A stretch of 63,229 bases of DNA, filler included, from Bonamia ostreae (GCA_040357525.1; 57 parts of 57 records of this genome joined end to end with filler, not necessarily neighbours in it), one strand, 5' to 3'. Numbered from the whole stretch's first letter, positions 1 to 63,229 are shown. Numbers and translations are program-made. The notes: generated by a model from the sequence alone, not told the origin.

Positions 1-35
1 AATTAGAAAACGCGGCGATCAAAATAAACAATGAC

Positions 36-293
36 ATGGAACAAATGCGATTCCGACAAGCGAAAATCGCGGAAAAAATTTCCCGTTTGGAACTGTCTGT
101 CGGAACCGCTAAAGATTTTGACGGACGTCTGAAAAACATAGAAGCGCACGATTTTGCAGAGAACTCAGATTTTCTCAGCAAAAAACTGCTTAGATATATT
201 TCAATCGACCGTTCAATAACGGACACACTTTCTGTTCTAAGAAAAATTGTTGATCAAGGCGATTTTGATGTTGCTGTTTATATGAAAGTTTAA
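36..293 (+). CDS. Protist hypothetical protein fragment (coiled-coil-like), partial
   Basis: Open frame from the contig start with protist-like codon usage; no family recognised. Confidence 0.4.
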   Translation: MEQMRFRQAKIAEKISRLELSVGTAKDFDGRLKNIEAHDFAENSDFLSKKLLRYISIDRSITDTLSVLRKIVDQGDFDVAVYMKV

Positions 294-482
294 AATTTTT
301 GCCAAAAAAAAATTTTAATTTTGAAAAAAAAAGAATATCGGGAAAATTTTCAAGACGCAATTTAAAGTACGCCACGCGATAATCTCAATCATAAAAATGA
401 AATCAGAACAGAATAAATAATAAAAAATTAATTATGTCTAAAAACTTAAAATAAAAAATTAGCCATTTTGAACAAACTTTCT

Positions 483-903
483 TTTTCAATTGTTGGCTCC
501 GGCCCATCTGGAATGTACACAGCAATGCATTTGTTAAGAAAATTCAAATTTGCTCAAATCACTTTGTTTTCGTCTTAAAAATGACCGCTTTTTTATAAAA
601 CAAGCACTTTTTAAATCAAAAATATTTATAAAAGAATAGACAAAAATCCGATGCCGTTTGGGTTAGCCAGGTTTGGGGTCGCTCCTGACAACACTGACAC
701 CAAACGGGTTCTGAACAGATTCAACGACATTTTGTTGAATCCGAATTGCTCTTTTTTGGGAAACGTCAAAGTTTCGTTTTAGATTTTCAGTTTTTGTAAA
801 AATATTTGTAAATTATTATCTTTTTGTTTTCAGTTTGGAAAGGACATAAAAATTGATTTTCTACAGAAATATTTTGATGCAGTTATTTTGGCTTACGGTG
901 CTG
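483..903 (+). CDS. FDXR: NADPH:adrenodoxin (ferredoxin) oxidoreductase, N-terminal exons, protist
   Basis: Spliced with introns 566-634 and 771-833 it reads FSIVGSGPSGMYTA...TLIDKNPMPFGLARFGVAPD...FLGNVK/FGKDIKIDFLQKYFDAVILAYGA. This has the FAD-binding GxGxxG and the PFGLxRxGVAPD motif; start codon not resolved. Confidence 0.9.
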
Positions 904-1018
904 GTTTTTCTATAAAATTGCAATATTTTTGGTCATTTTGTAAATCTATTAAATTTGGTTTATGCCATTTTTCGATCTTAATCAAATGTCTCCGTTTTTT
1001 ATTTATGTCATTTTTGTG

Positions 1019-1118
1019 NNNNNNNNNNNNNNNNNNNNNNNNNNNNNNNNNNNNNNNNNNNNTTAATTAATTAANNNNNNNNNNNNNNNNNNNNNNNNNN
1101 NNNNNNNNNNNNNNNNNN
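1019..1118. other. Artificial contig-joining spacer (first of 56)
   Basis: 44 N + TTAATTAATTAA (stops in all six frames) + 44 N, recurring every ~1.1 kb; contig lengths fall monotonically from 1018 to 1004 bp. Confidence 0.99.
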
Positions 1119-1180
1119 TTTATGATTTTACAGAGATATACATGGGAACAATAATGCCGCGTTAGTTAATTTTCTCATAG

Positions 1181-2050
1181 AACCTTTGACAGATTCATAT
1201 TTGAAAGTTTTCGAGGCGTCTTTGGAAAAAAGAGAAGTCTTTGGTCTTCGAGATTTTTACAGGTACAGCATTGTAAATCTTAAACGAAATATCGAAAATT
1301 CAAAAGTATTGAATTGAGTTAAATATCTACATTTTCTGATGTTTTGCCTTAAGTAAGTTACTCAAGAAATGATTTTCGACTTCTCCATGAAAGAGATCAC
1401 ATCACATGACATGATTTAAATACGGTATCATGATAAAGTGACTTAAATCATGATTGTGACACTGCAATTTATCAAGTTAGAAAATAATAAATTCACAACT
1501 TAATTACATTGAAATATCGTTTGTGATAGCTACACATTGAAATATTTATAACAGCTAACGTTATTTTCGCTTGTATTATAGAATGGTGAAAGCAAAATAT
1601 GTATAATCACATTAAATTAACTTTTTAAGTTTAGTGAAAATGATTTCAACGTTTGCCGAGAAAAGCCGTAAAAAACCTACTTGGATGATGCTACAGCATT
1701 CCGTGTTACGAAATTTTGGTGGTTTAGATGATACAGTCATTAAGCCATGGGAAATATTTGAAAAGAAGCTGGAACCACATGTTGGAAATAGTGGGGTTGG
1801 TGATGAATTTCAAAACAAAACACTTGTCATAATCTACTTAAATGATCAAATTGAATCATTAACTTTGTATGAATTGTATCGAAAAAGACAAGTGTACATT
1901 GAATGAGACGCTATCCCCTTTGTATCATAATTTTAAAGATAGCATATAGCTCTATTGAAATTTATATAATTTGTTATTTAGAAAACAAAAGGTGATCCAG
2001 ACTGCTCACCAACGGGACTCATAGAAGCAAGTTTAGCAGGGCGTGAACAG
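1181..2050 (+). CDS. RNF213: RNF213 (mysterin)-like AAA+/E3 ligase, three internal exons (~1181-1262, from 1630, ~1982-2050), animal host
   Basis: Spliced it reads EVFGLRDFYS/LVKMIST...HSVLRNFGGLDD, matching the RNF213 FGLRDFYSLIK and LRNFGG motifs; animal-type splice sites. Confidence 0.8.
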
Positions 2051-3354
2051 TGAGTAATGTTTTGACTTTTCGGTTTTTCTCAGCAGACCCTATAATTATG
2101 GAGGAAATATGAGATCTCCCCAAACAAAGACATGCTNNNNNNNNNNNNNNNNNNNNNNNNNNNNNNNNNNNNNNNNNNNNTTAATTAATTAANNNNNNNN
2201 NNNNNNNNNNNNNNNNNNNNNNNNNNNNNNNNNNNNATATCGTCTATAAAAAAAAAACGAACATGAAATTCAGTCCGTTTTCCTCTTTGTTAACTTCGAT
2301 CTTTTTATATTCAGTGGTTTGGGAAAATATGCTTTATCAAAGTATGTAAATATAGATATATTGCTTTATTAACATATCCAGCATGTTTTCCAGTTTTAGA
2401 GATGATTTAATGAAAACATTAACGATCTAAATTAATGTCTGGATGCCACATTTATGGAATACTCTCCTTTCTTTCAACAATATCAAATGACTACTATCAT
2501 TTACTACTGAGAATGAAATGTATGCTTCCATCAGTGAACTAAAAAAGATTTTAGAATTTTCTACAAAAGTATCAAAACAGAAACTAAAACAACTTCAAAA
2601 ATCGTCTCTGATAAAATGGCGGTTGGTGTTACCGATGATCAATGATTCATTAAACCTCCCAGGCACATGGAGCGATCTGTGATGTGTTCATGAACCCAGG
2701 TTTACTCTGCTCTCGGTTGTCATTGTTTATAGGATATATGAAATATATGCTGTTCGATTTCATTACTTTTTTCATATTGATATCTGGTGTGAACTTTAAG
2801 TTAAGTATATGCATAGATTTTGATATATTTTGCATTTTTCAATCCATGCAGCAAAATCATTTTTAAAAAAGTATTAAAAACAATGCGACAAGGAAATTGA
2901 TCCCACTCTCCCTTTCTATCACCTCCATATATGTTTGTAGAAATGTATTAAAGATTAAATCGTTAGTTCTCCTAAGAAGATGTAACAATTCGATTGAAAA
3001 CGAAAAGAAAACACTTAAAGACTGCAAAGTTAGCAACGGCTATACAACGATAAATGCACAAGCTTAAACGTCTTTGACATACAAACTCACTTCAACCAAT
3101 TATGATTGGTGAGTTGAACAAGATCCTGTATTATCTTATCAGAGATCACTATCCTGTGGTTTCTTATGCCTTAAGTTTATTCTATTTGATCTATTGTTTA
3201 ATTTAAGAATTAGATTTCATACATACTCATCTTTGAGATTTTCTTCCATGTTGTNNNNNNNNNNNNNNNNNNNNNNNNNNNNNNNNNNNNNNNNNNNNTT
3301 AATTAATTAANNNNNNNNNNNNNNNNNNNNNNNNNNNNNNNNNNNNNNNNNNNN

Positions 3355-4110
3355 GACGAACAAAGTCGAAAGCGACCAATCCGATTTGGAAAACGTCCGG
3401 ATTCTGTTGATGCGGTTCCGCTTGTTAGAATGCCACTTCAACTCGGAATACGAAACCATCGAGATCCCCCAAAATCTCAAGTGCTTCAGTGACAGCAAAA
3501 TCGACGGCGCTCAGAACGACGGAGAAGAAACCGGACTTGAAATCCAACAGAAAAAAGTGCAATCGCTTTTCGCCGAAAACATTCCGCCGAAACTGATCGA
3601 CAGAACAGCCGACTTCGAGAAACGAATGGAAACCGTCTTCGCGCACTGCCAGAAATGCTTTCTGATGAAAGAGCGTCTGAAGAAACGCCATTCCCGGGAA
3701 AAAGAAAACTTGCCCAAAACGAAAAAGTCGAACGGCATTTTCGGATTCAAAATGACCAAAGCGGAGAGACTGAAAACGGTCAAAGTCGACGAAAATCTTG
3801 CGATCAGATTCGCGAAGCAAATGGAGAAGTACGGCAATTTGCGGGAGAACAGAGACGCCAAAACGGACCAGAACTTGTCCGGGAAGCAGATTTTGGAGGA
3901 GATAGCGCTGCAGACGAGTTTCTACCGGTTCCAAAGAAAGGTTTTCGAGAAGACGGTTTTCGCGGCGCCGTTCGACGAGTTGTCGGAAGCGCAGAAGTTC
4001 AAAGTGTTTGAGAAGTTTGAGCCGTTTTCGTTTATTTGGTCAACTTTGTACGAGAGTTGGCTGAAGAACGCGAGCGGAGTGCGCAAGAGCGAGCGGATCG
4101 GTTTTTTGCA
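3355..4110 (+). CDS. Protist hypothetical protein, partial
   Basis: Long GC-richer ORF (3386-4198 in the track) that runs into a T-rich tract starting with GTTTTT at ~4101, probably an intron. Confidence 0.6.
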
Positions 4111-7029
4111 ATATTTTTTTGAATTTTTGAAGTTTTTGGTGATTTGGATTTTAATTAGTGTAATTGATTGGATCTATTTTTACATCATATATATTTAAAT
4201 TATTTATTTTTTTTTTTTATTTTATTTTATTTTAAATTTTTTTTTAATAAATTAAATTATTTTAATTTATATTTTTAGTTCTTTTTTTAATTAATATGTG
4301 ATTTTATGTGACTATACGTTATTTTTTTTTGGTGTTGTTAGTTGTTCACTGTTGTTTTTTTTATTTTTTATTNNNNNNNNNNNNNNNNNNNNNNNNNNNN
4401 NNNNNNNNNNNNNNNNTTAATTAATTAANNNNNNNNNNNNNNNNNNNNNNNNNNNNNNNNNNNNNNNNNNNNTGATAACCTTCCGGACGGAGTGAAGTCA
4501 TTCAATGAGATAAATTATTCTTTAAAGATGAAAAATTATACAGAACTAGTGCCTTTGACGAATTCCGTTCACTGCGGTGCGTTATATGTTGATGCAGAAA
4601 CCACTAAGCGCCGTTAATTCAAAGTTTGTTCAATAATCCACGTAAATTAAAAATGGAATTGACTGTATGGTTCAAATTTCGTTTAGATTATTTTATTGTA
4701 TTTCATTCTACTCTGAATGAAAAAGAGTGATAGAGAGTTTACATCTGTACCTGAGAAAACCAATACAATATGATAAATGGTTCTTGTTTAAAAAGTAATA
4801 AAAATGATATGAAATAAGCCTTTTGTTAATATGAAACCTTACATGTAAACAAATGTTATATTGATCAGTAATATCCTTCATATTCGAAATACCGTTTTTA
4901 TTTACTCCCTGAATACTTATCAATTACATGGTTTGCGTATGGACAGAAACAGTTTAATGTAAAAATTTGATGTAGTGTTATAATTCCGTGTATTTTATAA
5001 AGAATAATTATTTTAAGTCATGATATTTTGAAGGGTCTCACAAAACCACTAAACACATGGGCTACTTAAATTTGATCTCACAGAACTGTCAAACACATGA
5101 ATTACTTATATTTTACTTAAAATATAATCTACTTAAATCAGATTTCACACAATTAATAAATGGATTATCCGCAAAACAAGTGGTTTTAGATACATAAACC
5201 ACATAAATCTATCATATATCGATATTAGGGGTGTCAACTGCCTCGTTTAAAGTCAGTCAACAATCTAGTTTGCCAATACAATGCAATGCAACCTTAATTT
5301 AACTACGGATGCTTTTGTTTACATAATAAAGATATATGGCTCACTGGGCTACAGGGGCTACGTATTCCTCCAAGGTACCTAATTATATTTCGGGTGTAAA
5401 CAGGGATCTGCGTTTCATCCTTCAAATTTATATTCTTTGCAGGATTTATCAGGGGGTAGTCGACAATGCATGCTTTTATATCACACATCNNNNNNNNNNN
5501 NNNNNNNNNNNNNNNNNNNNNNNNNNNNNNNNNTTAATTAATTAANNNNNNNNNNNNNNNNNNNNNNNNNNNNNNNNNNNNNNNNNNNNATCGATAAGTA
5601 ACATGAGGATGGAGCTACCTCAAAATGTGTTTTCCAAAGAATATGATTGAGGTACCAATTCCTTTGTAATTGACAATTCTTTGGTGATATTGAATATGAA
5701 TTGTCGTGATTACACGTTTTGTAAAACCGTAAACAAAAATACTGTTAAGTATTTTGCAAAGGAGTACTTTTATATGCGGAACCCACAGTATAAAGAAAAG
5801 ATAGAACTTCTTTTACATAGAAAAATATTTTAACTAAATGTTCTAACGTTTATAATGCATATAAGCTGCACAACCACCAACGCCCAATAAATGTACCACC
5901 TTGGCATTTAGACTTGTCATAGCTAAACACAGCTAAAAATATATAAACCAGTTTTATCGATTTTTCGTCTCCTTGTTTCCTCTACTCTGTAGGAACTAGA
6001 CTGAATGAAGATCAGATAAGGGATAACCTGCAGTTGATGGTGAGTATTGTTTTCATCTGGATCAAACTCACTCCTAATTACAATCTATAGATGTAAGTTC
6101 GATTCAGCCCATCACAAATTGGTACCTGTTTAACAACAGAATTTAATTTGCGAGAGTTCTGTCGTAAAGACGTGAATGCTAGAATTAAAACTTGTGTGAA
6201 ATTGCATATTTTACTTACTTGTACTATTTATTAATCATTTGTGTTAAATAATTCAGGCTAAACGGGCCCTGACTTGGAACAAATAAATGTAAAGGAGATA
6301 TCTTTTGTGAAATATCAGCAGTCGTAACAACACCATGGAAGCTAGATAAAGTATGGTATAAAACACAGCTGTATTTTCTTTTCTACCATGGTTACAGAAA
6401 AGATCAATAGAATGCCGCAACCATTATTTTGCAATGCAAATTACATCATCATACTATTGTAAGATTATTGATATATTTGAATTTTGACACGTAAAATAAA
6501 CATATGGGTTTAAAATTCTATTGAGGTCATATTGATTTCATGTTTTCAATAACGTTAGCCGTTGTGTTATAACATTTGTGAAATGACTAGGATATGGCTC
6601 TTTTGCNNNNNNNNNNNNNNNNNNNNNNNNNNNNNNNNNNNNNNNNNNNNTTAATTAATTAANNNNNNNNNNNNNNNNNNNNNNNNNNNNNNNNNNNNNN
6701 NNNNNNGTCCAGCTGTTGTGCTTCCATAGTTCTTTCACTTAAGTCATCTTCTGCAATATAGTAATAGTATAAATGTTAATGTATTTCAGTTAAATTAAAG
6801 CACCTTTTGAACCAAGAGCCCCAATGCTCCTTATCAATTCATACACACCTTTAGCGTTATGTTAAATACTGATATTACAGTTTGGGAATGCATTAATAAT
6901 TTTGACCCCTTCATTTGATCCACCTTGAGGGAGCCCGACTCCATAATTGTATCTATGCTGATCATACCCTGGTCATGTTTATCTTTTCTCAATATAACAT
7001 CCAGAAGTAAAGACTTCCAAGAAATGCTC

Positions 7030-7420
7030 TTCCATTGAATGAACCATAGAGTCAGCCCCACCCTTATCAGAAACCCCCTGCCCCAAAAGGCCATGAATTT
7101 CACAATTCATATGGAGGTGAATTGTTATAGCAATTAATATGTCAAGAAGAAAATTTTCACAGAATAAATATATTTCTTTATAAGGTCAACATCCCCATCC
7201 ACAAACACCTGGAAACTGACAAAGGGCCCATGAATTTCACACTTTGGGTACAGGCCTCCTTATTCAGTGTCGTCATGAAGTTAGATTACCTGCTAGATTT
7301 CAAGACGAAAAGTTTCTGAACATTGGGTGGTTAAGGCCCAAGGAAAATAAATTTATATACATAAATGCTATCCATCAAATTTTGTGAAAAATAGCCTTGC
7401 AGTTAAAAGAATGAGATGAG
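7030..7420. repeat. Host interspersed repeat with a CATGAATTTCACA core (related copy at ~51200-51540)
   Basis: Core occurs twice here (~7092, ~7229) and at ~51440 in an unrelated contig. Confidence 0.5.
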
Positions 7421-7486
7421 AATAAATACCTCAACATATGAAATAATTAGCATATACATGAAATCAGTAATCATTAATAATTTCAC

Positions 7487-7689
7487 CTCTATCCAAGTTT
7501 ATAGGCTTTTTGATTATCTTCTGGGCTAATTGGTTTAAAGCTGTGTATTGTTCCTCATCACTATGAAAGTTCAGTAGATGACATGGAAAATTGGATGGCT
7601 TTCCATTTAAAGTTTCTAGTCCCATCACATCCATGGCAGCTCCCACAATATAGGCATCCAGACAATCTTCCACAAAGGCAAAATGTGCT
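7487..7689 (-). CDS. DUF6589-like exon (possibly transposon-derived), host
   Basis: AG/GT-bounded exon AHFAFVEDCLDAYIVGAAMDVMG, resembling DUF6589 proteins from memory. Confidence 0.45.
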
Positions 7690-8454
7690 CTACAAATAAA
7701 GCAAAAGAATATACAAGAGTTTCNNNNNNNNNNNNNNNNNNNNNNNNNNNNNNNNNNNNNNNNNNNNTTAATTAATTAANNNNNNNNNNNNNNNNNNNNN
7801 NNNNNNNNNNNNNNNNNNNNNNNTCGGTAATCCCCATCATTTTTTTTCAGCTAAGGTAGAGTAAATCACGTGATTCAATTATGTAATCATTGGAGCCTCC
7901 CTCGGTAATACAAGATTTTGATGCTTGTTTTGCAAATGCGGGAAGCTTTACCTGCAGCTGGTGAAGTTTATAAATGTATGTTTCAAGATTTGAAAAAAAT
8001 AAAACATTTTAATTTCATCTTACAATATTTTAAAGTATCTGTCAAAAACAAATGTCTATCGTCCGTGTATTGCAGTTCTTTTGCAGAGGACAGCAGCTTA
8101 TTTTGTACTTTTTGGTACTGGTATGACAACATGTACGTTTATCAGTGGAAGGAGGTCCCAAACTTAAAAGCATCCGTACATAACACAAGATAGTGAAATA
8201 ACTTTCACTTTAGCCTACTTTTTATTAAAGGGGCATTGACGAGATTCAATGACAAAAATACTTAGATAGGCAATTGATAATACGATAGAAATTGATAAGT
8301 GCAAAACATAACAACAAACCTGAATTTAATAAAAAGAAAAAAATGACGCAAGAGTGTATTTTAGACATCAGAACTTTTATTTTCAAAACAAGACATGAAC
8401 CCTGTCTATGGTTACATGTCACGTGCCTCAAATATTAATACACCACTCGTGCTT

Positions 8455-8700
8455 TCTCAGTGGTCAGAGCGTTCGCTTCGTAACTGGGAGNNNNNNNNNN
8501 TCTGATATAATCTTTTCAAAGGGAGGTCCCATGTCACGATATATAGGAGTTAACACATTGCTAGGGCCTTGAACGCTAATGGCACGTTGTCATGAAGTAT
8601 AGGTCTTAATTTGTGGAACATCACCTAGAGCTGGTGAAGCCTCAATATGACTGAAAAAATTCTTGATGGGAAGCAAAACAAACACCAACCAACCAACCAA
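8455..8700 (+). mobile_element. Decayed tRNA-derived SINE, bivalve type
   Basis: A-box-like CTCAGTGGTCAGAGCG head, body shared with 9165-9505, (AACC)n tail. Confidence 0.6.
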
Positions 8701-9164
8701 ATATCAACTTGGCGCCAAAGCTGACAGTTTCAGTGAAAAAAGTGTTTACAACGAACATTTCCAGTGTTCAACTTTGTAGCTTGCTCCCTAAATTGATTTA
8801 TATTTAACCTATGTCGAGTGTTGAATGGTTTTGACATACGNNNNNNNNNNNNNNNNNNNNNNNNNNNNNNNNNNNNNNNNNNNNTTAATTAATTAANNNN
8901 NNNNNNNNNNNNNNNNNNNNNNNNNNNNNNNNNNNNNNNNATTCGTGCCCATTTGAATTTCAACATTATGTACATATTTAATAATTAGAGTAGATGGGGA
9001 ACTTTAAAATTGCTATCACTGGAATAACGCATGAATAAATCTTTCATTACAAAGGACATTTTAAAGCGAAAATAGATAAACAAAATTCATTTCATCAACA
9101 GGTTCCTACAAGCCAGCCCTTTTTCGAATTGTATCTGACTCAGTTACGATTGTAAATAAGCACG

Positions 9165-9505
9165 AACCGATCGCGGTGGTTTAGTGGTAAAATTTGTGAC
9201 CGGGAGGTCGTGGGAGCCCCGCTCATGCGTTGCCCTCGTTAAATGTAAGACGCAAATAATAATTAGCAAATGCTCCTTCGTGAACCTTCAGTATTAAGAA
9301 AGGTGAGTCATTGGCTCTTCAGATGACACCTTTAAAAAGAGGCATCGCATCTCGACAGCCATTAACATGTTAAAGATCTCTCAATTGCATACTCTTGAGT
9401 GCCATACATACACTGTAGGTTTGGATACGTGAAACTTCATCTTCAGCAGGTGACGTCTCAATATAAGTGCAGGTTCTTTACAAAATGTCAAACAAATAAA
9501 AAACC
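9165..9505 (+). mobile_element. Decayed tRNA-derived SINE (further fragments at ~12100-12190 minus, ~28450-28520, ~35080-35190)
   Basis: GGTGGTTTAGTGGTAA...GGGAGGTCGTGGG head; GGTGACGTCTCAATAT 3' motif shared between copies; A-rich tail. Confidence 0.6.
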
Positions 9506-10057
9506 ATACTATTTCAAAATTATTGAAAGCATTGATAAATCGCTTTTGATGTTTTCAATCGTGATCATTGCATATGTCTCAGACTTTTCCATCCAAAATT
9601 CTTTTGCGGAATGAATGTGTTGCACAATTGCAAACGACATCCGCCACCAAAAACCAATCATACGATTTCAGTCAAAATGTAATGCACTACTTCAAAGATA
9701 TAGCATTATATTCGTCGGACAAAGTTACGTCATACAATTGTAGCAAGAAAAGAGACTCGGAAATAGTACAATGGGGGCTACTGTTAACGCTTTCGAGATT
9801 AACCTGCCGACTTTTCGTAATAGAATACTTTTAAGATGGGATCGTTTTGTCTCTTTCGAAGAAGAAGACTACACTTTTCATTATATTATTTCATTCCTCT
9901 GACAAGAATGTATCCGATCTATGAAAAAGAGTGATGATCCACATAAAATAATTATGANNNNNNNNNNNNNNNNNNNNNNNNNNNNNNNNNNNNNNNNNNN
10001 NTTAATTAATTAANNNNNNNNNNNNNNNNNNNNNNNNNNNNNNNNNNNNNNNNNNNN

Positions 10058-10818
10058 AGAAACTCAATTAATTTTGATTCTAAAATCGAGACGAATAATT
10101 GATTGTTTAATTTTTTCCAATTAAAATATTTTCTTGTTATCGAATCTGTTTACATTCATTTTAATATTAATTAATATTGGTGAATGGTCACTTCCAATGT
10201 CTTTGAGTTTTTTATATTTGATACAAAAATATTAGAATATTTTTTTGTAACAACTAAATCAACTGTGGATGTGTCACCAAAATTATTAGTCAGTGTTGAT
10301 ATGAACTTAACTTTATTAACTAACTTCAAATTAGTCATTGTATTATAAAGTTTAATACCATTTATATTTCTCTTACTATTAGACCATGATTCATGTTTAG
10401 CATTAAAATCAGCACAAATAATGCTGTCATGATTAAAATTTATCTCTAAAAATATTTCTTCAAAGTTAATATTTTTAGATGGAATGACATACAAGTTATA
10501 TACATATAAACTTTGTTTGTTTATTCCATAAATTTTAAGACCTTGTATTTCATAGCAGTTATTATTATCTAATTTGTGATGTTTTAGATTTATAATATCA
10601 TGCTTAATATTATTTTTTATATAAATATTAAGTCCACCGCCACTTCTGTTGTGGCTTCTATTATTACAATAAACATCGTATCCATTAATATAGTTTTTAT
10701 TTTTATTCCATACTTCTTGTACACAAACAATATCTGGTTTATTTATGTATATCATATTTTTGAATTCATTGAAATTTTTATTTAATGACCTTGTATTTGT
10801 TGATATAATACACATCAT
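10058..10818 (-). mobile_element. Non-LTR retrotransposon ORF2 APE endonuclease, frameshifted
   Basis: EEP motifs STNTRSL, PDIVCVQEVW, GGGLNIYIK, ICADFNAKH..W, NG..L, STVDL; the terminal GSDH motif and RKYFNWKK lie in other frames. Confidence 0.85.
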
Positions 10819-11571
10819 TGTATCAGGATATTAATATTTAACATTTTCTTATGTAAACTGGTAAAAATATTTTCAAGATATCTTTCAATTTTACTTTCTA
10901 TTTTATCCATTATTTTATTTATCAGCTTAATTTCATCATTTTCTGACAATACAAAATTTTCGGATACTTTATTTAACTTGTTTTTTATATTAACTTTTTT
11001 TACTTTTTGTTTTTCATCTTTCTCGATATCTCGTTTAGGATAAATAGCATTTTTATTTAAAAATTCGTCTTCAGNNNNNNNNNNNNNNNNNNNNNNNNNN
11101 NNNNNNNNNNNNNNNNNNTTAATTAATTAANNNNNNNNNNNNNNNNNNNNNNNNNNNNNNNNNNNNNNNNNNNNTATAATATTGATATATAACTGATAGT
11201 CATACATGCTCTTACTTACAGTCATGTACTACATCAGATTAAGATGTTAATATACTAGTATTCACTACATGCTCAGCATGTCAAAATGAGAGTACTGGAA
11301 CTTGCAGATAAAACATTGACAAATGAGGAATCTATATTCTCGTTGTGAAAAAGATTGCTCGTGGACGAAATGATTCGGGTGATTGTTATTAACCCATAAC
11401 TTTACCTTATTATTAGGTAATTAAGGTATTCATAAACAGCATATTGTAAAACAATTTTATCTCCAGACTTGTTTAGTTTGAATTAATGTATATACTGTAG
11501 ATGCTAAAGAACATCGGAACTGCGGGATCATTTTAACAACCAAATCTACTCATCTGACAGACATTTTCTTA

Positions 11572-11976
11572 CCTAGAATGTGCCTTCAATCTTTTATTTG
11601 CACTCTTTTCGATGATTGAAGATAGTTTTTCTACAAATCTTTGAAACTCTGCATTCATGGCATCGGTATATTCCGTTTCTTTTTTTTCCTAAAATATTTC
11701 AATTCTTATTTTTAATCAAGATTTCTGAGAATCATATCAATAGCTAAGCATCAGAAATAGACATACCTGTTTAAGACTAACATAGAAAGCATTTTCTGGT
11801 GTCATGCCTACATCAGGCCAAGCATCCATTATACATTTGCTAGCATTTTGCTTGATGTTAAGTCTTTCGTCTGTTGGAACTCGGTCCCATTTATTCATGA
11901 CAAATAACACGTCCTCGGTGTAAAAGCATGGCATATCATGCTGCTTTTCCCTAATACGTTTGAAAATGTCCAGCAC
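11572..11976 (-). CDS. Dynamin-like GTPase exons (11767-11976, 11572-11689), host
   Basis: G4 motif LFVMNKWD followed by FYVS; canonical GTATGT and GTAAG donors. Confidence 0.6.
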
Positions 11977-12290
11977 CTTAAATAAGAAAGAATACGTTTA
12001 AAAATACATCACCATTACATTTTTTTCGCACCCGATTTATTGAAATTCACATAAAGGAAACATTGATTGAGTATATATTTTTTAACGTCCCTCTCAACAA
12101 TTTTACACCCAAATGGAGAAGTCTCCATTACCGATGAATAGCTTCACACTTTAGGCCTACACTCGGTACTTAAAGCCTTTGAGCGGTAAGNNNNNNNNNN
12201 NNNNNNNNNNNNNNNNNNNNNNNNNNNNNNNNNNTTAATTAATTAANNNNNNNNNNNNNNNNNNNNNNNNNNNNNNNNNNNNNNNNNNNN

Positions 12291-13306
12291 CAAGTCTCAG
12301 ATTGTTCACTTGTTCTACCTGTGATTCATGTAAGTGAGTGCTACATTTTGCAACTACAGGGTCCATATAATCTGGTAATGCGCATTTCTGAAGTGAATTC
12401 TTCATTTTCTCATCATTTTCTACAAATTCTGTGCAGGAAGGATCTACCAAATCTAAATTAGCAACTACTGAATTCTTGAATATAGTACAGGGTTCAAAAC
12501 CAAAATTTGCAATACGAAGGGGAACAACAGATTGGGCAGGGGAAACTAAAGCTTTAGCTACTAAAATACCCTTCTTTTCTAAAATTGCGAGGCTCGATTC
12601 TACTATCCCACATGAACTGTCAGAAGAAATTTGATCTATCAATTTTCCATTTACTATAACTTCTGTCTCAGGGGGGACCACTACTGTCTCCTGAATGGCG
12701 ATTCTACAGCATCGTAAATTACCTCTGTTGATATCATTTCTTTTATTTAAAGGGATAAGAAGACCATTCATTTCTAGACTTGGAGGATCTAAACATATGA
12801 CACTCTCATTTTCAGATAAAAAGTCTAAACCAAGAAGTCCTTCATTCTGAATATCTGCGATGATAAACTGCTGCATCAATACTAGTTTCCCAATAGCTAT
12901 TGATAAATTAATTTGGCCTATGCAGGGAGAAGATTCTCCTGTGGCGGTGATGATTTTTACATTTTGCAGGGGTGTAATACGAGATTCAGCTAACTGGAGC
13001 CTATGAACTAAATTCCTAGAGAGAATACTATAGTTGGCTCCTGTATCTACTAACATTCTAACAGTTTGTTCTTCTATTCTCAAGTCTAAAAACAAACCTT
13101 CTTGATTTGGGAGATAGTTTATTGTGACGGTCTGGGGCGGAATTGTTGAGGTCGAGTAGCGCCCCTCGGACTCGACTGATTGCGGTTTCCCTGGTCTCTA
13201 TCATGATCTCGACTATGAGTGGAACTAGTCTCCTTGAGATTTGACCTATTCTGGAAATTTGCGTGTCTCCCCCTAAATTGATCATTTCTAGTTTGTTTGT
13301 TTTGGG
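12291..13306 (-). mobile_element. Ty3/Gypsy LTR retrotransposon gag C-terminus, aspartic protease and dUTPase-like region
   Basis: LVDTGANYSIL and GLLGLDFL protease motifs; gag frame open to a stop at 13119-13121; pol is in the -1 frame. Confidence 0.9.
13134..13191 (-). promoter_or_regulatory. Programmed -1 ribosomal frameshift signal (G GGA AAC plus H-type pseudoknot)
   Basis: Heptamer at 13191-13185, 8-nt spacer, stem 1 GTCGAGT/ACTCGAC, stem 2 GGGGCG/CGCCCC. Confidence 0.8.
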
Positions 13307-16037
13307 NNNNNNNNNNNNNNNNNNNNNNNNNNNNNNNNNNNNNNNNNNNNTTAATTAATTAANNNNNNNNNNNNNNNNNNNNNNNNNNNNNNNNNNNNNN
13401 NNNNNNGTATAGAATTGTGAACAATTTATTCGATGACTCTATGTTTTCAGCAAAGGATGAAATGTTCTTTTCATTTATGGTTTCAGAACATTACAGATAA
13501 CAAAGGTTTTTTGCGTAATGTCCAATAACTCTGTCAAGCACGAAGCATGCTATCTTACCACTTCTTTAGAAGTACTCTGAGTATTCTGAACTATAAAGTT
13601 TTTATTATAGGTCTTAAAGAACAAACACATTTGGAGAACAGAAAAAAATAAATAATAATAATAAATATCAGAATATCAATAGGACTCTCTAGGTGGAAAG
13701 TACTAACAGACATAGAATATCAAAAAGACTTTACAGAGGTGGTGGAAAAGCCTAAGATATATTTCAGAGCTAAGGCGAAAAAAGAAAAAGTAAATATATC
13801 CAACAGTGATCATTAATTTGATCTTTAGAATATTACAAGTGTAATGTTCTTGTATCCAAACAAAGTGTTGTTGCCAAGCCAGAAAGAATGGATCTTCAGT
13901 ATTTCAGGCGCCTCCGCATTAGACTGAACGCTTCCACATTTACACATTTTATCGACATTTTGAAAAGGGAAGTAACTCATTTTTTCTCTAAAGTTTACTT
14001 CTGGAATGATGGCTTTACCAACATTTTTTTTTTATAAACAAGCGCTCAGAAATTGTTTACGCGTAATAATGAATGATGTAAAGGAAGCATAGAAAATGAT
14101 ATTTAATGTAATTCTATATAAAACGCTCATGTCAAAAAGAAAGGAAACTCTTACTAGAGTTAACAACAACGAGAACAGCTACAGGAATCATGAAAAGAAT
14201 CCCAACACGGCTCAATAGACATTGAACATTTTTATAAATCCAAGAAACTAAACATAATTTTAGCCCCAGGGAGATGTAATCTGCATAAACTTGTTTCATT
14301 TAGTCTAGCAGGTTACTGACAAATATTTTGATGTTGCCGGAATTTCAAAAGTATCGTTGAAAGTCAACATTTCGCAATACATATGGTCGTTATAATGATC
14401 CAATTTAAAATTGCAGGCTATCNNNNNNNNNNNNNNNNNNNNNNNNNNNNNNNNNNNNNNNNNNNNTTAATTAATTAANNNNNNNNNNNNNNNNNNNNNN
14501 NNNNNNNNNNNNNNNNNNNNNNCGTTAGATTTTTCCCATCGCAGGAACTCGGAAAACAAGAGATTCGCGATTCCTGTACTGTATACATGTAATGTGAATA
14601 TCGTATCACTAGATCGGTTTTTGAAGATATCATAATCCGATAACTGCACTTCAAAAGTTTAAGTTCTGTTTTAAAAAGCAATCAACGCCTTCTTAGCTAC
14701 AGTGATACGAAAAAGTTTGATTTGAGAGAGGAAACTGAGAAAACCCCAATTGTTCATACCAAAAAACAGCATTACCACTTATTTATTCTACGCAAATCAC
14801 TGTAAATTGATAAAATTGAAACGACAGCGTAAAGAGTTTTTATGCATGAACAACACATTGATCTTTTGAATATTTTACGTAGGAAACCGGGACATGTGAC
14901 AGAGGAATATTTTCTATTGAGATAACCATGGACATAATTAATTTGTCCTCACAAATTACATTCATAGACAATGCATAGTAAGTAAACAGTTTCTAATGAT
15001 ATAATGACTTTACCTTTTGAGATGTCCAAAAAACCCAGTCCTGTTTTCGAGAATAGACACGACCAATTAAACCAAACTATAATGACATCACACATTGTTG
15101 CTTGACAACAGACACTACAGACATGCGCTTTTCATGTCTGTTGAATATAGTCGATCAAATTGTAGGGCTCACGACGGGTGTGACCAGTCAAAAGTGTATC
15201 TTTACCCCTCCTAGATACCTGATCCTACATCTTAATTTTGTTTCCGTTTTGAAATTTATGACATTGATCACTGTTCGCTATATTCACATTTGAAAATGAA
15301 TCGGTTGAAATGTGAAGTTACCAGACTCATAAACAAGATTCACCCCGGACATACTTCACAAAAAGAAGGTAGGTTTCATATATCAAATTCATCTCTGTTT
15401 CTTTAGATGAAAGATTTAATCCTTTGTCCCATGTATTACTATTTTTCAATTAAAAAGATATCCTTTGTTCTATGCATTATTATGTTCCACTACTAATTAC
15501 AATCACACCAGCTGTTATGCACTTTTTATAGTGTTATCNNNNNNNNNNNNNNNNNNNNNNNNNNNNNNNNNNNNNNNNNNNNTTAATTAATTAANNNNNN
15601 NNNNNNNNNNNNNNNNNNNNNNNNNNNNNNNNNNNNNNGGTTTGTCTCGTAGAATTCATTTCATGCTTAGAATGATCATTTTTGTTTTCATTGTTTCTAC
15701 TGAGAACTTAATCATGTGAGTCTTTTGAGTCTTTCATAATATGTAATACAACTACATATTAATTTGAAAGAATTTCGTGTTTGACAAGGAAAAATATTGT
15801 TCGTAACATACACGTATATTTAGAGGTATATGAATGCAAGTGATTCGAGACAAAAAAATACTAAATGCAGTTTATTTCTTCCAAAATAAATGCAACATAA
15901 TTTTACATATCAGTTTATTACCAGTTTAGTATCTATAATTTCCATACGAGTTAAAAAAGATATGCATTATTTTAATCATTCATTAGGAATGAGGACTGTA
16001 GTTCTCATAGCGCCATAGTAATCCCAAAAATGAATAA

Positions 16038-16190
16038 TGCAAGGTGAAGATAATATCATTTCTTACTAACATGAAAAGGTGCAAAATTAAGAGTTGAGCA
16101 AAAACGGAGCCCAGGACATACCAGAGAAGGGATCGCGTGCCCAGGAAAAGCAAGCATTCTCTGTCTACTGGTCACACCCGCTGCGAGCCC
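16038..16190 (+). repeat. High-copy host interspersed repeat (other copies ~15165-15280 minus, ~19665-19815 minus, 26657-26680, 27893-27930, 34559-34575, ~42855-42920, ~44140-44200)
   Basis: Shared motifs AAGGTGAAGATAA(CGAACAGT), ACACGGAC..CTGGA.ATACCAGAG and GGTCACACCCG..GTGAGCCC across unrelated contigs. Confidence 0.75.
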
Positions 16191-16754
16191 CACACTATTG
16201 GTCAGTCATTTGTCATTTATTTTTAGAGAGTGAAAATATTTATTGTGGTGAATAAACTGGCTTCTAAAACAGCAAAACGACTCACGGGTAACAGTACTGG
16301 TCCGTCTTATCGATGTAAATGGAGATGATAATACACACCATTTGTCATTTAAACTCTTACCATTGTATTACTCCATCAATTCAAACACCTGTAGCATTTA
16401 TCAAATAAGGTTGATTGGGTGTAACTATCACAACTGTAGCATCGCTATTACCGTGAAAACCATTACATGATACTTTCATAATGAGGCATAGTTACTGTCA
16501 ACTATAACAATTGAAAAAAATCAAATATATTAATGGGTTCATGCTATCCCCACACTATTACGAAATAAGTCGAATAAGTCGAGAAATCAAACTCGTGGAA
16601 TAATTTACACATTAGAAAACAATATGTTGTTACAGAAAAAAAAAATCATCAAATNNNNNNNNNNNNNNNNNNNNNNNNNNNNNNNNNNNNNNNNNNNNTT
16701 AATTAATTAANNNNNNNNNNNNNNNNNNNNNNNNNNNNNNNNNNNNNNNNNNNN

Positions 16755-17499
16755 TGAAATTTTACTTTTTCCAAAAAAAAACGTTTTTATTGCTGGAAAG
16801 TAGATTAAGATTTTTTAAAAGATAACAATTGGTAATCATCTTTTTTAATTTGATCACGATAAAATCGATTTCGCTCGATGACGCAGCAACGAATTCTTGC
16901 AAATGGGCTTTGTTCATTGTGTAAATGCAATTTCCGGTGACAACAATTCCAGTGTTGACGAATTTGCCGTTTTTGAATAGAGATATTTCAGAGCATTCTT
17001 TCACGTTTCGAATGTAAAATTTCAAATTTGTCGCGTTTTGTCTCATCAGTCCAAGCCATTTTAGCTTTTTAGTTTAGTTTTTTGCGATAATTTGAAATGG
17101 GTTATTGCACTTTTAGTTAATTTAAACTTTTTCTGAAACGGAGTCGAAAATGATAGTTCGTTCGGAAACATTGGTGAAAAGATCTAATCCGTCGTTTTTG
17201 TTTTTGTTGTAAGCGCCGGTACCGATCAAGTCATTCATCAAAATTTTTCCCGAGAAATTTTTGGATTTCTTTTTAGCCCAAGTCAGTTGTTTTTCCTTTA
17301 GAACAAAATGTCGGTTGTGGTTTTTCTTGAAAAAGCCAGCGAGTTCGTAATTTCCGGAGATAATGGCGTCGTCCAAATCGGAAATCGTGTTTTCCGGTTT
17401 AGTTTCTGAATCGACAGCCAATTCTTCGAAAATTTCGATTTTCGCCCGCTGTTTTTTTCTGGGCCCTATCACTCTTTTGAGGTTGACATGTCTTATCAT
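16755..17499 (-). CDS. PH-domain-containing protein, protist, partial, with intron
   Basis: LAGFFKK..RHFVLKEKQLTWAK...GKILM followed by a Trp-containing helix (WLGLM) after a GTTTAA intron. Confidence 0.55.
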
Positions 17500-20400
17500 T
17501 AAAGCTTTAGTCGTAAAATAGCTTTTGTATATAAAGTTTTTGTTATTGGGTTTAAAGTAATAATTACTAATTCAGGGCTTTATAGTGTTTTTATATACTT
17601 GTCAGCTTTAAATTTTTTAAAATATCCGAATATATATTAAAGAATGTTGGTGGATAAATAATTGGATGCAAAATTTTGTTAGTTGGATTCCAATTTAAAT
17701 TTTAAATTGTTTTTTAGTAAATATTGCAAAAAGTTGTCGTTTTCAACTTTAATAAATTTTAAATTTAGTNNNNNNNNNNNNNNNNNNNNNNNNNNNNNNN
17801 NNNNNNNNNNNNNTTAATTAATTAANNNNNNNNNNNNNNNNNNNNNNNNNNNNNNNNNNNNNNNNNNNNTTGTAAAATTTTACATTTACCCCAATACCTG
17901 GGCTGAACAGATGGGCAGCAAATCAGGTGTTTGTTTACGGGGTAAAATTCCCATTCACCCCTAATTTATAGGTAAACCAATACAGCTCCATCACTCAGAC
18001 GGGATTCATTTATTTTTTTCGAAGTTGGGAAATCATATTTTTCTTATCAACATCCATGAGGCCCTAAAATATTTTACGAATTGGGGCAAAGAGTTTTCTT
18101 GTAAATAAATGTAGGTAGGCGTTCAAACTAAGAGGTTCGGGGTTCTGTTAGGATAGTGGCTCAGTGGTCAGATTTTATTTTATCCTACGATCACCATGTA
18201 GCGGTGGACTCCCAGATTGATTTTCTGCAATTGCACAAATTTAATTAGGTTGCCCTTATGACAAAATCGTCATCTTCAACTTGGTTGTGAAATTATTCGT
18301 TGACCTTTGNNNNNNNNNNTAGTTTAATTTCATTGAATGTAAATTATTAAGAGTTAAATACAGGTGTGTTGTATGTGTCTGTAGCATGATTGAGACCAAC
18401 CCAGCATGCTACTGGGCCTTTCGGATATTGTTATTGAGGGTGAGCCATGTTGTTCGGCGAAGCCACAGTTGATTGTTGTTGGGGGAGAGCCCTGTACTTA
18501 TACTATTTCACTTTTTTGCATATGCAACTGCCGTATAGAGTAATTATATTCCAATTACAAGGTATGATGTAAATAATTCTCCATGTATATGTCTAATACC
18601 AAGAATATGAAATGTACAAAGAGTGAAATTGGCATATCAAATAGAAGACAGGCGAATTATCCACATCACTCAATATATTTTTGTTGTTGATTGGTTGTCT
18701 ATAAATTATTTAAGGTAAAAATTGATGGTTCATATTAAAAACTAACCATTTTTTTTTATGTTAATATATGTTTATGATCAAACTTTGCTATAAAACATTT
18801 TTTTTAAAAATCAAGTAGGTAATCGATCTCGTTTTCGAGCTAGAAAATTATTTTTATTGTAAAAAGGATCATAATTGTCACATCNNNNNNNNNNNNNNNN
18901 NNNNNNNNNNNNNNNNNNNNNNNNNNNNTTAATTAATTAANNNNNNNNNNNNNNNNNNNNNNNNNNNNNNNNNNNNNNNNNNNNTGAAGCAAAATTGGAC
19001 GACTCTCTGATGTCTTCTATTTTGAGAATATAGAATATGGCATGTTAGAAAATAATTATTCTGGCGTCTTTGCTAAGTACACATGTTCAGGAAGGAGTAC
19101 ATTCAAATGCAACCACTTGTATGCCGGTTGCAATGTCTTATGACAGCATATGATTTAAGCTTTCAATTGTCTAAAATTGAAAAAGTTAAAAGTGCATGGA
19201 GGCTTCATTAAGCCCATGTTCCTAAATGAAAACATATATTTATCACACTCCAACATGAAAGAACAGTTACTGAAATATATCACCGAAAAGTCGTAACTTG
19301 TAACACTGTGTAATTCTGTGGAAAGCACACTTGCAAGACATGACTTGTGTTAAATACCTTCATAATAGCAACATGAAATCGATCATGAGTTTTTTGTTTA
19401 ATTATTGATTTACGCATAGGTAATAGAAGGGAATAAAACAGCTTGCTCTTAATTTTTAAAGAAATCGTGAAAACAAATTATGCATACATTTTATGGAAAC
19501 GCAATTAATTTCGTTCGTGGGGACGAATTTTATTTCGTGGTAAGAAAAATTCAATTCGTGGTTATGAATTTTATTTCCCCGGAACGGATTTGAACAAAAA
19601 CAAGTGGGGCATCATATTTTGCCGAATGTTCCTCTGATGAGGTATCAGAGATTACTCGGTTTACCTTATCACGGTGGGTATAAGCGTTTGAAAGGGGATT
19701 CTTAGCCCTCCTGGGCATTTAATTCCACTTCTGGTATATCTAAGTGTCCGTCTTTGTCCAGCTATCCTTTTATTTCTCTAAATGAGTTATTGAATTCATC
19801 ACAGTTCGTTGTCTTTGCTTTTCATTATAAAAAATACAACTTTCATCTCTAGAAAATGCATAGTCAATCTAATTGAGGCTATAGTGCAGAGGTCACTCCG
19901 AGACGAAATATGCACGAAAGACTTCTGTTTTGGCGTTTAGAATGTATTTGTTCACCTTTATTCCATCCTTTTCTTCTGTCACCTTCCATCGAGTTTTTTN
20001 NNNNNNNNNNNNNNNNNNNNNNNNNNNNNNNNNNNNNNNNNNNTTAATTAATTAANNNNNNNNNNNNNNNNNNNNNNNNNNNNNNNNNNNNNNNNNNNNA
20101 GCTTTGTTGATCAATTTCAAACTCAACCAAAGTCAATAACTCAATGACAATTCTTGTCAGTGTAAGATTGTCAGTGTAAGATTTACATTATCCAAAAGAC
20201 ATAACACATCGGGACCCTACCCCTTCCACTCTTTTTGGAAAGGTTCATTGCCCACATTTTAAAAACATTCAAGTCAAAATTACTCAGTCATTGTTGAGTA
20301 TGTCTTCCAACCCTACACTTTGAAAAGCATACCTGTCTGGAGGTTTTGATGTCTGTAAAATAGTGAATTTTGTAGTCATTGATACGTCAATTTTTATCCT

Positions 20401-21574
20401 ACGATTAAACCAGGCAAGCAGAAACGCTCATTTTCCGGAGTTTTCTTTCTATGCAAAATAAATATACAATTTGGCTGGGCGACTATGAAGGTTTGAATTG
20501 AATTACATTCTTACAGTAGAAACGTTATATCGATCTAATAATTCGTTCACACTACTTTCATAATTCAATGTGGTTGATACATGATACAGCTAAACATTTC
20601 TTGGACAACCGGACGATTCTTATAAAAATATATTTTCTTTCAATTTCTTTAGAGATTAGTGGTAATTCCTATCAACCTATGTAATACATGTTAGCAAAGG
20701 CAATGGTTTAGTATATCGTACATATATTTGCAAATGAAACCCTGGAATTTCGATAGATAATTACGCAATTTGTAATCTTTACCTTTCCCACAAACGTAGG
20801 AAACATTGAACAGCACGGTCTAGTTGGTACATATATCAATGACAGAAGTCCAATACTGTCGATGTGTTCAATGGAAAACTTGAAATCATGATTTGAAATA
20901 TCCCAATTGTTTTTGCATGTGTTTCCTTTACAAATTCTTCTGTAACAAGTAGTCCTCTCAGTGTCGATTTGTTACAGAGTTGCAGAGACGTACATGCGAA
21001 CTGCTCGTGGATGGGTGATTTTTGATAATTGATTTATTGCTACATCTTTATTCAAATTTTTAAAACTAATATCCATTCATAAAGCTCTCAATATGAAGAA
21101 CTAAAAGGAGGAGGNNNNNNNNNNNNNNNNNNNNNNNNNNNNNNNNNNNNNNNNNNNNTTAATTAATTAANNNNNNNNNNNNNNNNNNNNNNNNNNNNNN
21201 NNNNNNNNNNNNNNTCACCTTTCATGCAAATGTTTTGTATCTGTAAAATATCTTATATAGCACGTTGATACACTGTATGTACAAAACACGGATTAACATA
21301 TTGAAAGAAAAAGTAAACCATTGAATAAAAAAGATTAATTCAATTACCTGGCATGAAACAAAACAAATGGTAACAAACATAATACATTTTAAAGATGAAT
21401 TTTGTTTTCGAACATATCATTCTGACAATGCTCTTGGATATTAGATTTTGACAATCGATCGTATTCCCAAAGTGGAAACACTTCCTTATTAGCAGGATCC
21501 TGGAGAAAACACAATTCACTCTCATAGATTTTTGTTAGACGCCCTGCATCACATCTAGATTCAGCTTTTCACGG

Positions 21575-21820
21575 ACGCAGTTCCCTCCCATTTGAACTAT
21601 TTCTCTGCTAGGTCTTTCAGTTAAATACTTGGGATGAGATTTTTCTCCCAATAAAACTATTTCTCTGCCAGGTTTTTCAGTTAAATACTTAGGATGAGGT
21701 TTCTCTTCCACTAGAACTATTTCTCTGCCAGGTTTTTCAGTTAAATACTTAGGATGAGGTTTCTCTTCCACTAGAACTATTTCTCTGCTAGGTCTTTCAG
21801 TTAAATACTTGGGATGAGGT
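21575..21820. repeat. 60-bp tandem minisatellite, about 4 copies
   Basis: AACTATTTCTCTGC(C/T)AGGT(T/C)TTTCAGTTAAATACTT(A/G)GGATGAG repeats at an exact 60-bp period. Confidence 0.95.
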
Positions 21821-22456
21821 AGTTACCTCAGTGAACTGTATCGTTCATAGAAACTGGGACTTATGTAAATTGGAACCCGTTTGAAATAGGAAAACAGTAC
21901 AACATCTATATGAAAAATATTCTAAACTATTTTGGCTTGTATACATTCAGAAATCATCTTTTTGATACGGTACATAATCCGTAATTACAACAGTTTAAAC
22001 AATTATCACTTTGCATGTACACATACAGCATTTACACAAATGAACATTAAAGATGTGCATCTCCTATATCTACTTTGCACAGATTAGATATGCTTGAGTT
22101 TCGTTTTTATGGCAAGATATACATTGTACAGAAAGATCATAATTTAACTGAAATATCTATCGATGAAATACAGAAAACAGCGAATCACTGAATCAGCTCA
22201 GGTACATTTACGCATTAATGTCACATTANNNNNNNNNNNNNNNNNNNNNNNNNNNNNNNNNNNNNNNNNNNNTTAATTAATTAANNNNNNNNNNNNNNNN
22301 NNNNNNNNNNNNNNNNNNNNNNNNNNNNATTCATTTAAAGTTGCTAAGTTGTTCGAAAAACATTACACAATACCAATAAACTGTATTGTATTGATAAAGA
22401 TTAATATTTTAAAGCTTTCTAACTGAAATATAATTAACAGATTTAAAGTAATTGAA

Positions 22457-23050
22457 ATGTTTTATGCCAAAACTATGCTGGGAGCTAAAGACACCAATTT
22501 ATCTAAAGCTTGGTTAGCAGCACATTTAAACGGCACCCACAAACTCCGAAAAAACGAAATACAAAAAGTTAAAACTAAAAAATTCTTAGATGTTGCTACA
22601 AATCCATTTACATTAAAATAAAACTCCAAATTATTTAAAAACAAAATCCAACCTTATTAAATTTATATGGTTTGTCATTAATATAAAGACAAACGTTTCT
22701 GAGACGGCAACAACGCTGATGACCGAAGACTTATCAATGGCCCTCAGAATACTGTCGCAATTGTTGTTGGGGGTCACAAGAATTTACGCGAGACAGGTGG
22801 ACTATCTCTACTACGACTCAGCTAACGCTCTTTTAGTTCTGAAAAACAAACCTTCTCAAACTCGCCCGTCTAAGCGCAAATCAACTAAACTCGCAAACGC
22901 CCGAAATTTGGCCAAAAAATTATCAATGGCGGGTTACAACTATAAAAACGCAAATACAATATTGACAAAAATATGAAAAAATAGGTAAAATTCGACCGTC
23001 CCGTTCTCCAGACGACGAAGTCATTATGAGAGGAAGCCAACAAAAAATGG
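22457..23050 (+). CDS. Rad21/Rec8 kleisin N-terminal domain, protist
   Basis: MFYAKTMLGAKDTNLSKAWLAAH...KLRKNEIQK/(intron 22568-22688)/TNVSETATTLM...MALRILSQLLLGVTRIYARQVDYLYYD. Confidence 0.92.
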
Positions 23051-23089
23051 TTCGCAACGAAGAGATCAGCATTTCTGCACAAAATGTTT

Positions 23090-23302
23090 TCAACAACAAA
23101 ATTTCAATAACAAAAAAACAAAATTTCAATAACAAAAAAACAACAAAATTTCAATAACAAAAAAACAACAAAATTTCAATAACAAAAAACAACAAAATTT
23201 CAATAACCATAAAACAACTAAATTTCAATGACAAACAACAACAAAAGTTCAATAACAAAATTTCAATAACAAAAAAATCAACAAGATTTCAGGAACAAAA
23301 AA
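23090..23302. repeat. A-rich minisatellite (~25-bp unit AACAACAAAATTTCAATAACAAAAA)
   Basis: About 8-9 degenerate tandem copies. Confidence 0.9.
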
Positions 23303-23442
23303 CCACGATATGTCCGTCACCATTGAATTACCACAATATTGCNNNNNNNNNNNNNNNNNNNNNNNNNNNNNNNNNNNNNNNNNNNNTTAATTAATTAANN
23401 NNNNNNNNNNNNNNNNNNNNNNNNNNNNNNNNNNNNNNNNNN

Positions 23443-23950
23443 AGAACTACAAGCCAAAGATCCCAGGCAAATGGAACCGTTGAGAGATTCAACCGAACCA
23501 ATCAACATGACCGTGTACTGTAATCAGGACCAGTGATATTGGGATGAACTACTACTATAAGCCATGATGGCCTAGAGATGGTCTCTCCATTCAAGTACCT
23601 ACATTTCACCAAACATAATGATGTTAGGGCTGCACATCATAATGCCAATTGAAGTCATAGAATACCAATGCCAAATGAATCAAATGAGGATTATATATCA
23701 GAACCAAATAGCTTTGTTCATGTCCTGCAGGAAAAACGAAAACGTACACGAAATTACCAGTAAGGCCTTACAGATGAATGCCGATTATCAGAAAAGCCAA
23801 AAGTAGATTCGTTGAGGAAGGCCAACCAGTATGGCTATATGATGCATCGAAAAATGTGGGAGTGTGCAGTAAACTAAGATGTAAATGGAAGGGAGCATAC
23901 GTAATAACAAAGAGGATATATGGCATTACTTATCTTGTAAAGAAATGCGT
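23443..23950 (+). pseudogene. Decayed Gypsy integrase
   Basis: RTT...QANGTVERFNRT, WDELL, HSST.ISPNIMMLG and KLRCKWKGAYVITKR motifs, interrupted by stops and frameshifts. Confidence 0.85.
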
Positions 23951-24555
23951 GCAAAAAAGGACCACGCTAAGTGTTAGTTTTGATACATGGGGCTCCTGCA
24001 TCTCCAAGGTGTGACCAATGCATGTGAGGTGTCTATATGGTAATTCAGGAATTTTGTGTTGTTTTCAGCAAAACACCGTTTTTTAAATTTGTGTCAGTCA
24101 ATCCATATCGTCATTCAAATATCACATTGGAAGTTAATTTCAATTTGTCGTATGATGTAGCATTTGTACCTCTGTCTTTTCATGCAGCTGCTATTGTATC
24201 CCTTTCCACTTTCTCAAAGTCCTTGCATGGTAAGATTTGGGAAATATGTCCCCACGTCCCATTAGATAATTGGAATTACCGTTATCCCTCATTCCTATTG
24301 TTGTTTTCGTACCAGCATCTACTGCGACACGGGATCTCGGTTTAGACGGTATCAACCTAAGGATCGGCCTTCACGTCCCGCAGTAATATTCAAATCCGCG
24401 ATATAACGATTTGCGACTTTACAATCAAATAATAACAAAATACTCTAACCACAACNNNNNNNNNNNNNNNNNNNNNNNNNNNNNNNNNNNNNNNNNNNNT
24501 TAATTAATTAANNNNNNNNNNNNNNNNNNNNNNNNNNNNNNNNNNNNNNNNNNNN

Positions 24556-25400
24556 ATATTAAAAATTACAAATTTTGCAATAAAATAAAATATTAAAATT
24601 GAGTCAATAAGATAAAAATTGCCCAAAAAATTATTAAAAATTAGTGTAAAAATTATTAAAATACGAAAAGAATGAGCTGAATTGCCCCTGAAAAAGATTT
24701 CGATATTTGTCCATATTGTGTTTTTGATCTTTCCGAACAAAAATTTTTAAGAAAAATGGCATCTGCTAAAATATTGTAAAATTTTTCTATTTGTCCATTC
24801 TTTGGCGACTCTTTAATAAAATTTGAAAAAAATTGTCAAAAAATTTCAATAAATAAGAAAAACCGCTTTTCTGATCAAAAAACAAAATATTAAAATTGTT
24901 TTCAATAAATTTCAAATTAAAAAATTGGCCATTCAGAACTCCCACTAAACAATATAATATTTCCTCAACAAAATCAGTTTTTTGTTGGCTAATTTCCCCA
25001 GGTTTAGCAAAATCGATTAATTTTTTGTTTAAAGTGCTTTTTCTTTCACAAAAATCAATTTTTGATTTGTAACAAAAATTTGGATTTGTCAAACAAAAAA
25101 TGCTGTTTTTCGGACTTTTTAAAGCTGATATATTCCCATCGTCGCTTACAGATAATCTAACAAAAAAACGTTTTTATAAAATTTATTTTATTTTGAAATT
25201 TAAACATTTTTTCGTTATTATCTGTCGACGATTGAAGGAAAATATCGTCAAAAAAGAAAATTTTTTCTTTTGTGACTTTTTTACGGATTGGAACCAATTT
25301 CCAAAAATAGTTTCTAAATTTTTAGATTTGAAAAACAAATTTTTGTTTTCTTCAAAATTTTTCACCAAAACTAAATTTTCCTTTAATCTGTCGAAAGCTA
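24556..25400 (-). CDS. Probable gamma-tubulin complex component (Spc97/Spc98 family), protist, partial
   Basis: DFVEEILYCLVGVLNGQFF resembles the GRIP1 start (lvrDlLyvLqGidG); multi-exon; divergent. Confidence 0.5.
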
Positions 25401-28400
25401 AAACGCTTTTGTAATTTTCTGTGAATATTTTTATTTTCTTTTTTGTGATTTTAAATTTGGTTTAATATAACTAAATATTACTGTTTTGCCATTTTGACGA
25501 TTTTTACAATAATTTGGATAATTTAAATTTAGCAAATACTTGATTATAATAAATGAATCTGTCTTTGGNNNNNNNNNNNNNNNNNNNNNNNNNNNNNNNN
25601 NNNNNNNNNNNNTTAATTAATTAANNNNNNNNNNNNNNNNNNNNNNNNNNNNNNNNNNNNNNNNNNNNCGAAAGTTTGAGATACCGAGAGTTAATTTGCT
25701 TAGTTATATAGAGAAAAGAAATCGGTAATGTGATAGAATTTTGAGATATCAAGAGTCACCTGTATACACATCAAGCAGATTATTTACGATTTACAAGACT
25801 GAACACCAATACTTGTCTTTATGTACCAAAACAAGAATTGCAGGAGATATGTTGAGGCTATTGCAGGGAATGATTTACTTAAAACTTGTGAAACTTGAAA
25901 TGGGTTTAATTTTCACCAGAAAAACGATCATTACATTTATTATTATCATTGTCATTAAAATCCTGATTGTTCCTTATTTTTCGCCATTACTATTTTATTA
26001 TCATTTTTAGTAAACCTTATCATTATAATGTTTGATTTTTTATTAATATCATTTTTAATCAACAATTTTGTGTATTTTGACTGTAATACTATTTAATTTT
26101 AAAAATAATATTTATCCATTGATCTACACTATATCTGTATGTTTACGATAAAACAACAATGAAATCAAATTGCTGTAAATGATTGTGCAATTCTGTCTTA
26201 ACAAAGAACATCACCATTATTATAATTATTATTATTGTATAACGCAATATTTTTTACGGTCGTACCGTTGGTGTGTGCACAACCAGTGCATGCTTTTATG
26301 TATAAAATCAAAAAATTGCGAAGTTTTCAGGACGTGTATAGACAGCTCTCAAAATCTCGTAAAATGACTTTAGGTTTACAAAATACGGACAGTCACCAAT
26401 CACGGAACTCGCGGTTTCCGAAAGAGTATAAAATTCATAATGTTTATACGGAAATACATTTTCCGTGTTTCGTCGACTTCCACTTTAAACAGTTGATCCA
26501 CCTATCCATTTAACGCCTAAAATATAACACAGTTTGTGTAACCAATGCACTGCGATGTCATATTTAGTTTTGCTGTTATCATTATCAACAAAACGCATAA
26601 GGTGTCAAACTAAATGTCTGATTATTAGGTTACTACTGTAGTTGCTACTGTTATTATGTAAGGTGAAGATAACGAACAGTNNNNNNNNNNNNNNNNNNNN
26701 NNNNNNNNNNNNNNNNNNNNNNNNTTAATTAATTAANNNNNNNNNNNNNNNNNNNNNNNNNNNNNNNNNNNNNNNNNNNNATTTACATAGTACAGCTAAA
26801 TCGTAATAATGTTTATAATTTTGAATTATTTTACTCTAATAGGTTTAACTTCATTCAACAATAAAGACAAATTTCAAACATGATCTGTTTGTGTATTGCA
26901 ATGGAAACTTTTTCTGTATATGTAATAGTGACGTATCTACAGAATATTACGCGACGTTGAAAGCCGAACGCTGACTTAATGCAAGTAGAATCAAACCGGG
27001 GGGGGGGGGGGGGTGGTGGTGTTTTTAAAGTTTGTTAAAAAAAAAACCCCATGGTTTTGGGTTTTTATTGATTTATACCCAACGAGGTGTGTTTTCTATC
27101 TCCTCGCCCTTCAACTAAAATGCAGCTGGAACATGAACGAATGTTTTATGCACCGTCACAGTTGCACCGCATTAATTGATCTGAAATTAAACAATTTAAA
27201 CATGCAGTTCGCAGTTTTCATTTAAAGGTAATATTTTTTTCTTTTCTTTTTTTAGCTGTCTCAGCTCAACATCCAAATCCCAAACCAGAATTCAATGGTA
27301 AGTTACATTTGATTGTGGTATTATTTCATATCGATGATAGCGGTGGTAGACCGAAATGCATTGAGTGTATTACGTACAGTGTTTTAGGACTTCCTATCGT
27401 GTCACGCGTAGATATAATTTGTCCAAGAAGTGATATCCATGCATCCTCTTTCCTACATGTAACATTTACATGTACATCAGATAAAATCAGGAGTCAATAA
27501 TCATGTTGGAAAAATGGTTATTGATCAAATGTTAAATCGATTCTCGCATAAAAATACTTTAAAAATACCATACAATTGCTATGCAAAAACACATTTTAAA
27601 AAAAGTTGCATTTAACGACACTTGATACAAAAGCTTCTTTTTTTTAAATGATAAAAATGTAAACTAAATGTATGTTTTTATAAGTAAAAAATGCAATTTA
27701 CCGTATGCATTGCAATTTATACCCATTATTTCTCAATTTAGTCAAAACCAGTGAGGGAAAATTTGTATTAGTTATATTAGGTATATAAGGAGNNNNNNNN
27801 NNNNNNNNNNNNNNNNNNNNNNNNNNNNNNNNNNNNTTAATTAATTAANNNNNNNNNNNNNNNNNNNNNNNNNNNNNNNNNNNNNNNNNNNNAAACACGG
27901 ACCACTGGATATATCAGAGTACTACTCCTAGGTTATATAGAAAAATAATGCCCTTTAAAGACAGTCCTGTTGAGATCATATATCCTCAATCGGAAATGCG
28001 CATTGTTCTTTAACACAGATTTTAGAAACGAACTCTTGTGTAATTGGTTACTATTTTTATCTACGTGGTCTCAGATCTTACTCAATGAATTAAATATCCC
28101 AAAATCGGGCATTTGGTGATTTAGTTGTTGAAGGCGTATCTAACAGTGGGTGTAAATTTTGAATAGCTGTAAGTATATTAATTTTAATTACATTGTGCAA
28201 TTATCATGCATTATGCATTCAAAATTATATTCCTCATTGCATCGCTACCTTTACAGTACTAATTTTGTTCTCTGTATTTATAATGTATTTGTCAGGTGTT
28301 ATTAATCATTACTTTTATGCACGACAGGGATTAATAATATAGCTGTCCTTTAACGTCTCCCTATTTTATTTATAAATATAAGTTTCTGCAGGAGCATATC

Positions 28401-29003
28401 GAAATGATCGCCCTTGCTTACGTTATGGAAAATATTCCTTTCTAATGCACCGGTCGCGGAGGAATTGGAGTTGAGGTGCTCGCTTGGCTACCGTAGGGTC
28501 TGGGTATTGTTTATCCCGTCGCTATCGTAAACCTTAGCGATATAAGCAATTTAAAGGCGTTCTTCTATTTCTATTTCCTATTTCCGGAAATTATAATCCC
28601 ACTTAATTTTTATCAGTGACGGTACAGTATTGCTGAACTCCTTTATATACATGGTTTTAATCTTCATGATATATTTCAAAGAGAGCTAGTCAAAACCCTA
28701 GCCATTACCGGGTTTTGCGAGATTAAAACGTACGGAGTAAAGATTAAAACCAAGCCGGAATGGACTTGAACATTAACATGCAGGAAGATAGGAACGCTGT
28801 CAATATGGGGAGCTAAATGATTCAACATTCTATTCGTATAATTGGAAAATTGTAATTCATATTGGAAAGGGAATTCATATTGCTGATAGGAGTTCTGAGA
28901 TTGNNNNNNNNNNNNNNNNNNNNNNNNNNNNNNNNNNNNNNNNNNNNTTAATTAATTAANNNNNNNNNNNNNNNNNNNNNNNNNNNNNNNNNNNNNNNNN
29001 NNN

Positions 29004-30014
29004 CACAGCAAGTGTGGTACGATAGGGATCCCTTCCTGTCGTAAGCGCTTTTCCAGGTATCCCAATTGTAAAGTTTCGGTTCTGTTCCTAGTAGAATATC
29101 ACAACTAAAAGGTAAATCTAGATAAAAGCAGAGAAGAGCAGGAATATCTTCAGAAAATACCATTACTTTCTTTTCTCGTGCAAACTTTATCGATGTTTTC
29201 ACAATTGGTAAATTAGCATTGCTTTCAGAATTTAAAACGGTTCGAAGTTAACATTCAAGAAGATAATGGAATCCGATGAAAAGTGCCTGACCAACAAGAA
29301 CATATTTGATACAATCGGAATTTTGTCAGCTTTACAATCTCCAAGACCCCATACGTAGTAAACAAGGCTTGACTTGTGTGCTTCTCGAAGTAAACCTGCT
29401 GTATCAAATAATACAAGGGGCATAGTGCAGAACTCATATGTGTGGACGTCAGATTAATCCAAACCGCTATTTGTAACTGTCATAAACCACTATTAGTAAC
29501 GGAGGGTCAAGTGGTTCTTCATATATTGTCAAAAGGGTTCTAGAGTGTAAAATGATAACTTGCTGATATCTCTTGAAAGATGAAGTTGAAAGACCGTGAA
29601 CAATCATGGATCCAATAATTTGCTTTTCAACTTCATTAGCATTACCCGCACGATTGATCTTATTCAGTTTCAATGACGAACCCCCAAAAGGATTTCTATT
29701 TTCATTATTGAATAACAGCATAATCAAAGTATCTTTTCTGTCCCTCTCCATTCTTAAATTACCTGCCTGTTTGTGCTGTTCAATTGATGTGTATGCAGTC
29801 AATTCTTTCATAGAGAGTGTAGTCTCTGCAAAAGCTGGCATTGTACGCAACCACTGTGACGTCATATCCTACGTCATACCACGTGATGTCTCGTCAATCT
29901 TCCTGATTACTTCACACTTCTCATCATTTTCCCCTGCCAAATCTGGTCATATAGCGTCACTAAATATATAACTTAGACGAGCAGGCTACTAACAAAAAAG
30001 TTGATGTTACTGGG
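29004..30014 (-). pseudogene. Decayed DNA-transposon ORF, tentatively Academ-like, host
   Basis: RGMT...W..TMP, EQHK..R..RD..D, NPF, YE...PL.LFD..G..R...KS.L and V.V..ED motifs spread over several frames. Confidence 0.55.
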
Positions 30015-31225
30015 NNNNNNNNNNNNNNNNNNNNNNNNNNNNNNNNNNNNNNNNNNNNTTAATTAATTAANNNNNNNNNNNNNNNNNNNNNNNNNNNNNN
30101 NNNNNNNNNNNNNNGATATGTAATCATTTATTAGGATGAAAGAAAATAGGTTTCTGACCTGTCATGCTTAAATTTCCAATTCCTTAAAAATATTTTTTAC
30201 TCACGGACAAGGTACCTCATCCAAGCGGTTGGTGATGGGGGTATTAGCCTGCACCACCCCTCGAACTTCCCTGGATGCACTGGGTCTTTAAAGAAATCGA
30301 TAATTTTAAAATATTTTACATCGTTGATTAAAAAAAGTTGTAAGTAAAATAAAAATGCATCATACCTTCCTATGACGGAACGGGATGTTTTTTAAGGGTG
30401 TTTCCTCGTTTTTATAACATGAACCCATGTGACATTTTGAGAATATCTCATAGTTAAAAAAATATATATATTTGTTAATAAATGAAATTAAAATCCGAAA
30501 TTGTGAAATACATTCTGTTTTCCATAATGCCTCTGGGAAACTTTCATATAGAGTTATTCATGTTTTTGTTTATATATAAGATCAGATATGACATTTACAA
30601 AGTGATTTAGAAAAAGGGGGAGGGGTCTGATAATGACAGAGAGGATCGTATTTATCTTTTCATTCCTTTTCATCTTTTTACCAATCGAAGTCTCACAGTT
30701 ATGTAAATAAGACTATAGAATTAATTATTCATTTTCACTAATGTAAAATTCAATAATTTGAATATTATCTTGGACGTGTTTGTAAGAAAACTTATCATGA
30801 GATAGCTTTTCGGTGTTTTATAGCATCATTCATCATATTTTTCATCCCGGTGTAACTTTCTTCCAGAGGTATCTGATGATCAAATATTCGTCTGATATAG
30901 CGATTAGAAAAATGGCGAGTTGATAATGGCAGGTACGTTTGCTTTCCTCCTCCATCTCTCAACCAGCCTAATTGTTTAGTTTTTGTATAGTCTCACTTTT
31001 GCGCCAGGTACTAAATATTACCCCTTCACATCAAACCTCGATTCGGCGAGAAGCATTAAAATAAGTTGTAGACCTTATTGGTTAATCGTCGTAAAATAAC
31101 TATAGTCTAATGTTGTGGTTTGAATNNNNNNNNNNNNNNNNNNNNNNNNNNNNNNNNNNNNNNNNNNNNTTAATTAATTAANNNNNNNNNNNNNNNNNNN
31201 NNNNNNNNNNNNNNNNNNNNNNNNN

Positions 31226-32236
31226 AAATAAAGCTTTGACAAAATATTATATTCAATAACGAACACCGATCTTAAACTATTCGGAGAAAACAAAAACGGG
31301 AACTTTGAAAAAGACAAAATAAAAATAATTGTTCTTTTATCTCGTCTCATCGAAGCAACTCCAAAAATCGAAGAAAAACAGCAAATTTTTAATGTTTTTG
31401 AAAAAATTAAATTTTACTGACGAAAAATTAGATCTTCGCGCGTTTTCCGGTCCCAGAAATTCTTCCAATTCTGAAACCGCTGATTTTTAATTGTTCCGAT
31501 TCTGCAATTTCGTCTCTTGAAAACTTGTACCGCAACTACGAAAACTCCAATCCGCAAGAAAAGAAAAATTTTGAAGGATTATTCAAAGTAGCAACATCAA
31601 CACCAAAAATTCCTGAACTTCAAAAAATCGGAAATTTTATAAAAAACGGTGATTTCTGGAAAGCGATTTTTCAGCGATATCGAAAAATGGCGAATTCGGA
31701 ACTCAAATTTAAAGTCGCTTTAAAAGCAAACAGATTTTACGAAAACGACAAATCTCAACAAAAGAATGAGCAAATGTTTATTGAAACGATCCGAATCGCG
31801 ATTAGATTGGGGAAAAATGGCTTCGCTATCGCTTTATTGAGTAAACATTACAAAAACTCGTTTTTCGAATTGACGAAACTGTTTTTGGAATCAGTTTCCA
31901 AATCGGATTCGTTCGAGATTTTGGAGATTGAATCTTGGGGAAGAGCTCAAGTCTTATTAATATCGATTTTTGCTTTTTAATCGTCGACTAATTTTTAATA
32001 TCGATTTGCTAAATTTGTTAACTTTTTTGATCGGAAATGGTCGAAATTTTAAAAATTTAAGAATGCGATTACGAGAATTTTAGAAAAAATGGCGAGAACT
32101 GAGCCGATCGAGAATTTTACAACAAGAATAGAAATAAACAAAAACACGAAAAATATGGTTCAAACTTTCGGTCCGTACGGCGCGCTCATTTACAATTCTG
32201 TTTTAAGTAATAACAAACTTCAAGGTTTACTTCAAA
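31226..32236 (+). CDS. Protist hypothetical protein, multi-exon, partial
   Basis: Successive ORFs (31525-31980, 32089 onward) separated by a GT..AG AT-rich segment; no family recognised. Confidence 0.5.
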
Positions 32237-33478
32237 NNNNNNNNNNNNNNNNNNNNNNNNNNNNNNNNNNNNNNNNNNNNTTAATTAATTAANNNNNNNN
32301 NNNNNNNNNNNNNNNNNNNNNNNNNNNNNNNNNNNNGGAAAACGAAAGTGTGACAGACGGATGGACGGACAATATTCTTTAGAAAGTGTGGGTATAACGA
32401 GTGAAGCACGCTAGGCACTTAATGGACGAATTCATTGTTGATTAGGGGGTTTAAAGATTTAGACATACTTCATAATACGCCTGAGTTTCCCCATATAGTA
32501 ATTTAGTAAATAACTTTTTAAAAAATGCAATGTTAACTGCGCTAGTGAAAATAAATCAATATTGAATTTTTAAAAAAAAATTCAGCAAAATCACTTTTAT
32601 GTATACGGTAATTAATTTTTCTTTGAATGTTTGAAAAAGTTCATGCCAACTCCCAAGAGCACATTCTGTATTTTGATTGGACTTTTAATCTATACGACCA
32701 TGCATGCCTCTACATATCCAGATAGAAGACATTCTCGTTTGTGAAATTTCAGTCACTTATAGATACTGCAAGTCGATTGGACCTTACCTGCATGTCAATA
32801 TGTGCTGACAGCAGAGGCATATGCATGTATAAAACTTGCTACATGTACGCTCGATTTCAATTTTATATGGTAGGAGTGAAATGAACCTAAATCGACATCA
32901 ATTTACCAAACTTAAAAATTCACAGGAGGGGGCACATACTTTAAGTGGTAAATATAAATCACTTTACACAGGCATAAACTAGCAGTCGCGTGGGTTTATC
33001 GCTATCATTTAGAAAATCTTGTTTTGAATATAAAGTTTTTTTCTTAGGTGAATACATGTTGAATATTCAAAAGAGGTATTGGAAAATATAATTGATTGAG
33101 ATGTCTGTATAAACTTAACAAAAACTCAATAGAGGCTTTTTCTATACATGTACATGTATACTAAGATATTTGCTTTTCCTTGTTTTCTCCAAAGTACATG
33201 TATGTAACTTCCCCGCCGGTCACTTCATATTATTTGACATGTCTCTAAGTAGGTAGCCCTTTATTTGCTTACATTATTTTGTTGTGAGCCTTTACACATA
33301 TATTACTATCGAATAGTGGTAATCTCAAAAGTTTACAGAAAGTAATCNNNNNNNNNNNNNNNNNNNNNNNNNNNNNNNNNNNNNNNNNNNNTTAATTAAT
33401 TAANNNNNNNNNNNNNNNNNNNNNNNNNNNNNNNNNNNNNNNNNNNNTGAAAATCGACACAAAAAACGTCCAAAAAAG

Positions 33479-33775
33479 GGACCAAAATTATATTTTGTGG
33501 ACGACGAAGGAAGCAGATTAGAAAATGACATATTTTCCTGCGGATCCGGGTCTACGCATGCTTACGGCGTCGTCGATACAGGACGCAAAGAAGACATGAA
33601 CGAAGATGAAGCGATCGAGTTAGCTAAAAGAAGCATCTACCATGCGACGCACAGAGATCCCTATTCAGGCGGCGTCGTCCGAGTTTTCGTGATATCCAAA
33701 AATGGACATCGGACTGGATATTCGGCGGACATGAACGACCTTCACGAACTTTACGACAATAAAGTAAATCAGTAG
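33479..33775 (+). CDS. PSMB5: 20S proteasome beta5 subunit, last exon
   Basis: GPKLYFVDDEGSRL..DIFSCGSGSTHAYGVVD...LAKRSIYHATHRDPYSGGVV. Confidence 0.95.
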   Translation, partial: GPKLYFVDDEGSRLENDIFSCGSGSTHAYGVVDTGRKEDMNEDEAIELAKRSIYHATHRDPYSGGVVRVFVISKNGHRTGYSADMNDLHELYDNKVNQ

Positions 33776-33977
33776 ACATTATTTTTTTAAAAGAAAAAAA
33801 TTTTTAATTTTTTCAAAATTCAAATGCGAAAACAAAGCAATGTCTAAATTTAGTTTCCAAAAACGATTAATTGTAAATCGATTAAAAAACATAATCAAAT
33901 TAAATTTTAAAAACGCTAAAAAACTAAATATATTATCGATTAGTAAAAGTAAAAGCTCTCGAAGACATTTAGCCAAA

Positions 33978-34458
33978 ATGACTGATCAACGCGATAAGAA
34001 TCTTTCTTGGTGGGAATCCATTAAATCCAAATCGCAGTCGTACTTTTCTTCTTTTTGTTTTTGTTCGAAATTTTAAGTTGACAATTCTGAAAAGAAAAAG
34101 TCGACAAACAAAGAACATTTCGAAGCAGTTCCACAAAAAAGAAAACAATCTTTTTTGTCGAAAGTGGCAGAACTCGCTTCGAATAAAAAACAAAAATTGG
34201 TCTCAAAACTTCAAAAAAATGTTAAAAATCAGTCGACGATCGATTTGGATTCTTTTTACGATGAATTTGTTTACGACGATGCGAAAAATCGAATCGAAAA
34301 TAAGGAAAAAATTGACAAAAATTTGGACAAAAATAAAGATAAAAAGGAGGAAAATCCTTTAAACTTTTTGCGCAATCAGAAAAAAGACGATTTTAATATT
34401 TTTGAAAATTCTGGTGATAACAATAAAAAGAAAAGTTTTTTTTTCCAATTTTTAGAAA
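33978..34458 (+). CDS. Protist hypothetical protein, 5' part
   Basis: ATG at 33978; a putative 21-nt intron at 34057-34077 (GTTTTT..TAAG) removes the in-frame stop and joins ORF 34155 onward. Confidence 0.45.
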
Positions 34459-35424
34459 NNNNNNNNNNNNNNNNNNNNNNNNNNNNNNNNNNNNNNNNNN
34501 NNTTAATTAATTAANNNNNNNNNNNNNNNNNNNNNNNNNNNNNNNNNNNNNNNNNNNNACCCGCCGTGAGTCCTATATGTTAATGAGGTAAACGGATTTA
34601 TCCTTCGTGAAAATCAGTGTGTCAGCATTTAATACTATGAAAAGTTGCAACGACCCTAGAATTTACAAAATATTGCAACGGACCAAACCACCTGAGTTAT
34701 CTGGACACCGCAGTTTTAACCCGGCTAACCGCTACACATGAAAACTATTGATTATGATATTTCGAAGTGTCCATCGTGTGTGAATACTCAATTGTGATAG
34801 TTTGTGTTAACCCTCTCACTCCAAAAAGATGTTTTTAAAGGTTTTCGTTTGATAAGAATTAATTTGATATGAAATGAACAATTTACTTTAAACACGTGTT
34901 ACATATTATCTTGAGTATTCGTTACACATGACTGATCCTAGTGTGAAACAGTTACTGACAATGTAATTGACACTTAATTGATTAAATGAGTCCTCTTCAG
35001 AGTAATGTATCTCAGGTTGTTTTTTTTCATACGTAGACGAGCTATTCTCTTTGAAATGTTGTTTTGAAGGGATATTTGATTGATCGATTGTAAATCGTTT
35101 GAAGTCCCATCCGTGAATGATTCACGCATATGGAGACGTCACCACAAACTCCAGAGCAGGACGTTAAACAATATGCAATCAATCAATCGATCTATTGACG
35201 ATATTAGATATATGTAAATGTTCTAATGTGGAATTAAGGCACTTATATTTTTATGTATTAATTTATTTTCAACACATCCTTTCTATTTCGATATAATCAT
35301 AATTTTCATTAAATTAAACTTTGATATTTATGAATAAAAATCACAGAGAGCGTTCGAAACGCAAAATTCAAAATCTGGACCAAACCTTTTCCCCATCTCA
35401 AAGCGTTCCGCTTTTGATAAGAAC

Positions 35425-35568
35425 CAAACACCACTGTGCCAATTTCAACCAATCTTTGCATAAAGCACCCTTCGGAGAAGGGAATTAAAGTTTGTTAAAA
35501 TGAAGGGTCGTACCCTTCCCCAAAGGGAGATAATAGAAGAATGGTGAAAATATATTGGTGACTTTTAA
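35425..35568 (+). repeat. Oyster satellite-like (Cg170/HindIII-type) monomer fragment
   Basis: CCAATTTCAACCAA.CTT.GCA.AAAGCA.CCTT...GAAGGGAATT.AAGTTTGTT.AAATGAAGGG recalled as the oyster ~166-bp satellite; diverged relative at ~43880-44090. Confidence 0.6.
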
Positions 35569-35952
35569 NNNNNNNNNNNNNNNNNNNNNNNNNNNNNNNN
35601 NNNNNNNNNNNNTTAATTAATTAANNNNNNNNNNNNNNNNNNNNNNNNNNNNNNNNNNNNNNNNNNNNGCGACAGAGTGGTATATCAATGTGATGGTGAT
35701 TACGACGCCGCCATGACAGATTCGAAGATATGTCGTCTTAGCTTTTTAACCACTTCTCGCTAAGATGTATCGACATTTTGATATTTAAGAACTAATTTAG
35801 ATTATTAAAAATCCTTTTAACGATGGAACAATCGCATCGTCAAAATTCGATAAGACGGAACTGGATGAAGAGAAAGTTAAAATGACAAAATTGATAAATC
35901 ACAAAATTTGGAAGCCGGCTTAATATTAAAAATGGCTTCCATACATTTACGC

Positions 35953-36465
35953 CTAAAGGTAGTAAGCCTTAGCTTTACATTTGGGAGTAAAAAGGCGATT
36001 TTCGTTTTTTCCGGCGATGATCGATCCGTACAAATAAGCCACTTTATGGGCGATCTGACATGGCGCAGGGACTCTAATCGGACCAGGGAAATTGTAGTAA
36101 GTGTGACATAATTGGTTTGTAAACGTTTGCAGTTCTTCCTTTGTTTTTAAATTTTGTTTAAAATATTTTCAAAAATTTTTAAGAACATTGGAAATGCCGT
36201 AATCGTCGTAGACGACAATATATCGGGTTGGCCTGGACGTCTTTCCGTTGGGCGGTTTCGTCGTCAACATGTAGAAGTCCCAGAAGCGGGAGCTGACGAT
36301 GGTGTGGTCGACGACCGTACCTGGTTCGCCGGATTGCAAATTAGTGTTGAAGATCCGAAGCGAAACCCTTTTCTGCACTACGACGAAAGTGATTTTCGGG
36401 TTATAAGCGCCCTTCGCTCTTTTCAAAATCTCATAGTGTTTGAAGGAGTTTTTGAATGATTGCAC
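35953..36465 (-). CDS. Piwi-clade Argonaute, C-terminal exons (36187-36465, 35953-36138), protist
   Basis: [34 protein letters not shown]...[52 protein letters not shown]...AYYL*. Confidence 0.93.
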
Positions 36466-36477
36466 CTTTTGGTAAAA

Positions 36478-36678
36478 AATTTTGTCATTAAATTTTGATT
36501 TTCGTTAAATTTTGTTTTCAGTTAAAAATTTTGTAATTAAATTTTGGTTTCCGCTAAATTTTTTATTGTTAAATTTTGATTTTCGTTAAAATTTTTATTG
36601 TTAAATTTTGTTTTTCGTTAAATTTTTTTGTCATTAAATTTTGTTTTCCGCTAAATTTTTTGTTGTTAAATTTTGATT
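36478..36678. repeat. T-rich intronic minisatellite (TTAAATTTTGxTTTTCG units)
   Basis: Degenerate tandem copies upstream of the Piwi exon acceptor. Confidence 0.8.
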
Positions 36679-37479
36679 NNNNNNNNNNNNNNNNNNNNNN
36701 NNNNNNNNNNNNNNNNNNNNNNTTAATTAATTAANNNNNNNNNNNNNNNNNNNNNNNNNNNNNNNNNNNNNNNNNNNNGATTCTGACGTTATTCATATAC
36801 CCGAATTTGTAATATTTTTGAAAAACACACAAACTATCCAATACAAAACCAGGTGGAAATAATATAGCTGTGAAGGTAATGTGGTCAAATATGCACATTT
36901 TTTTAAACTGACTGTAAATTCGTTTCTTGTTTTAAATTGAGCCAACCACTTGTAAATACACCTGATAATGTTATTATTTATGCACCACCTAAAGAAAGTA
37001 GATAATCTGTTCCTGGTTGTTTTTGTTAGATAGTGATTCCTTTAGATAGAACTGATATCCATTCCCCACAATGAAAGAGTATGTACTTTTTGTAATACAG
37101 AAATAGGAGATGATTCCATTATATTTTACAGTGTCCATTTTTTCCCTATCAAGGACTAAAATGCATGGACATTTGTTTTACGAAAAACCAAATATTCAGA
37201 AGCTTTCTACTTTATTGTCAACTCAAAATTTGAAAACATTAAGCAATCTCTAAGTTTTTATTTCTCATATTTTTTTTTCAGATTGGCTGCTGTTCTTTGT
37301 AATTGTTCTTCTGCTACCGCTGTACATTGTGGGTATTATGTGGTAGTGTACGGACGGTCCCGGTGCCGTCCCCCCCGGGTCTGGCGTGAGGGGGGGGGGG
37401 TCNNNNNNNNNNTATTGTGATTCTGTCGTCTTATACATACAGTACATATTCCGTCCCCCCCGGGTATATCATCAAGTTG

Positions 37480-37570
37480 CATTGTTCCGTACACGAACCT
37501 CTGACGATTCTTCTTGCATGTATTGTACGTTTAACATGTTTTTGGCGAATAAATTGAATTGAATTGAATT
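37480..37570 (+). mobile_element. 3' end of a non-LTR retroelement
   Basis: AATAAA immediately followed by a (TTGAA)n microsatellite tail. Confidence 0.5.
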
Positions 37571-37888
37571 AGATTGTCGCGTTATCATGATGAACTGAAT
37601 ATAAAGTCCATCGATCGATAATAAGCCGTTAGATATATCATACTGTTTTACAAATATGAAAACTCAAACACTTCTTCAGATATATTGATGACATTATACG
37701 ATTTGAATAATAATCATAATATTTACTGCCCATGTTTTAAACAGTACAACTACGTGTATATATTTTAGTAATTCTTGGGCATTTACCGNNNNNNNNNNNN
37801 NNNNNNNNNNNNNNNNNNNNNNNNNNNNNNNNTTAATTAATTAANNNNNNNNNNNNNNNNNNNNNNNNNNNNNNNNNNNNNNNNNNNN

Positions 37889-38805
37889 TGACAACAGCTC
37901 TTTAATCTCTTCGTCGCGGCGAGAGATGACGGCTTCAAGTTCATTTATTTCTGACCGATGGATGGAATTCATCTCTTCGATTCGCTCCTGTTCGCGAAGA
38001 AACCGGTCGTTTATTTTACGGGCTGCGGAAGTTCGGCTTTCTTCCAACGAGTTGAACAGGGACGCCAATCTTTTGTTTTTGGAGCTGATTTGACGTTCTT
38101 TTTCGGATAACTCGTTTTCGAATTTTAATTTTTGTTCCGTCAACAAATCGTTCTTTTTATGAAAAGTTAAATTTTCATTCGAACCATTTTTTTGCCTTTG
38201 TCCATCTCGGCGACCAAATTTTCTATTTTCGCGTTTAAAAAGGCGTTTTCCTTCTCCTTCTTGATCTTTTCTTCCGCGTCTTTTCTCAACCTTTCCACTG
38301 TTTTTTCCGACTGTCTCAACTTTTGTGAATTGGAAATTTACGTTTTTGTTAATGTTCTCGGCGGAAAAATTTGAACATCGCAATTTTTCCCGAAAAATCG
38401 ACTTTTGGCGATCCGAAGATTTTTTTCTGTTGTCCACCTCATTTTGCAGTTTTCTTTAAATCGGTTTCGAAAAAAATAAAACAAGATTCGCTTTTTCAGT
38501 TTTGCTTTCTCCGCGTCATTTTGGACTCTGTCCGCAATTTGCAGAATCAGAGTTCTCGTTTCGTTCTTTAGTTTATTTTTTAGTTTTGAGGTTATTACTT
38601 TCGAGGTTTGTCTTTTTGCCAGAAAAAGGCCTTTTCCGAGTTCTCTGTTTAGACATTTTTCCAGAATGCGCTGATTTCTCAGCGTTTCGAACAACTTTTT
38701 GACTTCCAATGTTTTGTTCACCGCATTGGACGACATTTCGGAGATATTAAAGTCCGTTGAATCATTATTGAAGGTTCTTAAGTTTTTTTGTGATCTAAAG
38801 CTCAT
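37889..38805 (-). CDS. Protist coiled-coil protein, 5' part
   Basis: ATG at 38805; two overlapping E/K/R-rich ORFs probably joined by intron(s). Confidence 0.55.
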
Positions 38806-38997
38806 TATTTTATTTAAATGGATTAAAGCAATTTGTATAAAAATCTTAACAAATAAGCGTTGTTAATAAATTTTTTCTTGCGGATAAATTTTATATTNNN
38901 NNNNNNNNNNNNNNNNNNNNNNNNNNNNNNNNNNNNNNNNNTTAATTAATTAANNNNNNNNNNNNNNNNNNNNNNNNNNNNNNNNNNNNNNNNNNNN

Positions 38998-39950
38998 TCC
39001 CGAATGAAAACGATACAAAGTTATGGAACTTAATACAACATCAATATTGTAAATTTCCTTCATAAGTTTTGACCGCTCTAAAACCTCCTCACTCATCTCT
39101 TCTGGAATGTGTCCGAAAATCCATAAAGTGTCACCTATCATACATCCAGGGGCGCCGCAACTACAAATAGAATTTGCAATTAAGCTTTAATTTACCTTCT
39201 GCTTGTACTCTGCATTTATTCAGAAAATAGATCAATCGAATTACTTGCCAGATGTTATCGAGCTTTAAATGACACTACCTTCAACTATCTCTTCATCAAT
39301 ATACTAGTATGTGTTTCAAATATCAATATGCGGATCTTGTCCTACCTTTCCATTTTACGAAGATAATCTTTCGTTTTAACTTTTCCTCCTTGGTTGGTTT
39401 GTGGTTTCTTATTATGAGTATTCAACATTTCTTCCAATTTTTCTAAACAGCCGAAAATCTCCGGAAAAGATTTGGTGTCATTTAAATCAGAACTCTCTAC
39501 ACTCTTTTTAAAGTGTTTAAATTCTTCTTCTACACAGGCACAATATGCATTATATAAATGACTCTTATCTCCCCGGGGTTGTAACACATGTTCCATATCC
39601 ATCTTTGTCTCCAGCAAGTCAGAGTAGTGGATATCAGTTTGCTCGAAGTTGTCCATGTAGAAAATGAAATTATTTTCTTTACATTCTTTCTCCAGAACAG
39701 CATCTTTAAGGGATTGATAAACCTACAAAGGAAATATACATGACAGTTTGAACTTTGAAACAGTTCATTAAGATATTGTTTAACTTGGTCTTTTGCACAC
39801 TTACCATCAATTGCATGTGCATTTGCGGGTTTTTCAAACATATACCGATTAATGGAATTTTGTAAAATTCACTGGCTAATCAATGCATCGTTATATTCAC
39901 CTTTCATATAGTCCTATTCACGTACTTGAAAGTTAGAACTGGGAGTTTCC
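38998..39950 (-). CDS. Host hypothetical protein, three exons
   Basis: Acceptors TTGTAG at ~39723 and ~39164 and donor GTAGGA at ~39346 link the listed ORFs; no family recognised. Confidence 0.5.
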
Positions 39951-40106
39951 CACGAAGATCAGGCAGAACTATGTTTAGTTATTTTTCATGATGAAAAGGT
40001 GAAGATNNNNNNNNNNNNNNNNNNNNNNNNNNNNNNNNNNNNNNNNNNNNTTAATTAATTAANNNNNNNNNNNNNNNNNNNNNNNNNNNNNNNNNNNNNN
40101 NNNNNN

Positions 40107-40935
40107 AATTTTGTGATAGAAGCTCTCAAATCGCCCCATTTTTCGTTGTAAAACTTGAAATTAAATTTTTCTCCCCAATGACAAAAATCCGAAGAAATCA
40201 CAAAAAGACTATTTTCATTAACAAAGTATTTATTCAATGTTCTTGCTGCGTTTCTTGCTCTTTTCTCATCTAGTTCTCCGACCATTATTGGAACTAGCTT
40301 AAATCTTTGTCTAAAATTAGATTTTTTTTATATTTTTAACGCCCTTTTTAATATTTTTCAATCAATTTTTGCAATTTGCGTAAAAAAAAACTCCGCCATT
40401 CTGTATTTTAACATGGGACAACAAAGGTCAATGCTATGCTCTTTTTCGTCGTCATAAGGCTCATGTTTCGAAAAACCTGGTTGTTGCAAAAGATCTTTAA
40501 CGACTAAATTTCAATTTTTTAATTTGGAATAAATTTGCAAAAACTATTTTTGTCTATCTCGATGTCCCCAAACGGCGTATAAAATCGATCAAAAGTAGTC
40601 AAAAGGCATTTGTTTGTGTAAATTTGGTGCGAAGGCCCTAAAACGAACACAGTTTTTCTATTTTTGCAAAAAATGAGATTTTGGTTTTAAACATTTTTTG
40701 GGGATTTATTGCTTGATAAGCACACGCCGCAATTTCTCCGCTATAATCATATCCAGCGTGTCTAAATTTGGTTTGCGGTTATAATAAATTACGGAGAAAT
40801 GATCGCTTTTACATTTCCGCAAAATTTGCTTTGTTCGGCTTCGGCTCTGTCAAAATGTTTCTTTAGTAACCGGGACAATTTCGTTTTGTCGTTTTCATAC
40901 CAAGATCCCGCAAATAATGATTTTCTTAATTGCAT
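40107..40935 (-). CDS. MEMO1: MEMO1 family protein, protist, 5 exons, 3' truncated
   Basis: MQLRKSLFAGSWY..KAIISP/HAGYDYSG..VFVLGPSH..TPFGDIEID..DEKEHSID..LVPIMVG..LFVISSDFCHWG; introns 40762-40792, 40658-40692, 40504-40544, 40311-40391. Confidence 0.95.
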
Positions 40936-41263
40936 TCAATTTTTATGACAATACAACGTCTAAAATTTAGAATAATTTAACGTTGTTATTATATTTAAAT
41001 TTGTTAGTGCTTTTAAGCTTTAATTGTCTGTTTAATTAAACAACAGAGCCGTCTTTGTCTGTTTTTGATGTTAAATTTCAAATAAGATTTAATTGTTTAT
41101 TTGTGGTACAACAACNNNNNNNNNNNNNNNNNNNNNNNNNNNNNNNNNNNNNNNNNNNNTTAATTAATTAANNNNNNNNNNNNNNNNNNNNNNNNNNNNN
41201 NNNNNNNNNNNNNNNTGACAAAATTAATGAAAAAATAGTGAAAAAAATAAAAAAGGGATAAAC

Positions 41264-42223
41264 GATCCGTTTCGCATCGTCTGCTCCAAGATTCAGAACT
41301 CGTTTGTAAAAAGCGGCTTGTTCGTTCAGATCGATGCTTCTTTCAAAATTTTCCGCCGCCGATAAAGCTGCTTCACACAATTGTTTTCCCTCTCCAGTCG
41401 GCTCCGCCACATAACATTTCACAGCTGCGCTTAATAGCTGATCTCTCACCTTCAATAAATCAATCAACATTTTCCAATTTTCCAATTTACAAAATTTCAC
41501 AATTTACAAAATTTCACACAAAAACTCCATCTTCGCTCTCTTGAAATCCCTCAAAATAATATTTCAGTGCCTCCAAAACGTCGATTTTAAGCTTCCCATG
41601 TAAAGCACCCAGAAGCCAAATAAAAGCTTCAGTCGAATCGGATCGGTCGATCAACTCCGGGTTCTCAGCCAATTCTTCGACGACATTAAGTCGCCGGTAA
41701 TCCGGAAACGCGTCGAAGATCTGCTTCAAAACGACCGAAATTTCATTTGCGATGTGATTTCTCTTTAATGTCAGAAGCGACCGCAGAACGTTGATGCACT
41801 GGTTGAGCTTTGATGGAAGTCTCAACGCGACTTTTCCGATAGCTCGGATTCCCAAACGAGCGAGATCGACATCAACTTCGCGTGAATAATCGTTGAATTC
41901 AAGTAAAATCTTTAATTTGAATTTTTGGCTAATTTTTGTTTTTTAGATTATTTTTGCTAAATTTTGATTTTCCAATTTCCATTTTCAAATTTTTTTGGAA
42001 AAATTAAGTTGATTATTTTCAAATTTAACTTGTTCGGCATTAGAAGAATCAGCGATGAGAACTAAAAGATCGATTTTTTCTGATTTGATGTAAGGCGGAT
42101 CGTTGTATTTGCAAAATAGAACTCTCGTCTAAATTTTAATTTAGAAACATAGTCTTTCAAGAAATTTGGATGCGCTTTCAAAAGTATTTTTAAGTTTTTC
42201 AGAACGATATATTGTAGTTCTTT
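41264..42223 (-). CDS. AP complex beta-adaptin, internal exons, protist
   Basis: LFCKYNDPPYIKSEKIDLL..EQ/ILLEFNDYSREVDVDLARLGIRAIGKVA..FIWLLG; introns 42129-42148, 41910-42029, 41450-41525. Confidence 0.92.
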
Positions 42224-44654
42224 NNNNNNNNNNNNNNNNNNNNNNNNNNNNNNNNNNNNNNNNNNNNTTAATTAATTAANNNNNNNNNNNNNNNNNNNNN
42301 NNNNNNNNNNNNNNNNNNNNNNNCAATGATCGTTGATAACAGCATCAGAATTAATTTGTATCTTTCCCAAGCACGATTCGTATAAGTACTTGTTTCCACG
42401 TCTGGTTTCACAAAATATCAGCATACAATCCTCATCATTCACCTGTGTTGAGTCGTAATATACTAATTCTAATATACATGTACTCATTCTAAATGCCTAT
42501 GCGCAAAGTCACAATGTAATATCAAAATGATTGTGACGCATACTATATACATAAAGATAGAAATTTTTATGATATCAAAGGAAAAAAAAAAACCGTTTGA
42601 CAAGCAGATTCATACATATACAATCTGAACACTTCATAACGGCAATAAATAATGGAAAAACATGACGTTTTCTCCGCAACACAACTATACGTCGTGACGT
42701 ACTACTATATTGTGTCGTCGTATAGTGCGAGCTGCATTGGTGTACAATACTCATTTAACCTTAATTACGCTCCCCAGGGGAAATATTTATTTCATAATGA
42801 ATAGTGCACAATTTACAAATGCTTCATATATTATTAATCCGAGTGCAGATGTTGAGGTAATGAACAGCGATCTATCTCACTAATTTCCAAAATGATACAA
42901 AATTAAGAAATTAAGAGAAAATCAAGCATGGCTATATGTTAGGCTATAAACTAAAATATGCATTATTAAATTTAGAATCTGCATTACGTGAAAATAACAA
43001 ACAGTAATAATGAAAATGCACACTCTTTTCTTAAATAAGCAATGTCCCGAATAGGTTGTAAAACAAGTATATGCATTGTTTTTCATGAAAGTAATTGTAG
43101 ACGATAATTGAAATAAAAAAATTACATTTCTCAAATTGTAGATCGCATGCCGAGTAAGACTGTATCTAGATCCCGATGGTTCCCCAGGTCCGTTTTCTGA
43201 GAGAAGCAACTATTTCTATGCCGGATTGCAGGTACGTATCACTTACGATTTTTAGGCTTCAATCCATTTCTCAAATATCTTTGGTCATATCGGATGTATG
43301 ACTGATCTTTATTCATTGCTCCTACAATCTANNNNNNNNNNNNNNNNNNNNNNNNNNNNNNNNNNNNNNNNNNNNTTAATTAATTAANNNNNNNNNNNNN
43401 NNNNNNNNNNNNNNNNNNNNNNNNNNNNNNNTCGGGGTACTCAAACTAAACATAAGAACAGATAAAATGTCTCAAATATTTAAAGATATTGTAATATATT
43501 CACATGAGAAACCACTGCATTTATTACAAATGATATATCATATATTTGTGTGTCAGATACCTGGAGGGATTATTGTTTGATGCAAAGTGCTCTATTGTCG
43601 CAGCTATGAACTACGAGCAATGGAAATGCGAAGCCAAGTCATTATTAGATGAAGTAAACACTGAACTGGAACTCGGAAATCAGGTAATACAAACCGTTCA
43701 TATCTAGATAGTTCAGATGTGTTGATTATTCATTTAAACAAAATTATTATGTTTAGATTATATTTGTCTCTTTTGAAGAAATAGTAAGGATATTGAGGTT
43801 CTTTAGACAAAGTAAATTAGTTTTATGCCACATATAAACTTCTCAAAATACAACAAATCAACCTATTGCAACTAACTAAATTGCCAAATATTATCCTAGG
43901 TGAATGGTGAAGTAAGTTTCCACAGAGAAGATAATCAATTATTAAAAATCCTTCTCAAGAACGCCTTCCCTAGGGAAGCCAAACATTACACATTTAATGT
44001 TATTTGATTTTGTACCAAAATCCTCTGACGACAGAACAGTTTAATTTCTACATAGGAATATTCTTTAAGAATCTTCTCAAACATCACAAGGATGCAAGTT
44101 GGGACATGTGCATACTAATGTGCAATTTCCCGCATGAAAACAAGTGAACAGTGATAGGTCTCATAAATCCTGTAAAATATACAAAATCGAGAACATGTTA
44201 CAACGAATTTAAATCCTCTCAAATAACAATGCCTGTACAAGACCTGCCTCTTGTTTTGATGTTCCCTCGGTGTGGGTCTCTCGTAAATGAAAATTGTCAC
44301 AACCTAAAAGATATTTCAACAATATAGTGAGGTTAGGCAAAAATTTGTTCTGTTTTCCGGTTTGATGCACGGCGTACTTTCTATTGTCAATAAATATGTA
44401 GATTAATTTCATACATCTTGATTACTTTCGTTTGAAAATNNNNNNNNNNNNNNNNNNNNNNNNNNNNNNNNNNNNNNNNNNNNTTAATTAATTAANNNNN
44501 NNNNNNNNNNNNNNNNNNNNNNNNNNNNNNNNNNNNNNNAAATTTCGTAAAAAAATAAGTCGAAAAAATTTTGTCAAAAAAATAAGTCGAAAAATTTTTG
44601 TCAAAAAAATTAGTTGAAAAATTTCGTAAAAAATAAAGTCGAAAAAATAAAAAC

Positions 44655-45090
44655 TGATCTCTTCAACATTGAGCATAATCTCGTTCGTATCGTCGATCAC
44701 CTCCGCAAACTCATCCACATCCGTCTTCTTCATCATTCCCTCCAACACATTCTTGCTCTGCTTCATCGCCGCCATCACTTGTTGGTTCCCAGACGCCGAT
44801 TCCAGCGCCAAAATCTGCGACTCGATGTTGAACCGCTTTCCGAACATCGAATTGATCTCGTTTTCAAGCAATTTTTTTCGCCGCAATTCGAAAAGAGCGC
44901 CTTGTCGGTCTCCGCGGCGAGACTTCTCGCGCGCGCGGTTTTGGCCGTCGTTGACTTGTTCGGAGAGATGTGCTTCGCGCTTCGAGATTTGGTCGAGAGC
45001 GCTTTTGAGCGTTTGGATCGTGTTGACGATCTTGTCGGAATCTTTGTTTTTGCCGTTATTCTTCTTTTTCTTCTTTCCAAACAGATTCAT
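44655..45090 (-). CDS. SNF7: ESCRT-III Snf7/CHMP4, first exon, protist
   Basis: MNLFGKKKK..TIQTLKSALDQISKREAHL..GALFELRRKKLLE..NIESQILALESA..AMKQ..DVDE..VIDD. Confidence 0.9.
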
Positions 45091-45646
45091 TTTGGCTATT
45101 TCGTGGTTATTATAAGCTTTTACAATATATTTTTGTGCTTTCGGATTTTATTTTTATGGCTTTTTAGTTTGAAATATTTTTTTGTTCGATTTTTGTGTTT
45201 TTGTGATAAAATATTTTTGAGAATAAATTTTGAAATTTTTGGCAAATTTTCGTCAATTTGGAAATGGAGATCATTTTTGAGAGAAGACAATTCTACAAAA
45301 ATAATTAGGACAAAGAATTTATAATTTTTATTCAATTGATCGTCACTTTAAAGATTTTTTATTTTAAACCGGAAAAATATTTGAAGAAAATGGAAAATTG
45401 GAAAAAAAATTGGAAAATTGTTGAAATTTAATCAGAAAATGGTGTATTCGATAATATATTCCGGGTACGCTTGACCGGCATCAAATATCGCGAAGACGGT
45501 CGGAAACTTTATATCGTCTACTGTGCTGTCATATAATCGACCGTCTNNNNNNNNNNNNNNNNNNNNNNNNNNNNNNNNNNNNNNNNNNNNTTAATTAATT
45601 AANNNNNNNNNNNNNNNNNNNNNNNNNNNNNNNNNNNNNNNNNNNN

Positions 45647-46512
45647 CAAAACCAGTAGAGCAAAGCGAATGGAAATATGTTTTTACTGACAATTTGGCGT
45701 ACTTGTGCGATCCAAAAAATTATCCTTTATTACTTTCTTACGATTGTATACTCAAAACGGAGGGAGACACTTTTGTTACACCAAATTTTTCCAAATGGTC
45801 GCCTCGACTTTTTACTTTTGGTCTTTAATTTTTTGTTACTAGTCTATTTAAAGTATATTATTATAAATTTATTTACCGAAGGAGGTGGACAATATGCTAC
45901 AGATGACAAAGTTAGGGAAAAAATAATCGAAATCGCCTTTAAAAGCAACAATATTTTGTATCAGAAAGCTAGGAGTAAATGGATAGAAAACGTTGGAGCT
46001 TCTTTGTTTTTAACTTAACTCTTGCACGATTTGTAACATCTCTTACTATGATTTTCCTAATTTTTAGATATGGCGATCCGGCATTGTTAATCAAATCACA
46101 TTGCATAGCAATGGAAATACTGAAATATATCTTAAAGGAATTTGATCTTCGATCTACAAAAGGTAAATGGCCTGGCTGGTACCGAGGAGTGAGTTCTATG
46201 TATGCGATAGAGATTGGAGTAAACTTTGCGCTCGCGGATGGCATATGTGAAAAGAATGGAAAGTTTTTGGACCATTCTTCAACGAATGGAAAGGTATCGG
46301 AAACGGCTCACATTCATTGTTGGCACACTTTTGACATGTTTTCAAAATTTGAGTTTTTGAATGGGAAATATGAGCAGCACAAAAGAGTGAAGATAAAAAA
46401 CTCGGAGAGAATTAATTTTTACTGTTTGAAGATAGCCTTAGGACAGTTTTCAAGGGGTGGAGAAATAGTTGATTCAAAAGAATATGCGCAGATGTTGTTT
46501 GAAGATTTTTAA
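45647..46512 (+). CDS. Uncharacterised protein (DUF7164-like, possible GT-A glycosyltransferase fold), protist
   Basis: Spliced with introns 45821-45881 and 46006-46067 it reads YDCILKTEGDTFVTPNF..GGGQYAT..NVGASLYG..WPGWYRGVSSMYA..HIHCWH..FSKF. Confidence 0.55.
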
Positions 46513-47860
46513 ATAATTTCTAATTTATTTAAAATTCAATAGAGATAGCTACTTTAAACATTGTCTTTTTAAACTGAGCCATTTAAACACAAAATTACAA
46601 AAATATCGTTTTAGAAAACTGAGCCATTTGAACACAAAATTACAAAAATATCGNNNNNNNNNNNNNNNNNNNNNNNNNNNNNNNNNNNNNNNNNNNNTTA
46701 ATTAATTAANNNNNNNNNNNNNNNNNNNNNNNNNNNNNNNNNNNNNNNNNNNNGAGTTGTGATGGGATTGATTATACCGTGCAAATTATATGAAAGATAA
46801 ATGGTCTCAAGGAAGTTTGGTTGCGAACAAGGATACAAAAGTCATGCGCTTCCCCGAGAATTAAAACATTCATCAGAATATGGTGCTAAATGCCATTGAA
46901 AAAGAAATTAACATTGCTTGCTTTAAAATAAAGTATTTAAACCAACAGGAATATATCATCACAACAGCTTCAAAGAAAAGTTCACAATGAACCCTCCTAA
47001 ATGGTTTGCTCATTTTGCGATTTTCAGTTTGTTATGCACTAATTGTAAATTGATTTGAAATGATTATGATAAAAAGACATGTTTAAAATTATGCAATTTG
47101 GTACATTCATTAGTACGATTAGCACGCCACTCGCCGTTGCTTCCATGTACAGTTTCTTTATACAGAAACATAATATATCAAATACACACGTTTTACAAAA
47201 AATAGGCATACATCTATTCTAACATGTATGCTGACAGACAGATTGAAGTTTACTGTCCATAATTCGTTGTATGTCGCCTATACTACGTACGACGATTTTA
47301 ACGGTATAATATGTGTAAACATCATATAATAAAAGTGAGCTCGAGTATCTCAAAAAGTGGAAAAAAATGTACAGCTGGGGTATCGTTGGTTGAGATACGT
47401 TCTTGAACAATAGTTCCTAAGGCAACGGACCAATTAGGATATAATTTTAGGAACTATTTCCAAGAGAGACACATACTCAATTTCATTGCTATTAACATTT
47501 GTATAATTTGCATTTAATTCGGGTGAGAATTCACCAGGTAATGAATGGGGTGACTAATCAGTCTGTTCTAGCACATTTGGACACACACTATTTCGTACAC
47601 CCTTTCGTTCAATTCATTTCATTTAACATTAAGATTTCTTTGTGATCTCGCTATCTTCGACACTTTAAGCTTATTTGGATGCAGCTGTTTTGGCTAAGAT
47701 GTTTGGTATAATGTTAATTTCAGATAAGATTACTTTAATCAAATAGAAGCAGTTTAATTCNNNNNNNNNNNNNNNNNNNNNNNNNNNNNNNNNNNNNNNN
47801 NNNNTTAATTAATTAANNNNNNNNNNNNNNNNNNNNNNNNNNNNNNNNNNNNNNNNNNNN

Positions 47861-48706
47861 TTAGGAAAGACGTTTAAGGAAAGCGCTAAAGAGGTTTCCA
47901 TGATGCCTACAAAGGCAGGAGACGTTGGAGCTATACTATTAGGGGGATTACCAATGTTTAAGGTTAAGCTTAGAGAATATAGCAAGACAATGACAGAGGA
48001 AGAAGCTAGAGAGAAAGCTCTTAATGATTTTATTGAAGCTACTGAGACAGCTCAACAATCATCTTATGTAGAAAATTTATCTGCTATACAGAGAGAAAGA
48101 GGTGCAATGAGAATGTTTACATCTTATATGTCCTCTCCTATTATGTATCAACAAAAGCTTATGTCTGCCTCAAGAAATATTGCTAATGGTAGAGGAAGTG
48201 CTTATGATGTTAAGAGATTTTTGATGTTTGCAATCACTCAACCTCTTATGTATCAATTGGCACAAACAGGATTCTCAGTATTCGGTGATGATGATGAGGA
48301 TAGATTATTAAAGACATTAGGTAAAGGGGCATTATTAGGGACACTACAAGGTCTTCCTATTGCTTCTAAAGGATTGGAATATATCTATACTAGTGTGGTA
48401 GATAAAGAGAACTGGAATCCTTATACAAAAAGATTTGAACCTATCCCTAATCTAAGAATAATACCAGAACCTCTTATGCTTGCTGGAAAAGCTAGTAATG
48501 AATTTGCTAAGAATGGATTGTCTACCAAATTTTATGACCACATGTTTACTTTAGCCACTACAGCTACAGCATCATTTGGTATTCCATTAAGAAACTTAAA
48601 AAAAATAACCTATGATAATTTTATGAGAGCTACAGGTAACTTGGAAGTAGAAGACTGGAGAGAAATATTAGGTTATACTAAAACTCAATTAGGATTAAAA
48701 GGATAG
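47861..48706 (+). CDS. C-terminus of a large phage-like (virion/internal) protein
   Basis: Intronless and open from the contig edge; purine-rich AGA/GCT/ACT codon style unlike host or protist; ATETAQQS..LSAIQR..RMFTSYMSSP recalls C-termini of large phage proteins. Confidence 0.55.
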   Translation, partial: LGKTFKESAKEVSMMPTKAGDVGAILLGGLPMFKVKLREYSKTMTEEEAREKALNDFIEATETAQQSSYVENLSAIQRERGAMRMFTSYMSSPIMYQQKLMSASRNIANGRGSAYDVKRFLMFAITQPLMYQLAQTGFSVFGDDDEDRLLKTLGKGALLGTLQGLPIASKGLEYIYTSVVDKENWNPYTKRFEPIPNLRIIPEPLMLAGKASNEFAKNGLSTKFYDHMFTLATTATASFGIPLRNLKKITYDNFMRATGNLEVEDWREILGYTKTQLGLKG

Positions 48707-48748
48707 AAGAATACTGGAGTTTATAGAATGCCTATTAGTAGATAAGAC

Positions 48749-48784
48749 AAGAGGTAGGAATCTGGTTAGAAAAACCTACCTCTT
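48749..48784. terminator. Intergenic hairpin, possible terminator
   Basis: Perfect 10-bp inverted repeat AAGAGGTAGG/CCTACCTCTT with a 16-nt loop, 42 bp after the stop; no strong U-tract. Confidence 0.45.
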
Positions 48785-49096
48785 AAAATAACAATTAACA
48801 TAAACACTATGAAAAGTTTATGTCTGGTACTATTAATCGGACTAATGATTAATTAAAACATCACAAANNNNNNNNNNNNNNNNNNNNNNNNNNNNNNNNN
48901 NNNNNNNNNNNTTAATTAATTAANNNNNNNNNNNNNNNNNNNNNNNNNNNNNNNNNNNNNNNNNNNNAAAGATAAAAAAAAATTGCCATAAAAAAGATTA
49001 AAAAAATGTAAAAAAATCAAAAATTGAAAAAAACAGTAAAAATTGCCAAAAAAATCAAAAATTGGTAAAAAAGACTAAAATTGTCAAAAAATTTAG

Positions 49097-49660
49097 CAAC
49101 AAACGATCCGCAAACTGGCGACGACATTCAAACTGCGCGCCACCTCCGGAATCAAAAACTGCCACGTCCTCAAAACGCGGTTCAAGAAGGACCAGTTCGA
49201 GACGCGCATTCAGACCGAAGGCGTCAACTTCATCGCTCTCTATAAAGCGCAGAACTTCGTCGACGTCGACTCCATCCGCTGCAACGACATCGTCGCAGTG
49301 CTGCGCTCCTACGGCATCGAAGCATGCCGCTTCGCCGTCATCGAGCAGATCCGCGCCGTCTTCGACGTCTACGGCATCTCCATCGACCCGCGCCATCTGG
49401 CGTTGGTGGCGGAGGCGCTGACATGGGACGGAGACTTGCGCGCGTTCAACAGAGGCGACCTGTCGCAGAGCGAAAGCACTCTGTTGAAGATGAGCTTCGA
49501 GTCGGGGATTAGTTTTCTGCAGGAGGCGATATTGTCCGGGGAGAGGGAGGAGGTCTGCTCCCATTCGGCGCGGCTGGTGTTAGGGCAGACGCCGTTAGTC
49601 GGGACGGGGTCTTTTGAGTTGTTGCAGAAGTTGGATCTTCGAGATGGCAGTCGACATTAA
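49097..49660 (+). CDS. RPA1: RNA polymerase I largest subunit, last exon, protist
   Basis: TEGVNF..NDIVAVLRSYGIEACR..VFDVYGISIDPRHLALVA..FNR..LLKMSFES..SARLVLG..GTGSFEL. Confidence 0.92.
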   Translation, partial: QQTIRKLATTFKLRATSGIKNCHVLKTRFKKDQFETRIQTEGVNFIALYKAQNFVDVDSIRCNDIVAVLRSYGIEACRFAVIEQIRAVFDVYGISIDPRHLALVAEALTWDGDLRAFNRGDLSQSESTLLKMSFESGISFLQEAILSGEREEVCSHSARLVLGQTPLVGTGSFELLQKLDLRDGSRH

Positions 49661-49707
49661 ATTTTGAAAAATTTGTAAAATTGTGTCAAAAAAATTGAAC
49701 ATTAAAT

Positions 49708-49973
49708 TTACTTTGAAGAATTGTCGCTTTTGAAGCAACCAGGACAAAATTGGTTGGTCAGAAAATCGGCACAAACTTTGCAAAAAAATTGATTGCAGTT
49801 GCTGCAAACTTTTGTTAACATTTTTATTTCATCGTTACATCCACAGCACTTGTTAAAATTTTTGTCCAAATTTTCAAAAGTTGGGCGAGGCACAATCCTT
49901 TTGTATATTGAATATATCGATGTCTCTGAAGTCTTCATATTTGGCCAAATTATAAAAAATTTGAGCGACATTA
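49708..49973 (-). CDS. C-terminal Cys-rich zinc finger, probably TFIIH p44/Ssl1
   Basis: P..TFE..CCGC..CSNCNQFFCKVC..F...CPGC matches the Ssl1 C-terminal pattern; convergent with RPA1. Confidence 0.55.
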
Positions 49974-50073
49974 NNNNNNNNNNNNNNNNNNNNNNNNNNN
50001 NNNNNNNNNNNNNNNNNTTAATTAATTAANNNNNNNNNNNNNNNNNNNNNNNNNNNNNNNNNNNNNNNNNNNN

Positions 50074-50250
50074 ATTTCAAATTTCTAAATTTCCATTTTG
50101 CCATTTTAAAGCAATTTCAAATTTCTAAATTTACATTTTGCCATTTTAAGCAATTTCAAATTTCTAAATTTACATTTTGCCATTTTAAAGCAATTTCAAA
50201 TTTCTAAATTTCCATTTTGCCATTTTAAAGCAATTTCAAATTTCTAATTC
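50074..50250. repeat. ~39-bp intronic tandem repeat, about 4.5 copies
   Basis: ATTTCAAATTTCTAAATTT(C/A)CATTTTGCCATTTTAAAGCA repeated. Confidence 0.95.
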
Positions 50251-50264
50251 GCGATTTTAAAAAG

Positions 50265-51028
50265 TTTGTCCCACGGATATTTCCGAGGATCTAAAGCGGT
50301 TAACTGTTCTTCTAAATTTTTCTCGTCGTTACCTTATCAGATCGACCAAAAAACGGGAATGGTTGATTTTGAATACTTCGAAAAAAGCGCGAAGAGATTT
50401 CAGCCAAAACTGATTGTTACCGGCGGAAGCGCTTATCCTCGAGATTGGGACTATTCTCGTTTTGCAAAAGTTTTTTTTGCGGCATTTAAAAAGACGGCCA
50501 AAATTTTGAATTCCGTTTTAATGGCGGACATATCGCATTTTAGTGGATTGGTCGCCGCAAAAGTTTTTTATTTTTCAAAATTTGCCCTTTCTAAAATTTT
50601 CAGATATTAAATGATCCGTTTGAACATTGTGACATTGTGATGTCAACAACTCACAAAACTTTGGGAGGACCGAGAGGAGCACTTATTTTTTACAAAAACG
50701 AACTTAAATCAAAAATCAATTTTTCCGGTTTTCTAAAAACTAACTTTTGTTAAAAATGGCTTGCGAAAATTTTAAAAATTGCCGAATCGTTACTAAATTT
50801 GCTAAAAATCTAGTTTTTCCGCATTGTCAGGGCGGTCCTCACAATAACAACATTGCGGCAATAGCAGTTCGCCTTAAAGAAATATCTGAAAACAAAAAGA
50901 AATATGTCGAGGATTGCGAACAAATCGTTTCAAATGCCAAAGAATTGGCCAAATGTCTCTCAGACAACGGATTCCATATAATGGCTGGTGGCACAGATAC
51001 ACATCTGATTCTGTGGAATCTCAAAAAG
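50265..51028 (+). CDS. SHMT: Serine hydroxymethyltransferase, internal exons, protist
   Basis: [70 protein letters not shown]; introns 50470-50493, 50563-50603, 50728-50813. Confidence 0.96.
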
Positions 51029-52548
51029 GTTTCTAACAATTTTCTATAACGATTTTATTTTTGAAAATTTACAGAAAAANNNNNNNNNNNNNNNNNNNNN
51101 NNNNNNNNNNNNNNNNNNNNNNNTTAATTAATTAANNNNNNNNNNNNNNNNNNNNNNNNNNNNNNNNNNNNNNNNNNNNTTTGATGTCCAGGGTTAAACA
51201 TATTTTTAAAAAAAAACAAATAATACATTTTTCTATATAATCCATCGTAATACAGAACTCCTGATCATTACCCAGTGTTTATGACTTCATAAATTTGGTT
51301 GAGGCCCCATATCTTATCAGGAATAGATACACAGCTTGCCTGCTATATGTATTCGAGTAAAAAGAAAATATCTATAAATCGCATATTTCTTTTAAAGTTT
51401 AGTCATTTCCCTTAGCTCCTGATTGGGAAGAAGGAGGTCATGAATTTCACAGTCTTGTTACTCTGAGCCCAAATGCTTCCAAGTTGTGGTACAAATCGGT
51501 CCTAAATATTTGAGAATAAATTCCAAATGTTACCGCAAGACGTGCGTATACGATAGACAAGTCGCAGTAAAGAAACAGTGGAAAGGGAGGACGTTTATCA
51601 TAACGGTTGAACGAGAACGCTTTGAGTGTAAAACTCAGTTTTCGACCACTAATGAATAATGGATATAACATTCCCTCTTTGAAGACAAAAATTATGTGTT
51701 CAATTATTATAAATACTCTATGTTCACCTTCAGTAGAAGTGCACTATTCACCGCGGTGCATCGACAACCGGTATTCCGATTCACCTGAGGTGGTTCGATT
51801 CAATATAAAAGAATAAAATCTTTTATGGTATATATTCACTTCCTTTAACTTTTAAACGACGTCTCTGATTGGCTAGAAAACGTCCAATCAAGATGGAGCA
51901 AAAATCAAATAATCCATGGCTAAAATGGATTTCAAAAAATCGTGTGTGTTTCGTTATGGTTGTTCCCAATGATTTCTGTAATTTTTCATTGAGTGAACGA
52001 ACATTTTTTTAGTCAAATTGATATTAAAGATTGTTATGAAATTTACTGATCCTATGATACCATATACCTAATTTCTAAGAGTTACTCTAAATCTAAGTTA
52101 CTTAAATGAATATATACAATACGGCCAACGTGGATCCCGTATCAGACCACGCTACCTCACCCCCACCCCACCCCGCGGTATGTTANNNNNNNNNNNNNNN
52201 NNNNNNNNNNNNNNNNNNNNNNNNNNNNNTTAATTAATTAANNNNNNNNNNNNNNNNNNNNNNNNNNNNNNNNNNNNNNNNNNNNTCTTCACCTTTCATA
52301 CTACTAATTATGTCTGTTTCCTTCACCTTCTATCCAAGAGTTTTAAAGTTATTCAGTTACATTATAAACGAAATAACAATTATTGACACATTTTATGTTG
52401 TATAGACGTCTACATATCAAGATACTTCTGATATCCAATAGGCTAGTTGCTTTCATTTATGACATCGGGTATTCAGAGAAAAATACGTCGCTAACAAGGC
52501 CAATCGTCTAAATTAAAGTATATTGTATTGCTAGTTATTTTATTCAAG

Positions 52549-52683
52549 AATGTGAAGATGGGCATTACGGGAAGAATTGTCTCTCTCCGTGTGGAAATTG
52601 TGCACAATTAACATTCTGTAACAAAGAAAATGGAACCTGTCCTCACGGATGCCTTCCACATTGGAGTGGTCAACTTTGTGACG
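52549..52683 (+). CDS. MEGF10/11-like EGF-repeat exon, host
   Basis: Phase 1-1 exon ECEDGHYGKNCLSPCGNCAQLTFCNKENGTCPHGCLPHWSGQLCD. Confidence 0.85.
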
Positions 52684-54496
52684 GTAAAATGTAGCTAAGA
52701 GTTTTTAAAAGGTGCATGTATTCCTCCAAACAAGTTATGTTTATTTTTGGATTACTTCCACAATCTAACAAAACTGCGTGGTAATTGATACGTAAAAATA
52801 AGATTAACGGGAGTCAGTAAGAGTTACACACTCTGTGACAAGAAATGTTATCGTTGTGTACTGCTTAAGTATAATGTATACAAATTTTACGTTCTTTTTT
52901 AACATTCCAAAGTGTCTCAAGAAGGATACACATATTTCCGTGCTATGATGAACAAACGCAACTTTCTGTTAGAAAGCAAATGAAATATATCCTCACAGGT
53001 GGTAATTTTCTGGTTTGATTATATATGCAATTACATGCTCAGTTGTTAAAATCTAAAACATACTGGAGTGTTTTAGCCTGTTAGAAATCGATACCAATTT
53101 TTAGATACATGTATATTCTCATACATTTATTTTTTTTTTCAATTTAGAACATCAACTTATTTCATTGTTTTGCAAGGAACGAAACATTACAAAGAGGCTG
53201 TGCATAGCTCCCGTGAATTTTTCCCCATCGTGCATTGTACAATTAAATCATGCAACAACAACGTTTTTGTATACATGCATGACTTATTATTNNNNNNNNN
53301 NNNNNNNNNNNNNNNNNNNNNNNNNNNNNNNNNNNTTAATTAATTAANNNNNNNNNNNNNNNNNNNNNNNNNNNNNNNNNNNNNNNNNNNNTACGTCTGC
53401 TAATTGACCAAGAATCATCGTTCCTGATTTCTCTGAATCCTTTATCTGATGTCAAAGAGGTATTCCGTATATTTGTACTTGAAGAGTTCGCGTGTTTCAC
53501 AAAATGTATTATGACTAAGATTAAAAGTTAGAAAATAGTGATGATATATTCTAACCTGGATCCCCACGGAGGCCTTAAACTTTAAATTTGTGTCTTGCAT
53601 TTTATACAGGAACGTTTTTCTGTAGTTGTAAGGGCAATTAACAAGCGGTTTCTATATAGCTTCACATCTACATGAGCAATTGTTCGTCCTCAACTTGAAT
53701 ATATATAACATAATACCATTATTTATATGGTGTTGAAATTCAGGAAGATAACATATTAGCACTCTATAAATTGGTTGAAAACTGAAAAACATTAAAGTAT
53801 TCTAACATAAATCCTGAACTGATGGGCCAAGTTCAAACTAAAATAAATAAATTATTTTTGTGTTCCACTATAAATGTTTGAAATCATCTTTATTTACTGT
53901 GACGTCACATTAGAACTGTGACATTACGTTGCTGTAACCTCTGACATTAACATGGATGCAGCTCATAAGGTTTTTATTTGCATAATGTGATACTATACGA
54001 AAATATTCTTTTGGTTCCATTATAAAATGAGAATTGACATAAAGACTGATTCATATATCCGGGTAGCTTTAAAGTAAAGGTAAAATGAATGCATTACAGC
54101 ATTTTCAAGGTATGGACTTATCAAAGGAATGCATGTATATATCTTCTGTTCTGTTTCATAGCTTAAAGACTGGGTTGATGACGACATCAAAACTATATCT
54201 CTGGATCCCTATGAGATTACCAAGAATACACAAACAACAGTGTCTAACGACATCAGAAAAACGAACATAGATATAACTCGAAGAAAGGTTGGTTGATATA
54301 TATTCATTCAGATATTCTCATATTTTATATTCCAATAACCTCATCAGCGATTTTGTAGTGTTTAAGTTCTACAATAAGAAAAGTGTTTAACTATTTNNNN
54401 NNNNNNNNNNNNNNNNNNNNNNNNNNNNNNNNNNNNNNNNTTAATTAATTAANNNNNNNNNNNNNNNNNNNNNNNNNNNNNNNNNNNNNNNNNNNN

Positions 54497-55501
54497 TTCC
54501 CGCGATTCACTGTTTTTACATTTGACAAAACATCTACAATTGTAACAACATATTGCTTTTTCATGAATGGATAATCCAATGAGGTCAATTATAGGGAAAA
54601 TACACACAATACAATGCCAAGGTATGCAAATAAGGGAACACAAAAACTGTTTGGTACATGACAATTTTGGATCACCATCGCTACTCTGACTAGGGGAATT
54701 GTTATCACTATCACTTCTCTGCTGAATTGACAACCTTGCCGCTTGTTTTCCGTCACGTTTATTATTTGATTTATGTCTTATTCTACACGAACAACACACA
54801 CGGGTTTTATCATGACGCTCAAAACACTTTATACAGTAATTAATACAATTACAAATGAAATCTTTAACAATATTATTACTCGGACCAGTGGAATCTCTTT
54901 TACTTTCACTACTCGGACCAGCGGAATCTTTTTTACTTTCACTACTCGGACCAGCGGAAACTGTATTACTTTCACTACTCTGACCTCGGGAAGTTTGATT
55001 ATTTTCACAACACTGACTACAGCAACATTTACAACACTGACTACAGCAACATTTACTACAATCACAACGACAGCATAAACAGACACAAAAGCTGTGCCCT
55101 AATTTTATACAATTTTGTTTCATTATTTCTATATGGCTCGTAAATCTATCACTGACTTTGTGTGAAGCACGTGAAGACATATAAATATTATACAGAGCAC
55201 TGCAAATAGACATTCCAATAAATGAACCTAACGTCGCATACACAACATCCAGAATATAGGCTGAATTTTCACATGGCAGGAAATCAAATATTGGCTCACT
55301 CGTGCCTACAACATGTCTGTAATCTTCATATAGAGTACTTGTTATGTGTTTTCTATACACTGTGCGATACAATCCGAATGGAAATAGACTAAAAAACCAT
55401 ATGATGAACATGAGTCGGAATGAAGGTGAGTTGTAGACATATTGGCTAATCCAGTTACACAACTTATTGCAACAATTACAATTTCCATCAACTTCAGAAT
55501 A
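54497..55501 (-). CDS. Host Cys-rich membrane protein, partial, with 33-bp and 24-bp coding repeats
   Basis: Long ORF with hydrophobic helices, CCCSQCC repeats and AGPSSESKxDS repeats. Confidence 0.6.
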
Positions 55502-55676
55502 NNNNNNNNNNNNNNNNNNNNNNNNNNNNNNNNNNNNNNNNNNNNTTAATTAATTAANNNNNNNNNNNNNNNNNNNNNNNNNNNNNNNNNNNNNNNNNNN
55601 NGTTTCAACAGAAAAAAATATTTTTTTATTCGTTTCAACAGAAAAAAATATTTTCATAATTCGTTAAACAAAAAAG

Positions 55677-56495
55677 GTCGAATGCACATCGCACAAGGGC
55701 TCATGAAAACGACCAACGTCAACAAACTCACCAGCTCCGGCATCCACTTCACCTTCCTCGTTGCCGACTGGTTCGCCCAGCTCAACAACAAATTCAAAGG
55801 AGACCTCTCCAAGATCCGCAAAGTAGGACAATACTTCCTCGAAATCTGGAAGGCGTGCGGGATGAACCTCGAACACGTCTCCTTCGTCTGGTCTTCCGAA
55901 GAAGTCAACAAACGCCCCGACGAGTACTGGCAAATGGTGATGGACATCGCCCGCAAAAACAGCGTCGCGCGCGTCAAGCGCTGCGGCCAAATAATGGGCC
56001 GCTCCGGAGACGCCGACTCGGCTCAGAACGAGTCGCTTCTGCGCTCCATCTTCCGCTCCCGCGAAGCAGACGCCGCTCTTAACGAAGACGAGTTCGTGCG
56101 AAAGCACCTTCCGTCTGCTCGCAGCGACAACCAACCGGTGGCGCAGCTGTTGTATCCTTTGATGCAATGCGCGGACGTCTTCTTCCTGCGCTCGAGCATC
56201 TGCCAACTGGGGCTGGACCAGCTGAAGGTGAACGTGTTGGCGCGGGAGTACTGCGACCAGCTCAAAGGCGAGAAGAAGCGGCTGCGGAAGCCGATCGTGT
56301 TGTCGCATCCGATGCTGATGGGACTGAAGCAGGGGCAAGCGAAGATGTCGAAGTCCAACCCGGATTCGGCGATTTTCATGGAGGACTCGGAGGCCGAGGT
56401 GGAGCGGAAGATGAAAAGAGCTTATTGCAAACCGGGAGATGTGGAGGAGAATCCGGTGTTGGATTATCTGGACAAAGTGGTGTTTCCGTGGTACG
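55677..56495 (+). CDS. TyrRS: Tyrosyl-tRNA synthetase (HIAQ type), protist
   Basis: GRMHIAQG, VADWFAQLNNK, YPLMQCAD, CQLGLDQ and KMSKS motifs. Confidence 0.96.
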
Positions 56496-57889
56496 GTTGT
56501 AACAGTGATTTTCTCTTTGTTGTGACAATAATTTTTTGTCTTTAAAATTTTTTTTATTTTTAAATTTTTAAATTTTTTTTTCGTTTTTTCGCTTTTTTTA
56601 AATTGNNNNNNNNNNNNNNNNNNNNNNNNNNNNNNNNNNNNNNNNNNNNTTAATTAATTAANNNNNNNNNNNNNNNNNNNNNNNNNNNNNNNNNNNNNNN
56701 NNNNNTTTGTTCTTAAACACAAACAGTTTTAATTAAAGTTTATTCGGGTTATGATTAGTCTTGAAAGCAGTCGCACAATCACGCACGATAAGATCACCAA
56801 CCGTAATGGGATGGCGTAGTTTCACGATAGTTCGTGCAATTAGCCGAACATTGTCGCTAGATCCATACCATTATCTGTAGGAAATAAAAATCATATGTCT
56901 TTTATAAACACTCTTTCGATCTTGAGTACTTTATCACGATAACTTAGCAGTTTTCGTGTACATAACTTTTTCAAAATTTAGATTTGTGCATTCCACTGCA
57001 TTCAATACGTGCGATTTAGTGTAGAAGGTATGTATTCGTATTGGCAGAAAAAGGCAAACCAAAATATATGATCCGAAACTCGTCTTCTTTTCAATTTTTT
57101 GTAATATATTACTATATCAGTATCACCTTAATTGGTTTACCAATGTTTGATACACAAACTTCCTCACAGTCAATAAGCGTGACACCATGAATTAACGTTA
57201 TAAAACCGAATAATGCAATTCCCGTCAGTTAATATAATCTTATTATAGAACTCGCACAGTTAATGTAATGTAATACTACATTAGATGTGTGACTCGCAAT
57301 GTATCAGATTCTATCAGCTGGCATGGATTACATTAGTCGGTGCTACATAGGGTGATAGAAATGACACCACATGAGTAAAAGACAAATTCACTACAATTTT
57401 ATGACAGTCATTAGCAGCTTTAGTCATATAGATACAGAAATTTTGGATGATGTCCAGTGTACATTCATGTATTTTGAAAATAGCGACTTCAAATCCCTCT
57501 ATATCACGTAATATCATTTCGAAGAATATTTTCATATAAAACATTTCAATTCTACTATGAACAATGTAATAATAATGATTTCGATTTCAATTGAGTATAG
57601 GAGACCAGGTGTGTGGGTCGTTCTTGTCCATGGTCAAACAGAACAATTCAGTACGTTAATGACTGCCCAATAACGAAAGAGGATGTGGACATAGCTACCA
57701 ATATCAAGGNNNNNNNNNNNNNNNNNNNNNNNNNNNNNNNNNNNNNNNNNNNNTTAATTAATTAANNNNNNNNNNNNNNNNNNNNNNNNNNNNNNNNNNN
57801 NNNNNNNNNTGCATATACCGTGGGAATGTTTATTATAAGCAGTTTAAAAGTATATACAGGAATTTATTTTCGGTTCTGATGCAGATAGT

Positions 57890-58350
57890 GTTCGTACAAC
57901 CTTTCGAAATACATGAGAAAGTGTGTGGAAAACGTTTCGAGGCATTTTCAGTTTTATTTTGCATTTGAAAATAATATATGCAAGGACAAAACGCCGAGAG
58001 GATTTCGAATATAAGTAACTTTTATTCCTCCAAAACATTTGGTAGTTTAGTTCTGTTCTGGGACCAAGATTTTGAAGTTGTGTTGTCACGACGTTATACT
58101 TTGTTATATTGGTGAACTAGTTTCATTTAGAGCTTCAAAAATATATACATGTACAGGTGTGTATTATTGATTCTGAAGCAATTAATATTCATACAACCTT
58201 TTGGCATATATGAAGAAGTGCGTGGAAAACGTTTAGATGCATTATCTAAATTTTATTTTGCTTTTGAAAATAATATAGGCTAGGACAACAAAGCTGAGGA
58301 AAAATTCACAGAACGGCAACTTTGATTTCTATAAAACATTTGGATATTTA
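57890..58350. repeat. Diverged direct duplication, ~300-bp period, host
   Basis: TACAACCTTT...GTG.GTGGAAAACGTTT...TTTTATTTTGC.TTTGAAAATAATATA at ~57895 and ~58192. Confidence 0.75.
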
Positions 58351-58913
58351 CCAAAAGGAACACTTTGAATTGTTTTAGGATTTCCTCAACCAATGATTTC
58401 AATGAGACAGTAAAGGAAATAGCTTCCAACGAACGGGACATGGGCTGATTACCTACCTTATGAAGTTATGGTTAGAAATTGTTAACATTATATAATCATT
58501 GATATTATAGTTAAGAAGACCACGTCCCTAGCGTGTAATTACTCAGAGGTATTGATGAAGGAACGGCTTCGAATCTTGTAGTTAGGACTTTATCCTGTAT
58601 CATATCGTTAAACTGTTTCTATCAAAAGCTTTAGAAGTTTATACAGATGTGTAGTTTTTGTTCGTATTCAACTATTTTTCATAAAACATTTTCCCATGCC
58701 GGAGAAAGTGTGTGAAAGCAATTTAAGCTTACTGTAGATGTAGGAATCAATGTGACAATGTAGACAAAGTGGTTTCATATTTTTTTCAAAGAAACTTAGA
58801 AAATGTCAACAGANNNNNNNNNNNNNNNNNNNNNNNNNNNNNNNNNNNNNNNNNNNNTTAATTAATTAANNNNNNNNNNNNNNNNNNNNNNNNNNNNNNN
58901 NNNNNNNNNNNNN

Positions 58914-59917
58914 TTATTAATATCATTTTTGATATCTTCAAACGATTTGTTCGTTCTAATCCGCAAATTATCGTCAGATTTTTGCGATTGTAATTTTTGA
59001 AGCACCTTTTAATGTTACAAAAACTTTTTTAGCCAAAACAAAGGCGATTTTGTTATTTTTTATTTCGTAACAAATTCTTTTAGCGGAAGGCACAAAAGTA
59101 CTCAAATCTCCAAAGTAACTTCTATCGAAATTTTCAAACAGACTCAAAACCCATTTCAAGATCCCGCAAATCGCTTTTCTGTCAAGTTCCTTAAAAGTTG
59201 CGAAAAGTTACATCGATGTAATCTTCGGTGTGCGCTAGGACGTTTTTGAGAGTGATTTTCGGTCCAATTATTTCGCTCGCGATATTGAGACAGTTTTCGT
59301 TGCTTTTCAGCAATTTTGGGTCGCCGATGTTGTTCAATAGTCCTTCTAAAATAAATGTGAACTGATCTTCGTCAAATTTGTCGTGTGAGCGCATCATGAT
59401 CTGGTAAAACAACCGGGACATTTCTTTCACGACGTTAATCTCGTTGGACTAAAAATTGTTTTGAAAACTTTCCAACCGTCGATTTCAACAAGAAACAGAA
59501 TCATTTGCGAACAGAAATCGTCTTATTAAAAGTTTAGTTCAAAACTGATTTCTTCGTGAGACGAAATGATTTCTGTGACCTGTTTCAATAACTTTAAATT
59601 ATTTGGCGAAAACGTCGCAGCACTTTTTGACGTTTTTCGTTTCGCAGAGCTCTTCCAAAATGTCGATCGGTATCAGTTTTTTTAGTGCTTCAAGGTTCCT
59701 TGAGACTCTCGCCATTTTTGTTTCTTTGTTTCTGAATTTGTTGCAATTTTTTATTGAAGAAAACTTTCGTATCGTCAGAAATCGGTTTGTTTTTTTGGAC
59801 GGGAATCGCAGTGTTTTCATATTCGGTTTGATGATTTCCCGTTTTTTCGAGTTTGGAGCTACAAATGCGTTTGGTTTCTTCACTTTTGTACTTTTTTCTT
59901 TTGATTTGTTTTCGAAT
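58914..59917 (-). CDS. XMAP215/ch-TOG family TOG domain, protist, partial
   Basis: GWK/SNEINVVK..ILEGLLNNIGDPKL..CLNIASE..LKWVLSLFENF aligns by eye with TOG3; introns 59449-59468, 59190-59211. Confidence 0.7.
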
Positions 59918-62225
59918 NNNNNNNNNNNNNNNNNNNNNNNNNNNNNNNNNNNNNNNNNNNNTTAATTAATTAANNNNNNNNNNNNNNNNNNNNNNNNNNN
60001 NNNNNNNNNNNNNNNNNGTACTGATAAAAACTATTGCATCTTATTATACATCAGCTTTGGCGTATCTTGAAAGCATGGACGGAATATTATTGAACTATGC
60101 TTGAAACACATGTTTGATTTTCCTGAAAACAACAGTTCAACTAATTAGATTATTATGTAGACTTCAGTACTATCTATCTTTGTTATTGCTAACTCTTGCA
60201 ACAATTCTCAATAGAAGACTAGGAAATAATGCATCTTATTGTATATAAGCAAAATTGTAAATGTCGGTTTGTGCCAGTTGACAAAAATATTTTAACTGGC
60301 ACATACAATTATTTGCCGTCCGCCTTATGAACATCTGTCGATTGCCACAAACTTATAGGACGCATATATTATATGACGTTCGGCACATACTTTTATATAT
60401 AAATATGTGAAGGTCAATAGATATAATATTATTTCTCGTCAACTAGCTTCCATACGAGATCCTTTGTGAAAAATGATCTCCTGGAAAAAGTTTTAGACAT
60501 ATTAATCTAACGTTTGCCGTTTTATCAGAAATCGTATAGAAGCCTCTTGGAGACCGTTAATTACAAACTTAATTATGGATTGCATATTATACACATTTTT
60601 ACAAGATATGATATTTTAGGAGAAAGAAGGCAAACAGCATACATGTAATTTCCCCTTACTCATTTTTGTATTAGTTTTTATTTCATTTTATTATTTTTTA
60701 CACTTGAGTTTTCCTTCTCAATAATCAAATGAGCAAAACCATTATAATGGTACATTGTGTGATGAATTTTGAGAAAAAAATATCTGTTGACAAATTAAAC
60801 TCAATCTAAACGTTTGGAAGTCACAATTTGTTTTGGAAATATTATTTGTAAAACATATAAAACAAAAAGAAAAAAAAACGTGTAAAGTTAGATTCATGAC
60901 ATTTTAATTATTATTCAGCATCTCTGTTGTATATGTAAGTTATGGTAAATATGACAGTGATTTACTTCATTTTATTGTATATCAAAATGGTATGTGTATG
61001 TGATTCATGATTTACAAACAANNNNNNNNNNNNNNNNNNNNNNNNNNNNNNNNNNNNNNNNNNNNTTAATTAATTAANNNNNNNNNNNNNNNNNNNNNNN
61101 NNNNNNNNNNNNNNNNNNNNNAACATGTCGATATTTTATTCAAAATAACTTACAAGCAAAATAGTTGTGTTGTCTGATTACGTTCATTCATGCCAATTAT
61201 ATTATTACTGAAATATTCTATACAATTGCCTTTCCTCATTTAAAATACTGTTGTACTATTTTGGAAAACAAGATAAGTTTTTACAAAATTATGTAAACTT
61301 CAAAATTGAGCTGCTTTCGGAGTTATTTTTGATATATATTTTATACACCTTCAACAGATCTATTGCCCGGATGCATGATTCGTTGTCTTAAAACAGCACT
61401 AATTATTTTTACATTACTTCTTGCTGTGCGATACTTGAACAACTTTCAAAATTATATTGAATATCTTTTTTTAACTTAGATATTGTTTTGAATATTTCAT
61501 TTCTTAGTAATGATGGTATTGTTTATTTCTTTGAATTTGCCGTGTGAATGACGATATAAGTGATAACTTTAATGGAATATATGCTGATACATACATGATT
61601 GAATTCATAGCAATGTAAATGTAACCCCCCAACCCACAACCCCCCAAAGACAGTTGTCATAGAAACGCGAAGCCTCTATGGTCATGCGTTAATCCAAACT
61701 TTTTTGTCAAGGAGATTTGTCGAAATGTTTGCTAGACCCCTATAGCTGAAAATTATTCAAGAGCGGGCGCAGAATATCAATTAGTTGGGTTGGGGATGAC
61801 CAATTTAGGATCCCCCATCAGGCCCCGAATGGATGCATGGATCTATGGCAAAGTCCTGGTGTTGTCCCTGGGTACAAAACCCTCGAAGTTACATGATCTC
61901 CTAAAAGCCTCGCATAGAGTAAGTTAGATGTTTGAAAACTATTTATTGCTACTTATTTATTTTTAAAAAATTTAATACGGCTAGGGGAATATGAGAACGT
62001 ATATTATTAATGTATATAGTGAAATATGTACGTGTATGAAACGCACATTGGCTTATCTGAACGGGTTATTCCAATTTCAATGATTATTTGTGCAAGTTTA
62101 GGTAGAGTTGATTATATATTCTATANNNNNNNNNNNNNNNNNNNNNNNNNNNNNNNNNNNNNNNNNNNNTTAATTAATTAANNNNNNNNNNNNNNNNNNN
62201 NNNNNNNNNNNNNNNNNNNNNNNNN

Positions 62226-63045
62226 TTTCTGTAAATCTGCTTTTTAGAGCTTTGCTCAAGTCTTTTTTGCCATAATCTCCAGATGGATTCATTGTCGCCA
62301 TTATCGCGAATGAAGTCTCTGCTTCTAAATTTAAAAAATTTTGCGAATTTAATTTAAAAATTCAAATTAAAACTGATTTCTTTGTAAATATTCGAAGTTG
62401 AACATTTTTCGGGCACAAAAATGGATCGACCTTCTTCTAAGACACTGTTCAATCGTTCGATAACAGCATTTTCGGCCAAAGAAATCTTTTTTATAATTTT
62501 GAAAAAAAACTTCGTCGAAGAGAATATAATCGCCGTTGATCATGGCTTGCAACAAAACGCCATCAGCCCATTCGAAAATTTTGTTTGAATGTTTTTCTGT
62601 GTTTCTGACGGGTCGAAATTCGCCGATAAAATCAGAAGATTCTGTGTTTTGATTGCAGTTTAGAATGTGAAGTTTTCTTTTTCGAAAGAGGGAAATCAGC
62701 TATTTTTGTTGTTTGATATAATATTTATCCAAACGTTTTAAGTCCGGATAGTTATTTGGTATAATAACAATATAAAAAAGTCCGAAAATGGAGATAAAAC
62801 AAAATTATCCGATAAAATTACAAAAAAAGAAATATATAAAATGAACACTGTAAACAAATTTTATAAACTTGGCAAATGGTGGTTTTGCTGTTTCCAGGGC
62901 CTCCGACGAGCAGAACAGGTTCGTTGTTTTGAATTGCGGCCAAAACTAGATTAAACAAGCGCATCATTTTTGGTGTTAGAGTTATCGATTTTAGTCCAAA
63001 TTTGTTCAATTTTGTTTTTTCGATCAACATTTTTTCTATTTTCAT
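62226..63045 (-). CDS. MDN1: Midasin/Rea1 AAA module, protist
   Basis: EPVLLVGGPGNSKTTICQ/..LNCNQNTESSDFIG..FEWADGVLLQAMINGDYILFDE/ISLAENAVIERLNSVLE../ATMNPSGDYGKKDLSKALKSRFTE; introns 62700-62868, 62486-62510, 62325-62373. Confidence 0.93.
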
Positions 63046-63077
63046 TTTGTTCCTTTTTTAATATTGTTTAAAAGCGA

Positions 63078-63229
63078 TTTTTTGTTTAATTAAAAGAAGA
63101 TTTGATTTTTGTCGATTTTTTGTTTGATTAAAAGACGATTTGATTTTTGTCGATTTTTTGTTTAATTAAAAGACGATTTGATTTTTGTCGATTTTTTGTT
63201 TGATTAAAAGACGATTTGATTTTTGTCGA
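63078..63229. repeat. ~39-bp tandem repeat, about 4 copies
   Basis: GATTTTTTGTTT(A/G)ATTAAAAGACGATTTGATTTTTGTC repeated to the window end. Confidence 0.95.

Follow-up and report, generated by a model that had tools for sequence, protein, structure and literature searches.

GT-AG introns with a U-rich 5' splice site in contigs of a second, AT-rich eukaryote from a Bonamia ostreae assembly

Unusual intron starts in described lineages

The usual intron start is GTAAGT. In Entamoeba, according to the available text of Roy and Bowser (bioRxiv 10.1101/2022.06.08.495308), the donor GUUUGU pairs with a U1 bearing AACAAAC, indicating co-evolution of the two, and the introns, few in number, follow a very strict motif: 97-98% carry G at +5 and about 80% carry U at +7. 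GUAUGU yeasts, Giardia and Trichomonas also have atypical donors but keep the standard U1 (same source, in the part available); since several such lineages do so, co-evolution is not the rule. Mikrocytids (Mikrocytos and Paramikrocytos), which are AT-rich and extremely fast-evolving, are described in the accessible part of PMC10245619 as having 224 introns of 16 or 17 nt with near-identical sequence. In myxobolid myxozoans and Dicyema, introns have a median length of 22-27 nt and a 'GTa' 5' signal, as far as the available portions of PMC13644364 and PMC6543705 describe them.

Here, we analyzed introns in a window of 63,229 nt, which means the whole stretch of DNA from the Bonamia ostreae assembly (GCA_040357525.1). 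Its 57 contigs measure 1018 to 1004 nt and are linked by 56 spacers with the form N44 + 12 letters + N44. Because it chains separate ~1 kb contigs, the range 566-62868 that contains the introns represents unrelated fragments from several loci.

Two genomes and the intron set

Based on 4-mer composition, the 57 contigs were sorted into 18 'P' contigs marked by CpG excess and 39 animal-like 'H' contigs, and all 9 intron-bearing contigs fell into class P. This backs the two-genome split claimed in the earlier note: the P contigs (18/57) probably belong to a second eukaryote and are chained with contigs of an animal-like genome. On both strands together, the P contigs contained 4 copies of GTRAGT and 0 of GTATGT, versus 27 and 33 in the H contigs. 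The host exons with GTGAGT, GTATGT or GTAAG donors that had been claimed were not found, and Pfam matches in the 39 H contigs were to transposon ORFs only.

Altogether, 24 GT..AG introns were placed in the 9 contigs (Table 1), which bears out the 21 introns placed earlier and extends them. This small sample from 9 gene fragments includes introns of FDXR (2), Rad21 (1), Piwi (1), MEMO1 (4), adaptin (3), DUF7164 (2), MDN1 (3), SHMT (3 plus one 24-nt candidate) and the 'TOG' contig (4). Eight of the nine gene names assigned earlier were recovered by Pfam or homology (FDXR, Rad21, Piwi, Memo, Adaptin_N, DUF7164, SHMT and AAA_5/MDN1-like), whereas our searches gave no confirmation of the 'TOG' label for the contig in which five ORFs are joined into a single 284-codon frame via four GT..AG segments of 20-24 nt. 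The introns range from 20 to 169 nt (median about 47 nt), with 7/24 of just 20-25 nt, which are also the only ones under 30 nt, and have an A+T content of 79%. They can be dense, as in MEMO1 with 4 introns in about 830 nt.

GT..AG was a search condition for 20 of the 24 introns and was seen independently only at the four MEMO1 joints; for all 20 non-MEMO1 introns the condition was satisfiable at homology-consistent places. Junctions are gapless by homology in FDXR, adaptin, SHMT and DUF7164, and Pfam coordinates run on across the junctions in Rad21, Piwi, Memo and AAA_5. Homology search gave no match for the exon upstream of beta-adaptin intron 1, which we take to have adaptin homology, and Pfam search gave none for the middle MDN1-like exon on its own. 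Weaker placements are the four made by frame logic alone, the SHMT 24-nt candidate, which could alternatively be a real coding insertion, and one putative SHMT acceptor.

Table 1 Introns placed in the P contigs, with two possible partial introns outside the set of 24 (last two lines).
Intron	Length (nt)	Position	Strand	Donor	Acceptor	Basis of placement and other donors
FDXR 1	69	566..634	+	GTTTTC	AAAAG	Exon ORFs match adrenodoxin reductase residues 10-37 and 38-82, no gap; other donor GTCTTA at 572 (+2 residues)
FDXR 2	63	771..833	+	GTTTCG	TTCAG	5' exon matches adrenodoxin reductase to residue 82; donor is last in-frame GT before stop; 3' exon set by frame only
Rad21	121	22568..22688	+	GTTAAA	TAAAG	Pfam Rad21_Rec8_N 1-42 and 34-93 on two ORFs, junction continuous at 34/35; other donor GTTGCT 24 nt downstream
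Piwi	48	36139..36186	-	GTTCTT	CAAAG	Pfam Piwi 176-259 and 259-298 on flanking ORFs; later in-frame GT absent
MEMO1 4	81	40311..40391	-	GTTTTT	TTTAG	Skipped in X1 contig; Pfam Memo
MEMO1 3	41	40504..40544	-	GTTTTT	TTTAG	Skipped in X1 contig
MEMO1 2	35	40658..40692	-	GTTTAA	AATAG	Skipped in X1 contig
MEMO1 1	31	40762..40792	-	GTAATT	TTTAG	Skipped in X1 contig
Beta-adaptin 1	20	42129..42148	-	GTTTCT	TTTAG	3' exon homology from second residue (AP-2 beta 322), right after in-frame stop; the one alternative GT upstream would make the intron 77 nt long, likewise starting GTT
Beta-adaptin 2	120	41910..42029	-	GTTAAA	TAAAG	Gapless versus AP-2 beta residues 353/354
Beta-adaptin 3	76	41450..41525	-	GTTTTT	TGAAG	Gapless versus AP-2 beta (476 / 480) and AP-1 beta1 (477 / 479), downstream match weak (E about 0.1-1); other donor GTGTGA 6 nt downstream (+2 residues)
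DUF7164 1	61	45821..45881	+	GTCTTT	CGAAG	tblastn with relatives P0121-P0123; sole GT from conserved exon end to stop
DUF7164 2	62	46006..46067	+	GTTTTT	TTTAG	Gapless versus P0121-P0123 (tblastn)
SHMT candidate	24	50470..50493	+	GTTTTT	AAAAG	In frame, stop-free; 8-residue 'insert' missing in relatives P0001 and P0003, GT/AG exactly at its ends
SHMT	41	50563..50603	+	GTTTTT	TTCAG	tblastn with P0001, query 140-232 / 230-273
SHMT	86	50728..50813	+	GTTTTC	TCTAG	tblastn with P0001, query 230-273 / 272-343; other donor GTTAAA 21 nt downstream (+7 residues absent from relatives)
SHMT	46	51029..51074	+	GTTTCT	TACAG (putative)	Donor is sole GT from homology end to stop; acceptor 5 nt off contig end
'TOG' contig	22	59592..59613	-	GTTTTC	TAAAG	Frame logic only
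'TOG' contig	24	59522..59545	-	GTTTTG	ATAAG	Frame logic only
'TOG' contig	20	59449..59468	-	GTTTTC	TTTAG	Frame logic only
'TOG' contig	22	59190..59211	-	GTAACT	TTAAG	Frame logic only
MDN1-like 1	169	62700..62868	-	GTTTAT	AATAG	P-loop exon (AAA_7), then exon matching AAA_5 21-76; other in-frame donors absent
MDN1-like 2	25	62486..62510	-	GTTTTT	AAAAG	5' exon stops at AAA_5 position 76; joining restores frame across Walker-B region
MDN1-like 3	49	62325..62373	-	GTTTTA	TTTAG	3' exon matches AAA_5 101-139; frame restored
Snf7, possible partial		44540..44654	-	GTTTTT		Runs off contig; Snf7 homology (Pfam 2-124) stops shortly before GT, then low-complexity repeats
FDXR 3, possible partial		904..1018	+	GTTTTT		Runs off contig; frame degenerates past conserved exon end

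For MEMO1, junctions could be compared with a transcript-like sequence. A single 1043-nt contig of run X1, which is presumed to be RNA, lacks the MEMO1 introns and bridges exactly 4/4 of them at the predicted junctions. The joints have CT..AC ends on the plus strand, corresponding to GT..AG on the coding strand, and share 0 letters at their ends, which makes their positions unambiguous. All four are carried by this one contig, and the RNA label of run X1 is a guess. An artefact, in which assuming GT-AG has put boundaries in the wrong place or the gaps stem from deletion at the DNA level (eliminated sequences or a gene copy lacking introns), might draw on this guess, on the assumption of GT..AG for 20/24 introns and on the plentiful frame-compatible GT..AG pairs where homology is absent. 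It is nevertheless very unlikely, as the four joints sit exactly at coding-strand GT..AG, a later in-frame GT that could serve as donor is absent in 20/24 introns, and alignments to solved structures and relatives cross the junctions without gaps; had TA-bounded sequences been eliminated, a shared TA would remain. Programmed DNA elimination of the ciliate kind, which has TA repeats at both ends, follows neither a strand nor a GT-AG rule and is often accompanied by a non-standard code, was also considered and rejected: with no shared letters, all ends are GT..AG on the coding strand, and the exon frames stay open when read with the standard code, in which TAA or TAG serves as stop.

Sequence of the donor and acceptor sites

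The donors start with GTT in 21 and with GTTT in 18 of the 24 introns. The remaining three donors, GTAATT, GTAACT and GTCTTT, are exactly those named earlier, and the earlier description of mostly GTT starts without G at +5 also applies to the extended set (+5G in 0/24). Compared with a share of 40% in the intron interior, T was enriched at +3 (21/24, p 1.9e-6), +4 (19/24, 1e-4) and +5 (16/24, 0.007), reached 14/24 at +6 (0.05) and was at the background level at +7 and +8 (9/24 each). The enrichment check proposed in the earlier note, run here in part, places T at +3 to +5 clearly above intron background; neither it nor the comparison of junctions with the X1 contig, likewise a partial run of a check proposed there, refuted the idea.

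In AT-rich introns, a T-run after GT might simply mirror the T-rich introns and GT contexts, so that any GT could act as donor. The 79% A+T and the prevalence of GTT among non-donor GTN sites (47% of 294) agree with such an explanation, as does the lack of G at +5, which is not itself below background because interior G is 8.9% and ~2 would be expected among 24. Composition is an improbable sole cause, though. At +3 and +4, T reaches about twice its interior level, and it falls back at +7 and +8; GTTT makes up 75% of donors versus 19% of the 294 GTs on these strands that are not donors (Fisher 2.9e-8); and A, which matches T in abundance within introns (39.5%), occupies +3 in just 2/24. The donor pattern also survives an alternative donor rule: when the latest possible donor was taken everywhere, 19/24 donors still had T at +3 and 1/24 had G at +5.

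On the exon side, G was at -1 in just 3/24. With A 2, G 0 and T 21 at +3, the donors do not follow the U1-complementary GURAGU consensus. The 5' splice site is shifted to (A)A/GUUUU(U), in which U is preferred at +3 to +5, without a purine preference at +3 and without +5G. A U12-type (minor) identity was also considered, and 0/24 donors resembled (A/G)TATCCTT.

At the acceptor, the -3 base was A in 11, T in 10 and C in 3 introns. T was found at -5 in 16/24, positions -9 to -6 are rich in A, and before AG there are only short T runs and no long pyrimidine tract; the earlier note likewise described acceptors lacking a pyrimidine tract. The branch-point motif YTRAY was located 4-14 nt from the 3' end in only 5/24 introns. 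The introns close with a run of A, a short run of U and (A/U)AG.

Relation to known systems and recognition of the donor

These introns resemble canonical U2-type GURAGU introns in their GT..AG ends, excision from the transcript and restoration of frame, but differ from them in the lack of a +3 purine preference (A 2/24, G 0/24), of +5G and of -1G, and in an acceptor -3 base that is A as often as T, with C in 3/24. As in Entamoeba, U replaces the usual A/A at +3 (21/24) and +4 (19/24), the introns are short and very AT-rich with acceptors often UAG, and poor pairing with a canonical U1 is expected. In contrast to Entamoeba as characterized in the available text of bioRxiv 10.1101/2022.06.08.495308, +5G is found in 0/24 and +7U in 9/24, introns are closely spaced and their motif is less strict; some measure 20-25 nt, a length not reported in that text. 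Similar to the mikrocytids in the accessible part of PMC10245619, the P-class organism is an AT-rich, extremely fast-evolving eukaryote with ultra-short introns, found alongside invertebrate DNA, and recognition in both does not need an intron of normal length; its introns of 20-169 nt, however, lack the mikrocytid uniformity. The shortest introns are akin to the 20-27 nt introns without a pyrimidine tract in the AT-rich parasite genomes of myxobolids and Dicyema, including a few A residues just before AG as the putative branch site (PMC13644364; PMC6543705, available portions). Unlike in those parasites, T prevails at +3 (21/24, with A in 2/24) and the median is about 47 nt, and with 7/24 under 30 nt the set does not form a uniform ultra-short class with GTa donors.

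We regard these sequences as true spliceosomal introns of the GT-AG kind, belonging to a second eukaryote that is AT-rich, evolves fast and has altered donor recognition with, likely, a co-evolved U1; to this reading we assign a probability of roughly 0.55. A canonical U1 5' end (ACUUAC) would pair with little beyond GU, and the +5G contact would be missing; therefore, donor recognition would have to differ from the textbook mode. The co-evolved U1 of Entamoeba (bioRxiv 10.1101/2022.06.08.495308, available text) makes altered U1/U6 or relaxed recognition plausible by analogy. The likeliest mechanism would be an A-rich U1 5' end that has co-evolved with the donors, as reported for Entamoeba. 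Proteins of the TIA-1/Nam8 type, binding the U-rich sequence beside the 5' splice site, might assist, and in introns of 20-25 nt both ends and the branch A would have to be read together as one unit. A search of the window for snRNAs gave none, either with the gathering threshold or with E values as high as 5.

A possible, though clearly less probable, explanation is relaxed or U1-poor recognition by a reduced spliceosome, for which little beyond GU, together with the length or geometry of the intron, would define the donor; the U-run would be bound by protein or favored for its flexibility, and U1/U6 would carry no compensating change. The weak information past +4 (+5T 16/24, +6T 14/24), where the moderate bias at +5 and +6 also fits relaxed recognition, the lack of G preference at exon -1 (3/24) and introns as short as 20 nt are consistent with this. 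So are the precedents, within the available parts of the sources: mikrocytids, with introns of 16-17 nt, in which only U2, U4 and U6 snRNAs were detected (PMC10245619); myxobolids and Dicyema, with introns <30 nt and reduced splice-site motifs (PMC13644364); and the many atypical-donor lineages that keep a standard U1 (bioRxiv 10.1101/2022.06.08.495308). However, U at +3 in 88% and at +4 in 79% is a strong position-specific signal, beyond mere signal loss, and introns that are dense, as in MEMO1, and vary between 20 and 169 nt are unlike the few uniform introns of the most reduced spliceosomes.

What is observed is a variant of GT-AG splicing that is both real and unusual, and altered donor recognition, likely with a co-evolved U1, is the mechanism we infer for it. 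The splicing machinery of the P-class organism probably reads intron starts in an unusual way.

Contig classes and genes in the window

The window is divided by 56 spacers, each made of N44, a fixed 12-letter piece and N44 (for example 1019-1118 and 49974-50073), into 57 pieces arranged in descending size from 1018 to 1004 nt, and three 10-N gaps lie within contigs at 8491, 18310 and 37403. Because these spacers divide it, the window is a chain of ~1-kb contigs of a fragmented assembly rather than a single locus, and features apparently crossing spacers are therefore not contiguous in nature. Tetranucleotide PCA split the 57 contigs cleanly into 18 with PC1 below 0, a CpG observed/expected ratio (o/e) of 1.0-2.2 and abundant A-runs and CG words (P contigs), and 39 animal-like contigs with PC1 above 0 and CpG o/e mostly of 0.5-1.1 (H contigs), overall base composition being equal between the two. 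The housekeeping genes all lie on P contigs, every contig bearing the introns in question belongs to the P class, and on the H contigs Pfam identified an ORF for an endonuclease of LINE type together with an aspartyl protease of retroviral type. These data indicate that at least two genomes are mixed in this assembly.

Tandem repeats, AT-rich and built of 25-49-nt units, are frequent at the starts and ends of P contigs and probably explain the assembly breaks there; some sit within introns, such as the repeat upstream of the SHMT exon. In two P-class contigs (48968-49973 and 55602-56605) the GC content of the coding sequence is much higher (0.44 and 0.50) and long ORFs lie on both strands; the C-terminus of the RNA polymerase largest subunit is encoded on one, a eukaryote-type enzyme of the TyrRS/TrpRS family on the other. 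Both share AT-rich edge repeats with other P contigs, and they may represent highly expressed P genes or a third organism. Among the H contigs, contig 7 (6707-7723; CpG o/e 0.13) resembles the contig of an unassigned 281-aa ORF, which is likewise extremely CpG-depleted (o/e 0.18), and these two outliers may come from yet another source.

A Pfam search of all 431 stop-to-stop ORFs of at least 45 aa in the window identified Vps23, Rad21_Rec8_N, proteasome beta subunit, Piwi, Memo (five exon pieces), Adaptin_N, Snf7, DUF7164, RNA_pol_Rpb1_5, SHMT, tRNA-synt_1b and AAA_5/AAA_7 (MDN1-like) on the P contigs. The FDXR gene named in an earlier note on this DNA was matched to bovine adrenodoxin reductase. 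The label 'TOG', given there to another gene, was not confirmed: Pfam at E up to 1 returned no TOG and a solved-structure search with the exon returned nothing. That note had also used ordinary donors of host exons as an internal control, but the Pfam ORF search found no host protein-coding exons in the window. The standard genetic code fits the P genes, with open exons and TAA or TAG stops.

The closest relative of the SHMT shares 62% identity, followed by fungi at ~50%, and proteasome beta5 matched animals, Leishmania and Plasmodium about equally. Relatives of the DUF7164 gene (43-46% identity) came from metagenome and run assemblies, and one of them is fused to a family-2 glycosyltransferase domain. 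In the Atlas, DUF7164 clusters are linked to hydroxyproline O-arabinosyltransferase-like (HPAT) proteins; Rotifera is the phylum most often represented in them, without being diagnostic of lineage. No match was obtained in a homologue search with the adaptin exon or in a solved-structure search with adaptin exon 1, and two metagenome scans returned no relative above 52% identity. The P contigs may derive from a rhizarian parasite (Ascetosporea), a lead taken from the literature.

Intron placement and transcript-like evidence

We placed 24 introns in 9 contigs, comprising the 21 reported in the earlier note, the SHMT candidate and two more in the contig labeled 'TOG'. The joins were set largely by homology and profile coordinates (Table). 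At FDXR intron 1, the flanking ORFs cover residues 10-37 and 38-82 of adrenodoxin reductase, so the join made with the donor at 566 has no gap. For the 20-nt adaptin intron, just two GTs occur upstream in the contig, both starting GTT, and the upstream exon presumably resembles other adaptins. Gene-structure programs based on the longest ORF or on codon log-odds were too noisy or biased to late donors, and listing all frame-compatible GT..AG pairs gave many solutions; likely introns of contigs 16, 23, 29, 31 and 35, for which there is no support from homology, were therefore left uncounted.

Table. Introns, genes and other features placed along the window
Feature	Position	Strand	Basis or remark
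MEMO1 intron, 81 nt	40311-40391	minus	Omitted in X1; donor GTTTTT
MEMO1 intron, 41 nt	40504-40544	minus	Omitted in X1; donor GTTTTT
MEMO1 intron, 35 nt	40658-40692	minus	Omitted in X1; donor GTTTAA
MEMO1 intron, 31 nt	40762-40792	minus	Omitted in X1; donor GTAATT
SHMT introns			tblastn with P0001 (SHMT relative): query 140-232, 230-273, 272-343
SHMT candidate intron, 24 nt			8-residue 'insert' missing in relatives, edges exactly GT and AG
DUF7164 gene	45649-46509	plus	
DUF7164, both introns			Junctions agree with P0121-P0123 (DUF7164 relatives)
Adaptin junctions			Gapless at AP-2 beta 353/354 and 476/480 (AP-1 beta1 477/479)
Adaptin 20-nt intron			Downstream-exon homology begins at residue 2, directly after in-frame stop
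Rad21, Piwi and MDN1-like introns			Pfam profile coordinates continue across joins
'TOG' contig, four introns of 20-24 nt	59190-59613	minus	Frame logic alone; five ORFs become one 284-codon frame
LINE and LTR fragments, H contigs	10174-10830, 12292-13197	minus	
Edge tandem repeats, P contigs	23088-23274, 36467-36678, 44540-44648, 48990-49091, 50074-50247, 55602-55665, 63075-63229		
281-aa ORF	47861-48703	plus	No Pfam match
335-aa ORF, H contig	54497-55501	minus	Cysteine-/serine-rich, 33-nt repeats, no Pfam match

Transcript support covers the four MEMO1 introns only and comes from X1, a public sequencing run in contig form and of putative RNA, which covers part of 40107-49973 and was aligned to the MEMO1 contig alone. 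One 1043-nt X1 record aligns to this contig with one differing letter and omits exactly four segments, which are the introns already placed from the frame and Pfam coordinates. The omitted segments read CT..AC on the plus strand, that is GT..AG on the gene strand, with 0 letters shared across the joints. GT..AG introns are thus absent from the only transcript-like contig at these genes. An artefact or a deletion at the DNA level is a very improbable account of the introns. MEMO1-contig stretches outside X1 cover (the introns and 40982-41115) were excluded from the evidence. The X1 record departs from the genome at 40981, upstream of the minus-strand MEMO1 start, and continues with 159 letters that have no counterpart in the contig; before this break the genome reads AC, rather than AG, in the direction of the gene. 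An extra intron without GT-AG ends could explain the break at 40981-41115, as could a spliced leader, differences between strains or chimerism of the contig.

Donor consensus, acceptors and intron length

The GTT-type donors described earlier stood up to this larger set: 21/24 introns start GTT and 18/24 GTTT, the exceptions are the same three (GTAATT, GTAACT and GTCTTT), and none of the 24 has G at +5. Against 40% T in the intron interior (964 nt), T occupies +3 in 21/24 (p 1.9e-6), +4 in 19/24 (p 1e-4), +5 in 16/24 (p 0.007) and +6 in 14/24 (p 0.05), with 9/24 at each of +7 and +8. Although the interior contains as much A (39.5%) as T, A stands at +3 in just 2/24, and a purine is absent from this position in 22/24. 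Non-donor GTs on the same strands (n=294) continue as GTT in 47% and as GTTT in 19% (Fisher test against donors, 9e-5 and 2.9e-8). Pure composition, in which the donors would simply mirror T-rich introns, is an unlikely explanation of these figures. The 0/24 G at +5 is not under background (8.9% G), and what it shows is the lack of the strong +5G preference that donors usually have. A is frequent on the exon side, standing at -2 in 14/24 and at -1 in 13/24, and G at -1 in only 3/24. The donors display a preference for U that is specific to positions +3 to +5, without the canonical +3R, +5G or -1G.

The chosen donor is the final in-frame GT before the first stop in 20/24 introns, and forcing the latest donor in the other four, against homology, still gave +3 T in 19/24 and +5G in 1/24. 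Counted on both strands, GTRAGT and GTATGT hexamers occur 4 and 0 times in P contigs versus 27 and 33 times in H contigs.

The intron lengths are 20, 20, 22, 22, 24, 24, 25, 31, 35, 41, 41, 46, 48, 49, 61, 62, 63, 69, 76, 81, 86, 120, 121 and 169 nt, so 7/24 are no longer than 25 nt, a feature not stressed before. Position -3 is A in 11/24, T in 10/24 and C in 3/24, which makes AAG acceptors (11/24) about as common as TAG (10/24), with CAG in 3/24, an unusual pattern for GT-AG introns. The X1-supported acceptors are all TAG (4/4), and some AAG placements may therefore need checking. T at -5 and A at -8 each occur in 16/24, making the typical end an A-run, a short T-run and AG, and YTRAY lies 4-14 nt from the 3' end in 5/24 introns. 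The earlier observation is thus confirmed and extended by ultra-short introns and by A/T at -3.

Donor recognition and its implications

These introns represent an unusual variant of GT-AG splicing, whose weight is reduced by the small number of introns, the reliance on one transcript contig (putative RNA) and the unplaced organism. Normally, +5G meets a C in the ACAGA box of U6. With GUUUU donors, a standard U1 5' end would pair with little past GU, and neither U1 nor U6 would retain its contact with +5G, which suggests that donor recognition must have changed. An Rfam search of the window gave no family at gathering scores and, at E up to 5, four chance-level matches with no snRNA among them.

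In Entamoeba, donors are GUUUGU in 88-90% of introns and GUUUGN in 97-98%, with U at +7 in ~80%, and AACAAAC replaces the standard pairing sequence of U1 (10.1101/2022.06.08.495308). By the same report, atypical strict donor motifs are known mostly in intron-poor lineages, and U1 co-evolution is demonstrated solely in Archamoebae (10.1101/2022.06.08.495308). We consider a co-evolved, A-rich U1 the leading explanation, with a probability of roughly 55% when taken together with the consensus itself; the altered spliceosome proposed in the earlier note is plausible. Relaxed or U1-poor recognition, in which donors would be chosen with little help from U1 pairing, ranks second and is possible rather than probable; some lineages with atypical donors retain standard U1 (10.1101/2022.06.08.495308), and mikrocytids have 224 introns of 16-17 nt with U2, U4 and U6 as the only snRNAs detected (PMC10245619). 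In myxobolids and Dicyema, the median intron is 22-27 nt and the donor is reduced to 'GTa' (PMC13644364, PMC6543705). As far as these texts go, neither Entamoeba, nor myxobolids and Dicyema, nor mikrocytids, whose donor logo lies outside the comparison, combine GUUUU donors lacking +5G with a high density of introns. In the literature text searched, figures and supplements aside, GTTTT is nowhere described as a donor consensus, including for dicyemids, Intoshia, haplosporidians and Mikrocytos.

We tentatively suggest an intron-rich lineage in which the whole 5' code has shifted to A|GUUUUU, many introns have shrunk to 20-25 nt and the U1 5' end, possibly also that ACAGA-box C of U6, has changed to match. 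Gene finders trained on GTRAGT, or with a minimum intron of at least 30 nt, would frameshift many P gene models; +5G is absent in 24/24 introns, a +3 purine in 22/24 and 7/24 are no longer than 25 nt. If the suggested joint change of donors and U1 is true, snRNAs and splice sites would have co-evolved a second time, independently of Archamoebae, and for the first time in a genome with many introns per gene, contrary to the association of transformed donors with intron loss. GUUUU donors and introns of 20-25 nt in a genome dense with introns would test whether such co-evolution is possible across thousands of introns, as well as the minimum sequence that the spliceosome needs.
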